From positions 3,136,001 to 3,200,000 of the forward strand of contig CAVOJR010000001.1 of assembly GCA_963696295.1 (NCBI GenBank): a stretch of 64,000 bases of DNA, written 5' to 3'. The stretch is from an uncultured Chlamydiae bacterium (GTDB taxonomy: Bacteria > Chlamydiota > Chlamydiia > Chlamydiales > JAJFMB01). The notes under the pieces were generated by a model. It ran no database searches. It had not been told where the DNA came from and saw only the letters and a list, made by a program, of their open reading frames with translations. A program made the translations under genes and the position numbers. Positions 1-64,000 of this stretch are shown piece by piece (positions within the stretch are counted from its first letter, which is position 1; every line of letters begins with the position of its first letter).

Positions 1-1422
1 GGTTCTATTCAATGTATTCCTGTAATTGGGGGGCTTTGCGCCTTAGCGGAACGCATTGCGGTATTGGCCTGTAAGAAAATATTTGCAAAACCGATCCCGC
101 CGGTCGAGAAATATAAAGATGATGAAACCACCCCTATACAAAAAATAGGTAAAGAGGATGATCCTGCTGACGTATCAATGGATCCTCCCCCGGTAATTGA
201 AATAGACCAGAAAATCCTCGATAATCCGAAAGCGCTAGTTGAGATAGCGGCAACTTTCGGTGTACTTTACTACAAGGATTATGAAAGCATCCGCCTTCAT
301 CTTGCCAAACTTGCAGAACAGAACTATCCTTTTGAACCGGTGGATAAGTGGATTTGCCAAGCGGTGTTAGGGGATCCCCTTTTCAATATCGAGGAGTTTC
401 AAAAACTGCCGGAGGAGATGCGTTGTAAAATCTTTTTTGTCGCCAATCGCTTTCAACATGAGGATTTAGTCAATCAATTGAAACCTTATACACCCAAAGG
501 GGAAAACATTGCCCTGGAGGGGTATTCCATCTCTCCATCGGATGCTACTTTACAGGAAACCCGCACAAATATTATTTCGTTTTATAAAACTCTTAGAGAA
601 GAGGGATCCATTCTTACTGTCAGTGAGTTTTTTGCTTTTGAGGATGAAATCAAAGCAAAACTCGATGGTTTTCTTGAATCCCTATGGAATCATCCCCCCA
701 GTAATGGGGAGGAGCTAAACAAACAGGTAAAGCTTTTTTACGATACGGTTGACGCTGAAATCGGAAGTAAGAATAACAATCATGTGAATTTCCATCTGAT
801 GAGGATGAAATATGCCTTAGATCAGGTTACTTATAGCAGCGACTTTAAAAATATAATTAAAAAAGTGGGAAAGTATTTTAGGAACCGCTCCTATATACCA
901 AGCATAAGCACCATTAAAGAGGATAGCGGCGCAGGGTTTTATGTCAAAAGTAAGCCTTTGATTTCGCGAATCAAAGGAATAAAGTGGTGTGATAAAGTAA
1001 TCAAGGAAAATAATTTACAGTATATAAAAGTTCCTAAAAAGATATTAATCGTCAATGATTCCCTAGAAAAATTTAATGTAGACACTTCGGGGGAATTAGT
1101 TGATCCTCACGAAAACCCTCCCTATTGTCTTATCGCAGAGCAGATCTATGAAACGGATAATACGCCATCTGCAGGGGAAGACATCCAGATGAAGGCTAAT
1201 GAAGAGCTGAAAACATTTGCCAAAAAATCGTATTTTTCTGATTTTTACGGTAGAAATTTCTTGTGGCACTTTGATCATTCTCTTTACTGTATTGATACGG
1301 AATTTAATAGCTTTACATTTCCACCAGACCAGAAACTCTCAACGAGCATTTATAGGCAATTTTGTCCACCCAATTGGAGATTTACTTACACCATCCCCTT
1401 GAGAAATAACGCCTTTGCTTAA
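1..1422 (+). CDS. Hypothetical protein (5' partial), candidate effector with C-terminal atypical kinase-like region
   Basis: Frame is open from base 1 (GSIQCIPVIGGLCALAERIAVL...). The C-terminus has DFYGRNF...YCIDTE, resembling kinase catalytic and Mg-binding loops. Confidence 0.55.
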   Translation, partial: GSIQCIPVIGGLCALAERIAVLACKKIFAKPIPPVEKYKDDETTPIQKIGKEDDPADVSMDPPPVIEIDQKILDNPKALVEIAATFGVLYYKDYESIRLHLAKLAEQNYPFEPVDKWICQAVLGDPLFNIEEFQKLPEEMRCKIFFVANRFQHEDLVNQLKPYTPKGENIALEGYSISPSDATLQETRTNIISFYKTLREEGSILTVSEFFAFEDEIKAKLDGFLESLWNHPPSNGEELNKQVKLFYDTVDAEIGSKNNNHVNFHLMRMKYALDQVTYSSDFKNIIKKVGKYFRNRSYIPSISTIKEDSGAGFYVKSKPLISRIKGIKWCDKVIKENNLQYIKVPKKILIVNDSLEKFNVDTSGELVDPHENPPYCLIAEQIYETDNTPSAGEDIQMKANEELKTFAKKSYFSDFYGRNFLWHFDHSLYCIDTEFNSFTFPPDQKLSTSIYRQFCPPNWRFTYTIPLRNNAFA

Positions 1423-1449
1423 TAATTGATAATATGGTATAATATTTAT

Positions 1450-1722
1450 ATGATTAGTATAATTGATGACAATTTTGTCCAACTTCCCCCTTTAAAAGGG
1501 TGCGCCGCAATCCTTTCCTCCTGTGAGGAACGGGTGCATCTCATAGGAATTACCACACTGGCCCGCCTTTCAGAGATTAAGCAGGCTGTGCTTGAAAGCT
1601 GGTCCGAATCGATACGCGAGCAGGCAAAGCGGATTCAAGAGGAGCTCAGCTCTTCTGCTTATTTGAGCCATATGGCCTATCTGAAGATCCTCCTGGAACC
1701 TAAGGTTCACACGAATTTTTAA
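1450..1722 (+). CDS. Small hypothetical protein
   Basis: ORF with ATG at 1450, 6 nt after TGGTATAAT. Confidence 0.45.
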   Translation: MISIIDDNFVQLPPLKGCAAILSSCEERVHLIGITTLARLSEIKQAVLESWSESIREQAKRIQEELSSSAYLSHMAYLKILLEPKVHTNF

Positions 1723-1748
1723 TAAAATTTTTTCATTAAAATCTATAC

Positions 1749-2422
1749 ATGAAAACCCCCCGTTTGAAGAAATTTGCTTTGATCGGACTTCCCGGAAGCG
1801 GCAAGTCCACATACGCTTCCAAGCTGGGCGGAATTCAGCCGGAGTTTACAAACTCATTGCCGGCATCTGACGCAATCTTTTGACGTCCAACCGCTTAATG
1901 TTTTTCGCGCTTAGCCACATGGGTAATACGCTCAAAACATTAATCGGTTGGACGTCAAAATCTTGCATCATCTGCCGACAAGCAGTTTGTAAACTCCGGC
2001 TAGGCATTCCGGTTCATCATCTGGACAGGCATATGTTTGAGCCGGACGGAAAGAAGAAGGACAAGCTGGAATTCATAAAGATTCAAAAAGATATGCTCGA
2101 CGAAGAAGCCTGGGTTGTAGAGGGGTGTTCTTTTTCGACTTTCGAAATGAGGTTCGCCAAGGCGGATGTTCTGATTTATTTCCATTTTCCCCGCCTCGTT
2201 TGCATCTTCAGACTTTTCAGAAGAATATTTAATTACAAAAGAGATTTCGGCGGCTTAAGAGCTGTTACATGGGAAATTTTGAAATACACTTGGAACTTTG
2301 ATAAAGAAAAAAGAGCCAAAATTGAAGAACTCAGGCAAAAGTATCCCCAAACAGAATTTCTCATCTTCAGAAGGCAGAAAGACGCCGATCTGTTCATAAA
2401 ATCCTTGACAAAGTCAGATTAG
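1749..2422 (+). pseudogene. FlaR/topology-modulation (adenylate-kinase-like P-loop) gene interrupted by a palindromic element
   Basis: ATG 1749 gives MKTPRLKKFALIGLPGSGKSTYASKLGGI. After the insert the reading continues LGIPVHHLD...WVVEG. Removing 1837-2000 restores one frame. Confidence 0.85.
1837..2001. mobile_element. ~165-bp full-length palindromic (MITE/RPE-like) element
   Basis: Perfect 18-bp terminal inverted repeat AGCCGGAGTTTACAAACT / AGTTTGTAAACTCCGGCT, and internal arms TTTTGACGTCCAACCG / CGGTTGGACGTCAAAA. Confidence 0.85.
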
Positions 2423-2789
2423 CCAAAAAAAGTCTTGGCATAGCGAAAATTGGTCTTATTATCATTACTGACTCAAGGAAGGAGATATGCGGGCTTGTAG
2501 CTACTTTGAGCCATATGGCCTAGGAGCCGAAGTATTGGAGGTTAATTTGTCAGTTAATGGCTGCGATCATGTGGCGTGAGTCTTTACGGTTATGGTTTGG
2601 CTTTTAAGAGAGCTATCGATATGTGCGGGTTGTGGGACGGCGTGGTTGATGGAAAAGATCTTGGAAAAGAATTCAAAAATGAAGCAGCAGATATGGCAAA
2701 AGGTCTTATAATCGTAATTTCCAGCAGAGTTTTTAGAGAGATAGCCTCGAGGCTAGAGCAGGCCCGGCTTCACGGGCCGTGCTGAAACG

Positions 2790-3749
2790 TCAGGACTGAT
2801 TAAACTTCGCTGTGCAGTCTCGCACATAGCGATATTTTTTCTCCACATCACTCAAATTACCCCCATCCCGGTAAAACTGCTTATCGATATATTCCCCGTT
2901 ATGAACCACTCTCCAGGAATCGTTATCGATGACATCAGCCAATAATAAATTGCCCTTGGTATCAAAACCAAATTCCACTTTGAAATCGACCAGTATCGAC
3001 CCCTGCAATTGCCAGGCTCTTTCTAAGATTAAGAAGGTTTTTTTGGCAATGTCTCCCATTTTTGTAAAGTATTCCTCCCTCCCTTTTAAAGGATAATCCT
3101 CCAGAACCATAAACGGTTTCACAACAGGACATTTGGGATCGTAAAGTTCAGCCTTGCCCTCTTTGAACAGGACGTAGGGATCATCACTTACTAATTTTGC
3201 TCCCTTCCATTCCTGATCTTTCGTTTTTAAGAAAAACTCTAAAATTAAATCGGGGAAAACATGCCCCTTTTCTAATTCTGGATTGCGTTTGAGGTAGGAA
3301 CCGTGTGCTTGTCTTCGGATAACGACCTCATAGAAAATCATATCGCACTTAGGGGCAGTAAAACGGATGGCATCAAGCTGTTGATAAAATGCCACCGGCA
3401 CACCCTGTTTTTTCAGCAACTGAAATACATGGCACGTGGTGCCGGTCGAGTATTCCGCTTTTGAACAGAGCATATCGTGTTTCTTGCCGTCAAAAGCAGT
3501 AATGTCGTCTTTTGAGGTGATAACGACTGTTGCGGGATCCTGCTCCAGTTGGGTGATGATTTTAGTTTTTCCTTCGGTTATCTTTAATCTTGGATTAGAA
3601 ATAGAGGCCAAAACACTCGTATAAGTGATTGCATTTTGTATTGGATAATAGATTGGCCGTCCATAAAACATCGGACGGATAGTGTAGAAGGCCGTTGCAT
3701 TTAATCCTCTATAGACGACATTTGTTCCCAAACCAAAAGTAAAATTCAT
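2790..3749 (-). CDS. purC: SAICAR synthetase with ~50-aa N-terminal extension
   Basis: EGKTK, KDDITAFDG, EVVIRR..GS, LVDFKVEFG and LADVIDNDSWR motifs. Confidence 0.85.
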   Translation of the reverse strand: MNFTFGLGTNVVYRGLNATAFYTIRPMFYGRPIYYPIQNAITYTSVLASISNPRLKITEGKTKIITQLEQDPATVVITSKDDITAFDGKKHDMLCSKAEYSTGTTCHVFQLLKKQGVPVAFYQQLDAIRFTAPKCDMIFYEVVIRRQAHGSYLKRNPELEKGHVFPDLILEFFLKTKDQEWKGAKLVSDDPYVLFKEGKAELYDPKCPVVKPFMVLEDYPLKGREEYFTKMGDIAKKTFLILERAWQLQGSILVDFKVEFGFDTKGNLLLADVIDNDSWRVVHNGEYIDKQFYRDGGNLSDVEKKYRYVRDCTAKFNQS

Positions 3750-3813
3750 AACTTTCTCCCCATGCAGTTGTTAATTGAAAGGGGAAGACAGTACCAGATT
3801 TGAAAGGTATCAC

Positions 3814-5241
3814 TCAAGTTAATTCAATCAGGGTCGGGCGCAAGAGGGAAAATTGTTCCGGTATGGCGCTCCACCTTTCATAATGAAGACCCCAGAATTT
3901 AGCCATACTTTCAAAGCTCAAATTGTGTTCATTCAGGAATAGTTTTGAAGGAAACATCTTGTTAAAGATTTGTCCCCCTCCATTATTCACGACGACAATG
4001 GCTATTTTTTGAGCGGCTAATTGGGGGATAACCCAGGGAGCGGCCAGGTCGTAGAGGGCCGTAAGGTCGCCGATCAGCGCCCAGTTCTCCTGGGTGGCGC
4101 CGCAAAGGCCGAGAAAGGTGGAAATCTGCCCGTCGATGCCGTTCAATCCGCGGCTTGCGAAAACCTCAAAGCGCTTGAGCGACGCGGCGAGATCCCAATG
4201 GCGGATCGGCAGACTGTTGCCAAGATAAACCAGGGAGCCTTCGGGGATCAGCTTAGAGAGATCATGAATCATCGCCCTCTCTGAGCAGTGGTCCTGCGGG
4301 TGCTCAGTTTGTACAGCGAAATCATAGCGCCGCTTTACCTGATATGAGGCTAAAAAGGGAGCGAGATCTGTCTGGAGCAGCTTGCCATGGCTCAAACCGC
4401 TGAAAGGTGAATGGGTGATGGAAAGCACTTCGAGCCGATGATCTTCCAGGTCGCGCCATAAACGGGTGGTGGGCACGCCGCCAAGGCGCAAAACAGAGTC
4501 AAACTCCTTAACCCGCTTTTCCACATTATGGAGGCGAAGGTGCTGCAGCTTCGGCTCCTCGCGAAGACCCGAGATCGCTTCCAGATAGACCGGGGCGTTT
4601 AAGGCGAGCAGGAACTCCAAAACAGCCGCTCTATCCCGGGGGAGCAGCGTGCTGACCAGCGCCAACGGGCGCTCCACGCGCTGAAAAAATTGATCGAGAG
4701 GCAAGGAATTGGCCAAAGTCGCCGGCAATGTTTTTTTTGCCGGAGTGAAGCGCTCTTTACAGATCGTCTTTATCAAGGGCTCTTCAAAGCAGACGTTGAT
4801 ATGCGCGGGGCCCTTTTGATCCCATTCGCTCAAATCGCAGAGGTCATAATCCGCTAAATCCTGAGAATGTGTCACATAAGTTCCAAAAATCCCGACCTGT
4901 TCCGCTGTCTGGGGCGCTCCGGTTCCCCGGTATCTCCTGGGACGGTCGGCAGTGATCAACAAAAGCGGAACTCCAGAATAGGCGGCTTCCATAGCCGCGG
5001 GTAAAAGCTCCCCGACCGCTGTTCCCGAGGTGGTTATCACTGCGACGGGGCGATCTGCGGCGCGGCTTTTACCCAGGGCAAAAAAGGCCGCGGAACGCTC
5101 CTCAGGCCAATAAAAGATGTTCTCCGATTTTTCCAGGGTCATGACAAAGGGGCTGTTGCGGGCTCCCGGGCAGATGCAAAACTCCTCAACCCCGGCATTA
5201 TAGGCATTTAAGAGAACCGTCCGGACAAGTTCGGCATTCAG
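3814..5241 (-). CDS. menD: SEPHCHC synthase (start uncertain)
   Basis: CICPGARNSP, EERSAAFFALG, TSGTA, SRGLNGIDG and GDL..LYD motifs; follows menF. Confidence 0.92.
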   Translation of the reverse strand: MNAELVRTVLLNAYNAGVEEFCICPGARNSPFVMTLEKSENIFYWPEERSAAFFALGKSRAADRPVAVITTSGTAVGELLPAAMEAAYSGVPLLLITADRPRRYRGTGAPQTAEQVGIFGTYVTHSQDLADYDLCDLSEWDQKGPAHINVCFEEPLIKTICKERFTPAKKTLPATLANSLPLDQFFQRVERPLALVSTLLPRDRAAVLEFLLALNAPVYLEAISGLREEPKLQHLRLHNVEKRVKEFDSVLRLGGVPTTRLWRDLEDHRLEVLSITHSPFSGLSHGKLLQTDLAPFLASYQVKRRYDFAVQTEHPQDHCSERAMIHDLSKLIPEGSLVYLGNSLPIRHWDLAASLKRFEVFASRGLNGIDGQISTFLGLCGATQENWALIGDLTALYDLAAPWVIPQLAAQKIAIVVVNNGGGQIFNKMFPSKLFLNEHNLSFESMAKFWGLHYERWSAIPEQFSLLRPTLIELT

Positions 5242-6233
5242 ATCGCCAGAATCTTTCGCGTCGCATCGATCTTCAAGTTGAGTTCGCTCCATTCTTTCTC
5301 CAGTTTGCTTTCTTTTACCACTCCGCAGCCGGCTCCGATCTGCCATCTTTCCCCTTCCCGCTGCACGTTGCGGATGGCGACATAGCATTGGCCGGCGTTT
5401 TCCCGCCAGTACCCTACCGGGGCGCCAAAGCGCTTACGCGGCAGCAAGGTCTGATAACGCTCTAGCCATTCTTTACCCGCCTCTTTTGGATAAGCCCCGA
5501 GCGCCGGCGTCGGATGCAAAGCGTGTACCAGCTGATAAAATCCGTCAATCCCCGCATCCAGACTTCTGACATCGAGATCGATGGGGGTAACCAGATGCTT
5601 AAGCGTGGAATAATTAATGACTTCAGTGTTACCAATTTTCACCTTTCCAAATGGGGAAAGCGCTTGTTCGATTCCATCGATGACCAGGCGATGCTCCCTA
5701 TTTTCCTTGGGATCTTCAGCCAAGGGCTCTTCGCCGGTCCGCTTTGTCCCTGCCAGGGCAACGCTTTTTACTATCCCCTTTTCCAAAGAAAAGAGCTTTT
5801 CGGGAGTCGCGCCTAAAATGGTCTCGTGCTCATCCCAAAAGCCATAGGCGTAAACGGGATGCTTTTGAATATAGCTTAATAAATGGGTTAAACACCAGTT
5901 TAGTTTTTCTTTGGACCAGGGAGTATTGGCATGGGCAAAGACATAGGGGACAGCTTTTTCGAGCGTGATGCCCTTAAATTGTTCGGAAAAAAAACCAAAA
6001 TAAGGGTTTTCCCAATGAAAATCAGCTCCTTTTAAGGGGGGAGGCAGGCTGAGTTTAGAAATAACTTCCTGATGCTCATGAGTAAACCAGGCTTTTGGCT
6101 CTTTTAAAAAGAAGTCGGGAAAATAGAAGCTTTCCGGGCCGGGAGAAGCAGACCAGCGTCTTTTACCCCAGCCGACAAGCAGCTGAGAAGGGTTTAAACT
6201 GACAATCGCGCCGCACTTTAAAAACTCGTCCAT
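5238..6233 (-). CDS. menF: Isochorismate synthase
   Basis: GATPEKL, ALAGT, KENREH, LHPTPALG, AIRN and GAGCGVV motifs. Confidence 0.88.
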   Translation of the reverse strand: MDEFLKCGAIVSLNPSQLLVGWGKRRWSASPGPESFYFPDFFLKEPKAWFTHEHQEVISKLSLPPPLKGADFHWENPYFGFFSEQFKGITLEKAVPYVFAHANTPWSKEKLNWCLTHLLSYIQKHPVYAYGFWDEHETILGATPEKLFSLEKGIVKSVALAGTKRTGEEPLAEDPKENREHRLVIDGIEQALSPFGKVKIGNTEVINYSTLKHLVTPIDLDVRSLDAGIDGFYQLVHALHPTPALGAYPKEAGKEWLERYQTLLPRKRFGAPVGYWRENAGQCYVAIRNVQREGERWQIGAGCGVVKESKLEKEWSELNLKIDATRKILAI

Positions 6234-6394
6234 GGCTTAGGATCGTAGCGCACTTAAAATTCCCTTTGCAAGAGGTTTTTGAGGAGTGTTTTAGCGTCAG
6301 AATTTGTAAAAGGGAACTGATGCAAATGACCTTGATAAATAAAGAGGTAGAAAAATATTCATGAAATAAATGGCATTATAATATCTTATTAAGA

Positions 6395-7408
6395 TTAAAT
6401 TTTTTCCCACTCATCGCTAATTTCGCTCCAGCAGCTGGCGGGACTTTCTGATTCCTGGCGTGCCCCCTCTAAGAGAAGAGGTGGGTTATTATTTTGAGGA
6501 GCGCCTTCTTGCCATTCTATCGAAAGAAATTCTCTTTTTTGGATTTCTTGTTCTGGTGAAGTGTAGAAATGCTTCCCAAGCTTTGCTCCTGAAATGACCA
6601 GAAACGATCCAAGCGCTATTCCTAAACGGATCTGACTGGCAGGAGGCAAACGGTATTCTATGCCTCCTCCGATGCCATAAATCACTGTGTGTACCGGCGA
6701 TCGCACATTAGCCGCTGCCAGGGCGGCATAGGCGCCTGTTTTTTCCCCTTCTGTAACGGCGACAGCCGGCGCGGCGATCAGGGCTGTCACTCTTGTGGCC
6801 ACTGTGAGCAAGAGCGCATTTCTAGCGCCGCATAAAGCCCCGTTTATGGCTCGCGACAGAAGTTTTTCATAATCGGGAGAGTCATCCGCACAGTCGGAAG
6901 CCCCAGACAGAGCCCCGCTGACGGCCCCGGTCACAATAGCTATTTTTAGGGCGTAGATTTCACTTTGCAGATTCCAGGACTTAATATCGCCTATCTTAGC
7001 GTCAAACCAAAAATTACTGCGTGAATTTTCAACCCTGTTGATCAGGCCGAGTGTATGGCAGACCTTGTCCTTCCAGGTGACTTTGACATGAAAATCATTT
7101 ATATTCCCTATGTCGTGGTGGCACTGCAGGCAACAGGCTTTTATTTTTTTTAAGTCGCAATAAGCTTCAACTTTTCCAAGGCAGCTTTCGTGATAACAGT
7201 GAACCAGCTTTGGCCTCTCGCGGGCATCTGCCGCTCCCGGGTGGCCGAATGGAGTCATATCATTGAGTTGGAAAAGGGCACTGATTTTTTGGGCGGCAGA
7301 GTGGTAAGGAGCTATCAATGGCTCTTCGCAAAAAAGGCAATTCTCGGCATTGTGGGCATAGTAAATTTGATCTTCTAGAGAGAGTTTGGAATAGGTGACG
7401 GCAGACAT
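6395..7408 (-). CDS. RING-finger-like protein with hydrophobic C-terminal half, candidate effector
   Basis: CLFC...HCYHESC...CCLQC Zn-ligand pattern; GGAG SD upstream. Confidence 0.6.
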   Translation of the reverse strand: MSAVTYSKLSLEDQIYYAHNAENCLFCEEPLIAPYHSAAQKISALFQLNDMTPFGHPGAADARERPKLVHCYHESCLGKVEAYCDLKKIKACCLQCHHDIGNINDFHVKVTWKDKVCHTLGLINRVENSRSNFWFDAKIGDIKSWNLQSEIYALKIAIVTGAVSGALSGASDCADDSPDYEKLLSRAINGALCGARNALLLTVATRVTALIAAPAVAVTEGEKTGAYAALAAANVRSPVHTVIYGIGGGIEYRLPPASQIRLGIALGSFLVISGAKLGKHFYTSPEQEIQKREFLSIEWQEGAPQNNNPPLLLEGARQESESPASCWSEISDEWEKI

Positions 7409-7527
7409 TTTTTGCTCCTTAAAATTTTAAAGTCGCTATATTGCCCGTTGCCGGTGAAAATTGCAATCGCTATTGCAATCAAATTGGAGCGGCCTTAAAC
7501 TTGAGCAAAAAATTGGAGAGATAGAAG

Positions 7528-8724
7528 ATGGACGCCGCATTTCTTGATTTTTTGTCGCAGCAGATTGAGGAAATCAAAGGGGCCGGGCTTTACAAAGAAG
7601 AGCGGGAAATCACCTCCCCTCAGCAAGCCGATATCACGATCTCAGGCGGGCGCCATGTGCTCAATTTTTGCTCAAATAACTACCTGGGCCTCGCGAATAA
7701 TCCCGAAGTGATAAAGGCCGCGAAAGAGAGCTATGACAAATATGGCTTCGGCCTCTCCTCCGTCCGCTTTATTTGCGGAACCCAAACCGTGCACCACCAC
7801 CTGGAAAAGCGCATCTCCCAGTTTTTAAACACCGAGGACACGATTCTCTACTCCTCCTGCTTCGATGCGAACGGCGGCCTGTTCGAGACGCTTCTCGGCC
7901 CCGAAGACGCGATCATCAGCGACGCCTTAAACCACGCCAGCATCATTGACGGCATCAGGCTCTGCAAAGCGGAGCGCTACCGCTATCAAAATAACGACAT
8001 GCGCGATTTGGAGGAGAAGCTCAAAGAGGCCTCAAAGGCTAGATTCCGCCTCATCGCCACCGACGGCGTTTTTTCGATGGATGGGATCATCGCCAATTTG
8101 CCGGCCATTTGCGAGCTCGCCGACAAATACAAAGCGATCGTCATGGTCGATGATTCCCACGCGGTGGGCTTCATGGGCGAAACCGGCGCCGGCACGCCGG
8201 AATATTGCGGGGTGGCCGATCAGATAGACATCGTCACAGGCACTTTAGGGAAAGCCTTGGGCGGCGCTTCCGGAGGCTACACTTCGGGCAAAAAACAAAT
8301 AGTTGAATGGCTGCGGCAGCGCTCCCGCCCCTACCTTTTTTCCAATACGCTGGCCCCTGCGATTGCCTCGGCCTCTATCCGCGTCTTAGACCTGCTGAAA
8401 GAGAGTGGCCATTTGCGAAAAAACCTGCATGACAACAGCCGCTACTTCCGTGAAAAAATGACTCGCCTTGGCTTTAATCTTGTCCCGGGCGTCCACCCTA
8501 TCATTCCCGTCATGCTGGGGGATGCCAAGCTCGCGCAGCAATTTGCCGCCAAGATGCTGAATGAGGGTATTTACGTGATAGGATTCAGTTTTCCGGTTGT
8601 CCCAAAAGGGCAGGCGCGCATCCGCACGCAAATATCAGCGGCTCATACCCATAAGGATATAGACCGCGCCGTCGAAGCCTTCGCCAAGATTGGCAAAGAG
8701 CTGGGTGTGATTTCCCCGGTTTGA
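7528..8724 (+). CDS. kbl: 2-amino-3-ketobutyrate CoA ligase (glycine C-acetyltransferase)
   Basis: [33 protein letters not shown] and ARIRTQISA motifs. Confidence 0.95.
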
Positions 8725-8877
8725 TCATTTTTATCTTCCTATTTAGAGGATCTTAACTGATTCTTTACACTACCATTCAATTAATTAAAAATTTAAATTA
8801 ATTATAATAAGCATTAATAAAAAGAATCTATAATTAATACATCAGCATAAAACACAAATAAAAAATAGGAGATATAA

Positions 8878-9090
8878 ATGTCAATAATAATGGATAACAA
8901 TACATTTTTAGCACAAGAAGGTCTGCCAGGAAGAAGCGCATTTGATAATGTTAGAGGAAAGTTTGAAAATAAAGTAACAGCAAAACCCACTACCCCAATG
9001 GCAACAGCTGGCCAAAAGAAGTTTTCCGCACAGTGGAAAAATGATCCTGCACTCTCTGAAAAAAAACTAAATAATTTATTTAACCACTAA
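8878..9090 (+). CDS. Small hypothetical protein
   Basis: 70-aa ORF with AGGAG SD, followed by a hairpin. Confidence 0.55.
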   Translation: MSIIMDNNTFLAQEGLPGRSAFDNVRGKFENKVTAKPTTPMATAGQKKFSAQWKNDPALSEKKLNNLFNH

Positions 9091-9099
9091 GATCAACCA

Positions 9100-9125
9100 A
9101 GACAGTCACTCAAGGGTGGCTGTCT
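9100..9125. terminator. Hairpin between convergent genes
   Basis: AGACAGTCAC-tcaagg-GTGGCTGTCT. Confidence 0.55.
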
Positions 9126-9148
9126 CCTAGATTGATTTTGTCTTGCTT

Positions 9149-10042
9149 CTAGTGATCTTGAGGTGTGTTTGTGCGAATCCAGGTTTGCACATCATCTATG
9201 GTTTTAAAATCATTGGTCGAAACAAGACCCGACGTCACCATCAATCCTCCGAGATCCTCTAAAGCCTCAGTATCACTTCCACATGTTTCAAGATACTCAT
9301 TTAAGGGCGCCATGAATTCCCCATTGCCGCAAAAGCTTTTGGCCCGCTCCGCTTTTGTCATCTCCCATTTCTTTGCGGTGTCAAGCGCGCTTTTGATCTT
9401 AAGCAACCTATCCCGCTTTTGGACGATTATCTTCCGCTCTTCCGGCGAGGTTTGCATGAAGTGTTTTAACAGTTCTTTATTTTTTGACAGGGCAACTCTT
9501 CTTTTTTCTATATTCTCAGAAAGCCGCGATACCAGGAATTCCGCATACTTACGGTAGCCGATCTTTTCCTCAGAGGTTAATTTCAAGTAGAGACATCTAT
9601 TATCCACATTCTGCCATTTGCAACACTCTTCCCTATCAAGATCAGTCAAAAGTAAGAATGTCTTGCGATCTTCAAGGGTGTGTTCATTAAAATGTTGCTG
9701 CTCTTCGACTTTGAAACAAAGATATTTGATCACATCCTCAGCAGAGAGGCCGCTGCAAGCTTGCTTTGACTCACGATCTAACTTATCAAATTGCTCTCTA
9801 TATGGGGAATCAAGACGAATTCTTGGAGACATAAAATTTGGCAGCGCCCAACGCCGGCTAGTTCCTATGGGGGTGGAAGACCCGTTTGTGGAAGCACTCC
9901 CCGACCCTGAACTCTCTACTACGGCCTCTTTAAAAATTGTCGTCTCAAGCTGCGGGGGGATGGTTCGCCGGCTCTCCGGGGGCAAACTTGAGGAACGCCC
10001 TCCAAATAATGAACCTCTAACTTTTCCGTTATTCATCATCAC
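9149..10042 (-). CDS. Hypothetical protein with Ser/Pro-rich N-terminus
   Basis: 297-aa ORF, GAGGTG SD region. Confidence 0.65.
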   Translation of the reverse strand: MMMNNGKVRGSLFGGRSSSLPPESRRTIPPQLETTIFKEAVVESSGSGSASTNGSSTPIGTSRRWALPNFMSPRIRLDSPYREQFDKLDRESKQACSGLSAEDVIKYLCFKVEEQQHFNEHTLEDRKTFLLLTDLDREECCKWQNVDNRCLYLKLTSEEKIGYRKYAEFLVSRLSENIEKRRVALSKNKELLKHFMQTSPEERKIIVQKRDRLLKIKSALDTAKKWEMTKAERAKSFCGNGEFMAPLNEYLETCGSDTEALEDLGGLMVTSGLVSTNDFKTIDDVQTWIRTNTPQDH

Positions 10043-10159
10043 CTCAAATTAAGATAATTATGATACCCTTTGAGGTGAATTATTTGCAAATCGAAGAAAG
10101 CGTTTATGATGTGATATTGCGGCCCATACCCTTAAGGATATAGACCGCGGCCGATTGAA

Positions 10160-10576
10160 TTACTTCTTATCCCACCCGGTGTGATGGCCTTCGCCTGCCA
10201 CCTGAATCCAGCGGCTGATTTTATCATCGGCGATGGTGCCCATTGCCATGATTTGAACTTGCCGCTTTTCCCCTTTATGGGTTTTCAGATCGATGTGGTA
10301 GTGGATAATGACCTGGTTTCCGGAGATGATCGGTTCTTCGACCGGCTCGGAAATTTTAAATTCGGCGTATTTCTCTTTAAAAAAGAGCATCCGTTTTTTA
10401 TAATCTTCTTCGCTTTTAGACAGTTGCTCCCCGTTGGTAAAAAATGTGAAATTTTTAGTAACGAATTTATCTAATTCATTACCAATCTCTTTTGATGGCT
10501 GACTGATCCATTTCTCAAAGTAATGGAAGAAATTATAAATGATTTGAACTTGTTTTTCTTTTTTAACAGCGACCAT
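10160..10576 (-). CDS. NTF2/SnoaL-like protein
   Basis: 138 aa with SnoaL-like pattern (ISGNQVIIHY...ADDKISRW). Confidence 0.6.
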   Translation of the reverse strand: MVAVKKEKQVQIIYNFFHYFEKWISQPSKEIGNELDKFVTKNFTFFTNGEQLSKSEEDYKKRMLFFKEKYAEFKISEPVEEPIISGNQVIIHYHIDLKTHKGEKRQVQIMAMGTIADDKISRWIQVAGEGHHTGWDKK

Positions 10577-10658
10577 GAGTACCCCCTCATAATTAAGTCT
10601 CTAAATTCAACTATGATCCTGTTTTAGATAAAGTTCAATAAAAAAGCATATATTTACA

Positions 10659-12743
10659 TTAAATTAATATTAACTGACTTAAAGAGTTGATCCCTGCTTT
10701 GTTGTTTTCCCACCAGGTTTGAAAGGCCCCCAAATCGGCGCCCTTTTCTATAATGTTCGTGTAAATCCAGCCGGAAATAACCGCCGGTTGCTCTCTGGGA
10801 AAGTGTTGTTGAAAGCTCTGATTCAAGGTGTATTCTGTAAGAAGTTTGTTTAAAGTCGTGACTCGAAAGGTAGGAAAGCGCTCCAACAGCCACTTATTAA
10901 AAAAGTCGACATCCAAACCTCTTCCATTAAGCTCTATATGTACAAAATCGGTAATAGCATCTACTTCTAAGTCAGGAAACTTACTAATTAAGTTGGTGAG
11001 CAAGTCGTCATTCTCCACCTCCATTGCGATCTCAAAATCGATCTGTGTATCAAAGAGCGGAGGGACATGAGCGAGCAGTTCTTGTAATTGGTCTACTGTA
11101 AGAGTATCTTCTCTGAAATCGACCTGCAGTTGGTCGAGCTTTCCCCGAATATGGTCGCCAGCTTGCAGAAGCAATGCCCTGCCGAGCCCCACATACGCAT
11201 TGAGAAGGAGATCTTTTTGTTGATGCATCTGGCTGTCCACCTTTTCGCTGATTCCAGTTAAGCATTGGATAAAATCCTTCACTTCCGCCTCTTGGTTGTC
11301 TAAAAAGGTAAACAAAAGAGTGATGGATTCGAGCATACGGGTGTGCCACTCCTCTTTAGAGGTATTGCGTAACACGGAGATTTGATGATCGGTTAATTTG
11401 TTTATCAGCTCCCCCAGCTGCTTTTCTATAGCCTCAACCTCTTCCGGCAGAACCTCCTTGAGGGAGAGGAGCGCCTGATTAAGTTTCTGCCTCTTTTCCG
11501 GTTGGCCCCCTGCAAGGTTATAGTACTGGCATTCGGTGAGAAAATCTTTGCCGATTTGCAAGGTGAAGGGGCGCATAGCGTTCAGCCCCCCTTTTGGTAT
11601 CCCTTTCAACAGGTTTATAATATTGGGCAGATTTTCCAGGTTCAAACGGAGCAAACCATCCAACTGATCCGGTTTGATGACTTTAATCGCAAGAGCGCAA
11701 TTTCCCTCGTTTAGAGCCTCATCAATCGCCACTTGCTGCAGATGTGCGGTAATTTTTTCCGGACTGCTTTCAAAACGCGTTTTTACGTTGAATCCCTGCA
11801 TAATCTCTGGAACTTTTGCCACAAGCTCATCGGCTGAGTCGCTCAGCTTGACTGCGTCGCAGATGACCTTGAAAAACAGCATGCTGAGATGCGGCTGGGT
11901 CATGGTTGGCGTGTCATTATACTCGTCGACCGCGGCTTTTAAACCGGAGCAAAGAGCCGCTTCAGCGGCGGCCTGGGCTTGTCGTTTGCTGAGAGCCGAA
12001 GCGCTGGTAAGAGACGAAGAAGTTGATGTATTTACCCGGGATTCTCCGGAGCTAAGAGACGAAGAGGTCGAGGGTTGTCCGCTGCTGTGCGTCGAAGTAT
12101 TTACCCGGGGTTCTCCGGAGCTAAGAGACGAAGAGGCTGAGGGTTGTCTGCTGCCGTGCGTCGAAGTATTTACCCGGGGTTCTCCGGAGCTAAGAGACGA
12201 AGAGGCTGAGGGTTGTCTGCTGCTGTGCGTCGAAGTATTTACCCCGGGTTGTCCGGAGCTAAGAGACGAAGAGGTCGAGGATTGTCCGCTGCTGTGCGTC
12301 GAAGTATTTACCCGGGTTTGTCCGGTGAGAGTCGGAGCGTTTGAGAGGCCCTGTGCCGCGTCGATGCTTTTAATCAATAGATTCAATTTTTTTGAATCGT
12401 AGTGCACGACCTCTATCTTTTTAAATCCAAAAAGAGAAGCGACAAAATTATAGATTGATACAATTAAAGAGGAAATATAATGCCGCTCTCTTTTCTCAAT
12501 TTTTTTTTGAAATGTCTTAAGAAAAGCCGCTGCTTGTGTTATATCTTGAGGCGTTTTATTAACTAATTCTTTTTTTAAACTATCAACGGTAACACTCTCT
12601 ATTTTCTTGTAAACGGCTGTCAAATCGGCATTTGAATGAAAGAAGGATTTCGTGCGCGCTTTTGTATCTTTGGAGATCGAATTGTTATCTATATAATACC
12701 TGTCTCCCTCAATTTTATATATGCTATCGCTAAATATGTTCAT
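10659..12743 (-). CDS. Large hypothetical protein with Ser-rich 23-aa repeats, candidate effector
   Basis: 694-aa ORF; TTGACA-N17-TAAACT promoter-like sequence upstream. Confidence 0.75.
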   Translation of the reverse strand: MNIFSDSIYKIEGDRYYIDNNSISKDTKARTKSFFHSNADLTAVYKKIESVTVDSLKKELVNKTPQDITQAAAFLKTFQKKIEKRERHYISSLIVSIYNFVASLFGFKKIEVVHYDSKKLNLLIKSIDAAQGLSNAPTLTGQTRVNTSTHSSGQSSTSSSLSSGQPGVNTSTHSSRQPSASSSLSSGEPRVNTSTHGSRQPSASSSLSSGEPRVNTSTHSSGQPSTSSSLSSGESRVNTSTSSSLTSASALSKRQAQAAAEAALCSGLKAAVDEYNDTPTMTQPHLSMLFFKVICDAVKLSDSADELVAKVPEIMQGFNVKTRFESSPEKITAHLQQVAIDEALNEGNCALAIKVIKPDQLDGLLRLNLENLPNIINLLKGIPKGGLNAMRPFTLQIGKDFLTECQYYNLAGGQPEKRQKLNQALLSLKEVLPEEVEAIEKQLGELINKLTDHQISVLRNTSKEEWHTRMLESITLLFTFLDNQEAEVKDFIQCLTGISEKVDSQMHQQKDLLLNAYVGLGRALLLQAGDHIRGKLDQLQVDFREDTLTVDQLQELLAHVPPLFDTQIDFEIAMEVENDDLLTNLISKFPDLEVDAITDFVHIELNGRGLDVDFFNKWLLERFPTFRVTTLNKLLTEYTLNQSFQQHFPREQPAVISGWIYTNIIEKGADLGAFQTWWENNKAGINSLSQLILI
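12008..12322. repeat. Coding tandem repeat, 69-bp unit, ~4.5 copies
   Basis: GCTAAGAGACGAAGAGG recurs at 12051, 12120, 12189 and 12258; encodes RVNTSTHSSGQPSTSSSLSSGEP-like units. Confidence 0.95.
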
Positions 12744-12817
12744 ATTTTGACCGCCTTGTAGATTAAAAGTTTATATAAAACATCAAAAAATGTCAATTTA
12801 TGAATGAATTAAATAAT

Positions 12818-13768
12818 TTAATTGACCAGACTCATTAGTTGTTTGTAAAATTCTTCCCGAACTAATTGTTCTTCCTGTTTAAAACCACTCTTCGCCAGCG
12901 CTTCGATCAACAATTGAAAGGTTATCACTTCAGTCCCCTCTTTGTTCCGTAGATAGAGTTCATAGGCCGCGGAGAGGCTGCCCAGTTTTAAATTACAGCG
13001 TATCACTATATTGTTAAGGGAATTATCCGCCGCAAATTCCTGCTCTTTTATGGCCAGGTAAATAGATAAAGCCTGACTTTCCGCATTCATAGTTTCACAA
13101 AGCTCCATCAGCAAATACACAATTTCCAAATCTCCATAAAATCCCCGTTTAATCATTTCTTGAAAATAATAAACGCCTTTTGTCAATTGATTACATTGGC
13201 AGCAAATCGGGATTAACAAAAAAAATGTCAGCTGGTCGGGAGACTTCACTTTTTGATACAGCGCTTCGGCCTCTTCGAGATTGTTGCAGCTCATTAATTT
13301 TTTAACCGGTGACTCAAACTTATTTATTTCCATCAGGTTTTGAAATAATTGCTTATCCGTTTTATCCCCTGAGGCTAAGACAGCCTGAGACATGATGTTG
13401 AGGGTGAAATTCGTGAAATTTTGGCTCTTTGTTACGAGTATAAAAAATAGGAGAAGCATCAGTTTGATCATCTTAGCTTCTGCTAAACCTTTTAGAAGCT
13501 GCTCCCCGGTATCCTGGAAAATCAAAGTATCCAATTCTAAAAATACTTCCAGGGCTTTTCCTATTTTTTTGTCCCGGATAAGAAGGGCAATGAAATAATT
13601 TAAGGAAGGAGCCAGGTGGGGCCATTCCTGTTTGTCACTCTCTTGGAAAAGCTTAAATGCTGTATCCAAATCAGAAGAATTGATGGCGCGGAGCAAGAGA
13701 TCTATATTATTATTTGAAGGGGAGACACTAAAATAAATAATTGGATTTGTATGTACATTATTAATCAT
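12818..13768 (-). CDS. Pentatricopeptide-repeat-like protein
   Basis: ~35-aa helical repeats, e.g. PDQLTFFLLIPICCQCNQLTKGVYYFQEMIKRGF and EVITFQLLIEALAKSG. Confidence 0.65.
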   Translation of the reverse strand: MINNVHTNPIIYFSVSPSNNNIDLLLRAINSSDLDTAFKLFQESDKQEWPHLAPSLNYFIALLIRDKKIGKALEVFLELDTLIFQDTGEQLLKGLAEAKMIKLMLLLFFILVTKSQNFTNFTLNIMSQAVLASGDKTDKQLFQNLMEINKFESPVKKLMSCNNLEEAEALYQKVKSPDQLTFFLLIPICCQCNQLTKGVYYFQEMIKRGFYGDLEIVYLLMELCETMNAESQALSIYLAIKEQEFAADNSLNNIVIRCNLKLGSLSAAYELYLRNKEGTEVITFQLLIEALAKSGFKQEEQLVREEFYKQLMSLVN

Positions 13769-13807
13769 ACAAATATGATAATGTATTCACACAATAATTA
13801 TCTAGAC

Positions 13808-13850
13808 TTTATACCCAAACAATCTCAAATTTTGAGGTTGTTTGGGTATA
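13808..13850. repeat. Hairpin remnant of the TATACCCAAACAA element family, overlapping the PTP stop
   Basis: TATACCCAAACAATCTCAAA / TTTGAGGTTGTTTGGGTATA; same ends as 20662-20737. Confidence 0.7.
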
Positions 13851-14301
13851 GATAGGCGATTATTCCGTGGCAGGAATCTTCGAGCATGTCGAGAACAAGG
13901 TCAAAATCAGCCGCATCCTTATAGTAAGGATCCGGAATATCTTGATTGGGATAGTTTTTGCTAAATGAGGTGATGAGCTTAATCCGGCTTTTTTGCTCGG
14001 CGGTTTGGGCTAATGGCAGCAATTCCAGCAGAACCGTGTGGGAAGCGGCCAGGATCGGGTCGAATTGTTCAAAATCAGAGGGCATTATCTGGCTGGCGCG
14101 CATGGAAAGGATGATGCCGCGGCCAAGAGCGGCTTCGCGCATCCTCTCGTCGGGCAGCCGGCCGAGGTGCCAATCTCCAAGACCCCGGCTTTCCACTTTA
14201 AGGTCTTCAACGCCGGCTTCCTGCGCCATTTTTCGCAGCATACCTTCCGCAGCGGGCGACCGGCAGATATTCCCAAGACAGACAAATAAAACAGCAGGCA
14301 T
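13825..14301 (-). CDS. Low-molecular-weight protein tyrosine phosphatase
   Basis: FVCLGNICRSP and DIPDPYY motifs. Confidence 0.95.
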   Translation of the reverse strand: MPAVLFVCLGNICRSPAAEGMLRKMAQEAGVEDLKVESRGLGDWHLGRLPDERMREAALGRGIILSMRASQIMPSDFEQFDPILAASHTVLLELLPLAQTAEQKSRIKLITSFSKNYPNQDIPDPYYKDAADFDLVLDMLEDSCHGIIAYLYPNNLKI

Positions 14302-14308
14302 TTTTCAC

Positions 14309-16186
14309 CTATTGCACATCGGCGGCGCAACGAAAACCGTAAGTCCCATTGACCGTGCCGGGATTGTTGCGATGCCTTTTTGAGCAGCGCAAATCTTCTT
14401 TCAGGCTTTTCCAGCAGCCGCCGCGCAATACGCGATAAACCCCCTGCAATGGCCCTTTGGGGTTTTCCGGCTCCTGTATTGAAGCTTCATAATAGTTATA
14501 GCCGTACCAGTCATGGCACCACTCATAGACATTCCCGGCCATATCGTACAAGCCGTAGCTGGTTGCCGGGTAGCTCATAACAGCTATGGTGTCGGAACTG
14601 AAGAAGTTCGCCTGCGTTTTCTCAATTTCATCGCCGGTGGGATAAAGCAGGTTTTCTTTTCCGCCGCTCGCGGCGATTTCCCACTCGGCTTCATTCGGAA
14701 GCCTTTTTCCAACCCATTTGGCATAAGCTGTCGCCCCATACCAGGTCACGCCCACCACAGGGTGTTTGGAGTAGCCCGATTCAATCGTCAGTTTTCCGCC
14801 AAGACGCTTAATCCGAGAGTCGCGCAAACGGATGATATCATTATAGTTGCTGTCTTTTTCTCCTCCCATGAATTCCAAAAAGCGCACGTACTGTTCATTG
14901 GTCACAGGATGAATATCCATGGCAAAGCTGGCCAGATGGACCTGATGGCGGGGCATTTCGTCCCGGTTGGCATCATTGCTGCCGCGCCAAAATGTCCCCC
15001 CTTTTATGATCGCCATTTCCGAAAGCAGCGGCTTTACCTCCTTGATTTCTTTCATTTCAGGAGTGTAATACTTGACCGTGGTGTCGATCTGAAAGACTGA
15101 CGAGGGATTGGGGTCTGTTTCGGGACGCTCAAGCTTGCATATCTTGATGATGGGTTTTAAAGCCTCCTCTTCAACCGCCTCTTTCATTTGCTCCTGCAGC
15201 GACTCGGCGAGAGGATGAGGCGAAGCCCCTTTGGGAAGAGAGCTGTTTCTCATTTCTTCCATGAGTGGAACGAGGAGCGCAGGCCTCTTATCGGGGTATG
15301 TCTGCATGCAATTTTTGATTATGAGATCCCAATTCCAGCGAAGCTCTTTCCTGAGCTCTGAGGGGAGGCTGAAATACCCCTCGGGGAACTCTCCAAGCAG
15401 CAAATAATAAGCTAAAACGCCGAAAGCGTATACGTCGGCTTTCGCGCTGATTTGAGGCATGGAATCCAGCTCCAGCTTTCTTTGTTCCGGAGCGAGAAAT
15501 AAGAAATTTTGCAAAAAGGAGGCATGCAAAGAGGATTGCTTTTCCACATCGACCGGCGGGTTGGGGTAGCGCTCTTCAATCTTGGAGGTGTAGGCAATTT
15601 CGCTCATCCCTACGGCTTCTGCCACTATCTTATAGGTGCGGCTTAATACGGCTCCCGCCCCAATCACCCTTGATAGGCCAAAATCGGACAGGAAAACCTT
15701 AATTTTACCTCCTCTTTTCGCCACTAAAATATTGTTTAATTTGATGCCGCGATGCACCACTTCGTTGCCGCCGAACAGTTTGCTGTGAGCGTAGTCCAGC
15801 GCCTCTGCGAGCTGCTTAAGCAATTCCCAAATTTCATCTTCGCTTAACGGGGTTTCGAGGGTGCGCAGGTATTGAGCCAGATTAGTGGTCTCGCCAAAAT
15901 CATCGACAACACAGTCAGTGACTAGAAAATATTGCCCTTTGTCAAAAGAGATATTGTGGATTTTGACGATATTGGGATGATCCAGGCAGGCTAAAGCGGA
16001 AATTTCTTCTTCGAAACGCTGGATGAAAGCTCGATCGGTAGACAGCTCTTCCGGCAAAACTTTGATGGCGAATTGCTTCTTCATAAAGCGGTGTTCAGCC
16101 AGGTAGACCGTGCCGAGCGACCCTTGGCCGATTTGTTTGATAATTGTATAGTCTACCAACTGTTTTGCTTCTAATACTTTTTCCAT
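14309..16186 (-). CDS. pkn1: Ser/Thr kinase with C-terminal FGE-sulfatase domain
   Basis: GQGSLG, FAIK, HRGIKLNN and SDFG; C-terminal RLPNEAEWE, GLYDMAGNVYEW and RGGCW. This is the chlamydial Pkn1 architecture. Confidence 0.9.
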   Translation of the reverse strand: MEKVLEAKQLVDYTIIKQIGQGSLGTVYLAEHRFMKKQFAIKVLPEELSTDRAFIQRFEEEISALACLDHPNIVKIHNISFDKGQYFLVTDCVVDDFGETTNLAQYLRTLETPLSEDEIWELLKQLAEALDYAHSKLFGGNEVVHRGIKLNNILVAKRGGKIKVFLSDFGLSRVIGAGAVLSRTYKIVAEAVGMSEIAYTSKIEERYPNPPVDVEKQSSLHASFLQNFLFLAPEQRKLELDSMPQISAKADVYAFGVLAYYLLLGEFPEGYFSLPSELRKELRWNWDLIIKNCMQTYPDKRPALLVPLMEEMRNSSLPKGASPHPLAESLQEQMKEAVEEEALKPIIKICKLERPETDPNPSSVFQIDTTVKYYTPEMKEIKEVKPLLSEMAIIKGGTFWRGSNDANRDEMPRHQVHLASFAMDIHPVTNEQYVRFLEFMGGEKDSNYNDIIRLRDSRIKRLGGKLTIESGYSKHPVVGVTWYGATAYAKWVGKRLPNEAEWEIAASGGKENLLYPTGDEIEKTQANFFSSDTIAVMSYPATSYGLYDMAGNVYEWCHDWYGYNYYEASIQEPENPKGPLQGVYRVLRGGCWKSLKEDLRCSKRHRNNPGTVNGTYGFRCAADVQ

Positions 16187-16977
16187 TATTTACTCACCAT
16201 TTGCTCAAGAGAGCGGCTATTTGGATACCATTTTTTGGCCGCTTCAAGGAAACGGCCCGCCAGTTCGTCTAATTGACAATCTTTAGCGCAGTTAGCATAA
16301 AACTTGATCTCGCCTCGTGACAGGATAATATTCTCATCGATAATTTTATTCAAGCTGGCGCTTAAGTGCTCTTTTTTATTTTGCTCACCGGAAAATAAAA
16401 CTAAAAGCATGTAAAGCGATGGGTCCCCTGAAAAAATGGCCCCTGCTTTCACTAAATTGTCGAGGATGTGCTGCCTGGTTATTTCCCTTTCAGGGCAAAA
16501 GGGCATTCTCTCAAAAAGCTTAATATGCAATATCCCTTTGATCTTATAGGAGAAATAGTGCTCGGGATAGGCGCAATAAGCGCGGTAAAAGAGGGTGAAA
16601 AAATCGTCGGTATTATCGAGACTGGCATGGGCTAGAGCCAAAAGGAATGTCAGCGCGAGATAATCGGGATGTCTTTCTACAATGGGGGCGAAGCGATGCC
16701 GGATTAAAGAGGCGGATTCATAGCTTAAAACTCCCCGGTGCTCCAAATAGATCTCAAGGGCTTCCTTATAAAGTTCTTCTTCCCGGGGACTCATAGTCAT
16801 TGCCGAAAGGGGGGCTGCATCAAGGGCTTCCAGAAGAGCTTGAAAAGCTGCTCCATGCTGCTGGTCTTTCAACAAGGCGTGGGCGAGGTGCATTTTCGCC
16901 TCCGCCTGCTGCAAGCAGCACGAAGGGAAAGCAAGGGCCGGAAAGAGAAGCAAAAAGGAGAATATTGTTTGGCGCAT
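16186..16977 (-). CDS. Exported helical (TPR-like) hypothetical protein
   Basis: Signal-peptide-like N-terminus; stop overlaps pkn1 start. Confidence 0.65.
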   Translation of the reverse strand: MRQTIFSFLLLFPALAFPSCCLQQAEAKMHLAHALLKDQQHGAAFQALLEALDAAPLSAMTMSPREEELYKEALEIYLEHRGVLSYESASLIRHRFAPIVERHPDYLALTFLLALAHASLDNTDDFFTLFYRAYCAYPEHYFSYKIKGILHIKLFERMPFCPEREITRQHILDNLVKAGAIFSGDPSLYMLLVLFSGEQNKKEHLSASLNKIIDENIILSRGEIKFYANCAKDCQLDELAGRFLEAAKKWYPNSRSLEQMVSK

Positions 16978-17082
16978 GGCCTACCATAACAAATTTTTCC
17001 CGTTTTACAAAGTGCTTTTTTTTGCTGGTAAAAAATAAAGGGAATTAATTAATAAAGAAATTTAATGTAGGAGTCTGTCATT

Positions 17083-17544
17083 ATGATACGTTACACGCTC
17101 GCTTTGTTACTGCTCGCTCTATTTTCTTGCGAAAAGCAAACGCAGGAGTCTTCTGCAGAAGAGGAAGTGAGGGAAACAACTGAAGCCTATGTAAAAGCCC
17201 TGAATCAGAAAAACATTCAGGAGCTGCTTGATTTTTGGGCCGAGGAGGCAGTCTATCGCAACCCCGTCACAGGAAATCTCGTTCAGGGAAAGGCAAATAT
17301 CAAAAAAGAGTATTTTATCTTATTTGATGAGATGAAAAAGTCGCAACTCACGATGACGGTCCACTCTATAACTTTTCCCTTCGAAGACAAAGCGGTTGAA
17401 GAAGGGGTTCTTCACCTGCACATCCCTGGGCAAAATCCCATTGATCACGATTACACGATGATCTTAGTCAAAAGAGAAGGCAAATGGAAGATACTCAATA
17501 TCAGCGAAATCAATATAGACCTGCCTGAATCTTTAAAAAAATAG
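17083..17544 (+). CDS. NTF2-like (DUF4440/SgcJ-type) lipoprotein
   Basis: Lipobox LFSC; VKREGKWKI C-terminal strand. Confidence 0.75.
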   Translation: MIRYTLALLLLALFSCEKQTQESSAEEEVRETTEAYVKALNQKNIQELLDFWAEEAVYRNPVTGNLVQGKANIKKEYFILFDEMKKSQLTMTVHSITFPFEDKAVEEGVLHLHIPGQNPIDHDYTMILVKREGKWKILNISEINIDLPESLKK

Positions 17545-17548
17545 GCTT

Positions 17549-17565
17549 TTGGCATCTCTCTTGCA
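17549..17565 (+). promoter_or_regulatory. Sigma-54 (-24/-12) promoter
   Basis: TTGGCAT-CTCTC-TTGCA, about 60 nt upstream of the Cys-rich gene. Confidence 0.7.
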
Positions 17566-17625
17566 TCTCCTTAAATCGAATATTACAGCATAAAAGCTTA
17601 ATAATATTTTAATAGGGGAAGAGAT

Positions 17626-17997
17626 ATGAAGAAATGTTTATATATTATTCCATTTATCGCCTTAATGCTCTCCTTCGCGCCTCATCTTGAGGCCAAATGC
17701 AAAGAGGGCAAACCCAATAATAACAAAGGCGGCGGCTGTCAAAACGTCCATCATTACCACCATTACCGCGGAGGCGGCGGATGCGGTTGGGGCGGAGGCT
17801 TCGGCTGCGGCTGCGGCTACTGGGATGGAGGCTGCTGCGCAGGGAGTAGATTCTACGGAGCTCCCTACTATGGCCGTCCCTATTGCTACGATCCTTACTA
17901 CGGCCCCTATTATGGCCCGGCCTGCCCTTGCTATCCTTGCGATGGCTATCCTGCCTGCGGCTGCGGCGGCGTGCAATTCGGCCTCTGGTTCAGATAA
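17626..17997 (+). CDS. Small exported Cys/Gly/Tyr-rich protein (OmcA-like envelope protein?)
   Basis: Signal peptide, GCG and PYYG repeats, GGGGA SD, downstream hairpin. Confidence 0.75.
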   Translation: MKKCLYIIPFIALMLSFAPHLEAKCKEGKPNNNKGGGCQNVHHYHHYRGGGGCGWGGGFGCGCGYWDGGCCAGSRFYGAPYYGRPYCYDPYYGPYYGPACPCYPCDGYPACGCGGVQFGLWFR

Positions 17998-18009
17998 CTC
18001 ATCACTCTC

Positions 18010-18044
18010 TCTTGGAGCCGGGATTTTTTGTCCTGGTTCCAAGA
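18010..18044 (+). terminator. Hairpin terminator
   Basis: TCTTGGAGCCGGGA / TCCTGGTTCCAAGA. Confidence 0.6.
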
Positions 18045-18127
18045 TTTCACTAAAATATAGCTTTTCCGGAAACGCCATTCTGTGGTAAAGTCCTTTTTCA
18101 TTATTATTCAATTATTGTACTATTTTC

Positions 18128-20608
18128 ATGGACAGACGCAGCTTAATTTTTGTTATCGCTCTTTCTTTAACCCTTTTAGGTGTAAACACTTTTTTCCAAT
18201 GGTTAAACCGCGGAGAAGTGGAAAAATGGCAGGAGCAGCAAAAAGCCTCCCTTGTCCTCGAAGAAAAGGAGCTTGCCGCCCAAGTCTCCGAGCATACCGC
18301 GAAGCCGCAAGACCTGCCGCTTGTCGATCTGTTCGCCGACGAAGCGGGCCAAAATTATATCGGCCGGGGCGTCAAAGCCGGCGATACCGTGCTCACCCTT
18401 TCCTGGGCCTCGGAACTGCCTAAAACTTTATTCAGCCGACCCTCGAACACCGAAAAAGCGTTGGAAAAAGTTGAAATTGCCTTTGCTCCGGAAAAACTGA
18501 AAGAACTCGCTGTTTACCGCTCCAAGCCCGAAGCGAAAATTCCCCTGGGATCCCTCCCCGCCAGCGGCCACTACGAACTTCAGCTGATAGAATTGCCTAA
18601 AGGCGAAATTGCTCTTGGGGAATATACTGATGGAGAATTATCAATACCCGCTGAACAGCTGCAGAAAATACGCGTCAGACTGGGGGAAGCAAAAGACATG
18701 GGCAAAGTCGGCAACGCCGTTGTCCTTTTCAAATCCACTCCTGTCGCAGTCTATGCGAGCGACACGAATTCTTTAGTCATGATCGAACATATCTTCAATC
18801 TCGGCTCACTCATTTCCGCTCCCGAAGCCAAAAAGGGTTTGAAAGCCGGAGAACGCTCTTCTGAAAAATTCTATGTGCTCGAAAATGACTACCAGCAGCT
18901 GGTCTTTTCCAATTACGGCGGTGCGCTGGCTGAGATCAATTTGCCCTTTAAAAACGAAAGCAACGACCGCAGCGTCGTCAGAGAGATCCAATTTGACCGC
19001 GACATGGTTAAAAACCACTCCTATAACGCCTACTTTCCGCAACACCCCTTTTACATTGCGGGCGTCGATAAGGAGCAGCCAAAAGGAAAACTTGGCGGCT
19101 ATTACCCCTTGATCCGGCGCGATCTGATCGAATCTTCGAGCGGAAAATCCGTCAGAGTGGTCCCCTACTTTTACGCCCTTAACTTTATCTCGGAATACCC
19201 TGAAGTTTCGGAGATTGTTTTTGATGTGCAATCTTTTACGAAAGATAAAATTGTCTTTGTCGCCAATCAGACTCACCGCCGCATCACAAAAACCTACTCG
19301 ATTGCCGGACAGGAGAATGGAGCTCCCTATTGCATCGATTTGACTATTCAGATCGAGGGGGATTCGCGCGGTCTGTGGCTCTCAAGCGGCGTGCCTGAAG
19401 TGGAAATGATCTCCGGCTCCCCGGCGCCTGCGTTGAAATACCGGATTTTGAAAAACAACAACAAATCTGAAGTGAATGAAATTTCTCTTCCGAAAGACAC
19501 AGCCACCGTTACCACGGTCAATCCCGATTGGATCAATACGGCAAACGGCTTTTTCGGCCTGATTGTCGATCCGCTGACAAAAATCGAACCGGGGTACCGC
19601 GTCCAGTATGTATCCGGCACTGTCGTCCCTTCAAGACTCGTTGAAATCGACCCTGAGTACAACCTTTTCAAGGCTCAAAATTTGCCCGGCTATATGGCTA
19701 TGCTGCCGATAAAATCGCGCAATGGAAGCTTGACTTTCCGCGTCTTTGCCGGTCCCTTCGCTGACAATATCTTAAAAACCGTCGACAGAACCTTTACCGA
19801 TCCGGCCACCGGAGCCAGCCCCCAATATGTTGATGTGCAAAGCTTTCATGGCTGGTTTGCCTTTATATCCGAACCGTTTGCGAAGTTCCTGTACATCGTG
19901 ATGAACTTCTTCCACAGCCTCACCAACTCGTGGGGTATTTCGATCATCCTCCTTACGGTTTTCCTCCGCCTGATGCTCTACCCGTTGAACGCCTGGTCCG
20001 CCCGCTCAATGGTAAAAATGCAGGAAATAGCCCCCAAAGTGCAGGCTATCCAGGAAAAGTATAAAAACGATCCGCGCAAATCACAACTCGAAATCATGAA
20101 TCTCTACCGGGAATCGGGAGCGAACCCCTTCTCCGGCTGCTTTCCGATCCTGATACAAATTCCGTTTCTGATCGGGATGTTCGGTTTGCTGAAAACCACG
20201 TTTTCTTTACGAGGAGCCAGCTTTATTCCCGGATGGATCAATGATCTCTCCGCCCCCGATGTGCTCTTCTCATGGGACAAACCGATTCCATTTTTCGGAA
20301 CCTCTTTCCATCTGCTTCCCTTTATTTTAGGCCTGGTTATGTTCATACAGCCGCGATTGACTTCAAACGCGCCCAAAGATCCGAATCAGATGACCGAGCA
20401 GCAAAGGCAGGCCCGCGCCATGGGGAACATCATGTCTGTCGTCTTTACGGCGATGTTTTATAATTTCCCCTCCGGCCTTAACATCTATTGGCTCTTCTCC
20501 ATGCTCCTCGGCATGCTGCAGCAGTGGTGGACGCAAAAGCAAATGGAAGCGAGAAAGGGAGCTGTTGTCATCGAAGCGAAACCGGCCAAGGCAAAAGCAA
20601 AAAAATAA
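18128..20608 (+). CDS. yidC: Membrane protein insertase (long chlamydial form)
   Basis: MDRRSLIF N-terminal TM, WGISIILLTV..R, GCFPILIQIP, DLSAPD and PSGLNIYW motifs. Confidence 0.95.
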   Translation: MDRRSLIFVIALSLTLLGVNTFFQWLNRGEVEKWQEQQKASLVLEEKELAAQVSEHTAKPQDLPLVDLFADEAGQNYIGRGVKAGDTVLTLSWASELPKTLFSRPSNTEKALEKVEIAFAPEKLKELAVYRSKPEAKIPLGSLPASGHYELQLIELPKGEIALGEYTDGELSIPAEQLQKIRVRLGEAKDMGKVGNAVVLFKSTPVAVYASDTNSLVMIEHIFNLGSLISAPEAKKGLKAGERSSEKFYVLENDYQQLVFSNYGGALAEINLPFKNESNDRSVVREIQFDRDMVKNHSYNAYFPQHPFYIAGVDKEQPKGKLGGYYPLIRRDLIESSSGKSVRVVPYFYALNFISEYPEVSEIVFDVQSFTKDKIVFVANQTHRRITKTYSIAGQENGAPYCIDLTIQIEGDSRGLWLSSGVPEVEMISGSPAPALKYRILKNNNKSEVNEISLPKDTATVTTVNPDWINTANGFFGLIVDPLTKIEPGYRVQYVSGTVVPSRLVEIDPEYNLFKAQNLPGYMAMLPIKSRNGSLTFRVFAGPFADNILKTVDRTFTDPATGASPQYVDVQSFHGWFAFISEPFAKFLYIVMNFFHSLTNSWGISIILLTVFLRLMLYPLNAWSARSMVKMQEIAPKVQAIQEKYKNDPRKSQLEIMNLYRESGANPFSGCFPILIQIPFLIGMFGLLKTTFSLRGASFIPGWINDLSAPDVLFSWDKPIPFFGTSFHLLPFILGLVMFIQPRLTSNAPKDPNQMTEQQRQARAMGNIMSVVFTAMFYNFPSGLNIYWLFSMLLGMLQQWWTQKQMEARKGAVVIEAKPAKAKAKK

Positions 20609-20632
20609 GGCCAAAAATAAGGCCAAAAATAA
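20584..20632 (+). repeat. Stop-anchored mini tandem repeat of the yidC end
   Basis: Gene end GGCCAAGGCAAAAGCAAAAAAATAA followed by GGCCAAAAATAA twice. Confidence 0.7.
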
Positions 20633-20661
20633 CACTTGTTCCAATTGTATCTCTGGTTTAA

Positions 20662-20737
20662 TTTATACCTAAACAACTTGAAGAGTTTGTTAAGGAACCT
20701 ATCCAATTCCCAACTCTTCAAGTTGTTTGGGTATAAA
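20662..20737. mobile_element. 76-bp MITE-like palindrome upstream of dnaA
   Basis: 26-bp inverted repeat TTTATACCTAAACAACTTGAAGAGTT / AACTCTTCAAGTTGTTTGGGTATAAA with one mismatch. Confidence 0.7.
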
Positions 20738-20760
20738 ACTCTTGAATTGGAATGTAACGT

Positions 20761-22137
20761 ATGCAGGCTTGGGAAAATTTCTTAAAGAGTCAGATTACCG
20801 AGATCGGCAAAGAGGCTGTGCAAAAATGGCTGAAGCCCCTGAAAATCCTGCGCTATGACGCCCAAAACCTCTATCTGGAAGCCAAAGACACCTTCCAGGC
20901 CCTTTGGTTTGAAGAGCATATCCGCCCGAAAACCAAAAGCATAACCAATAACAATAACCGCCCCATCCGAATCCACTTAGCTATTGCCAACCAGGTCAAA
21001 GTCGATCCTAAAAAGCAAAAAGAGACTCCCAAACAAACAATCCCTCCCTTTAAAATCACCTTTGAAGAGCTCTCCCCTCACTGTACTTTCGAGCAATTTT
21101 TAGTGCATGAGGGCAACTTGCTCGTCTATAAATTGCTTTGCAAAGTGACGGGCTATGATGCCGAAAGCCATAAACTTATTCCGGGAGCCGCCGAACTGGT
21201 CTCCTTTAACCCTATATTCCTGCATGGCCCGTCGGGCACCGGGAAAACCCATTTATTGATGGCTGCCGCTCAAGCCTTAAAAGATCGCTCTTTAAATGTG
21301 CGGTATATACGCTCGGAAAGATTTACGGAACATGTAGTGGCCGCCATTAGAGCCGGTGAAATGAGCGCCTTTCGGCAAGCCTACCGCACGATTGATGTTC
21401 TGATCATTGACGATGTGCATATTTTCTCGCGCAAAAGAGCCACCCAGGAGGAATTCTTCCACTCCTTTAACGCTCTGCACCTCACGGGCAAACAAATTAT
21501 CATCAGCGCCAATTGCCTGCCCTCAGAGCTCGCCCATATCGAGCCGAGGCTCATCAGCCGCTTCGAGTGGGGCATTGTGCTCCCCTTAGAACGGGCTGAC
21601 GAGGAGGCAGCCAAAAAAATTATCCTGAAAAAGGCCGCGGCGCTGAAATTCCCCATCTCCCAAAAAGTGGTGGATTATTTGGTGAACACCTTCAAAAGCA
21701 ACATGAAAGCTTTGTGCCGCGCGCTCGAAGCTTTAATTTTGCGCATCCATTTGCAGGAATCTTCCGTTTACAGCAATCACCCGGAAAATATACCGCTCCC
21801 TCTGGTTAAGCATCTTTTGGCGGACCTGGCGCGGGAAGAGGAGCGCTACGTGTTGACGGCGGATATGATACTGGAAAGCGTCGCAGGGCATTTCGAAGTT
21901 GAAAGGGAAGAGATCACCGGCAAGGCGCAGAGCCGCGATTGCGTGCTGCCCCGCCAAATCGCCATGTATCTTTGCCGCAGCCAATTAAAAATGTCCTACA
22001 CAAAAATTGGAGATCTCTTTGAACGGGATCACTCTACTGTGATGACCAGCGTAAAGAGAATCCAAAAAGATTTTGACGAGGACGACAAGGATTTATTGAT
22101 GCATTTACACGCTATCACCAAGAGTTTGACCCCATGA
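20761..22137 (+). CDS. dnaA: Chromosomal replication initiator
   Basis: [36 protein letters not shown] and RDHSTV motifs. Confidence 0.96.
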
Positions 22138-23459
22138 AAAAAGATTACCGAATCGTCGACGACATAGACATCGCCTCAGAGAAAGGACAGGAGCTTGCCA
22201 GATGGGGGAGGCAGGAGATCAATCTCGCGGAAAAGGAGATGCCCGGTTTGATGGCTCTTCGCTCCCAGTATGGGAATAGCAAACCCTTGAAGGGCGCCCG
22301 CATCGCGGGTTGCCTGCACATGACCATTCAGACGGCCGTTTTGATAGAAACGCTTATCGAGCTTGGCGCTAAAGTGCGCTGGTCCTCATGCAATATCTAT
22401 TCCACGCAAGACCATGCCGCAGCGGCCATGGCGGCGGCAAAGGTTCCCGTTTTCGCCTGGAAAGGGGAACCGGAAGAGCTCTATGAGTGGTGCATCGCGC
22501 AAACACTTCAATTTGATAAGGGGCCTCTCAATATGATCATCGATGACGGTGGCGATCTGACCAATTACGTGCACGACCTGCACCCGGAACTTCTCCCGGG
22601 AATTAAAGGGCTGACCGAAGAGACGACCACCGGCATCCGGCAGCTTTACAAAAGGATGAAAGAAGGGCTGCTCGGCGTTCCGGCCATCAATGTCAACAAT
22701 TCGGTGACCAAATCGAAGTTCGACAACCTCTACGGCTGCCGCGAATCGCTGCTCGACGGGATCAAACGGGCTACGGACATCATGATCGCCGGTAAAGTGG
22801 TGGTGATCTCAGGCTATGGAGATGTGGGCAAAGGGTGCGCCCAGGCCATGGCGCATCAAGGAGCCAGGGTGCTCATCACGGAAATCGATCCCATTTGCGC
22901 TTATCAGGCGGCCATGGAAGGTTATGCGGTAGTCACTATGGAAGCAGCGGCTCCAGTCGGCGACATTTTTGTGACAGCCACAGGGTGTAAAGGGGTGATC
23001 CGCAAAGGACACATGGAACGGATGAAGGATCTGGCCATTTTGTGCAATATCGGCCATTTTGACTGCGAAATCGATGTCGCGGCCCTCATGAGCGATTCTT
23101 CCATTGTGGAAACCAGCATAAAACCTCAAGTGGATCTGTTTACCTTTAAAAACGGCAAAAGATTGATCTTGCTGGCGAGAGGCAGACTGGTCAATTTGAG
23201 CTGCGCCACCGGCCATTCCTCCTTTGTGATGTCTAATTCTTTCACAAATCAGGTCCTCGCGCAAATGGAGCTTTGGCAGGCCAAGCCCGGCGCTTACCCA
23301 GTCGGCATTTATCACCTCCCTAAAATTCTCGATGAACAGGTGGCGCGCCTGCATCTGGATAAGCTGGGAGTTCACTTGACTACCCTGACGGAAGAGCAGG
23401 CCGGCTACCTCGATATTCCTGCTGACGGCCCCTATAAACCCGATTATTACAGGTATTGA
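22134..23459 (+). CDS. ahcY: Adenosylhomocysteinase
   Basis: [30 protein letters not shown] and [10 protein letters not shown] motifs. Confidence 0.97.
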
Positions 23460-23460
23460 G

Positions 23461-23489
23461 TTGCAAAAAAATAGCTACTCTGCTATAGT
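23461..23489 (+). promoter_or_regulatory. Sigma-66/70-type promoter of tRNA-Pro
   Basis: TTGCAA-N17-TATAGT. Confidence 0.7.
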
Positions 23490-23507
23490 TGTATTTTACA
23501 AGTTAAA

Positions 23508-23582
23508 CGGAGTATAGCGCAGTTTGGCTAGCGCGGCTGCTTTGGGAGCAGTAGGTCGGGGGTTCAAATCCCTCTACTCCGA
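23508..23582 (+). tRNA. tRNA-Pro(TGG)
   Basis: CGGAGTA/TACTCCG acceptor stem, GCTGC-TTTGGGA-GCAGT anticodon arm, GGTTCAAATCC T-arm; CCA not encoded. Confidence 0.95.
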
Positions 23583-23592
23583 CAAAATTATC

Positions 23593-23630
23593 AGCTCCTA
23601 ACACCGCATGCGTTTTAGGAGCTTTTTTTT
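23593..23630 (+). terminator. Rho-independent terminator
   Basis: AGCTCCTAA...TTAGGAGCT followed by a T-tract. Confidence 0.75.
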
Positions 23631-23633
23631 ATC

Positions 23634-24743
23634 ATGGCGCAAGTATTAAGTTATCTATACTGGGATCCTGTAAGAGAGATGTTTTACATCCCTCTGATCG
23701 AAAGGCCTGTCATGTGGTATGGCTTTTTCTTCGTTTTAGGCCTCATGATCGGTTATTACATTATGATCCGGGTTTTTGAGCGCAAACTGGCCCAAACCCC
23801 CCAGCTTCTGATGCGCGACGTGGGCAACTGGAACGTTTTGATGCGGCAGCTGAGGCGCGCTTTGCAGGAAGATATCGGAAAACTCAGCGAACTGGTAAAA
23901 ACTTTCCCAAAAGAACTGACCATCAAACTGAAAAATCAGTCCAATACGGAAACGATCAAATTAAAAGTTTTAGATGAACTCAATCAATACGGCATTGAGA
24001 GGAAAGAGTGGGAGAAACTTTTTCCCAAGGCTTTCTTTACCCTGAAGGAATTAAGCGTCAGTTTGGCTGACAAGCTGCTTTGGTTCCTCATTGCCGGCAT
24101 CCTGATCGGCGCGCGGCTTGGGCATGTCTTTTTTTATGAGTGGCCAAGATTTTCCTCCCACCCCATCGATATCCTGAAAGTGTGGGAAGGAGGGCTTGCC
24201 AGCCATGGAGGAACGATCGGCATCCTGATTGCCGTTTTTGCCTATCTTAAGGTGATAGGCCGCCAATTTCCGGAACTTAAGTTCATTGTGATGCTCGATG
24301 CGCTCTCTGTGCCTACAGGTCTTGCCGCTTACTTTATCCGGATCGGCAACTTTGTGAATCAGGAGATCATCGGCGTTCCCACATCTCTGCCTTGGGCCAT
24401 CATCTTTGGGCATCCTGCCGACGGCAGTCCTTCCGTCCCAAGGCACCCAACCCAACTTTACGAGGCAATGGCCTATCTCGGGATCTTTATTTTCCTCTAC
24501 ACCTTATGGAAGCGAAAAGCCGAGCAGCTTCGCCCGGGGGTGATCAGCGGTCTGTTTTTCATTTTGACATTTGGCTCCCGCTTTTTCTTTGAATTTACCA
24601 AAAAGCCTTTGAGCTCCATGATCGACGAACATTTCCTGCAAACAGGGCAATACTTGAGTATTCCTTTTATCATGCTCGGAATATTCCTGCTCTTTAATAA
24701 TGCGGAGCCGGCCAAAGAGACTGTCCAATATCCCCAGGTCTAG
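23634..24743 (+). CDS. lgt: Prolipoprotein diacylglyceryl transferase with internal insertion
   Basis: WYG, GARLGHV, WEGGLASHGG, RIGNFVNQE and HPTQLYE motifs. Confidence 0.95.
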   Translation: MAQVLSYLYWDPVREMFYIPLIERPVMWYGFFFVLGLMIGYYIMIRVFERKLAQTPQLLMRDVGNWNVLMRQLRRALQEDIGKLSELVKTFPKELTIKLKNQSNTETIKLKVLDELNQYGIERKEWEKLFPKAFFTLKELSVSLADKLLWFLIAGILIGARLGHVFFYEWPRFSSHPIDILKVWEGGLASHGGTIGILIAVFAYLKVIGRQFPELKFIVMLDALSVPTGLAAYFIRIGNFVNQEIIGVPTSLPWAIIFGHPADGSPSVPRHPTQLYEAMAYLGIFIFLYTLWKRKAEQLRPGVISGLFFILTFGSRFFFEFTKKPLSSMIDEHFLQTGQYLSIPFIMLGIFLLFNNAEPAKETVQYPQV

Positions 24744-25118
24744 GCCTCCAAAGCCACCAGTCTAGTCACCCCTCGGCCGCAGAAGCAGAAGTATTCCTAA
24801 AGCCACAACCAGGCCCCAATAAGTGAGCCAATATCAGTATAGTCTCGCCTCGGCCGCAGGAGCAGAAGTATTCCTAAAGCCACCCGATAAGTGAGCCAAT
24901 ATCAGTCTAGTCACCGCTCGGCCGCAGGAGCAGAAGTTTTCCTAAAGCCGCCCGATAAGTGAGCCAATATCAGTCTTGTCTCGCCTCGGCCGCAGGAGCA
25001 GAAGTTTTCCTAAAGCCGCCCAATAAGTGAGCCAATATCGGTCTAGTCTCGCCTCGGCCGCAGAAGCAGAAGTATTCCTAAAGCCACCACCAGGCCGCCC
25101 GGGTAAGTGAGCCAATAT
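24725..25118. repeat. Tandem array (77, 68, 68, 68 bp plus the gene copy) duplicating the converging lgt/ResB-like gene ends
   Basis: Units start at 24758, 24835, 24903, 24971 and 25039; CCAATAT at both edges. Confidence 0.95.
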
Positions 25119-26965
25119 TTTGCAGGGTCCCTATTCACCACCAGCTGAATGCGCTGTATTGAGGTCTCCTCATGGGGATAAATGTGCGACAGATAAAACC
25201 GGTAGCCATCCCAAGTCTCATGCACCTCGTTCATGCTCACCGTCTTTTCCACTTCCGTCTGATTTTTCAAGTCGGTAATCAACAAATCGCTCTCATAGCT
25301 ATAAGCCTGATCCATTTGCGGATAGTTGATTTGCCGCGCATCCCTCAACCTTATTTTAAAGGGAATGCGCCTCATCTCAGGGCGGAAACTCATAAGGAAA
25401 CCCCCTCGCGGCCAGCTGAGGCCCTGCCCGTAGGGATCATAAAGCAAAGTCTGATAAAGCCCCTCTTTTGTTTTTACCACGATCATGGGCCGGTTATCTT
25501 CCAATTTTTTTAGGGGCTCCAGGGGTTCATGCCGCACGGTCAGCGGACACTCAAAACTCATCCGCTCTTCAAAGGAAATCCCCAATTGCCCTGGGTCAAC
25601 GCCATATACCCTGAGATAAACCGAGAGCATCTGCTCTGATGAGGACTCTTGAGGGGGGGCGGGAAGCTCCTCGGCGACCATAAATACCTGCTGCAAAAGA
25701 GCGGTAATTAGTTCTTCTGGGTCTTTGATGTGTTCCACGAGGGAGGCGAGCGGCCAGTTTTTCAGATAGGCGGCCAGATCCTGCCCTCTCTTCATCCCCT
25801 CCTCCAGCTCATTCAGCAAATAAGCCCCCCACTGAGCCCCTTTTCTTTCCCGCTCGCTCACCTGGCTCCAGTCCTGGTTTAAATACAATTTCAGCGGAGG
25901 AGGCAGGCTTTCCGCTTGTTCGAGGATTTTTTTTTCGCGGGTGGACCGGTCATAAGGAAAAGGGAATTTTGCCGCCGCGCTATAGCCGCTAAAACCTTTG
26001 TCATAGGCGATATAGTGATCCAATTTGTCCCCAGGGAAAACCTTGGAAAAAAAGTGTCCGTAGGCGTCAAAGGCGTAAAAATGGGTATCTCCCTTCAGGT
26101 CTTTGACAAAGAGCAGTTTCGGAGTAGTCGATAAATCTGCGGCGAGCTCCTTATAGGGGAGGTTCAATAAGGCTTGATCGCCGGTCAGAGGAATGGTTAT
26201 GCCCAAATGATGCAGCGCTGGCCCCTCCCAATCAATCGCTCCATCAAATGGCCCTTCAAAGACAATTTTTTTGCTCTTCCGGTCGCTCAGACGGAGGAGA
26301 AGCCCCTCCAGGTAGACTTTCTTCGCCACTTCCATCGGATCGGCGGCATGATAGGCGTAAAGATCCCAATGATCGGCAAGGTCGCCTGGAATTTTCATCC
26401 GGGAGGAGACTTGCGCCTTTCCCTCATAGGGGTAGACCGGAAAGGGCTGAATGCCATCGAGAAAAGCAAAATTCCCTTTGATCCAGGTTTCATAGCTTTC
26501 CTTGCCGTGGGGATAAAAATGAACGATTTCCAATCCCTCCTCAACCTGGTCCAGGGGATATTGCCGCTGGCTGCCATTTTGATTTTGCACATGGAGCCGC
26601 TCCGTGCCGGGGATGATCAGCGTATCCGAGGAGGTTCCCTCCAGCAAGCCCATCTGCCCTTGCGTCCCTTTGATATTTTTGATCATGACTCCCCCGATGA
26701 TCATCAACAGACCTAAATGGGTGATCAAAAAGGGGATATGTTTGCTCTTAAAGGGCCATCTTCTTAGGGCGGACACCAGGATGTTCACAAAAAAAAGGGA
26801 GAGCAAAAAGAGAAAAACGGGATTGCTGTAAGCAAGGGAGGCGGCGTAAAGATGGGAGCCGGTAAAGCTTTCGGCCAAAGTGCCGGCGATGACGATCAGG
26901 GCCGAAGAGGCGATCAAACCGACAGCCAAATAAACACTGCCTAAAAAATAAACGATTTTCTTCAC
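25043..26965 (-). CDS. ResB/CcsB-like cytochrome c biogenesis protein
   Basis: N-terminal TMs with THLGL; C-terminal VSMN...GYRFY...RDPAKYWLTYPG. Confidence 0.75.
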   Translation of the reverse strand: MKKIVYFLGSVYLAVGLIASSALIVIAGTLAESFTGSHLYAASLAYSNPVFLFLLSLFFVNILVSALRRWPFKSKHIPFLITHLGLLMIIGGVMIKNIKGTQGQMGLLEGTSSDTLIIPGTERLHVQNQNGSQRQYPLDQVEEGLEIVHFYPHGKESYETWIKGNFAFLDGIQPFPVYPYEGKAQVSSRMKIPGDLADHWDLYAYHAADPMEVAKKVYLEGLLLRLSDRKSKKIVFEGPFDGAIDWEGPALHHLGITIPLTGDQALLNLPYKELAADLSTTPKLLFVKDLKGDTHFYAFDAYGHFFSKVFPGDKLDHYIAYDKGFSGYSAAAKFPFPYDRSTREKKILEQAESLPPPLKLYLNQDWSQVSERERKGAQWGAYLLNELEEGMKRGQDLAAYLKNWPLASLVEHIKDPEELITALLQQVFMVAEELPAPPQESSSEQMLSVYLRVYGVDPGQLGISFEERMSFECPLTVRHEPLEPLKKLEDNRPMIVVKTKEGLYQTLLYDPYGQGLSWPRGGFLMSFRPEMRRIPFKIRLRDARQINYPQMDQAYSYESDLLITDLKNQTEVEKTVSMNEVHETWDGYRFYLSHIYPHEETSIQRIQLVVNRDPAKYWLTYPGGLVVALGILLLLRPRRD

Positions 26966-27528
26966 GCAGCAATATCTTGTATTAATTCAAAACTGCGGGC
27001 AAACCGCTCAATTTCCTCCTTGTAGGATTCCACCATTTCTTTAGGACCCACTACTTTTATGGTCACATCGGAACCAAGCTGCCCCTTGATGAAAGAGTAT
27101 AACTCCGGAGCTAGCTGCAGGCTCCAGCCGATCATGGTGGTTTTTTTCCCCTCGATCAGGCCCGAACCCTCAAACTTTAAACCGACATAGCCGCTAAAAG
27201 CTTGCGGGGTGATAAAAATCCCGTGCGGATCCAGCGCGGAAAATTGTTTTTTCCACCGGGTGATTTGCGCCTGGGGCGGCACCTTTATATTGGGAAAATT
27301 ATGAATGGTGGCTCGCACGGAGCCCTCGATGAGAAACTCGCAGATCGGCTTGGTCGTATCGTCTAAAGAGCCCTCTACGAGTTTTCTCTGCCAGCCGAAA
27401 GGCACTTTGATTCTATAAAGCGGTTTTTGATCCCGGCCGGGAATTTCCTGATAACCGGCTTTCGGGAACTCAGGAGTTCCGCAGCTCGCGGCACAGGCGA
27501 TAAGAATCAAACAGATTAAATAGCTCAT
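26962..27528 (-). CDS. Hypothetical lipoprotein
   Basis: Lipobox AASC; overlaps both neighbours by 4 nt. Confidence 0.7.
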   Translation of the reverse strand: MSYLICLILIACAASCGTPEFPKAGYQEIPGRDQKPLYRIKVPFGWQRKLVEGSLDDTTKPICEFLIEGSVRATIHNFPNIKVPPQAQITRWKKQFSALDPHGIFITPQAFSGYVGLKFEGSGLIEGKKTTMIGWSLQLAPELYSFIKGQLGSDVTIKVVGPKEMVESYKEEIERFARSFELIQDIAA

Positions 27529-28007
27529 GATGATTTTTCAAGCAGCTCTAATTCTTTCTCGGCTTCTTCCGGTGTTTGGACCCTGGGAAATAAATTCAAA
27601 TAAATATCGCCCTTATGGATATTTTCCGCGAATTTGCGGCTGGAGGGGGCCAGAATTCCCGTAAAAACCGAAAGGACAAGGGCTGAATCGGCTATGGTCA
27701 GGTTCCAAAGACAAAAGCTCACATTTTTTAAACCGGGCAGGTCGCGATAGGTAAAGACGCATTTAAACGAGGCTTTTCCCAGGGCGAATATATCAAAAAC
27801 CACAGCGCGAATGGTAATAATGACAGCCGCCTTGAATTTCCCGAGTCCAACCCTATAGACTCTTCCCTGCCAATGGACGAACCGTTGGTTGGCGTCCATC
27901 TTTTTATCAAAGGCAAAATCTGACTCGAATTCTTTCCATGCAGGTTGTAAATCAAATGAAAAGGGTTCATCGATCAAAGGTTGTAAGTAATAAGTTCTTG
28001 TACTCAT
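27525..28007 (-). CDS. Hypothetical membrane protein
   Basis: GGAGGTG SD before ATG 28007; two hydrophobic segments. Confidence 0.6.
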   Translation of the reverse strand: MSTRTYYLQPLIDEPFSFDLQPAWKEFESDFAFDKKMDANQRFVHWQGRVYRVGLGKFKAAVIITIRAVVFDIFALGKASFKCVFTYRDLPGLKNVSFCLWNLTIADSALVLSVFTGILAPSSRKFAENIHKGDIYLNLFPRVQTPEEAEKELELLEKSS

Positions 28008-28021
28008 ATACACCTCCAAAA

Positions 28022-28187
28022 TTGGCTAATGGTTTATTTTCGTCCATTTGGTATTTCGGAGCGAGACCAAGAAATCCCGAAGATTGTGAGGAGTTCATAG
28101 CGCTAGCTATGGACGACGAGCAAAATTCGGGATTTCGCCGGTCGCAGCCCGAAATGCCACTGGACGAAATTAAACCAGCAGCCCCAA
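28022..28187. mobile_element. ~165-bp imperfect full-length palindromic element (second family)
   Basis: Paired arms GGTTTATTTTCGTCCA / TGGACGAAATTAAACC, GAAATCCCGAA / TTCGGGATTTC and CATAGC / GCTATG. Confidence 0.75.
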
Positions 28188-28283
28188 AATTACGAATAGA
28201 ATATTTTACCCGATTTCACCCCAAATTTAAAAGAGATTTCTTTTTACTGTAAAAAAAAATTATATCTCAGTAAATACAGACTT

Positions 28284-30914
28284 ATGGATATCAATCTGGA
28301 AAACGCTGATTATATTGAGCAGTTATATGCTCTCTATCAAGAGGATGCTGCAAAAGTAGATCCCTCATGGAAACAATTTTTTGAAAGGGAAAGAAGGGAA
28401 GAACCTGCGGAAGCGCCCTCTGATTTGAAAATCTACGATCTTATCGAGTCGTATCGGACATACGGCCATCTGATGGCCAGGATCAACCCTATCGCGATTA
28501 ACGAGGGAGAGGAACCGCAGCAGCTGAGCTTAAAAATGTTGGGATTTAATGAGGGGGATCTTGGCAAACTTTATCCCACCTGCGGTCTGCTGGCGGAAAA
28601 AACGGCGCCTCTCAAAACAATTATTGACGTTTTGAAAGCGATTTACTGCAACAAAATCGGCGTAGAATACATGGGGCTCCAAAATCCGGAACTGGAAAGA
28701 TGGCTTCAGGAAAAGATTGAACCTAAAAGATTTACAGACGACCTGTCCATCGATCAGAAAAAAATGATTTTACAGCATCTCAATAAATCTGAGCTATTTG
28801 AGATGTTCCTCCATACGAAATATACCGGGCAAAAACGGTTTTCCATCGAAGGGGGCGAGACGCTGATTCCCATGCTGGCCGCCATCCTGGAAAAAGGGGC
28901 GGCCTTTGGCACCCACAGTTTTGTCATCGGCATGGCCCACCGCGGCCGGTTGAATGTTTTAAGCAATATTTTACAAAAATCGTACGCCACCATTTTCTCC
29001 GAATTTGAAGAGGGGTATATCCCTGAATCATTTGAAGGGAGCGGCGATGTCAAATACCACAAAGGTTTTTCCTCTAAAGTGAATCTTGGCCACAGCCGGG
29101 AAGCCCACGTTTACCTCGCTCCCAACCCAAGCCATCTGGAAGCGGTTGACCCCGTGGTGGAAGGGCAAACCTTTGCGCGCCAAGTGTTGAGCGGCGATGA
29201 TAAAAATAGCGTCATGCCCATCCTGATCCATGGCGACGCGGCTATCGCAGGCCAAGGGGTGGTTTATGAAACTTTGCAGCTCAATCAGTTAAAAGGGTAT
29301 TCCACAGGGGGAACCCTTCATCTGGTGATCAACAACCAAATCGGCTTCACGACGCTGCCGCAAGATGCGAGATCCACCCATTACTGCACGGATATCGCGC
29401 GCGCCTTTAATGCGCCGGTCTTTCACGTCAACGCCGAAGATCCTGAAGGGTGCGTTCTCGCGGTTAATCTGGCTGTGGAGATCCGGAAAAAATTTCAGTG
29501 CGATGTCTTTGTCGATCTGAATTGCTACCGCAAATACGGGCACAATGAAACCGATGAGCCGGCATTTACACAACCCATAGAATATCAGCTTATTAAAAAG
29601 AAATTGCCGATCCGCGAACTCTACCGGGATTATTTGATTCAGCAGGGCGTTTTGGAAAAGCAAATGGCTGAAGCGCTGGAGGAAGAGTTCAAACAGTCGC
29701 TGCACCAGGAACTTGAGCAAATAAAACTCCCGAAAGAAAAACGGCAGGAGCCTGTGCAGGCATCTACCCATTGCCGCACTGCTGTTTCGAAAGAGCTGCT
29801 GATCGAAGTCGCCGAAAAAATGAGCGTCATTCCGCAAGGTTTCAACATCCATAAGAAACTGGAACGGCTGATTCAGGACAGGAAGGCGATGATCCTGGAA
29901 GACAAACCGATCGATTGGGGGATGGGGGAGCTCCTGGCCTATGCCACGTTGCTCTATGAGGGGAAAGCGGTGCGGCTCACCGGCCAGGATTGCGGCCGCG
30001 GCACCTTCAGCCATCGCCATGCGTTGTGGATGGACCAGGTGAAAGAGCGCGCGTACTTTCCGCTCAAACACCTAAAACCGGACCAGGGGCGTTTCGACGC
30101 GATCAATTCCCCGCTTTCCGAGTATGCTCCTTTGGGTTTTGAATTCGGCTACAGCTCCATTCTGCTCGATTCTCTTGTCATTTGGGAAGCGCAATTTGGG
30201 GATTTTAGCAATGGCGCGCAAGTCATCATCGATCAATTTATTTCCACGACCGAGCAAAAATGGTCGCAAAAGTCAAACCTTGTGCTGCTGCTGCCCCATG
30301 GCTATGAGGGGCAAGGGCCGGAGCACTCCTCGGCGCGCATCGAGCGGTTCCTCTCTTTATGCGGCGACGACAATATGATTGTGGTCAACCCAACGCTGCC
30401 CGCCCAGCTATTTCATCTGCTGAGAAGGCAGGCATTGGCGCCGATGAATAAGCCCCTGATCGTATTTACCCCAAAAGGGCTGCTGAGGCACCATGAGTGC
30501 ACGAGTCTTTTGAGCCACTTTTCGGAAGGTTCTTTCCGGGAAGTGATCAGCCACGGTTCCAAAGAGAGTACTACTTTGATCCTCTGTTCCGGCCGGGTCT
30601 ACTATGACCTCCTGCCCATAAAAAAGGAGGATTGGGCCATCGTGCGGGTGGAGCAGCTCTATCCTTTTCCCAAAAAACAGCTTGAGGAAACGATTAGAAA
30701 CTTTCCCAAAATTGCGAAGACCTATTGGGTGCAGGAAGAACCGGCTAATATGGGCGGGTGGGATTTTGTCCGTCCGCAACTGCGGGAATTGTTCCCACAC
30801 GAGCCGATTTATTGCGGTAGAGAGCGCAGCGCCGCCACGGCCACCGGATCCTTCCTGCTGCACAAGAAGCAATTTCAACAGATGATGGACCTACTTAAAG
30901 GAGATCAGGCATGA
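28284..30914 (+). CDS. sucA: 2-oxoglutarate dehydrogenase E1
   Basis: [20 protein letters not shown] and WEAQFGDF motifs. Confidence 0.97.
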
Positions 30915-32026
30915 AAGAAGAGATTAAAGTCCCCGCTATGGGAGAGTCCATTACCGAAGCGGTCATCGGCTCTATCTTAAAACCGGAAGGCTCCCAGGTA
31001 GAAGCTGAGGATGAACTCATCGAGTTAGAGACTGATAAAGTCAACCAGGTGCTTTACGCTCCGGCTTCCGGCACCATATCCTGGAATGTCCGGCCGGAGG
31101 AGGTCGTCAAAATCGGCCAAGTGATCGGCTCGATTGATAAAGCGGCAAGGGCGGAAAAGCCGCCTGAAGTCAAAGTCGAAGTAAAACCGGAAGTTAAACG
31201 CGAAGTCAAACCGGAAGTTAAACCGGAAGTTAAACGCGAAGTCAAACCTGTCACGACCGGTCCGAAAGCGAGAATTTTCAAAGAGGAAGCCTTACAGGAA
31301 AAAGAGCAGCCCAAACCCAAACCAGCTGGAACCGAAACGCGTAAAAAAATGCCTAAAATCCGGAAAATTATCGCCGAGCGCCTGGTTGAAGTGCAGCAAA
31401 ATACGGCCATGCTGACCACCTTTAACGAAATCGACCTCTCCGAAGTGATGGCTGTGAGAAGCCGCCACAAAGACAGCTTTGAAAAGGAGCATGGGGTAAA
31501 GCTCGGATTTATGTCCTTCTTTGTAAAAGCTGTGGTTTCGGCCCTGCAGGCCATCCCCGAAGTCAACGCCTACATCGACGGGGATGAATTCGTCCAAAGA
31601 CATTATTACGATATCGGCATTGCCGTAGGAACAGACCGGGGACTGATCGTGCCTGTTGTGCGCGGCTGCGACAAATTGACATTTGCCGAAATCGAGCAGA
31701 GCATCGTGAACTTTGCCAAGAAAGCCCGCGAGGGAAAAATTTCCGTCGATGACCTTCAAGGAGGCGGATTCACCATCACGAATGGGGGAGTTTATGGATC
31801 GCTGCTCTCTACCCCGATCCTCAACCCTCCCCAAAGCGGCATTTTGGGGATGCATAAAATCTTGAACCGCCCTGTAGCCGTTGACAACCAGGTAGTGATC
31901 AGACCCATGATGTATGTCGCGTTAAGCTACGACCACCGGATCATCGACGGGAAAGAAGCGGTGACTTTTCTCGTGCATATCAAAAATCATCTGGAAGATC
32001 CCGCCAAACTCCTTTTAGACACCTGA
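30911..32026 (+). CDS. sucB: Dihydrolipoamide succinyltransferase E2
   Basis: Lipoyl ETDKV and YDHRIIDG motifs. Confidence 0.97.
31166..31249 (+). repeat. 12-bp coding repeat (EVKP/EVKR) in the sucB linker
   Basis: About seven GAAGTYAAANNN-type units. Confidence 0.85.
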
Positions 32027-32033
32027 GGTAAAC

Positions 32034-33404
32034 ATGGAAGAATATGATATCGTCCTCATCGGCGCCGGTCCAGGCGGTTATGTCGCCGCCCTGCACGCCG
32101 CCCATCTTGGATTTAAAACCGCCTGTATCGATAAAGGGGAATCACTGGGAGGTACCTGCCTAAACGTCGGGTGCATTCCTTCCAAAGCCCTTTTACAATC
32201 AAGCGAACACCTCGCCTTCATGCGGGAGAAAGCCAAAGAGCATGGGATCGAAATACAAGCATTAAGCCTTAATTTTCCCCAGATGATGGCGCGAAAAAAA
32301 GAGATCGTGCAAAGCCTGGTTCAGGGGATTGCCGGCCTTTTTCAGCGCGGCAAAGTGACTTCCATTCGAGGCGCTGCCCGCTTTGTCTCCCCGAACGAAC
32401 TGGCCATTGGCGACCAAAAAATCAGGGCCAAAAACATCATCATCGCCACCGGATCGGAACCGGTTGCCTTGCCCTTTATGCCCTTCGATGAAAAAACCAT
32501 TATCTCCTCTACCGGCGCGCTCAGCCTGCCTAAAATCCCCAAAGATATGCTCGTCATCGGAGCCGGGGTGATTGGCGTGGAGCTCGCTTCCGTTTATCAG
32601 CGCCTCGGCGCAAAAGTCACTCTGGTTGAAATGCTCGATCACATCTGCCCTGCCATGGATGGGCAGGTCAGCAAAGGGCTGCTCGCCATTTTGAAGAAGC
32701 AGGGATTGACTTTTCACCTCGCGGCAAAAGTTAAGAGCGCGGAAATAAAACCCTCCGGCGTCGAATTGACTGTGGAGCATGAGAATAAAAATCTGAACCT
32801 TTCCGCCGAATGCGCTCTGGTGGCCGTCGGAAGGCGCCCCTACACTAAGGATCTTGGCTTAAAGGAGATCGGCATTGAGACAGACCCTAAAGGATTTATT
32901 CCGGTCGACGGTAATTTCCGCACCGTTCATCCCCATATCTATGCGATCGGGGATGTTGTGGAGGGGGCCATGCTCGCGCATCGCGCCTCGGACGAAGGGG
33001 TGGTCGTCGTCGATCTGATCGCCGGCAAGAGCGCGCAAATCAACTACCTGGCCATCCCGAATGTGATCTACACCCACCCTGAAGTGGCGGCGCTTGGCTT
33101 TACCGAAGAGGAGGCTAAAGCCCTAAAAATTGAGATTGCGACCGGCATGGCCTATTTTAAAGCCAATCCGAGAGCGCGCTGCAGCGGAGACACGGAAGGC
33201 TTTGTCAAAGTGATCGGGGAAAAGAAGAGCGGCCGTCTCATCGGGATGCATATCATGGGACCGCACGCCTCGGAAATGATTGGGGAAGGGGTGATCGCCA
33301 TTGAAAAGGGAATGACTTTGAAGGAGCTCGCCTACGCCTCCCATGCTCATCCAACTCTGTCCGAGTCCATTAAGGAAGCGGCGCAAAATTCTTTAGGGGC
33401 TTAA
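32034..33404 (+). CDS. lpdA: Dihydrolipoamide dehydrogenase
   Basis: GGTCLNVGCIPSK and HAHPTLSE motifs. Confidence 0.97.
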   Translation: MEEYDIVLIGAGPGGYVAALHAAHLGFKTACIDKGESLGGTCLNVGCIPSKALLQSSEHLAFMREKAKEHGIEIQALSLNFPQMMARKKEIVQSLVQGIAGLFQRGKVTSIRGAARFVSPNELAIGDQKIRAKNIIIATGSEPVALPFMPFDEKTIISSTGALSLPKIPKDMLVIGAGVIGVELASVYQRLGAKVTLVEMLDHICPAMDGQVSKGLLAILKKQGLTFHLAAKVKSAEIKPSGVELTVEHENKNLNLSAECALVAVGRRPYTKDLGLKEIGIETDPKGFIPVDGNFRTVHPHIYAIGDVVEGAMLAHRASDEGVVVVDLIAGKSAQINYLAIPNVIYTHPEVAALGFTEEEAKALKIEIATGMAYFKANPRARCSGDTEGFVKVIGEKKSGRLIGMHIMGPHASEMIGEGVIAIEKGMTLKELAYASHAHPTLSESIKEAAQNSLGA

Positions 33405-33405
33405 A

Positions 33406-34389
33406 ATGAAGGCTATTGTCGTCAGTCACTATGGGGAACCGGAAGTTTTAAAACTGCAAGAGGTGGAAATCGGAAAACCCGGGACTGGGCAAGCGCTCGT
33501 CCGTCTGGCAGCAGCCGGAGTGAACTTTGTTGAAATCTATCAACGGCGGGGCACCTACCCAAGAAAACTGCCCTATATCCCCGGATCTGAGGCAGCGGGC
33601 GTGGTGGAGGCTGTCGGAGAGGGCGTGCCGCAATTTAAGCCCGGGGACCGGGTGGCTTATGTGCACGAGCCGGGCGCTTATGCCGAGGCCAGTTTGGTCA
33701 GGGCCGACCGGCTGATTCCCTTGCCCGCCGATTTTTCTTTCGAACAGGGAGCGGCCTTTCCGCTGCAGGGAATGACAGCGCACTACCTGCTTCATGAATT
33801 CCGCAAGCCGAAACCGGGCGATGTCGTGCTGATTCACGCAGCCGCAGGGGGCATGGGGCTTTTGCTTGTGCAGTGGGCCCGCCACTTAGGCGCGAGGGTG
33901 ATCGGAACGGTTTCCACAGAGGAAAAAGCTAAGGCGGCGCGGGAAGCGGGAGCCTCGGATATCATTTTCTACACGAAGCAAAATTTTGCCGAAGAGATCA
34001 AGTCTTTGACTAATAATCATGGGGCGGATCTGATCATTGACGGCGTTGGTAAAACGACCTTTCAAGGAAACCTGGAAGCCGCGGCTTTGCGTGGAAATAT
34101 TGTCATTTTCGGAGCGGCGAGCGGACCGGCGGATCCGATCCCGCCAAACACTTTAATGCCCCGTTCGCTGACCCTTTCGGGAGGCAGCTTGCCGAACTAT
34201 CTGTTGAGCCGCGAAGAGCTTTTATATCGCGCTCAGGCGGTAATTAAAGGCGTTCAGGAGGGGTGGCTGAAGTTGCGGATAGATAAGGTTATCCCGTTGG
34301 CCAAGGCGGCTGAGGCGCATCGTTTGCTTGAGAACCGCCAGACGATAGGGAAGGTCATACTTGATATTTCGCTTGAGACTTATAAGTAA
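33406..34389 (+). CDS. qor: NADPH:quinone oxidoreductase (zeta-crystallin family)
   Basis: GVNF, PGSEAAG, HAAAGGMG and AHRLLE.RQTIGK motifs. Confidence 0.88.
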   Translation: MKAIVVSHYGEPEVLKLQEVEIGKPGTGQALVRLAAAGVNFVEIYQRRGTYPRKLPYIPGSEAAGVVEAVGEGVPQFKPGDRVAYVHEPGAYAEASLVRADRLIPLPADFSFEQGAAFPLQGMTAHYLLHEFRKPKPGDVVLIHAAAGGMGLLLVQWARHLGARVIGTVSTEEKAKAAREAGASDIIFYTKQNFAEEIKSLTNNHGADLIIDGVGKTTFQGNLEAAALRGNIVIFGAASGPADPIPPNTLMPRSLTLSGGSLPNYLLSREELLYRAQAVIKGVQEGWLKLRIDKVIPLAKAAEAHRLLENRQTIGKVILDISLETYK

Positions 34390-34435
34390 TATTTTGCTAA
34401 ACTTAATATAGTTTAATGTTCTTCAGGATAACAAA

Positions 34436-35015
34436 ATGATTTCCAAGTTTCTTGACCCGCAAAAATGATGTTGCATTCAGAAAAATTTTTGGTTCAGAAA
34501 AGAATAAAGATATTCTTATTCATTTCCTCAATGACATGGTTACTTTTAAAGAGAATGGCCCCATCACGCAAGTGCCTTTTTCGAAAAACAATCCAAGACA
34601 CTGAGACCGCTGCCCACAAGACCAGCATCGTGGATATCTTATGCAAAGACGATAAAAATAACACTTATATCGTTGAAATGCAAGTGGCTAAAGAAAAAGG
34701 ATTTGAGAAAAGAGCCCAATATTACGCCTCGAAAGCCTACATTTCCCAGGCACATGTCGGCGGGGAGTTCCATCATCTTAAAGAAGTGATTTTTTTGGCG
34801 ATTGCAGACTTTGTCATGTTCCCCCAAAAAAAAGATTATAAATCAGATCATGTTATCTTAGATAAAAAAAGCCTCGAGAACGACCTGAAAGATTTTTCCT
34901 TTACATTTCTGGAGCTTCCTAAATTCCATAAAGAGGTTGATCAACTGCCAATATGACCGAAAAATGGGCCTATTTTTTTAAACACGCTGAAGAAATGTCG
35001 GAACAAGATCTTCTA
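34436..35015 (+). pseudogene. Frameshifted Rpn/PD-(D/E)XK nuclease-transposase family gene
   Basis: MISKFLDP / NDVAFRKIFG / VDILCKD...IVEMQV...KRAQYY / EKWAYFFK fall in shifting frames; truncated. Confidence 0.85.
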
Positions 35016-35264
35016 AAACGCACCAGCTCTATCAGGTTTGACAGAGTGGCTTAGAGTAAGATCGTTTTACCTTGGAACCAAACTTTAAATGTGCGCAGTC
35101 CAAAGAAAATTTGTCTTCAATGGCGCGCGGAATGCCGACTTTTTAAAGCCAAATCAAAAATTTGGGCGATTTCATCCGAGCCATAATTCTTTTTTAAAGA
35201 ATCGACAACCTCCGCACTAATTCCTGCTAGGAGACTCACAATAATATAAATTATCTTAAGTATA

Positions 35265-35297
35265 TCATGCTGTCTCTTTACTAAAGAGACAGCATGA
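35265..35297. terminator. Perfect 16-bp inverted repeat downstream of the iscA-like gene
   Basis: TCATGCTGTCTCTTTA-C-TAAAGAGACAGCATGA. Confidence 0.7.
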
Positions 35298-35319
35298 ATC
35301 AAATAGACAAAAATATCAG

Positions 35320-35877
35320 CTAATATCCGTGCGAGGAGCCGCAGCCGCAGGAAGAGCGCACGTTCGGATTCGAAATTTTAAATCCGGAATTTTGCAGCGC
35401 ATCGATATAATCGATTTCGGAGCCTAGCAACCGGGGCACCTTCTTCTTGTTCACATGGATGGCGATGCCGTTGGAGACGAATATCTCATCATCCTCATTG
35501 GCCTTTTCCGAATAGTCGAGCATATACTCAAAGCCGCTGCAACCCGCCATCTGCTCGGACAGGCGAATGCCCCAGCCATGTTTGCCTTCTTCAGAGAGAA
35601 TACCCATATACTTCTCTACCGCGCGTCTGGTCATGGTGATCGTGCTAGGATCAGACTGCTCTTCGAGAAGGGCGTTTAACCGGCTTACCAAACGATCAAT
35701 ATGTTCTTCTGTCATGCCGTGACCCAGCATGCCGGCCTCTAAAGTTTCCCAGGTAGCCGCCTGACAGCCGACGCAATGCAATCCGGCATTGGTGATCTCT
35801 TGGGAAAGTTTTTGAGCTTTATTCGGAAACATCGAAAGAATCTCTTCGATGGTCATATCTTTGTGAATTTTTTTCAT
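35320..35877 (-). CDS. DUF1858-like domain fused to an A-type Fe-S carrier (IscA/HesB)
   Basis: GLHCVGC..A..ETLE N-domain; GCSG and CGCGSS motifs. Confidence 0.85.
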   Translation of the reverse strand: MKKIHKDMTIEEILSMFPNKAQKLSQEITNAGLHCVGCQAATWETLEAGMLGHGMTEEHIDRLVSRLNALLEEQSDPSTITMTRRAVEKYMGILSEEGKHGWGIRLSEQMAGCSGFEYMLDYSEKANEDDEIFVSNGIAIHVNKKKVPRLLGSEIDYIDALQNSGFKISNPNVRSSCGCGSSHGY

Positions 35878-35888
35878 GTGTTACATCC

Positions 35889-36155
35889 TTAGAAACAAAT
35901 TTTTACATTACCTTTGCGAATTTTACACTGGCAAGCCAACCGCTCATCTTTGGTATCGGCGCCCAGAAAATCCTCTTCCTCTTGGGTCGGGGGCGAAAGA
36001 TTCTCAAATCCCTCTTTAATTTCTATGACACAAGTTCCGCAAACCCCTTCAGTACAAGCAAAAGGAACGCCGGCTTCCTCGCAAGCCTCGGCTATCGGAG
36101 AATTTTCCTCTAATTCCACTTCCTCGCCATTATGTTCAAAAATTAATTTAGGCAT
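35889..36155 (-). CDS. 2Fe-2S ferredoxin
   Basis: CTEGVCGTC...RLACQC. Confidence 0.92.
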   Translation of the reverse strand: MPKLIFEHNGEEVELEENSPIAEACEEAGVPFACTEGVCGTCVIEIKEGFENLSPPTQEEEDFLGADTKDERLACQCKIRKGNVKICF

Positions 36156-36210
36156 ATCGATCTCTCCTAGTGATTTAAGTCTAGAATTATGTAGGATAAA
36201 TTAAAAAAAA

Positions 36211-36591
36211 TCAACTAAAAATCAGAGAGGCAATTTTATAAACGCGAGAATCTGATGTGTACCTTTTAGTTTCATCCCTCTTTTGAGCCATCAAGAGTAA
36301 TTCCTTGTATATTTTTTGATATTTTTCCTTAATTTCTTTTTGGGAAATCTCCTTACTCGAAAAAACGATCTGTTTGAAGTGTTTAAACGCTTCAAACAGT
36401 TCGGCATGCAAAAGAGCGAGATAGACTTTAGCCGCTCTGCTCCCAATCTGTTTTTCCTGCCCGGGAATTGATAAAACGGAAAATTTAGGCTTTTCCTTCA
36501 TCAGTGACACTGGCATCAAAATGCCAGAAAAAATTCCATTAAAACCGGTCATACACACCTTGAAATCCTTAAAAATAAGACCATAAAGCAC
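36211..36591 (-). CDS. Hypothetical protein or gene remnant
   Basis: 126-aa ORF filling the intergenic space; weak start. Confidence 0.35.
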   Translation of the reverse strand: MLYGLIFKDFKVCMTGFNGIFSGILMPVSLMKEKPKFSVLSIPGQEKQIGSRAAKVYLALLHAELFEAFKHFKQIVFSSKEISQKEIKEKYQKIYKELLLMAQKRDETKRYTSDSRVYKIASLIFS

Positions 36592-36617
36592 TGATCTTTT
36601 TTTGAAAACTGTAAAAT

Positions 36618-37775
36618 TTAAAACTTTTTTACCAAAACCGTAATATTGTCTTCCGATCCGGCTCCAAGAGCACGGATGGCTATATTACAGGCTATCTGGG
36701 ATAAAGAGAGCCCCCGTTCGACTGAGCTCAGCACCAGCTCGCCTACCTGATTCGAAGAAGCCACGTCGAAAACCCCGTCGCAAGCCTGCACGAGATAGCA
36801 ATGCTCCCGATTTTTGGGAAGGGAAAATTTTGAAATAACAGGTCTTGGACACATCGCTCCCCTCAAGTGGTGATCCCCTAAACCGCGGCCCGGCGCGATC
36901 GAATAGGGGCTTAAAGGATGCAAAATCCTGTTGTCATCCGAGATCGCCCCGCCGCGCCCTTCGATGACATCCCGGTTTTGTTCCGGCTTTTGATCCTGGC
37001 TTAATTGGAAAGTATCATCGGGTGTCACAAAAATAGCCCGTGAATCCCCCAAGTTTACCACCCATAACGCCTCTCCGATCTGGAGGCAGATATTGGCCGT
37101 GGTACCCTCTATTTCACCCTGAAATGCGCGGTTGATATCTGCAAGAGTCAAGTTGATGGCGTTATAGATCCTTAAGTCTTTGTCTTTGAAAGGGAGGCTG
37201 TTATCGTTGAACCGCTCGGCAAATTTTGCGATAAACGCCCTCTTGGCATAATCAGAGCAGGCTTTCCCTCCATGACCATCGAAAACCGCGCTGTAGGGAA
37301 CCTCGGCCGGGATCGAATTCAGGCTCATCAGAATTAAAGCTGCTTCATGCGCGTCTTCCATCTCATTTCTTAACCCTATCGTAGAAGCTATGCCGGATCC
37401 GTTTTCCGTATGGAAATAGATTCTCGCCTCCCCAAAAAAGACGGGAACGTCAACAGATCCTTTTTGCTCGTGCAGCCTGATGGCGTCAGTGAGAAAACTG
37501 CTTTGGTACCCCTTGTCTCTCAGTTTATCGGCATTCTCCAGATTCTCTTGAAGCTCTTTTTTCACTTCCTTGCCGTCGAAGCAAACCTGGTAATCGAGGT
37601 TATCCAATACTTTTATCTGCCAGGGCAATAGATCGTCTGAAATTATTTTTGGCAGGGGAATTTGCTTGCTGTGCACAAAGTGGAAATGAATTTTGCCGGA
37701 AAAATCTTCGAAGGTCTTTTCCTCGATAACCCGCGCGGCCGGAAAATCAGGCTTAGCCGCCTTTTTGGGACACAT
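36618..37775 (-). CDS. PP2C (PPM) Ser/Thr phosphatase with N-terminal extension (start uncertain)
   Basis: RNEMEDA, VFDGHGG, NLGDSR, ACDGVFD and GSEDNIT motifs. Confidence 0.9.
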   Translation of the reverse strand: MCPKKAAKPDFPAARVIEEKTFEDFSGKIHFHFVHSKQIPLPKIISDDLLPWQIKVLDNLDYQVCFDGKEVKKELQENLENADKLRDKGYQSSFLTDAIRLHEQKGSVDVPVFFGEARIYFHTENGSGIASTIGLRNEMEDAHEAALILMSLNSIPAEVPYSAVFDGHGGKACSDYAKRAFIAKFAERFNDNSLPFKDKDLRIYNAINLTLADINRAFQGEIEGTTANICLQIGEALWVVNLGDSRAIFVTPDDTFQLSQDQKPEQNRDVIEGRGGAISDDNRILHPLSPYSIAPGRGLGDHHLRGAMCPRPVISKFSLPKNREHCYLVQACDGVFDVASSNQVGELVLSSVERGLSLSQIACNIAIRALGAGSEDNITVLVKKF

Positions 37776-37862
37776 AGGAACATCCTTTTTAACTATAGTA
37801 ATAAACATTTTATTTTTTTTTTGCAATTGGTGAAAAAAAATAATGCCTGTATAATGCCGGGC

Positions 37863-39308
37863 ATGAATCGAGTTTTGCTGGCCTTTCTGCTTTTTTTGGA
37901 ACCCCTTTCAGCTCTTGACCCCGATGTTCCCCTGTTTTATAGGGGCAGGATCCATCCGGCCAGCGCGTACGCCGCCCTTTTTCTCGAGCCTTTCTCCCAA
38001 AAGGAAAACCTGGAGACGCTCTGGCGCATGCATTTTTTAGGAGACGAGGAGCGTCCCATTTTCAAGGTTCGCGATCCGGCGCTGCGAAAAAAGTTTAAAA
38101 CCTCCCTTTTCAGCTACAATCAAATAAAAGATTTACCTGAATTAAAGGAGCCGATCCGACTCTATACCCAATTTTCCAGCTCCTCCTTTTTGGCCCTTCC
38201 CTGCAGGGGAGAATGGCGCTCTCTTAAAGCCTTGAAAAACTCCGAATTTAATTTCACCCTCTATTCCGATGCGGATTTCAGCGAAATTCAGAAGACCTAT
38301 CTTTTATTGGAGCGGGCTTATAAAAACGGGGATCTGACCGAAATCAAACAGCAGAACAGATCCTTGTCCACCCTTTTAAAAAAAGCCTACGCCTCCCTTG
38401 CCGGAAAACCGATGCAAAAAGCGCATGGCAAAGCGCTTTTCTATCCCACCACCGCCCAGCTTTATGCCGAAGGAGCGCTCTTTCGGATCCCCTTTCTCGA
38501 AGGGATACTCCTGCTTTATTTGCTAAGTCTTTGGCGTAAGCCCCCCTTTTTTGCCGCGTTCGCCCTTCTCACCGCCTTTTTGGGGCTCCGCTGCTACATC
38601 CTTAACCGCCCTCCCGTGAGCAATATGTATGAGACGCTGGTCTATGTCCCCTGGATCATCAGCGCCGCCGGACTTCTTTTCTACGCCCTTCAAAAAAAGC
38701 CCATCATCTTAAAAACCTCTGCGATCTCTTCCTCTTTTTTACTCCTGATCCTGCTTTTGGGACCTTTGGCAGACAAGCTGGAGAATGTGCAGGCGGTTTT
38801 GGACTCCCAGTATTGGCTGACGGTGCATGTGCTGATGGTGGTAGGCAGTTACGGCTTTTTTATCTTGAGCGGAGTCTTAGCCCACCTGGCGCTCTATAGA
38901 GATGAACTCGCAAAAACCGTTTTGCACTCCCTTTACATCGGCACGGGATTATTGATTGTCGGAACGATTCTCGGCGGAGTGTGGGCAGCCCAAAGCTGGG
39001 GCCGTTTCTGGGACTGGGACCCCAAAGAGTCATGGGCTTTTATCTCTGCTTGCATCTATTTGATCCTCATACACCTGTATCGCTTTAAACACATCGGCAA
39101 CTACGGACTTTGCCTCGGAGCGATTCTAGGCTTGCAAGCGATTATCTTTACATGGTATGGAGTGAATTATATTTTGGGAACAGGACTGCACAGCTACGGA
39201 TTCGGATCGGGCGGCAAGGGGATTTATTCTCTTTTTGTCCTCTTGGAAATGGCGTTTATCATTCTGAATTTGTCTTTTAATCGGAAGCGTGCTAAAATAT
39301 TGCCCTAA
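37863..39308 (+). CDS. ccsA: Cytochrome c biogenesis protein CcsA/ResC with N-terminal extension
   Basis: PVSNMYE, WLTVHV, WGRFWDWDPKE and GLHSYG motifs. Confidence 0.9.
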   Translation: MNRVLLAFLLFLEPLSALDPDVPLFYRGRIHPASAYAALFLEPFSQKENLETLWRMHFLGDEERPIFKVRDPALRKKFKTSLFSYNQIKDLPELKEPIRLYTQFSSSSFLALPCRGEWRSLKALKNSEFNFTLYSDADFSEIQKTYLLLERAYKNGDLTEIKQQNRSLSTLLKKAYASLAGKPMQKAHGKALFYPTTAQLYAEGALFRIPFLEGILLLYLLSLWRKPPFFAAFALLTAFLGLRCYILNRPPVSNMYETLVYVPWIISAAGLLFYALQKKPIILKTSAISSSFLLLILLLGPLADKLENVQAVLDSQYWLTVHVLMVVGSYGFFILSGVLAHLALYRDELAKTVLHSLYIGTGLLIVGTILGGVWAAQSWGRFWDWDPKESWAFISACIYLILIHLYRFKHIGNYGLCLGAILGLQAIIFTWYGVNYILGTGLHSYGFGSGGKGIYSLFVLLEMAFIILNLSFNRKRAKILP

Positions 39309-39394
39309 AAATATTGAAAAAAATGACCCTTTTAAACAATAATTAACTATACGGGTGCGAGAAACCTGCCCCATTGGTAAGAGCAAAAAAAGAT

Positions 39395-39856
39395 ATGAGA
39401 ACGATTAAGAGTGAACGATTAAAAAAATTGGAAGCAGAGCTGAACGATCTCCAGCAATGGTTGAAACTCGGTTTGGTTCCGAAAAAAGACATCGACAAAC
39501 ATAAAGAAGAGATCGAAGCTGTCCTCGGGAAAATTGACGAGGAAAAAGAACGCCTCCAATTCCTTAAAGAAAGCGGTGAAGCTGAAGAGTACATTGCTCC
39601 AAAACGCAACCCGACCCGCGCAGGCTATACTGAAATGCCAACGGGCTTAGATATGGACATGGGAGAAACCGGCGGGCTGACCGAAACTGGTTTCGACATG
39701 GAATCGGAAAACACCGAAAGCTCCATCATCGAAGAGCGGGAAGAAGTTGAAGAAGAGGGAAGCACCGAGACGCTTGATGAAGAAACCGACTTTTTCAGCG
39801 AAAGGCGAAACCGCTGGGGCAAAGGTATTGTGGACCCAGACGCCGACGAATGGTAG
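39395..39856 (+). CDS. Conserved chlamydial protein (CT053 homolog)
   Basis: KSERLKKLE...LGLVPKK and C-terminal VDPDADEW; adjacent to a hemN-family gene as in Chlamydia. Confidence 0.85.
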   Translation: MRTIKSERLKKLEAELNDLQQWLKLGLVPKKDIDKHKEEIEAVLGKIDEEKERLQFLKESGEAEEYIAPKRNPTRAGYTEMPTGLDMDMGETGGLTETGFDMESENTESSIIEEREEVEEEGSTETLDEETDFFSERRNRWGKGIVDPDADEW

Positions 39857-40971
39857 AAAACGGCCTCAGCCTCTACTTTCATATCCCTTTCTGCACAAAA
39901 AAGTGTCCCTATTGTCATTTCTATGTGCTGCCTGACCTTGAGCGTTTCCATAATTTATTGCTGGAAGGTCTTGAGCTCGAATGGCAAAGATATAAGGAGC
40001 TCATTTCTGCCCATACGATCCGGACAATCTACTTTGGGGGAGGCACCCCTTCGCTTCTGAAAACTGAAGAAGTGGCAGAGCTGCTTCAGATGATCCGGAA
40101 CACGCACTCTATTGACGATATTGAAATCACTTTGGAAGCCAATCCCGAATTGATGACCGAGGAGAAACTGAAGGCCTTGCGCGCGCTCGGCATCAATCGT
40201 CTGAGTTTCGGCGTCCAGTCCTTCGATGAAAAGCTTCTGACGCTTCTCGGCCGCACCCATTCAGCCCATCAGGCCAAAGAGGCGATTCAAATGGCTGACA
40301 AGGCCGGCTTTAAAAATATCTCGCTCGATTTGATGTACGATCTTCCCCACCAGACTTTTGCCGCCTATGAAAACTCGCTCACACAGGCTCTCGAGCTGCC
40401 GATTACCCACCTCTCCCTCTATAACCTCACCATTGAGCCCCATACTTCCTTTTTTAAACATAAAAGTTCTCTGACCCCCCACATACCCGATCAGGAGACG
40501 AGCCTGCAGATGTACCGCCTGTCGCAAGAAGCGGCCAAAGCAGCCGGTTTTGAACAATACGAAATTTCTGCCTTCGCCAAGCCCGGATTTTCCTCAAAGC
40601 ATAACAGCGGGTATTGGATGGGCACCCCCTTTCTTGGCCTTGGCCCGTCCGCCTTCAGCTACTATGAGGGCAGGCGCTTTCGCAATATCGCCAATATTAA
40701 CCGCTACAAGGGAGCACTGGCCAAAGGGGAGTCCCCGGTCGATTTCGAGGAGGAGCTTTCCCCGGAAAACCGTCTAAAAGAATTGCTCGCCATCCAGCTC
40801 CGCCTGATTTGCGGGGTCGATCTGGAGGCCTTTCCCCCCTTGCCGCCCGAAACCCAAAAAGGGATCAGCCGGTTAATCGATCTGCAGTTGCTGAAGAGGG
40901 AAAAAAATATTCTCTCTTTGACCGGGCAGGGAATTTTGCTCTACGATTCCGTAGCGACGGAAATAATTTAA
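39850..40971 (+). CDS. hemW: Radical SAM heme chaperone HemW (HemN family)
   Basis: YFHIPFCTKKCPYCHF, GGGTPS and YEISAF motifs. Confidence 0.9.
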   Translation: MVENGLSLYFHIPFCTKKCPYCHFYVLPDLERFHNLLLEGLELEWQRYKELISAHTIRTIYFGGGTPSLLKTEEVAELLQMIRNTHSIDDIEITLEANPELMTEEKLKALRALGINRLSFGVQSFDEKLLTLLGRTHSAHQAKEAIQMADKAGFKNISLDLMYDLPHQTFAAYENSLTQALELPITHLSLYNLTIEPHTSFFKHKSSLTPHIPDQETSLQMYRLSQEAAKAAGFEQYEISAFAKPGFSSKHNSGYWMGTPFLGLGPSAFSYYEGRRFRNIANINRYKGALAKGESPVDFEEELSPENRLKELLAIQLRLICGVDLEAFPPLPPETQKGISRLIDLQLLKREKNILSLTGQGILLYDSVATEII

Positions 40972-40973
40972 TA

Positions 40974-41510
40974 TTACTTCTTTTTCGAAGGGAGTTTGAA
41001 TTCTTTCCCGTCCGCCACAAAAACCCCATTGCCCCAATGGTGGATGGTGCGGGGCCGTTTTTTCGAGGGAGTGATCCAGGCCTTGACAACCTCAAGGATA
41101 AAGATGTTGTACTTCTCGGTCATCTTCATATCGGTCACCCGGCATTCCAGATTGGCAAAGCACTCCTTGATAAGCGGGGCTTGCACCAGCTCCGCCGGCT
41201 CTTGAGTGAGCTGGAACTTCTTGAACTTGTCGACCCGTTTGCCGGAGATGTTGCCCACGCCGACGACCTGCTCAGCCAGATCCTCTGTCGGGATGTTGAT
41301 CACGCACTCTTTGGTCTCTTTCAAGATCTCGAAGGTGTAATTGCGGTTGCTGATCACGCAAGCGACCATAGGCGGCTCAAAATCGATCATCATATGCCAG
41401 GACATCGTCATGACATTGGCTTTTTCCTTGCGCGCCGTCGAGACCATGACCACCGGGCCCGGCTCGAGCAACTGGTAGACTTTTGAGAGCGGCAATGCTT
41501 TTTTGACCAT
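40974..41510 (-). CDS. Flavin reductase-like protein
   Basis: GPVVMVST, NVMTMSW and APLIKEC.ANLEC motifs. Confidence 0.85.
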   Translation of the reverse strand: MVKKALPLSKVYQLLEPGPVVMVSTARKEKANVMTMSWHMMIDFEPPMVACVISNRNYTFEILKETKECVINIPTEDLAEQVVGVGNISGKRVDKFKKFQLTQEPAELVQAPLIKECFANLECRVTDMKMTEKYNIFILEVVKAWITPSKKRPRTIHHWGNGVFVADGKEFKLPSKKK

Positions 41511-41598
41511 GAGTTACTCCAATCTGCTTCAAAGTCACCGGCGGCGGATCCTATCAGCCCAATAACGGACATGTTCAAGGGAATAACATGAGTTTTTT

Positions 41599-42027
41599 AG
41601 CTTGTCAAACTATACAACCAATCTGGTAAATAGAACCTTCACGCGAGCCTGAAGGTTGTACGACTTGTCGAGCTCAAGCTATACAACCACTCTGGTAAAT
41701 AGCACCTTCAAGCGAGCCTGAAGGTTGTACGACTTGTCGAGCTCAAGCTATACAACCAATCTGGTAAATAGAACCTTCACGCGAGCCTGAAGGTTGTACG
41801 ACTTGTCGAGCTCAAGCTATACAACCACTCTGGTAAATAGAACCTTCAAGCGAGCCTGAAGGTTGTACGACTTGTCGAGCTCAAGCTATACAACCACTCT
41901 GGTAAATAGCACCTTCAAGCGAGCCTGAAGGGCGGGATGTACTTGTCGAGCTCAAGCTATACAACCACTCTGGTAAATAGCACCTTCACGCGAGCCTGAA
42001 GGGCGGGGTTGTACGTGTCGAGCTTGT
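41599..42027. repeat. Tandem array (69 bp x4, 71 bp, plus the gene copy) duplicating the 3' end of gene 41957-42352
   Basis: Units start with CTATACAACC at 41610, 41679, 41748, 41817, 41886 and 41957; AGCTTGT at both edges. Confidence 0.95.
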
Positions 42028-42352
42028 ATTTTGTATTTGCCAGGTCCCGGCCGGAATAGAGAATGTCCAAGGCTGCGTCCCTGCGAGGCGGCGAGTTAAA
42101 TTGGCAATCCACAACGTTTCCCCTATAGGTATAGAAACGGTTTGCTCCATTTTTACCAACCTGTTGGATGGTACAATAAAAAGCGTTGCTTTGCCCGCCC
42201 CTGGCATAAGCTGCCTCAAATAGTTTAAAAAGAGTTGTCGGCTCTACGACATCGGTAAGCGGGGCGGTGGATCTGGGCGAGCCCGCCATTAAGTTTGACT
42301 GTACTGTGATATAATAGTCGTTTTCTGCAGTGCGGATGGTAGGTATAGACAT
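41957..42352 (-). CDS. Hypothetical protein, candidate effector
   Basis: AAGGAG SD; 131 aa beginning MSIPTIRT. Confidence 0.7.
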   Translation of the reverse strand: MSIPTIRTAENDYYITVQSNLMAGSPRSTAPLTDVVEPTTLFKLFEAAYARGGQSNAFYCTIQQVGKNGANRFYTYRGNVVDCQFNSPPRRDAALDILYSGRDLANTKYKLDTYNPALQARVKVLFTRVVV

Positions 42353-42510
42353 AAAAGGCTCCTTTAGTGTTTCGTTTGCTGAAATATATTAACACGCGGC
42401 CTGAAAAAAGGGTAGGAAATTCTTTGTTTTGAAAGTTTATGTCATTCTCTTTTGAATTGCTAAAAATAACTCATTTATTTTACAATTATTAAAATTAATG
42501 AGAGGTATTT

Positions 42511-44274
42511 ATGAAAAATTTTCTATTTGCTTTTATTGCAGTGCTATTTTTTAGCGCGGCCTGGGCTGATGATTCTACCGTAAAAGCGATGATCCACGAT
42601 CTGGAAGTCGCCAAATACCAATATGAGACCAAATACGCGCCAAAGGCGTGGAAAAAAGAGCGCTATGGCTGGAGCCTGGAGGAAAGCTTTTTGACCGCTA
42701 AAAGAAGGATCGAAACAGAAAGACCTCAAACGATCAAAGAATATCAAAAAATCTTTAGAGATTTCATCTTCTCAACAAATGATTATCACGTTAACGTTCG
42801 TTTCTATTCCACCGGCATCAGCTGGTTTCCCATGAAGATCAGAGGATTCCAGAACCGCTATTATATTGCCAATGATTTGAGTCCGACCCCGCAGAAAGTC
42901 CGCCTCTTTAACACTGAGGAGATCGATTGGGAAGCCTATGACGAAACCCTGGAAAAATTAATCCCCGGCAGTGAAATCCTCGCCATCGACGGAAAGCCTG
43001 TCGCCCAGGCGATTGAAGAGATCATCGACGATAAATTGGGCGGGGATCGCACTCCTACAGGATTTTCTCTCGCAGAACTTATGATTTTCACCCGCGCAGA
43101 ATCGGAGGCTGAAACATTCACGATTACCGTAAAAAATGATGATGAAGTCGAAGTATTGACTCTCCCATGGGTGAGAGTGCCGGAATGGATCAAAGAGCAG
43201 CCTCTTAAAGCGGCTGATCCTGAATTCCTGGAGGCCAGCTTCAATTTGACTAAGGGAAAAAAGAATCCAAAAAAGGCTATGGAAGCCATCGGTAAACTCC
43301 TTCGCAAGGACTATAGCATCAAAAATGTGCAGCCTTTGCTGTTCCAAAAGTTTGACGCTGAGGAAACTCAAAAAGACCGGCGCGAAAAAGGGTTTTTACC
43401 TGAGCTTGGCGACCTGTTATGGGAAACAGATAAAGACCAGGAGCTCTACGCCTATCTCTATAAAAATAAAAAAGGCCGCAAAATCGGGTACATTTACCTT
43501 GAGAGCTTCGATCCTTTCGACGCCGAAGCCATGGTAGAAGAGCTGATCGAAGCCATCGCTTTTTTGGAAAAGGAGTCTGATGCGCTGGTTTTTGACATCT
43601 CGAATAATCCGGGCGGCGATCCCTTTTATCTCTATGCGGTTTTATCCACTCTGACCGATAAGCCCCTGGCTTGCCCCACCCAAAGAGAAACCTTAATCCA
43701 GGAAGATTTGTATGACTATATCCTCTTGCAACAGCTTGTTGAATGGCTGGTGAAATGGGGCGCTGAAGAAGAAGAAGGGGTTTCGCCGAATTTATCCGGC
43801 TTTGTCATCGACGAGACTGTGATTCAAGAGATCCAGCAATACACCCGGTCTCTTTTAAAGAATTGGGAATCGGGCAAAAGATTATCCGAGCCTCTTTACT
43901 TATATGGAATTCCTGAAATCAGACCCCACCCTAAAGCCCATTACACCAAACCCATTCTTGTTTTGATCAACGAGCTCGATTTTTCCTGCGCCGATATTTT
44001 TCCTGCCATCTTGCAGGACAATCAAAGAGCCGTGCTTTTTGGCAAAAAAACAGCCGGAGCCGGCGGTTATGTGAGACCCTACCAGCACACCAGCCGGTTT
44101 GGCATCGCCTCCTACTCTATCACCGGTTCCATTTTAACCAGAACCAATGGAGAGGTCCTTGAAAACTTGGGCGTATCGCCTGATATTCCTTATGAAATAT
44201 CACTAAGGGATATTCAGGAAAATTATGCCGATTATATTCAAAAAGTGAATAAAGAAATCAACAAATTAATATAG
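42511..44274 (+). CDS. CPAF-like S41 protease, copy 1
   Basis: Signal peptide; YAPKAWKK, DYHV, NNPGG, DFSCADIFP and ENLGV motifs. Confidence 0.9.
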   Translation: MKNFLFAFIAVLFFSAAWADDSTVKAMIHDLEVAKYQYETKYAPKAWKKERYGWSLEESFLTAKRRIETERPQTIKEYQKIFRDFIFSTNDYHVNVRFYSTGISWFPMKIRGFQNRYYIANDLSPTPQKVRLFNTEEIDWEAYDETLEKLIPGSEILAIDGKPVAQAIEEIIDDKLGGDRTPTGFSLAELMIFTRAESEAETFTITVKNDDEVEVLTLPWVRVPEWIKEQPLKAADPEFLEASFNLTKGKKNPKKAMEAIGKLLRKDYSIKNVQPLLFQKFDAEETQKDRREKGFLPELGDLLWETDKDQELYAYLYKNKKGRKIGYIYLESFDPFDAEAMVEELIEAIAFLEKESDALVFDISNNPGGDPFYLYAVLSTLTDKPLACPTQRETLIQEDLYDYILLQQLVEWLVKWGAEEEEGVSPNLSGFVIDETVIQEIQQYTRSLLKNWESGKRLSEPLYLYGIPEIRPHPKAHYTKPILVLINELDFSCADIFPAILQDNQRAVLFGKKTAGAGGYVRPYQHTSRFGIASYSITGSILTRTNGEVLENLGVSPDIPYEISLRDIQENYADYIQKVNKEINKLI

Positions 44275-44281
44275 GTAAATC

Positions 44282-46093
44282 ATGAGAACAACTTTACTTT
44301 GCCTGGCGGCAGCTATTTCCATGGTGAGTTTCACTTATGGGAACAATGCCGATCAAAAAGCGATGATCCACGACCTGAAAGTGGCCAAGCAGATTTTTGA
44401 AACGAAATACGCTCCAAAGGCGTGGAAAAAAGAATACTTCGGCTGGACCCTGAATGATAGCTTTCAGAAAGCAATAAAGAAGGTTGAGAATTCCCCGACC
44501 ATAAAAGAATACCAACAAATCTTCAAAGAGTTCATCCTTTCCACTAAAGATTACCATGTCAACGTAGGCTTTTATTCGACTGCCAGAAACTGGTACCCCC
44601 TTATGGCGAATGAAGTTGACGGCCATTATTATGTTTCCAAACAAGAGGCTAATCTGCCTTTTGACTTTATCTTTTATAAATCAAATATCATGGAGCCTGA
44701 CGACACTGAAGAGTCAGGCGACCCGGCCCAAAGCATCGCGAGCGGCGATGAAATTGTCGCCATAGACGGCAAACCGGTAAGAAGCGTCATTGAAGCCCTG
44801 ATCGACAAATACCGCGGAGGAGACCGCACGCCTACTGGATACGCCATCGCCTGCAAATTGCTTTTCAATAACGCGGAAGATGAGCCTGAGTACTTCACTC
44901 TGACGGTGATTCCTCAAGGATCCGATACTCCGGTTGAGCACAGGCTGCGCTGGTATCAAATTCCGGAATGGATCGATGATCAACCCCTTCATAAAGATAA
45001 AAAACAACCCGAATTGCCAGATGCCAGCCTCCTTTTGGATCTGAAAAAAAAGGATCCTAAAAAGGTCTCCAAAGAAATCGGCAAACTTTTAGCCAAGGAT
45101 TACAGCGTCGCCTTTGTCAAACCTCTTTTACTTCAAGAGGAAAGCGAAGAGCCTGGAGAAGGAGAAGAGGAGATTCAGCTCGATTACCGCCGTAAAGGAG
45201 CCCTTCCTCCTTTGGGAGAAGTGTTATGGGAAACGGAAGCTAAAAACTGCCTCTATGCCTATCTTTATAAAAATGCCGAAGGGCGTAAAATCGGCTATAT
45301 CTATTTGCCCAATTTTAGTGGCGGCGATTGGCTGATTAAAGAGTTGGAGGCTGTGATCAACCGCTTTGAAAAAGAGTCCGATGCTCTGGTTTTCGACATC
45401 ACGAACAATCCGGGCGGCGATGCGATTTTCGCCTACGCTGTTTTGTCCACGCTGACCAGCAAACCGCTGGCATGCCCAACCCAGTATGAAACCTTAATTC
45501 AGCAGGACATGGATGTTTATTCGATCATCGATAACATTTTACCTATGATTCTCAAAGAGGAACCCCGCAAGACAAGCGATGATGAGGAAGAAGAGCCGCG
45601 TCTTCCCAATATCAACGGCCTTATTCTCACTGAAGAGCTGGTAAAACAAGTGCAAAGCTACGTGGAATCGATGCGTAAAACTTGGGGCTCAGGCAAAAGA
45701 TTCACCACGCCGCACCATCTTTTAGGCATACGGGAGATTCAACCCCATCCAAAAGCGCAATACACAAAGCCGCTGATGGTGTTGATCAACGAGCTCGATT
45801 TCTCATGTGGAGACATCTTCCCGGCCGTTCTGCAAGACAACCAAAGAGCGGTGCTCTTCGGCAAAAAGACAGCCGGCGCCGGCGGGTATGTCAGAGGCTT
45901 TCAGCACACCAGCCGTTTTGGCGTTGCGGGTTATTCGGTTACCGGCTCGCTTCTGCTCAGAACGAATGGCCAAGTGCTCGAAAACTTGGGCGTCACGCCT
46001 GATGTTCCTTATGAACTCACTTTAAGAGATATTCGCGAAAATTACGCGGATTACATTGAAAGAGTGAACAGCGAAATCAACAAGCTGATCTAA
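44282..46093 (+). CDS. CPAF-like S41 protease, copy 2
   Basis: Same motifs (DFSCGDIFP); tandem paralog. Confidence 0.9.
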   Translation: MRTTLLCLAAAISMVSFTYGNNADQKAMIHDLKVAKQIFETKYAPKAWKKEYFGWTLNDSFQKAIKKVENSPTIKEYQQIFKEFILSTKDYHVNVGFYSTARNWYPLMANEVDGHYYVSKQEANLPFDFIFYKSNIMEPDDTEESGDPAQSIASGDEIVAIDGKPVRSVIEALIDKYRGGDRTPTGYAIACKLLFNNAEDEPEYFTLTVIPQGSDTPVEHRLRWYQIPEWIDDQPLHKDKKQPELPDASLLLDLKKKDPKKVSKEIGKLLAKDYSVAFVKPLLLQEESEEPGEGEEEIQLDYRRKGALPPLGEVLWETEAKNCLYAYLYKNAEGRKIGYIYLPNFSGGDWLIKELEAVINRFEKESDALVFDITNNPGGDAIFAYAVLSTLTSKPLACPTQYETLIQQDMDVYSIIDNILPMILKEEPRKTSDDEEEEPRLPNINGLILTEELVKQVQSYVESMRKTWGSGKRFTTPHHLLGIREIQPHPKAQYTKPLMVLINELDFSCGDIFPAVLQDNQRAVLFGKKTAGAGGYVRGFQHTSRFGVAGYSVTGSLLLRTNGQVLENLGVTPDVPYELTLRDIRENYADYIERVNSEINKLI

Positions 46094-46109
46094 TTCAACG
46101 GGCCGTCAA

Positions 46110-46826
46110 CTATTGGCGGCCCTCCCTGTTCCATAAAAAAATAGCGCACCGCTTAGACAGATTCGGAAGCTGAAGTTTCTTCCAGCGCTCAATTGTGTGG
46201 CACATCACTCCTTGGGTCGGCAGGGTCAAATCCCAGGCGACGCAAAGCTTCGCACTGTTGTCGAGCGTATCAATGAGAGATTTTAAGGTGTAGTCATTCC
46301 GGTGGGGCGCTTCAATAAAGATATGCGTTCCCTCCTGTTTGGAAACAGAGGCGAATTTGGCGTTCCGCTCGTTTTCTTCCCGGGGCGGGTAGCCGTAAAA
46401 ACAAAAATGCTGCCCCGATAATCCCGACAGCATCAAAGCGAGGGTGATGGACGAGGGACCGATAAAGGCCTGCACCTGCAGCCCGAGGTGATAGGCGCGC
46501 GCTACCAGTTTGGCGCCCGGATCGGCGATGCAGGGTAGCCCGGCATCCGATACATACCCCCACCGCTCCCCCTTCTGAATCGGCTCCAGCAAAAAATCGA
46601 TCTCCTCGTCTGGGGTGTTTTTGTTGAAAAGGGCCAGCGGAATATTGTGCGCCGGCGTTTCGGTCTTGAAATGGCTTAAAAAACGGCGGCCGCCCGATTC
46701 GCTCTCGCTGATCAGGCCGTCGAGGGTCAATACGGCTTTATCGACGCTCGCCGGTAAAAAGGCCTCGTGATGGCGTTGCTCGCCCAGAAGATTCGGCAGA
46801 AGCAGCAAGGCTGGTTTCATTGGCAT
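46110..46826 (-). CDS. Tetrapyrrole-methylase family SAM methyltransferase (RsmI-like)
   Basis: VSDAGLPCIADPG, GPSS and FIEAPHR motifs. Confidence 0.85.
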   Translation of the reverse strand: MPMKPALLLLPNLLGEQRHHEAFLPASVDKAVLTLDGLISESESGGRRFLSHFKTETPAHNIPLALFNKNTPDEEIDFLLEPIQKGERWGYVSDAGLPCIADPGAKLVARAYHLGLQVQAFIGPSSITLALMLSGLSGQHFCFYGYPPREENERNAKFASVSKQEGTHIFIEAPHRNDYTLKSLIDTLDNSAKLCVAWDLTLPTQGVMCHTIERWKKLQLPNLSKRCAIFLWNREGRQ

Positions 46827-47812
46827 AACTCCGCGATTAAAATGTCGGTTAATAATTCAGGGGCCACAGGACTGCTTTTTACGGCGATCTCCGCCGCGTC
46901 GATCTTTAAAAGCCCCCGCTTAAAGCGCTGCAGGCCGTATTGGCCCGCCTGCTGGATGTGCCGTTCGAGAATAAACCCTTTCATGTAGGGAAACTGCGCG
47001 GGCACTTCCTGCTTCAAACCCTTTTCCAAAAGACAGCACACCTGATAGTCGGTTTGGAATTGGGAGCGGATCTGGCGCAGCAAGGTGAGGACCGGCAAAC
47101 CGTCGTCGAGGAGGGCGCGGGTAATGCGAAGCGCGGCCGGCGCCTGCCTCGCAAAGAGCGCTTCGCCAAGCTGCCAGATGGTTTCCTGGTTGACCGCTGA
47201 GGCGATGGCGGCGATATCCTGCATCTCAATAGCGTTTTTTCCCCCCGTATAGCAGATCAGCTTCTCCATCTCCTGCTGCAGCTGGCTTTGATCCAGCCCG
47301 GTCTGTTTGACTAAGAGCTTGGCCATCTGCGGGGAAATCTTCTTCTTCGCGGCGCTGAAGTACTCCGCGACCCACTCTTCCAGGGCCTTCTCCTTTTCCC
47401 ACGGCTTCAATTCGGGAATGTCGAGAATAATGCCCAGCTCCTCCAGGCTTTTATAGAGGGTGGAGCCCCGGTGCAGGGCGGATCCGGAGAGAATGAGGCA
47501 GACATCCCTCGGCAGGTTTTTTAACGCCTGGGAGAGCGTCGCCAGTTGCGGTTTAGTCAGCGCTTCGATTTCCCGGATCTGGATAATTCTTTTTTCGGAG
47601 AAGAGGGAAAAAGAGGAGAGGTCGCCCAGAGCCGCGTCGATTTTGGCCGACTCGTAGCTTTTGATGGGCAAAGGCAGCACGCCGAGCAGCGCATCCACCC
47701 CGCGCTTCAAATCGAAAGAATCCTTGGACAGCAGGGTATAGAGCGGGGAGAGGTGCAGGGAGGCGGAGGCTTGCAGGTGTTTTTCAAAAGCTCTTAAATT
47801 ATCAAACTTCAC
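46817..47812 (-). CDS. holA: DNA polymerase III delta subunit
   Basis: SLFSEKRII, EMEKLICY and IWQL motifs; chlamydial synteny with the methylase. Confidence 0.85.
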   Translation of the reverse strand: MKFDNLRAFEKHLQASASLHLSPLYTLLSKDSFDLKRGVDALLGVLPLPIKSYESAKIDAALGDLSSFSLFSEKRIIQIREIEALTKPQLATLSQALKNLPRDVCLILSGSALHRGSTLYKSLEELGIILDIPELKPWEKEKALEEWVAEYFSAAKKKISPQMAKLLVKQTGLDQSQLQQEMEKLICYTGGKNAIEMQDIAAIASAVNQETIWQLGEALFARQAPAALRITRALLDDGLPVLTLLRQIRSQFQTDYQVCCLLEKGLKQEVPAQFPYMKGFILERHIQQAGQYGLQRFKRGLLKIDAAEIAVKSSPVAPELLTDILIAELCQ

Positions 47813-47906
47813 GAGGATTCCGCCAATGAGTAAAACACGATAATAGCATGGTGAGCCATAAAAGAAAAGCTCGACAAAATGGCTTTCCCTTCCTTATTCT
47901 TCTTTC

Positions 47907-48824
47907 ATGCATGAGCTATATTCATTTCTGGATTCAGAGGGTCTTTTGCTGGACGTGCGCAGCCCCTCCGAGTTTGCGAGAGCCCATATCCCGGGCGCCC
48001 TCTCCTTTCCCCTTTTTACCGATGAGGAGCGCGCCCTGGTGGGCACCTGCTACAAGAGCCGCGGCCAAAAAGAGGCGATTGCACTCGGCCTCTCCCTCGT
48101 CGGGCCGAAACTGCACCTCTTTGCCAATGGAGCCGAGGAGCTCTTGAAGGGGCGGCGAGCCAGGATCTACTGCTTCAGGGGCGGCATGCGCTCCTCCTCC
48201 ATGAGCTGGCTGCTCCGTCTCATCGGGATCGAGCTGATCACCCTGAAGGGGGGCTACAAGGCCTTCCGGCGCGAGGCGGCCAATCTGGAACAGCTCCTCA
48301 AAGAAAAGCGCTTCTCTTTCACCGTCATCGCCGGGCTCACCGGCTGCGGCAAGACCGCCCTGCTCCACGAGAGGCGAAGAAGCGGAAAACAGATACTCGA
48401 TCTGGAAGGGCTCGCCAATCACCGGGGCAGCGCCTTTGGCGCCATCGGCCAGAACCCCCAGCCAACCCAAGAGATGTTTGAAAACCTGATTTACAGCGAG
48501 CTTAGGAAAATCCCGCCAACGGCCTCTCTTTGTATCGAAGACGAGAGCCGCCTGATCGGCCGCCTTGTGATTCCAAGCCCCCTGTTCGAAGCGATGCGGG
48601 AGGCTCCTAAAGAGCGGATCATAAGACCCCTCTCCGAGCGGATCGAATACCTCCTGCAGACTTACGGCTCATTCCCTAAATCGGCTCTTCTTGAAGCCGT
48701 GGGCAGGCTCCACAAGCGGCTCGGCGGGGAGCGGGCAGAGAGAATCACCTCTCACATCCAGGCCGGGCGCTTAAAAGAAGCCGCCGCTGAGCTTCTCGAA
48801 TACTATGACCGCAGCTACTCATAG
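47907..48824 (+). CDS. selU: tRNA 2-selenouridine synthase
   Basis: Rhodanese DVRSPSEF, CFRGGMRS, P-loop GLTGCGKT, DLEGLANHRGS and EDESR motifs. Confidence 0.9.
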   Translation: MHELYSFLDSEGLLLDVRSPSEFARAHIPGALSFPLFTDEERALVGTCYKSRGQKEAIALGLSLVGPKLHLFANGAEELLKGRRARIYCFRGGMRSSSMSWLLRLIGIELITLKGGYKAFRREAANLEQLLKEKRFSFTVIAGLTGCGKTALLHERRRSGKQILDLEGLANHRGSAFGAIGQNPQPTQEMFENLIYSELRKIPPTASLCIEDESRLIGRLVIPSPLFEAMREAPKERIIRPLSERIEYLLQTYGSFPKSALLEAVGRLHKRLGGERAERITSHIQAGRLKEAAAELLEYYDRSYS

Positions 48825-50075
48825 AAAAGTCAATAAATAACGGGTAAAGGGAATCAGGGAGGGATTTTCCAGGAAAGCCGGCAGATTTTTTCGCTCCACC
48901 CAAAAGAACTTTTCATATTCCCTGTTGGGAGGAAACACCTCGATCCGCTTTTTTAAAGGGATCCAGAAGCAGACTTCCCAGGTTCCCCCTTTTTTATCCT
49001 CAATCAAAGCAAAAGGGGAGATGGACAAAATATCTTCCTCTTTCAGGCTGGTCTCTTCGAAAAGCTCTTTCCTGATTTGGCGGATGAGATCGATCTGTGA
49101 ATCCATGACAGCCCCCGGATCGATTGTTCCGGAAGGAGGCGTCTCCAGCAAGCCCGGGCAGACGGACACTTCATCGGAGCGCTGGCCGATCAAAACCGCA
49201 TCCTCCGTATGGATGACCCCGGTCACGGAGACCGGCTTGATGCCGGAGCCGCAAAGATAATCCTTGTATCCGACAAATTCCCCGGTCAGCCCCTCCAGCC
49301 CCTCCAGCCCCTCATCCAGGGAGATAAAACGAAAAATTTTTCCATTGAAAAGGTTGGGATTCCGGCGGCATTTTTCCTCCCAGATCCGGTCGGCCTCTTC
49401 GCTCCTCGCAACGGGGCGGCTTTTTTGCACCAAAACCTGAAACTGATGATCGATAGGATAACAGGAAAAATCGGGATGGCCGGTTTCTATTTTTTTTACC
49501 CTCTGAAAAAAATCATCCCAGTTATTTTGGAAGGGCACGGTGAGTATTTTTGCCGTCCTGGCAGCCGTCAAACCATGCTCCGAGTCCTCCAAAGCGATGG
49601 CCTCGTCCGGCTTTAACCCGAGGGTTTTTAAAGCCTTCAGATAGAGGTCGGGCGAGGGCTTGCCCATATCATGCTCTCCGGGAGTAATAATGGCGTCGAA
49701 CTCCAGATTATGCCGCTTTAAAAAGGCAACGGCGAGCTCATTTTTTGCCGAAGTGACAAGAGCGATCTTCAATCCTTTTGCGCGGGCCAGAACGAGGCAG
49801 CTTCTTGCAACCGGAAAAATCTCCAGCTCAGAGAGATAGGCTTGATCCAGACGCTTGAGATAATCCCCGGCCAGCTTTTCCGGCGCGTCCGGCAACGCGT
49901 GTTTTTTCACCAACGTTTTCATCACTTCCAGAAGGGTCAAGCCGTTTAAGGATTGGAACTCTTCGGGCGTTCCCTGCAGATGATAGCCGGCTAAAAACTC
50001 GCAATAGACGCTGTAAAGGAGCGGCAGGCTATCGGCCAGAGTGCCGTCCAAGTCGATTAAGAGAGCTTTGATCAC
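48819..50075 (-). CDS. HAD phosphatase fused to a NUDIX-like domain
   Basis: DLDGTL, KPSP and EDS..G; C-terminal G......IRKELFEET; contains EGL x3. Confidence 0.8.
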   Translation of the reverse strand: MIKALLIDLDGTLADSLPLLYSVYCEFLAGYHLQGTPEEFQSLNGLTLLEVMKTLVKKHALPDAPEKLAGDYLKRLDQAYLSELEIFPVARSCLVLARAKGLKIALVTSAKNELAVAFLKRHNLEFDAIITPGEHDMGKPSPDLYLKALKTLGLKPDEAIALEDSEHGLTAARTAKILTVPFQNNWDDFFQRVKKIETGHPDFSCYPIDHQFQVLVQKSRPVARSEEADRIWEEKCRRNPNLFNGKIFRFISLDEGLEGLEGLTGEFVGYKDYLCGSGIKPVSVTGVIHTEDAVLIGQRSDEVSVCPGLLETPPSGTIDPGAVMDSQIDLIRQIRKELFEETSLKEEDILSISPFALIEDKKGGTWEVCFWIPLKKRIEVFPPNREYEKFFWVERKNLPAFLENPSLIPFTRYLLTFL

Positions 50076-51595
50076 CAGTCACCTATTTGCAGGCCATCCC
50101 CTAAACCGATTGAGCGTTTGGCTTTTTTTCCCTGAATGGTGGAGAGATAGCGAGGATGAACGCCAAGCGGCCTTTTGCCGGGGCGCAAAATGGCGACATT
50201 TTCCCCTTCTAAAAGGTGATCTCCGGCCTGAATGGCTTTGATCGCCTGAATCCCCCGTTTAGCAAAGCTTCGAAGCTCCTGCTCTAACGGATGTATCCCT
50301 TTCACTTCCGATCCGAGCATTGCTTCCACTTGCCTGATTTCCCGCACCATCTCCTTCAGCTCATCAAAATTTATGGCAAAAGCGTGATCGGGTCCGGGCA
50401 GCCCCCGGTCAGCTGTAAAATGCTTTTCAATCACGGTCGCCCCGAGAGCAACAGCGGCGAGCGGCGCCATAAAAGGGTGGAGACTATGGTCTGATAAACC
50501 AGTTTTGCATTGATAGCGCTGCTTCAACCAGCGGATAGCGTTGAGATTCAAGGTCTCGTTTGGAGCCGGATAACAAGCCGTGCACTGCAGCAGCGTCAGC
50601 TCTCGCCCGCCCTTGGCCCGATAGGTGTCCACCGCCCAGGAAATTTCAAATTCTGTGGAAGCCCCAGTAGACAAGATGAGGGGTTTTCCCGATGCGGCCG
50701 CCAGATCCAGAAGATGGATATGGCCGATTTCGTAGCTTGCGATTTTATGCCGCTTGACATAAGGGTCGACCGCGGCAAAATCTTCGGGCGAAAATGTGGA
50801 GGACATAAATTCAATCCCCTCTTTTTGACACTCCTCAAACAATTTGGGGATGAGCGAGTAGGGCATTTTAATCCGCTCGAAAATTTGGCCGATCTCCTCA
50901 TCAATGCCGAGATAATCGCTTTTGCCCGCGTTCTCGACGTAGATCAGGCCAGGCTGAAAGGTTTGAAACTTGATCGCGTCGGCGCCGGCGGCTTTGGCGG
51001 CCTCAATCATGCGGCGCGCCATTTCCCAATTTTCGGCCGCCGAGCCCACGCACCAGTTGGAGCCCGCCTCGGCGATGATAAACACCCGCTTGTTTTCCTT
51101 CGGGGTAAGGGAAAGATAATAACGGTAAACCTCCACCGTTTCATCAATATCTTCCACCTGGAGATCTATCAGGTCTTTCCTCTTAAAGCCCGCCTGCTCA
51201 AAGACGTGCTGAGAAATCGTGTTTTCCGGGCGGATGATGGCCAGAAGATCGTCATACCCCTGGTTTTTGAGCCAGGGCTGAATTGCGATCAGGGCCCGCT
51301 GCCCGATTTTTTTTCCCCGGTGTTCTGGCGCGACATTAATGGAGATCTGGCAGCATCTTCGCTCAAGATCATCTGCCGGCTCGAAGCGAAGATAAGCAGC
51401 CCTCTCGCCGTTCTCCACCACGAAGAGCTGAGGGAGGTCCGGAAAGCAAAACCCTTGCTTAAAAGCGGGAAAAAATGTCTCAAATACTTTAGGCTTAGTA
51501 TGTAAAGAGTTTTCCAAGGTAGTGGGGTCGTTTCTCCACTGCATGATCAGGCGCGCATGCTCTTCAATCGGCTGTACTATTTCAAAACTTAACAT
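50072..51595 (-). CDS. GNAT acetyltransferase fused to a NeuB/PseI/SpsE nonulosonate synthase
   Basis: WRNDP GNAT N-domain; IIAEAGSN, KFQT, GLSDH, EKHFT and a SAF domain. Confidence 0.88.
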   Translation of the reverse strand: MLSFEIVQPIEEHARLIMQWRNDPTTLENSLHTKPKVFETFFPAFKQGFCFPDLPQLFVVENGERAAYLRFEPADDLERRCCQISINVAPEHRGKKIGQRALIAIQPWLKNQGYDDLLAIIRPENTISQHVFEQAGFKRKDLIDLQVEDIDETVEVYRYYLSLTPKENKRVFIIAEAGSNWCVGSAAENWEMARRMIEAAKAAGADAIKFQTFQPGLIYVENAGKSDYLGIDEEIGQIFERIKMPYSLIPKLFEECQKEGIEFMSSTFSPEDFAAVDPYVKRHKIASYEIGHIHLLDLAAASGKPLILSTGASTEFEISWAVDTYRAKGGRELTLLQCTACYPAPNETLNLNAIRWLKQRYQCKTGLSDHSLHPFMAPLAAVALGATVIEKHFTADRGLPGPDHAFAINFDELKEMVREIRQVEAMLGSEVKGIHPLEQELRSFAKRGIQAIKAIQAGDHLLEGENVAILRPGKRPLGVHPRYLSTIQGKKAKRSIGLGDGLQIGDW

Positions 51596-52341
51596 TAATC
51601 CTCAGGGCACTGGCAAAGGGGTTTTTGTGGCACATTTGCATTGATTCTTTCCCATTCCGGATTTTCTTGCAACACCCGCAAAATATCCTCCAGGGAAAAA
51701 TCCTTTTTTTCGGGAATGAGGCGCTCTAACAAAAGAGTAATCAGAATAAGATCCTCTTGCGTATCCACCGTCAGCCGGTGGCGGGCCTGATTATCCGGCC
51801 TCGTGAAGCCGCCTAATTTAAAAACCTCGGGCTGCCGGTAGAAAAAGGGGGTCACATGCTCCCGCTCTTCAGGGGCTTTGGCCTCTTTTTCGGCCTTTTC
51901 GAGGGCGGCAAAGGAGAACACCTCTACATCCATTCCCCTTGGGAAGGTGCGCTCCAAAGTGTTGCTCGCATAGTCAAAGCCCCCTTTCAGGAAGAAGTGA
52001 ATCACCTGATCGATGATTTCCGGATCGATCAGCGGACAGTCGCCGGTGACGCGCACCACCACGTCGGCCGCGCTCTTTTTCGCCGTCTGATAATAGCGGT
52101 CGAGCACATCCTCTTCGCTGCCGCAAAAGAAAGGAATTTTCTCTTCCTGGCACACTTCCACAATTTTATAATCTTGGGGTTTATCAGTAGTGGCGACGAC
52201 GATTTCATCGGCTTTTTTCACTCGTTTCAGCCTATCCAAGAGATAGGCGAGCAGGGGTTTGCCCAGCACTGCCTTAAGCGGTTTTCCCGGCAGCCTGGTA
52301 GCGCCCATGCGGGCTTGGACGATAATCACAACTTTTGACAT
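51595..52341 (-). CDS. SpsF-like cytidylyltransferase
   Basis: QARMGATRLPGK, GSEEDVLDRY, RVTGDCP, REHVT and RLTVDT motifs. Confidence 0.88.
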   Translation of the reverse strand: MSKVVIIVQARMGATRLPGKPLKAVLGKPLLAYLLDRLKRVKKADEIVVATTDKPQDYKIVEVCQEEKIPFFCGSEEDVLDRYYQTAKKSAADVVVRVTGDCPLIDPEIIDQVIHFFLKGGFDYASNTLERTFPRGMDVEVFSFAALEKAEKEAKAPEEREHVTPFFYRQPEVFKLGGFTRPDNQARHRLTVDTQEDLILITLLLERLIPEKKDFSLEDILRVLQENPEWERINANVPQKPLCQCPED

Positions 52342-52350
52342 GCGACCAGT

Positions 52351-52473
52351 TTACTTTTTAGGGCTTTTTTTTACTTTAACTTTCGGCGCGACGGCTCTTT
52401 TCCAACTGACCTGGGTTTGCCGTTTGGCGCTCAAGCGCAAAGTCGCGGTCGCCGCTCCCTTCTTCTTAGACAT
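52351..52473 (-). CDS. Unannotated 40-aa Lys/Ala-rich basic protein
   Basis: GGAGG SD; MSKKKGAATATLRLSAKRQTQVSWKRAVAPKVKVKKSPKK*. Confidence 0.7.
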   Translation of the reverse strand: MSKKKGAATATLRLSAKRQTQVSWKRAVAPKVKVKKSPKK

Positions 52474-52504
52474 AGCAGCCTCCAATAGTTAACAATAGAG
52501 AGAA

Positions 52505-52521
52505 TGCAAGGGGCGTGCCAA
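52505..52521 (-). promoter_or_regulatory. Sigma-54 (-24/-12) promoter
   Basis: Minus strand reads TTGGCAC-GCCCC-TTGCA, a perfect consensus. Confidence 0.75.
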
Positions 52522-52590
52522 AAGGGGTTGAAAAAGATTATGCTTTGAAACATAATGTTTCTGTGCATAATAAAATTAAGGAATAAACAG

Positions 52591-53994
52591 ATGAAATTTA
52601 CCAACAGAAAGCAAGAATTGGCTCGCTTGGACGCTCTTTATCATCTCCCTGAAGGAGGATTAGCCGTTCTTTGGGGGCGCCGTCGCATCGGAAAAACGCG
52701 GCTTTTATTAGAATGGGCTAATAAGTATAAAGGGGTGTATTATACAGCCGATGAGTCAGCAAGTGTTGTTCAAAGAAAATACTTTGCAATGGCCTTAGAA
52801 AGCGCGTTGCCAGGATTTGCTGCGGTAGACTACCCTGATTGGAGCACCTTGTTAACCAGACTGGCAAAAGAAGCCATTCAAATGGGATGGAAAGGTCCCT
52901 TAATCATCGATGAACTTCCCTATCTTATCACAATGTCCCCCGAATTTCCCAGTCTGTTGCAAAGATTTATCGACCGGGAAGCAAAAGAGGCAAAATTGGT
53001 GGTTGCCCTTTGCGGATCCAGTCAGAGGATGATGCAAGGTGCTGTATTAGACGCCTCTGCGCCCCTCTTTGGAAGAGCGCGGGAGACCATAAAACTTAGT
53101 CCGATAACAATCGGGTATTTAGGAGAAGCCCTTGAATTGGATGAACCGAGGGATATCCTGGAATTTTACTCTATTTGGGGTGGAATTCCCCGTTATTGGG
53201 AACTTGTCAAAAAGGGAGCTACGCTTTATGAAAACATCGATCAGTTAGTTCTAGATCCCATAGGCCCTTTGAACGACGAGCCGAATAGATTGCTTCTGGA
53301 AGAAATACCCCCCGCAATAAGTTTGCGTCCTATTTTAGATGCCATAGGACTTGGGGCTCAACGCCTATCTGAAATTGCCACACGCATAGGGTCACCAGCC
53401 AGTTCTTTAGGCCGTCCCATTCAAAGACTTTTAGAATTAGAGTTGATTGAACGGGAGTTGCCTTTTGGCGCCGAGGAGCACAACTCAAAACGAGTTTTGT
53501 ACAAGATAAAAGATCCTTTCATTCGGTTTTGGTTTGATATCGTCGCATCGCGCCGCAGCTATTTTGCTCAAACCCGCTCAACACATCGTCAAAAGTGGCT
53601 AAAACAGAACCTTTTTCCCCTTTTTTCCAAAACGTGGGAAGAGATTTGCAGGCAAGCAGCGCCAACGCTGACGCAGAAATTGCTTGGTATAAACTTTAAT
53701 GCGTCGAGCCGTTACTGGCATGGACAGGGTCCCCAATGGGACATGTTGGCAAAATCATTAGACGAAAAGGATCTCCTCGTAGGAGAGGTGAAGTGGACTG
53801 AGAAAAACCAAACAGCCAGCTGGGTCTATAAAACCATTGAGAGCATGAAATCCAAAGGATTTCCACCGGTGCCGAGATCTCCAAAAGCCAAACTGCATTA
53901 TGCTTTATTTCTTCCGGAAAAACCCAAGGGACTCACCTTGCCAAAAGATGTCATATTGATAGACGCAAAGGAAGTTATTTTGAGCTTAACTTAG
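52591..53994 (+). CDS. AAA ATPase (archaeal ATPase/DUF234-like) with C-terminal nuclease-like motif
   Basis: FTNRKQEL, GRRRIGKT, IIDELPY, GGIPRY, DPFIRFWF and GEVKW motifs. Confidence 0.85.
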   Translation: MKFTNRKQELARLDALYHLPEGGLAVLWGRRRIGKTRLLLEWANKYKGVYYTADESASVVQRKYFAMALESALPGFAAVDYPDWSTLLTRLAKEAIQMGWKGPLIIDELPYLITMSPEFPSLLQRFIDREAKEAKLVVALCGSSQRMMQGAVLDASAPLFGRARETIKLSPITIGYLGEALELDEPRDILEFYSIWGGIPRYWELVKKGATLYENIDQLVLDPIGPLNDEPNRLLLEEIPPAISLRPILDAIGLGAQRLSEIATRIGSPASSLGRPIQRLLELELIERELPFGAEEHNSKRVLYKIKDPFIRFWFDIVASRRSYFAQTRSTHRQKWLKQNLFPLFSKTWEEICRQAAPTLTQKLLGINFNASSRYWHGQGPQWDMLAKSLDEKDLLVGEVKWTEKNQTASWVYKTIESMKSKGFPPVPRSPKAKLHYALFLPEKPKGLTLPKDVILIDAKEVILSLT

Positions 53995-54600
53995 AGCGTC
54001 AATATCATTGGATTGAAGCAGAGGCAAATTCCGCTTTATCTTCTCGATATCCCAATCCCACCATTTTATTTTTAAGAGTTTCTGAATCTGCTCCTCCGGA
54101 AACCTTTTTTTGATGAAGCGGGCGGGATTTCCCCCCCAAATCTCGTAGGGGCCCACATTTTTTGTGACAACCGCCCGGGAGGCAATCACAGCGCCGTCTG
54201 CAATGTGAACCCCCGGCATAATGAGGGCCTCAAAGCCGATCCAGACATCGTTCCCGATGACCGTATCCCTTTTGCGCTGATAGGCGGCGGGACGATCTGC
54301 GGTTTTGAATTCATCGAATTCATCCAGCGGGTATGAAGCGATCCACTGATAATTGTGTCCCTGGTTGCCGGCCATCATGAATTTAGCTCCGGAGGCGATG
54401 GAACAAAATTTGCCGATCACGAGGCGGTCGATCTCATCGGGGTCGATCCCGTTGTCTTTTTCATCGAGATAGAGGACGCACTCTTCGAAAGAGTGCCCGT
54501 GATAGAAACCCGCATAATAGGAGTGGTCGCCGGCGATGATATGGCGGCATTTGACATGATCCTTAATGAAAATAGAGGCTCGGTAGTCTTCAAAAAGCAC
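53986..54600 (-). CDS. CatB/Vat-type xenobiotic O-acetyltransferase
   Basis: IGKFCSIA, AGNQGH, IGNDVWIG, GNPA and WWDW motifs. Confidence 0.88.
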   Translation of the reverse strand: MLFEDYRASIFIKDHVKCRHIIAGDHSYYAGFYHGHSFEECVLYLDEKDNGIDPDEIDRLVIGKFCSIASGAKFMMAGNQGHNYQWIASYPLDEFDEFKTADRPAAYQRKRDTVIGNDVWIGFEALIMPGVHIADGAVIASRAVVTKNVGPYEIWGGNPARFIKKRFPEEQIQKLLKIKWWDWDIEKIKRNLPLLQSNDIDALS

Positions 54601-54603
54601 AAC

Positions 54604-55680
54604 TCAATCCTTCCCTACAAGGACAGATGCACTGTTTTCTATCCTTGGCAAAGCTCTAATTCTGGCTTCCAGGATGGAAAATTCTGTCGCCGTTGGATAG
54701 ATGTTTTCTAACTCAAAGCCGGTTTTTTCCAAAAGATCCTTAAACGAGTAGAGGTCTCTTTCTTTGCCGCCAGTGATGGAGAGCATCAAAACGTCCATGC
54801 AATTCGCATAAAGGGATTTGTCCTTTGGCTGCAGCACCACTTCGACAATGAGGAGCCGGCTTTCGGGCTTCATGGCCTGATAACAATTTCTTAAGATCTG
54901 CTCCGCTTTTCCATCGTCCCAGTCATGCAGGACCGATTTTAAGAGATAGGCATCGCCCCCTTCCGGAACAGATTGGAAAAAATCACCGGCCTGCCACTTC
55001 AATCTCTCAAAAGCAGGAGCTTTCTCAATGACTTCGGATAGGTCGAAAACAAGACCTGAAAGTTTCGGATAGGCCTTGAGCAACGCCTGCATAAATTGGC
55101 CTTGCCCGCCGCCGATATCATAAACGGATTGCAACTGGCTAAAGTCATAAGAGGAAAGGGCAGAGCTTGCAACAGCTTTAGATTTTTCCCTCATCGCCTG
55201 CTGAAACAGGGCCGCTCTCGCCGGGTTCTCTTTGAAATAGCTGAATACGGGCTGCTTATAGGTCAGCTGAAAGGCCGGAACCCCCTCTTGGATTGAGTTG
55301 TAAAGCTCATCAAAGCTCCTGTGGATATCTTCCCCATAAAAAAGAGAAAGGTGGTGCAGGGTGTCGGGGTTATTCTTCATCAGCAGAAGGCTCGCTTCCG
55401 TGTTGGCGAAGACCTTCGGGGAGATCTCTTCAAATACCTGAAAGCCTGCCAGCATATGCAGTAGCCGGTATAAGGAATCGGGATCCGATCCGGTGGCGTT
55501 CGCCAATTCTTCGATCGATTTTGGTGTAGACAAATGGTCGGCAACCTCTAATTTAGTCGCGACATATAAGCCCCTCGAAACCCATTCTCCGGAAAAGAGC
55601 ATCAGAAGATTTTCTCTTGGAGTTTCCTGTGCAAGAAGCGCTCCACAGGCTAAAAACATAAAGGCAAGTATACGATTCAT
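54604..55680 (-). CDS. SAM-dependent O-methyltransferase (family 2)
   Basis: DIGGGQG, GDFF and LKSVLHDW motifs; dimerisation domain. Confidence 0.88.
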   Translation of the reverse strand: MNRILAFMFLACGALLAQETPRENLLMLFSGEWVSRGLYVATKLEVADHLSTPKSIEELANATGSDPDSLYRLLHMLAGFQVFEEISPKVFANTEASLLLMKNNPDTLHHLSLFYGEDIHRSFDELYNSIQEGVPAFQLTYKQPVFSYFKENPARAALFQQAMREKSKAVASSALSSYDFSQLQSVYDIGGGQGQFMQALLKAYPKLSGLVFDLSEVIEKAPAFERLKWQAGDFFQSVPEGGDAYLLKSVLHDWDDGKAEQILRNCYQAMKPESRLLIVEVVLQPKDKSLYANCMDVLMLSITGGKERDLYSFKDLLEKTGFELENIYPTATEFSILEARIRALPRIENSASVLVGKD

Positions 55681-55760
55681 TTCTTATCTCCCAAGTTTTT
55701 TTAAGAAGGGTACACTTTACAGGATTATTGTGTCAAATGTTGGAAGTATTTCACAGGATC

Positions 55761-57206
55761 TTAACCCGACAGAACTTTATTCGTGAGATCCGCCCAAGCG
55801 TGATCTGCGTGGTATTTTTGGCGGAGATTTTGGTAGGATTCTTTAGGATAGATGGTCCAAAACTCCTCTGGGGAATAATAGGAATGTCCATAAAGCATCT
55901 TGCGACCCTGATATTCATGGGTGAGCAGCTCAAGACGGCGGGTGATCGCCTCTGCACCTAGAGCACAATTAGGAACCCCGTAAACGCCCACATCAAACAA
56001 GAGCTCTTGCTGCGGGTTGAAATGGGGAGCTAAAAATTGAGGCTGAGAAGTTGCCTTGATGGGACACAACCAAATTGGAGCCACAGGGAATTCGTTAAAG
56101 ATCTTTTCTGTAAACGCAGTTGTTTGCGCTTCTGGTATGTAAAAATCTTGGATGACAAAACGTTTAGCTAACCAGGCTTCACTTCCTGCGTGCAGGGTCG
56201 CATAAAGACGCTTACTCTCGAGCATCCAGCCAAAAAGAGATCGAAATATAAGTCCTGGACACTTTAAATCACAACAAGCTTTGCTCTTTTGGATGGCTTC
56301 AAGGGGTAAACCCGCTTTAGCTAACAGAAATCCGCCAATGACCGATCTAAAATACGCATATCCTCCCAGCCAGAAGGCTCCACGGTCGTGTCTAAACAAG
56401 TAGTCTTGGATGGAAACATATTCGATCTGCTCTGTTTTTTGATCGGCAATTTTCTTGACATGCTGATAGAAAAGGTGTTTCCAGGAGGGGGTAAGCGAAA
56501 GGTATTTAGCTTCTTCAGGGGGAGATAAGTGACGAGCTATAATTTCACCCGTAATTACCACAACTTGATCCTGTTGAAAGACTAAGGCTTCAATAAAATC
56601 GGCTTTTGGGTCTTGGCGGCTTTTGAGACCCATTTCTGTAATGGCTGAATTTAGACTTTGAAAAACTTGATAGTGAAGCTTGACCCATTTTCCCGCTGGC
56701 ACAAGTTGTATTTCAACAGCAAGCAACAGTCCCAATGATCCATAAGATCCTGAAAGACCATAGAAAAGGTCTGGATATGTCGTCGGAGTCGCCTCTACAA
56801 TCGATCCGTCTCCTAGAAGCACTTCATAAGCCGTGGAGATATCATTAAATTGACCGTAGCGATGCGAGCTGCTCTCGAGGGCTGCCCCCATAATCGCCCC
56901 TCCCACTGTAATGCTTTTAAATTCAGGCAAAACAGCTGGTATAAAGCCATGAGGTAAAGTTTTCGATAAAAGTTCCTCCGTTGTCATTCTAGGTTCTACC
57001 CAGACTGTTTTTTTGACTGGGTCAATCTGTAGGAGTCTTCTTAACTTATTGAGATTCAACCCGGCAGCTTGGTTTTTGTATCCATTTTTTCTGAGGGTAT
57101 TGGAATGTACTGCCGAATTAATGCACATGTGTTGTTTGTTATCAGCATTTTTGATCTCAAGTAGGCGCTGACGGATTTCTTGTATATTCTGTCTGTGCTG
57201 ATCCAT
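55761..57206 (-). CDS. FAD oxidoreductase, Delta24-sterol reductase (DHCR24)-like
   Basis: VEP, PEFKSITVGG, ESSSHRYG, DLFYG..GSYGSLG, RHDRG.FW and KMLY motifs. Confidence 0.8.
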   Translation of the reverse strand: MDQHRQNIQEIRQRLLEIKNADNKQHMCINSAVHSNTLRKNGYKNQAAGLNLNKLRRLLQIDPVKKTVWVEPRMTTEELLSKTLPHGFIPAVLPEFKSITVGGAIMGAALESSSHRYGQFNDISTAYEVLLGDGSIVEATPTTYPDLFYGLSGSYGSLGLLLAVEIQLVPAGKWVKLHYQVFQSLNSAITEMGLKSRQDPKADFIEALVFQQDQVVVITGEIIARHLSPPEEAKYLSLTPSWKHLFYQHVKKIADQKTEQIEYVSIQDYLFRHDRGAFWLGGYAYFRSVIGGFLLAKAGLPLEAIQKSKACCDLKCPGLIFRSLFGWMLESKRLYATLHAGSEAWLAKRFVIQDFYIPEAQTTAFTEKIFNEFPVAPIWLCPIKATSQPQFLAPHFNPQQELLFDVGVYGVPNCALGAEAITRRLELLTHEYQGRKMLYGHSYYSPEEFWTIYPKESYQNLRQKYHADHAWADLTNKVLSG

Positions 57207-57221
57207 GACTGATTCTCTTGC

Positions 57222-58046
57222 TTAATTGTTCTGGGCCAGAGCCTTCTTTTCAAGGGTTGGCAGGCGCTCAAATTGCCAAATCAGCTTAGGCGGGTTTGGA
57301 GAAGTAAAAAGGCGTAATAACAAAATGCGGTTGTGATAAACTTCTGCGCATTTCTTTTCCAATAGCTCCTGCGGGGTTCGATTTAAAATATCTTTTACAG
57401 CGCGGCTGGCGCCCTGATAAACCAGGGTTTCATACACTTTATAATGCCTATGAAATGCGGCGACATGGAGCGGGGTCAGCCCACTTCCATCCTTGACGTC
57501 AAGCGAGACTTTTTGAGACATTAAAAAGTGAACCACGCTGTTATGGCCGTATTTCGCAGCCGCTCTTAAGGGAGTTTTACCGCGAAAATCACCAATATTT
57601 AGATCCGCGCCCAAATTTGACAAAACCATCAAGGCTTCAAGATTTCCGAAGTAGGCGGCCCAATAGGCGGGCGTCTGCCCTCTAATATCTTGCGCGTTGA
57701 TATCGGCCCGATCCCGCGCCAGCCGGTAAATGTTCTTCACGTTATTACCCATCGCCGCCGCATGGAGAGGGGTGACCTTTTCCAAAGGCTCGGCCTGAAT
57801 ATCGATCGTTTCCACATCCTTTGAAACGGCTAAGTCCAAATTCTTCGGCCAATCTTTATAGCGGTACGATTTCGGATAGGTGTTTGGAACCGGGTGAGGA
57901 GAGAGGGTCACAGCCGGCAGAGGTTTTGCATAATAGGCATATTGCACATGCTCCCAAATGGCATGAATAGCTTTAACTATCGGAGCTAAAACTCTATTTA
58001 GATTTTGCGCGCAATAGGTATAAGATTGAAATATTGCCGTTACCAA
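57222..58046 (-). CDS. Ankyrin-repeat protein
   Basis: TPLHAAA, GQTPAY, GKTPLR and GLTPLH repeats. Confidence 0.9.
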   Translation of the reverse strand: MVTAIFQSYTYCAQNLNRVLAPIVKAIHAIWEHVQYAYYAKPLPAVTLSPHPVPNTYPKSYRYKDWPKNLDLAVSKDVETIDIQAEPLEKVTPLHAAAMGNNVKNIYRLARDRADINAQDIRGQTPAYWAAYFGNLEALMVLSNLGADLNIGDFRGKTPLRAAAKYGHNSVVHFLMSQKVSLDVKDGSGLTPLHVAAFHRHYKVYETLVYQGASRAVKDILNRTPQELLEKKCAEVYHNRILLLRLFTSPNPPKLIWQFERLPTLEKKALAQNN

Positions 58047-59035
58047 TAGACAAATCCTTTGCGCACCAGCAGTTCGCCGGTAAGCAGGGCGCCGCCGGCG
58101 GCTCCGCGGATCGCATTATGGGAGAGGAGCGTGAATTTGTTATGGAGCAAGGGGCAGGGGCGGAGGCGCCCGAGGCTGACAGCCATCCCGTTGTCTAAAA
58201 GGCGGTGTTTTTTCGGCTGGGGAAAGTCCGTTTCAGCGAAGTAGCGAAGGGGGTGTTCTATGCCGGTGGGCAGATAGGGTTTGCACAAGGGAGACTTAAA
58301 ATTCTTCCAGGCAGCGAGGATCTCCTCTTCGGAAGGGCGGTTTTTAAATTGGATGGAGACTGAAGCAGTGTGGCCGTCGCTGACGGGGACGCGGTTGCAT
58401 TGGGCGCTGATGGTGATCTCATCCAAGCCCAAAATCTTTTTGGGTTCGTTTTCCAGCTTCTCCTCCTCATCCTGGATGTAGGGGATGATGTTGTCCTCGA
58501 TATCCAGCTCTTTCGCCGATCGGCCGGCGCCGGAAATGGCCTGCATCGTGACGACATTCACCGCAACGACGCCAAAGAGATCGACTAAGGGTTTCAGGGC
58601 GAGGGTCAAGCCGACCGCGGAGCAGTTCGGCACTGTGACGATCTTGCCTTTCGTCTCCTGGGCATGCAGCCACTCCAGATGCGATTCGTTCACTTCGGGG
58701 ATCATCAAGGGAATATTCTTTTCCATGCGATGGGATCTCGCGTTGGAGACAATCACATAGCCGGCCTTCGCCAGGGTCTCCTCAACCTCTTTCGCGACCG
58801 GATGGTCGAGCGCGGAGAAGAGCAGCCGGCAGGGCAGTTTTTCCGTGTGGCCGGAGATAATAAGCCCTGTGTCGCCAAAAGGCTTTCCTTGCGACTGCTC
58901 AGAAGCTGTCACAGCCGTAAGCTCGAACCAGGGGTGGGTTTTTAGCAGGCGGGCCAGCGATTGGCCCACAATGCCGGTCGCGCCCAAAATCCCAACCGGG
59001 ATTTTGTCGCGAAAAAATAGATCACTTCCGAGCAT
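58040..59035 (-). CDS. asd: Aspartate-semialdehyde dehydrogenase
   Basis: GATGIVG, PNCS, QAISGAG, CNRVPV.DGH and HN.IRGAAG motifs. Confidence 0.92.
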   Translation of the reverse strand: MLGSDLFFRDKIPVGILGATGIVGQSLARLLKTHPWFELTAVTASEQSQGKPFGDTGLIISGHTEKLPCRLLFSALDHPVAKEVEETLAKAGYVIVSNARSHRMEKNIPLMIPEVNESHLEWLHAQETKGKIVTVPNCSAVGLTLALKPLVDLFGVVAVNVVTMQAISGAGRSAKELDIEDNIIPYIQDEEEKLENEPKKILGLDEITISAQCNRVPVSDGHTASVSIQFKNRPSEEEILAAWKNFKSPLCKPYLPTGIEHPLRYFAETDFPQPKKHRLLDNGMAVSLGRLRPCPLLHNKFTLLSHNAIRGAAGGALLTGELLVRKGFVYW

Positions 59036-60509
59036 GTTCTTCCAGATAGGACAGCATCAGGCGGACGCAAATCCCCGAAGAGTGCTGCGGATAGTAGCGC
59101 TTCGGTTTATCGCACCAGGCTGTGCCGGCTATGTCGAAATGGGCCCAGGGCACATTGTCGACAAACTCCTCCAGAAACTTCGCCGCCGTAATCGAACCTC
59201 CGGGGCGCCCGCCGATATTTTTGATATCGGCAATTTCCGACTTGAGCTGGTCGCGGTACTCGGCAAACATAGGCAGCGGATGGACCCGCTCGAAGGTGTC
59301 GTTGCCGGCGTGGATCAGGCTTTCCTGAAGTTCTTTATTGTTGCTCATCAGCCCGACCGCTTCGTTGCCGAGAGCGACTTCAATAGCCCCGGTCAGCGTC
59401 GCAAAATCGATGATGCGGCTCGGCTTCAGATTTTTTACCGTATAGGCCAGGGCGTCGGCTAAAATCAGGCGTCCCTCAGCGTCGGTATTCCCTATCTCCA
59501 CCGTTTTGCCGTCGAGGCACCGGTAGACATCGCCCGGCTTATAACTCGTCGAGCTGACGCTGTTTTCTGTTGAAGGGATCACCACCGTCAGGTTGAGCTT
59601 GAGGCCCAAAGTGGCTACGGCATACAAAATCCCCAATGCGGTGCCGGCGCCGGCCATATCGTACTTCATTGACTCCATGGAGCCGGTCGGCTTGATATTG
59701 AGGCCGCCGGTGTCATAAGTCACCCCTTTGCCTACCAATACGGTATGGTCTTTGGAGCCCGGCTTGCCCGAATATTCGGCGATAATAAACGCGGGATCTA
59801 CGGAAGAGCCGCGGCTCACCGCTAAAAGAAGGCCCATTTTTTCCTGTTCGATCCGTTTTTTATCAAATACCGTCGTCTTGATGGTGCTGAACTCTTTGGC
59901 GAGCGATTTGGCGACTTCCCCCAAGTGCTGCGGGGTGACATCGTCGGCGTTGCCGTTGACCAGGTCGCGCGTCAGATAGACCCCTTTGCAGATGCTCAGG
60001 GCTTTTTTGGCGACTTTAAGCGCCTCTTTAGAAGCGTCGACAAAATTGACATGAGTCAGCAGATGGGGGCCATGCTCTTTCAGAGAGTGGCTTCGCAGTT
60101 TGTCAAAAGCGTAGTTGAGAAGAAGGATGCCCTCGGAAACTCCCCTGACCACCTGTTCCTCATCTAAAGCTTTTGGCAAGAGGATGTTGATATCTTTCAG
60201 GTGGTATTTTTGACAGTACTTAACGATGTGGGCATAGGCGCGGCGCAAATTTTCCACCGTGCACTTTTTCTCTTCCCCTAAGCCAAGCAGCGCCATGCGC
60301 TTTTCGGGCTGTCCGGACATGTAAACGACATTTACTTCCCCTTCTTTCCCTTTAAAATCGTGCAACTTGACGGGATCATCGGCAAAAGAGGCGAGCTTTC
60401 CAAGTTCTTTGCAAGCCAGCTCCGCACCTTTTTTTCCCTGCCAAAACGGCACGACCAATAGATCATTTTTTTTCCGTTGCGATAAGCCTGTTACGGCGCC
60501 AAAAATCAT
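59022..60509 (-). CDS. pepA: Leucyl aminopeptidase
   Basis: GKGVTYDTGG, MKYDMAG, NTDAEGRL and ATLTGA motifs. Confidence 0.96.
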   Translation of the reverse strand: MIFGAVTGLSQRKKNDLLVVPFWQGKKGAELACKELGKLASFADDPVKLHDFKGKEGEVNVVYMSGQPEKRMALLGLGEEKKCTVENLRRAYAHIVKYCQKYHLKDINILLPKALDEEQVVRGVSEGILLLNYAFDKLRSHSLKEHGPHLLTHVNFVDASKEALKVAKKALSICKGVYLTRDLVNGNADDVTPQHLGEVAKSLAKEFSTIKTTVFDKKRIEQEKMGLLLAVSRGSSVDPAFIIAEYSGKPGSKDHTVLVGKGVTYDTGGLNIKPTGSMESMKYDMAGAGTALGILYAVATLGLKLNLTVVIPSTENSVSSTSYKPGDVYRCLDGKTVEIGNTDAEGRLILADALAYTVKNLKPSRIIDFATLTGAIEVALGNEAVGLMSNNKELQESLIHAGNDTFERVHPLPMFAEYRDQLKSEIADIKNIGGRPGGSITAAKFLEEFVDNVPWAHFDIAGTAWCDKPKRYYPQHSSGICVRLMLSYLEEHARK

Positions 60510-60518
60510 TTTGTCTCC

Positions 60519-60968
60519 CTAAAATGGAATGGGTTCATCTTCGAAATCTTCAGAAACGCCGGCATAGGAGGGCCTTGTTTCGGAGAGATTCGTTTCGCCA
60601 AAATTGCCGGCTTCTGCAGGAGATGCCGCTTGATCCGAGCGTCCGGTTCCGGTTCCGGTGCCGAAGGGTGAGAAGTGGATCGACTCGGCGGTCATTTCGA
60701 GCGAAATTTGCGAGGCTCCGTCGCGGCTTGTGTAAATCTCGGGCTTGTTCATCGCTCCCATCACAATGACAGCGCTGCCTTTCTTCAAATAGGGCATCAT
60801 TTTATCAAAGCGGTCGCCCCAAACGGTGACGCGCCACCACATCGTATCATCCTTGCCCCCTTTGCGCACATTGCAGGCAACGCGGAAGGATGTGACTTTT
60901 TGCCCGTTGGAAGTGAATCTGGTCTCAGGGTCTGCGCCTAAGCGTCCGAAAATTTGTAAAAAATTCAT
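60519..60968 (-). CDS. ssb: Single-stranded DNA-binding protein
   Basis: GRLGADPE N-terminus and acidic DEPIPF tail. Confidence 0.95.
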   Translation of the reverse strand: MNFLQIFGRLGADPETRFTSNGQKVTSFRVACNVRKGGKDDTMWWRVTVWGDRFDKMMPYLKKGSAVIVMGAMNKPEIYTSRDGASQISLEMTAESIHFSPFGTGTGTGRSDQAASPAEAGNFGETNLSETRPSYAGVSEDFEDEPIPF

Positions 60969-61000
60969 TTCTACCTCACCTTTTCGATTGTAAACAAAGG

Positions 61001-61639
61001 TTGCATCTTATTAGAGTAGACGACAAAAGGCAAGAGAAAACCGTGCACCTTCAAGAAATGATAGAAAAGCTGCAGCGCCTCGAAGCGGCCAAAAGCCGCG
61101 CCGTGTCTCTTTACAGGGAGCGGGAAGAAATAGAGCACCTCAAAGCTTTGACGCAGAAGATGAGGGAGATCGACGCCCTTCTCGATGAGTATGAAGCTCA
61201 GGAAGACCCTCTGAAATTCCGGGAAGAAATCATTCAGCAGATTCTTACCCACTATCCCGGGCAAAAGGAAGAATATCTCCACTTGGAACGGGAACGGGCT
61301 CTCGCCGCCGAAAGAGAGCAGGAAGCGCTTTCCATGAAGCAGCGGCTCGCACCTCTGGCTTACCATCTCGATCAGATCGCCGCTATCAGAGAACGGAAAG
61401 GTTTCCTGAGATACATTTTCGGCCCCCGCCCCAACGCGACCATCGCGCTCCATACGCATCTTTTCAAGGAAGAGCTGGCAAAAAACCCAGAGCTCAAAGA
61501 CATAAAAATCGAGGATGCCAAACAAAAAATTGATGCATACGATCAGTACTTAACCGTGCAGCATATTAATCAGAGGAAGCTAAGAGAGGAATTGGAAAAC
61601 AGAATAAATAAATGGATGCAAGAAGTAAATACTCGCTGA
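61001..61639 (+). CDS. Coiled-coil hypothetical protein (start uncertain)
   Basis: 212-aa ORF ending in a hairpin. Confidence 0.6.
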   Translation: MHLIRVDDKRQEKTVHLQEMIEKLQRLEAAKSRAVSLYREREEIEHLKALTQKMREIDALLDEYEAQEDPLKFREEIIQQILTHYPGQKEEYLHLERERALAAEREQEALSMKQRLAPLAYHLDQIAAIRERKGFLRYIFGPRPNATIALHTHLFKEELAKNPELKDIKIEDAKQKIDAYDQYLTVQHINQRKLREELENRINKWMQEVNTR

Positions 61640-61656
61640 AGCAAGTATTTACTTCT
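61621..61656. terminator. Bidirectional hairpin between convergent genes
   Basis: AGAAGTAAATACT...AGTATTTACTTCT. Confidence 0.65.
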
Positions 61657-61666
61657 CTGAAAGGAA

Positions 61667-62167
61667 TTAAATTTTGATATAGCCTTCGCCGCCTTTTCCG
61701 CCTGGTTTTCCAGTTGGGGGCTTGAACTCTTCTTTAGCGGATTCATCTCTTCCCTCGGAGACTTCGGAGCAGATTTTACGCCATTTTTCTACAGTTTCTA
61801 CGTAGAGAGGGGCAAAAGCGCGCAATGCTGAAGAGACTGCATGCTCCATATCGATCGTGCAGTGCATCAAAATCAGCTCTTCTTTGACTGCAACGCCTAC
61901 GCCGCCGCCGGCCATTTGGCCGCCGAGCATGGAGCCTTCGAGCAAACGCTCGTACAAGCGAAGACGCGTTTTGTCATCGCGTGGCAATCCGTCCAATAAA
62001 GGAGAGTAAAGATAAAGTCTTTTAGAGTTGGGCTCATACGTTAAATGAAGAGAGAATTCATCGTCGATTCCCAAAATACACGTGTTGTTTTCATCAAACT
62101 CAAGTCCCTCAAGACCAAGTTCTTTACCGAACTCTTTGAGGTTTGCTTTAGCATTTTCTAGTGACAT
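61667..62167 (-). CDS. slc1: Type III secretion effector chaperone (CT043 homolog)
   Basis: FDENNTCIL...FSLHLTYE...LLEGSMLGGQMAGGGVGVA; next to ssb and pepA as in Chlamydia. Confidence 0.92.
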   Translation of the reverse strand: MSLENAKANLKEFGKELGLEGLEFDENNTCILGIDDEFSLHLTYEPNSKRLYLYSPLLDGLPRDDKTRLRLYERLLEGSMLGGQMAGGGVGVAVKEELILMHCTIDMEHAVSSALRAFAPLYVETVEKWRKICSEVSEGRDESAKEEFKPPTGKPGGKGGEGYIKI

Positions 62168-62300
62168 AGATTAACTCCTGAAATTTTTTCACTATGGCCG
62201 TTTTCACAGCCTTTATGTTATAAAAGCTACTTATATAACCTTTAGCAATAGAATGCAACAGGTAGCTTTAAAAGTAAACAAAATTTACCCCGGCTTGACT

Positions 62301-62861
62301 ATGAACTGGCGATTTTTCCTCATTTTTTCCCTCTTTTTCCCAATTTTTGCTTATGGAACCGTCCGAAATTTTCATGCTATCGAGCCTGGCCAGGCCTACC
62401 GGTCGGCGCAGCCCTCGGCCCAGGATTTGCCCATCCTCATCGAAAAATATCAAATAAAGACAATTATCAACCTGCGGGGCGAGACTCCGGCCGACTGGTG
62501 GGTAAAAGAGCGGGACATATGCAGCAAGCATAAAGTAAAGCTCATTAACATCCCCTTTAGTGCGAGCCGGCTGCCCGATCCCGCGGCGCTTTTGCAGCTT
62601 TACGACGCATTTTTTGAAGAGCATCCCGTGCTCATCCATTGCGAAGGAGGAGCGAACCGCACCGGCGCCGCCTCTGCGCTCTGGCGCATGACCGTGCTTG
62701 GGGAGGAAAGGGCAAAGGCGGCCGGTCAGCTATCGGAGAAGTATTTCCACTTCAAGAGATTATATCCCATGATGGATAAATTAGTGGAGATCTACGAGCC
62801 TGACCGGGAGTGGGTATTGCATGAATACCCTATTCACTGTCCTTCCACTCTTCCAGCATGA
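62301..62861 (+). CDS. Exported dual-specificity/tyrosine phosphatase-like protein
   Basis: Signal peptide; YRSAQP, INLRG and HCEGGANRTG motifs. Confidence 0.85.
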   Translation: MNWRFFLIFSLFFPIFAYGTVRNFHAIEPGQAYRSAQPSAQDLPILIEKYQIKTIINLRGETPADWWVKERDICSKHKVKLINIPFSASRLPDPAALLQLYDAFFEEHPVLIHCEGGANRTGAASALWRMTVLGEERAKAAGQLSEKYFHFKRLYPMMDKLVEIYEPDREWVLHEYPIHCPSTLPA

Positions 62862-64000
62862 CGCCTAAAATTTCACCAAGATCGTCAAGGTGTCCAGTGC
62901 CGCCCACATTGTCATCAGACACTTCAGGCAGCTTATGGTGCGAGGAGAAGTGATGGCTCTTTTTCTCATGGATGCTTGGCTGAGGAGTTCTGACAATTTC
63001 GCGGGTTTCCTCGTCCTCATCCTTTACGTGCGTACTCTTGCGGCTGGCGGCTTTAGTATGTGAGCTGCCGGCAGGGTGGATAGAGCCATTATGCACGCTG
63101 GCATCCTGGAAATCATCATCTTCCGTCTCCTTACCAACTTCACTGGCATCTGCAGGGCTTGAAGACCTCGAACTGTCAGTAGGAGCACCACCATTACCCT
63201 TATCGCCCTTACCGTTTACAGCCCCGGCTGTACTTGAGGAAGAAGAGCTCTCAATGTCAGTAGGAGCACCGCCTTTACCCTCATCGCCCTTACCTTTTGC
63301 AGCAGCAGCTGTACTTGAGAAAGAAGAGCTCTCACTGTCAGTAGGAGCACCGCCTTTACCCTCATCGCCCTTACCTTTTGGAGTAGCACTTACATCATCT
63401 CTTTTTTTAGAGCCTTCCTCGCCCGCAGGATGAATACTCTTATCGCTGGCATCCTGGAAATTATCATCTTCCGTCTCCTTACCACCTTCACTGGTACCTG
63501 CAGAGCTTAAAGGCCTCGAACTGTCAGTAGGAGCACCGCCATTACCCTCATCGCCCTTGCCTTTTGGAGTAGCACTTACATCATCTCTTTTTTTAGAGCC
63601 TTCCTCGCCCGCAGGATGAATACTCTTATCGCTGGCATCCTGGAAATTATCATCTTCCGTCTCCTTACCACCTTCACTGGTACCTGCAGAGCTTAAAGGC
63701 CTCGAACTGTCAGTAGGAGCACCACCATTACCCTCATCGCCCTTGCCTTTTGGAGTAGCACTTACATCATCTCTTTTTTTAGAGCCTTCCGCGCCCTTTG
63801 CAGGATGAATACTCTTATCGCTGGCATCCTGGAAATCATCATCTTCCGTCTCCTTACCAACTTCACTGGCACCTGCAGGGCTTGAAGGCCTCGAACTGTC
63901 AGTAGGGCACCACCATTACCCTTATCGCCCTTACCTTTTGGAGTAGCACTTACATCATCTCTTTTTTTAGAGCCTTCCGCGCCCTTTGCAGGATGAATAC
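62830..64000 (-). CDS. Repeat-rich acidic/Gly/Ser protein (5' end outside window), candidate effector
   Basis: Frame of ORF 62830-63096 stays open upstream through the repeats (GKGDEGNGGAPTDSSR...ETEDDNFQDASD). Confidence 0.8.
63097..64000. repeat. Coding tandem repeats of 186-189 bp with nested 81-bp subunits
   Basis: ATCCTGGAAAT recurs at 63103, 63451, 63637 and 63826. Confidence 0.95.

Follow-up and report, generated by a model that had tools for sequence, protein, structure and literature searches.

Tandem copies of gene ends in a chlamydial genome, probable leftovers of frequent small DNA duplications

The window analysed here, a 64,000-nucleotide stretch of DNA from an uncultured Chlamydiae bacterium, contains three genes that are each followed by serial copies of their own last codons and stop, which raises the question of how such arrays arise and why they are kept. 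The initial annotation had described these arrays behind yidC, a ResB-like gene and ORF 41957-42352, together with the internal deletions of the copies and a 7-bp microhomology at the edges of the two long arrays, and all of this was borne out. We propose, with a probability of about 0.7, that each array repeats a gene end in tandem at its own locus, as a result of frequent microhomology-type duplications, and is kept only where both neighbouring genes stay intact. Most likely the arrays are harmless remnants of small DNA duplications that occur unusually often.

The yidC gene (60KD_IMP; 18128..20608, plus strand) is followed by two 12-bp stop-bearing copies (20609..20632, plus strand) that start flush with its stop codon. 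Their source is the 25-nt gene tail at 20584-20608, of which both copies lack 13 nt, and no short direct repeat was seen at their outer boundaries.

Array A (24725..25118) appears to consist of eroded copies of an 84-bp overlap between the convergent genes lgt (23634..24743, plus strand) and ResB-like (25043..26965, minus strand), the latter stopping within a few residues of the stops of its homologues. It is edged by the 7-bp repeat CCAATAT at 24725-24731 and 25112-25118, its left end being the final 19 nt of lgt. The same motif recurs at 24828, 24896, 24964 and 25032 and delimits units of 103, 68, 68, 68 and 80 bp, the first of which is a composite containing a 77-nt copy. Beyond the earlier description, the end of lgt belongs to array A as well. 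The stops of lgt (24741-24743) and of the ResB-like gene (25043-25045, minus strand) are found in copies of one CTAG, so that the founder was most likely a site where two convergent stops overlapped. No lgt was detected next to the ResB-like genes of loci L002-L020, and we infer the ancestral overlap from the window alone.

Array B (41599..42027, minus strand) comprises six copies of the end of ORF 41957-42352 (minus strand), its TAG included, measuring 72, 71, 69, 69, 69 and 72 bp from the gene outward. Its edges are formed by the 7-bp AGCTTGT at 41599-41605 and 42021-42027, which occurs at those two sites only. The ORF specifies a 131 aa protein without a Pfam family; it is a real gene, as its single homologue (132 aa, 65% identity) stops at the corresponding residue. 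A TTGACA box lies directly past the last stop copy, upstream of a flavin-reductase-like gene (40974..41510, minus strand); it is missing from the inner copies, and no full promoter was called at this site. The arrays are built of head-to-tail units longer than 10 bp, as defines a VNTR or minisatellite.

A unit of about 69 bp had been suggested to be favoured, and this preference is confined to the window. An unrelated repeat with a 69-bp period in ORF 10659-12743 (12028..12325, minus strand) was rejected as a gene-tail array, being an in-frame coding repeat of 23 Ser/Thr-rich residues. On the main chromosome only five of 106 arrays, and two of the 34 stop-straddling ones, have a period of 68-69 bp, while periods of 45 and 36 bp occur seven times each; the stop-straddling periods range from 30 to 201 bp. 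In a second genome of the same family (G002) the figure is four of 48, and three of these four have related repeats nearby. The period distribution has no peak near 68-69 bp, which is a feature of the window and not of the genome.

The genome under study (G000) is 97% complete, and coordinates prefixed C1 refer to its main chromosome. Its 106 arrays there correspond to 32 per Mb; a 1.14-Mb sample drawn from seven other families contained five. Tail copies follow 48 of 2486 genes (about one in 50) and none in shuffled pairs. Thirty arrays straddle a stop where 14.2 +/- 3.4 were expected (14-16 across nulls), four straddle a start where the expectation was 14-16, 41 are intergenic, and 27 lie within genes against 84.5 expected. 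Leaving out the 0-150 nt that precede starts does not remove the stop excess (30 observed, about 15.5 expected); this null counts all uncalled DNA as free and may overstate the excess. Gene-end duplication is thus supported as a genome-wide and stop-enriched property of G000, as the initial annotation had predicted.

Placement and period follow gene structure. The period is divisible by three in 28/28 in-gene arrays and in 17/34 stop-straddling ones. Convergent junctions make up 19% of the intergenic bases and contain 34 of the 84 non-genic arrays (p=3e-6); divergent junctions make up 25% and contain 10 (p=0.004). Likewise, tail copies were found at 29 of 858 convergent ends as opposed to 16 of 1701 codirectional ends.

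Alignment of copies with their genes revealed 53 deletions and 16 insertions, with only 18 of the deletions keeping the frame (p=1.0 versus one third), as well as 126 non-synonymous and 70 synonymous differences. The resulting synonymous share (70/196, 36%) exceeds the plain neutral value of 26% (p=0.003) and agrees with the 35-39% predicted when a neutral copy is aligned with a gene under constraint. Units within arrays are 85-100% alike and derive from single-copy local sequence; only 10 array units in G000 have matches more than 3 kb away, with neither A nor B among them. Microhomology of at least 3 nt was present in only seven of 21 young two-copy duplications (raw count).

Based upon these patterns, a four-step course may be envisaged. 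First, 25-200 bp would be copied when replication slips, or a gap is repaired, between short direct repeats such as the 7-bp boundary repeats observed for arrays A and B. Selection would then let in-gene copies survive only in frame and purge most copies of starts and promoters, in line with the observed pattern, while a copy that includes the stop would not damage the gene and would be tolerated best at convergent junctions. The spare copy then loses small stretches irrespective of frame, as is seen in the alignments. Finally, misalignment between gene tail and copy could re-expand whichever eroded unit exists, and near-identical inner units of arbitrary length would therefore be expected. 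This course is supported by the in-frame periods inside genes, the contrast between stops and starts, the convergent bias and the frame-blind deletions, and among the options raised at the outset neutral slippage is the best fit. Loss of a repair gene does not explain why duplications are so frequent. G000 has mutS, mutL and recA, the last of which occurs in 30 of 31 genomes, and xseA, recJ, uvrD, dnaQ-type exonucleases, ruvC and polA were detected in 5/5 genomes tested. recG fell below the cut-off in 5/5, array-poor genomes included; Ku is present in G000, G018, G019 and G022 and absent from G002; and RNase HI was found in G000 only (1/31 genomes).

The process had been called lineage-wide, which holds in part. 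G002 is as array-rich as G000, with 48 arrays, but nine of these straddle a stop against 9.5 expected, so that there is no excess over the null; most have long post-stop parts, and ten are tandem copies of one dispersed element of about 280 bp. The fragmented assembly G001, of the same family, gave no arrays in 137 kb, and the single-contig G019 one in 400 kb. No related loci were matched among metagenome contigs scanned with window protein P0002.

One observation departs from a uniform model, namely that copies begin within 10 nt of the stop at roughly double the chance frequency. This applies to 11 of 24 hand-curated arrays (4.5-5.1 expected, p 0.002-0.004) and, by a blind measure whose detection favours long tails and in which two of the positives are in-gene repeats, to 13 of 48 (6.4 expected, p 0.009). 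Perhaps duplications are nucleated at the stop itself, where RNA polymerase stalling or an R-loop after ribosome release would lead microhomology repair to re-copy the gene tail, and selection only filters the products. Copies that abut the stop directly, as at yidC, C1:876435, 1441513, 3002805, 506097 and others, speak for it, as do array ends 0-2 nt from a stop copy in eight of 38 rows (non-negative values; 4-5% in the null) and the persistence of the stop excess under promoter exclusion. In E. coli, uncoupling-linked RNA polymerase stalling reportedly produces DNA lesions (PMC11297953). However, the junction left by erosion of the post-stop spacer against a protected stop would look identical, and the sequence as it stands today does not tell the two origins apart. 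Against nucleation also stand the lack of a stop excess and the long post-stop parts in G002, and the intergenic and in-gene arrays of G000 noted above. There is no strand bias of the kind expected from fork collision (15/36 leading versus 1284/2559) and no stop-codon type bias (p=0.32). Nor was a downstream hairpin excess detected (p=0.76). We consider stop nucleation unlikely, and equally doubtful the wider claim that the end of translation is a DNA-duplication hotspot in this chlamydial lineage, with the arrays as fossil traces, spread over the genome, of mutagenesis directed by translation.

It is still less probable that the arrays are selected devices, whether multi-copy 3'-UTR or antisense RNAs, series of promoters or terminators, or a reserve of C-terminal variants. 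On the sense strand the array B unit does fold (z -2.3; -3.6 for two units), and it holds terminator-like stems, an array at C1:248698 repeats a TTGACA box, there is the slight synonymous excess, and some stop-overlapping VNTRs of Y. pestis have low diversity (PMC3689786). Shuffled sequences, however, fold as well as the array A unit does (z -1.5), and 32 units taken together resemble controls (median z -0.22 versus 0.09, p=0.09), so that the earlier idea of structured 3'-UTR RNAs is not supported in general. Swappable C-termini, also suggested at the outset, are contradicted by the loss of frame and the many non-synonymous differences. The units have no motif or Rfam family in common, and the host genes are unrelated. 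The single Rfam match in 20000-43000 is a tRNA.

A transposase or integrase origin, with IS630-type MITEs inserting at TA or IS200 HUH enzymes nicking stops and duplicating flanks, is very improbable. G000 has two Y1_Tnp genes, one 168-bp two-copy repeat overlaps TA, and the dispersed element of G002 accounts for ten arrays there; but the gene-tail units have neither dispersed copies nor common ends, stops that contain TA show no enrichment after correction for junction class (p=0.32), and in a small test with one MITE-like query 0/2 long copies lay near a stop. REP/BIME, MIRU and MITE arrays are commonly sited immediately after stops and in convergent gaps, with one sequence common to many loci. 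Here each unit is copied from its own gene, and A, B and the other gene-tail units are without distant matches, so identity with these families was rejected. Reverse-transcriptase concatemers (retron, DRT or DGR-like) were likewise discarded, since no RVT_1 (PF00078) match was found in G000 by a search that divergent enzymes could escape; five of 31 genomes have such a match.

An assembly or amplification artefact is largely excluded already and hardly credible: although both array-rich genomes are assemblies of one or two contigs and the fragmented G001 yielded none, G019 is a single contig with one array, the copies within arrays have patterned substitutions and deletions in common, and both long arrays were recovered, as the initial annotation had anticipated for real ones, in low-depth contigs of short-read run X1, which may be the source sample, one of 167 nt equalling 24809-24975 (2.4 units of array A) with zero differences and one of 99 nt spanning an array B junction with a depth of 8.5, about 3.5 times the flanking value of 2.4.

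Non-coding tandem repeats of Ehrlichia ruminantium are reportedly the topic of Collins 2005 and Frutos 2006. According to PMC3287509 (Table 4) and PMC10710844, they are long-period repeats in non-coding DNA with a mean period of 139 bp, a lineage-specific excess in an intracellular bacterium like that seen here; they occupy 6.3% of that genome versus 0.9% of G000, with different TRF settings. The initial statement that no named system matches was too strong, because stop-overlapping VNTRs and microhomology-mediated tandem duplications (MTDs) have been described (PMC3689786, PMC13167724). MTDs and the repeats they seed are the topic of PMC13167724 and reportedly of PMC8639346; in the former, single-copy segments between short direct repeats duplicate and expand, mostly neutrally and with depletion in coding DNA. 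Our arrays have the local single-copy source, the 7-bp edge repeats (A and B), the coding depletion and the kept frame within genes in common with MTDs. They differ in that 3-10 copies are common here, whereas more than two are rare in that account, and in that the founders are heavily eroded and microhomology is clear at only some loci. Stop codons, which our arrays favour, have zero occurrences in the passages of PMC13167724 on MTDs that were examined. For Y. pestis, PMC3689786 states that 10 of 88 VNTRs contain a stop codon, copy number leaving the ORF unchanged, and that six overlap starts and are more constrained; those motifs are mostly 8-45 bp, whereas units here are 30-200 bp with serial internal deletions. 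Borg repeats (PMC9879509) are near-perfect, A-rich and archaeal extrachromosomal, whereas our arrays are chromosomal, less uniform and deletion-eroded.

A literature search found no report of such gene-tail arrays in this phylum. Read as leftovers of small duplications, they offer a natural example of gene structure filtering such events, in which duplications lengthen spacers and separate overlapping convergent genes, and they would serve as strain-typing markers. Should the excess of flush junctions be mutational rather than selective, the finding would matter more, because translation termination would then be tied to the sites of DNA rearrangement.

The three cases in which the initial annotation had reported head-to-tail copies of a gene's final codons and stop (gene-tail arrays) are present in the window as described. 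Two 12-bp copies, each lacking 13 nt of the tail, directly follow the stop of yidC (18128-20608, +). Array A (24725-25118), between the convergent lgt (+) and ResB-like (-) genes, carries six copies of CCAATAT at positions from 24725 to 25112; its units are 103, 68, 68, 68 and 80 bp long. In array B (41599-42027, -), at the end of ORF 41957-42352 (-), AGCTTGT occurs at the two ends only, and the units measure 72, 69, 69, 69, 71 and 72 bp. The single homologue of this small gene ends at the identical residue, and ResB-like homologues end no more than a few residues from the stop found here in five of six printed cases; the stops of both genes are therefore ancestral. A point missed earlier is that array A spans two genes, with its left CCAATAT in the final 19 nt of lgt and both convergent stops in copies of one CTAG. 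From the window alone, we infer an 84-bp founder derived from convergent stops within one CTAG; no relative with this lgt/ResB-like gene order was found. The window also contains 81-bp and 186-bp arrays side by side in a low-complexity, probably coding region (63161-64000), a 12/24/36-bp repeat between the two Pfam domains of a 2-oxoacid dehydrogenase E2 gene (31166-31248), and two S41-family peptidase genes in tandem (42511-46093).

Short-read run X1, which may be from the source sample, yielded a 167-nt contig identical to 24809-24975 of array A, with zero differences, and a 99-nt contig spanning an array B junction at a depth of 8.5, versus 2.4 beside it. The read evidence for array B comes from X1, runs X2-X4 having no coverage there. 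Another genome, G019, is a single contig and has one array in 400 kb; therefore, long contigs alone do not yield arrays.

The source genome, chlamydia-like in its gene content, comprises 3.43 Mb in two contigs, for which a purpose-built, hexamer-scored ORF caller gave 3081 genes with reliable stop and less reliable start positions. The window occupies positions 3136001-3200000 of the main contig (C1). Enrichment tests were restricted to C1, except for the k-mer census of tail copies. C1 has 106 arrays (period of at least 25 bp, match of at least 85%, at least two copies). Of these, 27 lie inside genes and 41 between genes; a stop is covered by 30, a start by 4, and both by 4. With founders placed at random outside gene interiors, 14.2 +/- 3.4 stop and 16.4 +/- 3.5 start arrays were expected, against 30 and 4 observed. 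The stop expectation is still approximately 15.5 when 0-150 nt upstream of starts are barred, uncalled genes and RNAs being counted as free space. Among 84 non-genic arrays at an 80% match cut-off, 34 lie at convergent junctions (19% of intergenic bases) and 10 at divergent junctions (25%). In the k-mer census, 36 of 2146 genes were followed by tail copies and 9 were preceded by head copies; shuffled gene pairs yielded zero tail copies, and a mid-gene control gave copies in 7 of 1298. A looser census found tail copies at 48 of 2486 genes, and they occur at 29/858 convergent versus 16/1701 codirectional ends. Other C1 repeats include a TTGACA-containing 60-bp unit whose roughly seven copies lie just 3' of a stop and ahead of the next gene (248698-249113), possibly a stacked promoter; a ten-copy, 45-bp gene-tail array ending about 108 nt upstream of recA (1404169-1404608); and a two-copy 91-bp duplication close to the 3' end of a gene of 1295 codons (76510-76691). 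The called stop of this gene is in the second copy, and the duplication may be an out-of-frame one that altered the C-terminus.

The proposed convergence on a unit of about 69 bp did not hold beyond the window and is a coincidence. Array periods on C1 range from 26 to 270 bp without a peak; 68-69 bp accounts for 5 of the 106, while periods of 45 and 36 bp have seven each. Stop-straddling periods (n=34) run from 30 to 201 bp, and 68-69 bp occurs in arrays A and B only. The array at 12028-12325 is an in-frame repeat of 23 residues, and all 28 in-gene periods are divisible by three.

Copies beginning close to the stop are the residue against our favoured reading of erosion plus selection, under which the post-stop spacer would erode against a protected stop and the tail would be refreshed from the gene. 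In a hand-curated list, 11 of 24 arrays start within 10 nt of the stop where 4.5-5.1 would be expected (p 0.002-0.004); curation was not blind, and of the 34 stop-overlapping arrays it dropped seven double-stop convergent ones (including A) and three ambiguous ones. A blind measure gave 13/48 against 6.4, although these 13 include two in-gene repeats and tails shorter than 16 nt escape detection. In 8 of 38 non-negative rows (52 in total; null 4-5%), the array's outer end lies 0-2 nt from a stop copy. These excesses could point to duplications nucleated at the stop, with stop-flush junctions of mutational origin. Both explanations predict identical junction sequence. We consider nucleation at the stop unlikely: in nine of the 11 short cases the gene ahead is codirectional, and its promoter or ribosome site would restrict the copyable stretch; strand, hairpins and stop type give no signal; and G002, a relative of the same family, lacks a stop excess. 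Erosion plus selection is preferred.

Compared with their genes, copies at 42 loci carry 53 deletions (18 of them multiples of three), 16 insertions, and 70 synonymous and 126 non-synonymous substitutions. The synonymous share exceeds the 26% expected under a fully neutral comparison (p=0.003) and falls within the 35-39% expected if constraint acts on the gene side alone. Units of different loci share no common motif; only 10 have distant matches, those of arrays A and B having none. Folding of stop-straddling units (n=32) was no stronger than that of control gene ends (p=0.09), although the unit of array B does form a fold (z of -2.3), and the arrays match no Rfam family. A search of the source genome found no reverse transcriptase, and no repair gene tested distinguishes array-rich genomes from array-poor ones. 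Among 31 genomes, RNase HI (C1 1724492-1724899) occurs here only, with a 96-bp convergent array at its own 3' end, and Ku (811043-811582) in four. Two IS200-type Y1 transposase genes (3090947-3091312 and 781256-781621) have near-equal scores, and a 30-bp array of 12.8 copies is located some 580 nt from one of them.

In the literature searched, outside which most subscription papers lay, we found no report of gene-tail arrays for chlamydiae and nothing linking translation uncoupling to gene-tail duplication. In published work, bacterial tandem duplications mediated by microhomology are described as largely neutral and as depleted in coding DNA (PMC13167724), a stop codon lies within 10 of 88 Y. 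pestis VNTRs (PMC3689786), and Borg repeats start within ORF ends (PMC9879509). The intracellular Ehrlichia ruminantium has an excess of long-period tandem repeats in non-coding DNA, with a mean period of 139 bp, amounting to 6.3% of its genome versus 0.9% here under different TRF settings (PMC3287509, PMC10710844; see also PMC7343930). In E. coli, RNA polymerase stalling linked to uncoupling is reported to cause DNA lesions (PMC11297953).

In the single-contig genome G002, of which 1.2 of 2.05 Mb were read, there are 48 arrays, or 40 per Mb, with clear gene-tail arrays among them; start arrays number 0 against 10.3 expected and stop arrays 9 against 9.5. Ten of the 48 consist of a single dispersed element repeated in tandem. 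This AT-rich element of about 280 bp has short inverted ends (e.g. blocks from L024/L068/L088), stands in 2-4 tandem copies at eight loci, has two 86-bp derivative arrays, and gives 107 BLAST matches in 1.2 Mb of G002 (tandem MITE-like arrays) versus one in the source genome. G001, of the same family (330 contigs), has no arrays in 137 kb, possibly because the assembly collapsed them; five were found in 1.14 Mb from seven genomes of other families. Across 742 genes of G001 and six of these other-family genomes, one scored as a tail copy, which does not extend to the stop. Of the lineage-wide process first envisaged, array richness is therefore demonstrated in two genomes of one family only, the source genome and G002. 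The gene-tail arrays themselves are real and genome-wide, but ordinary.
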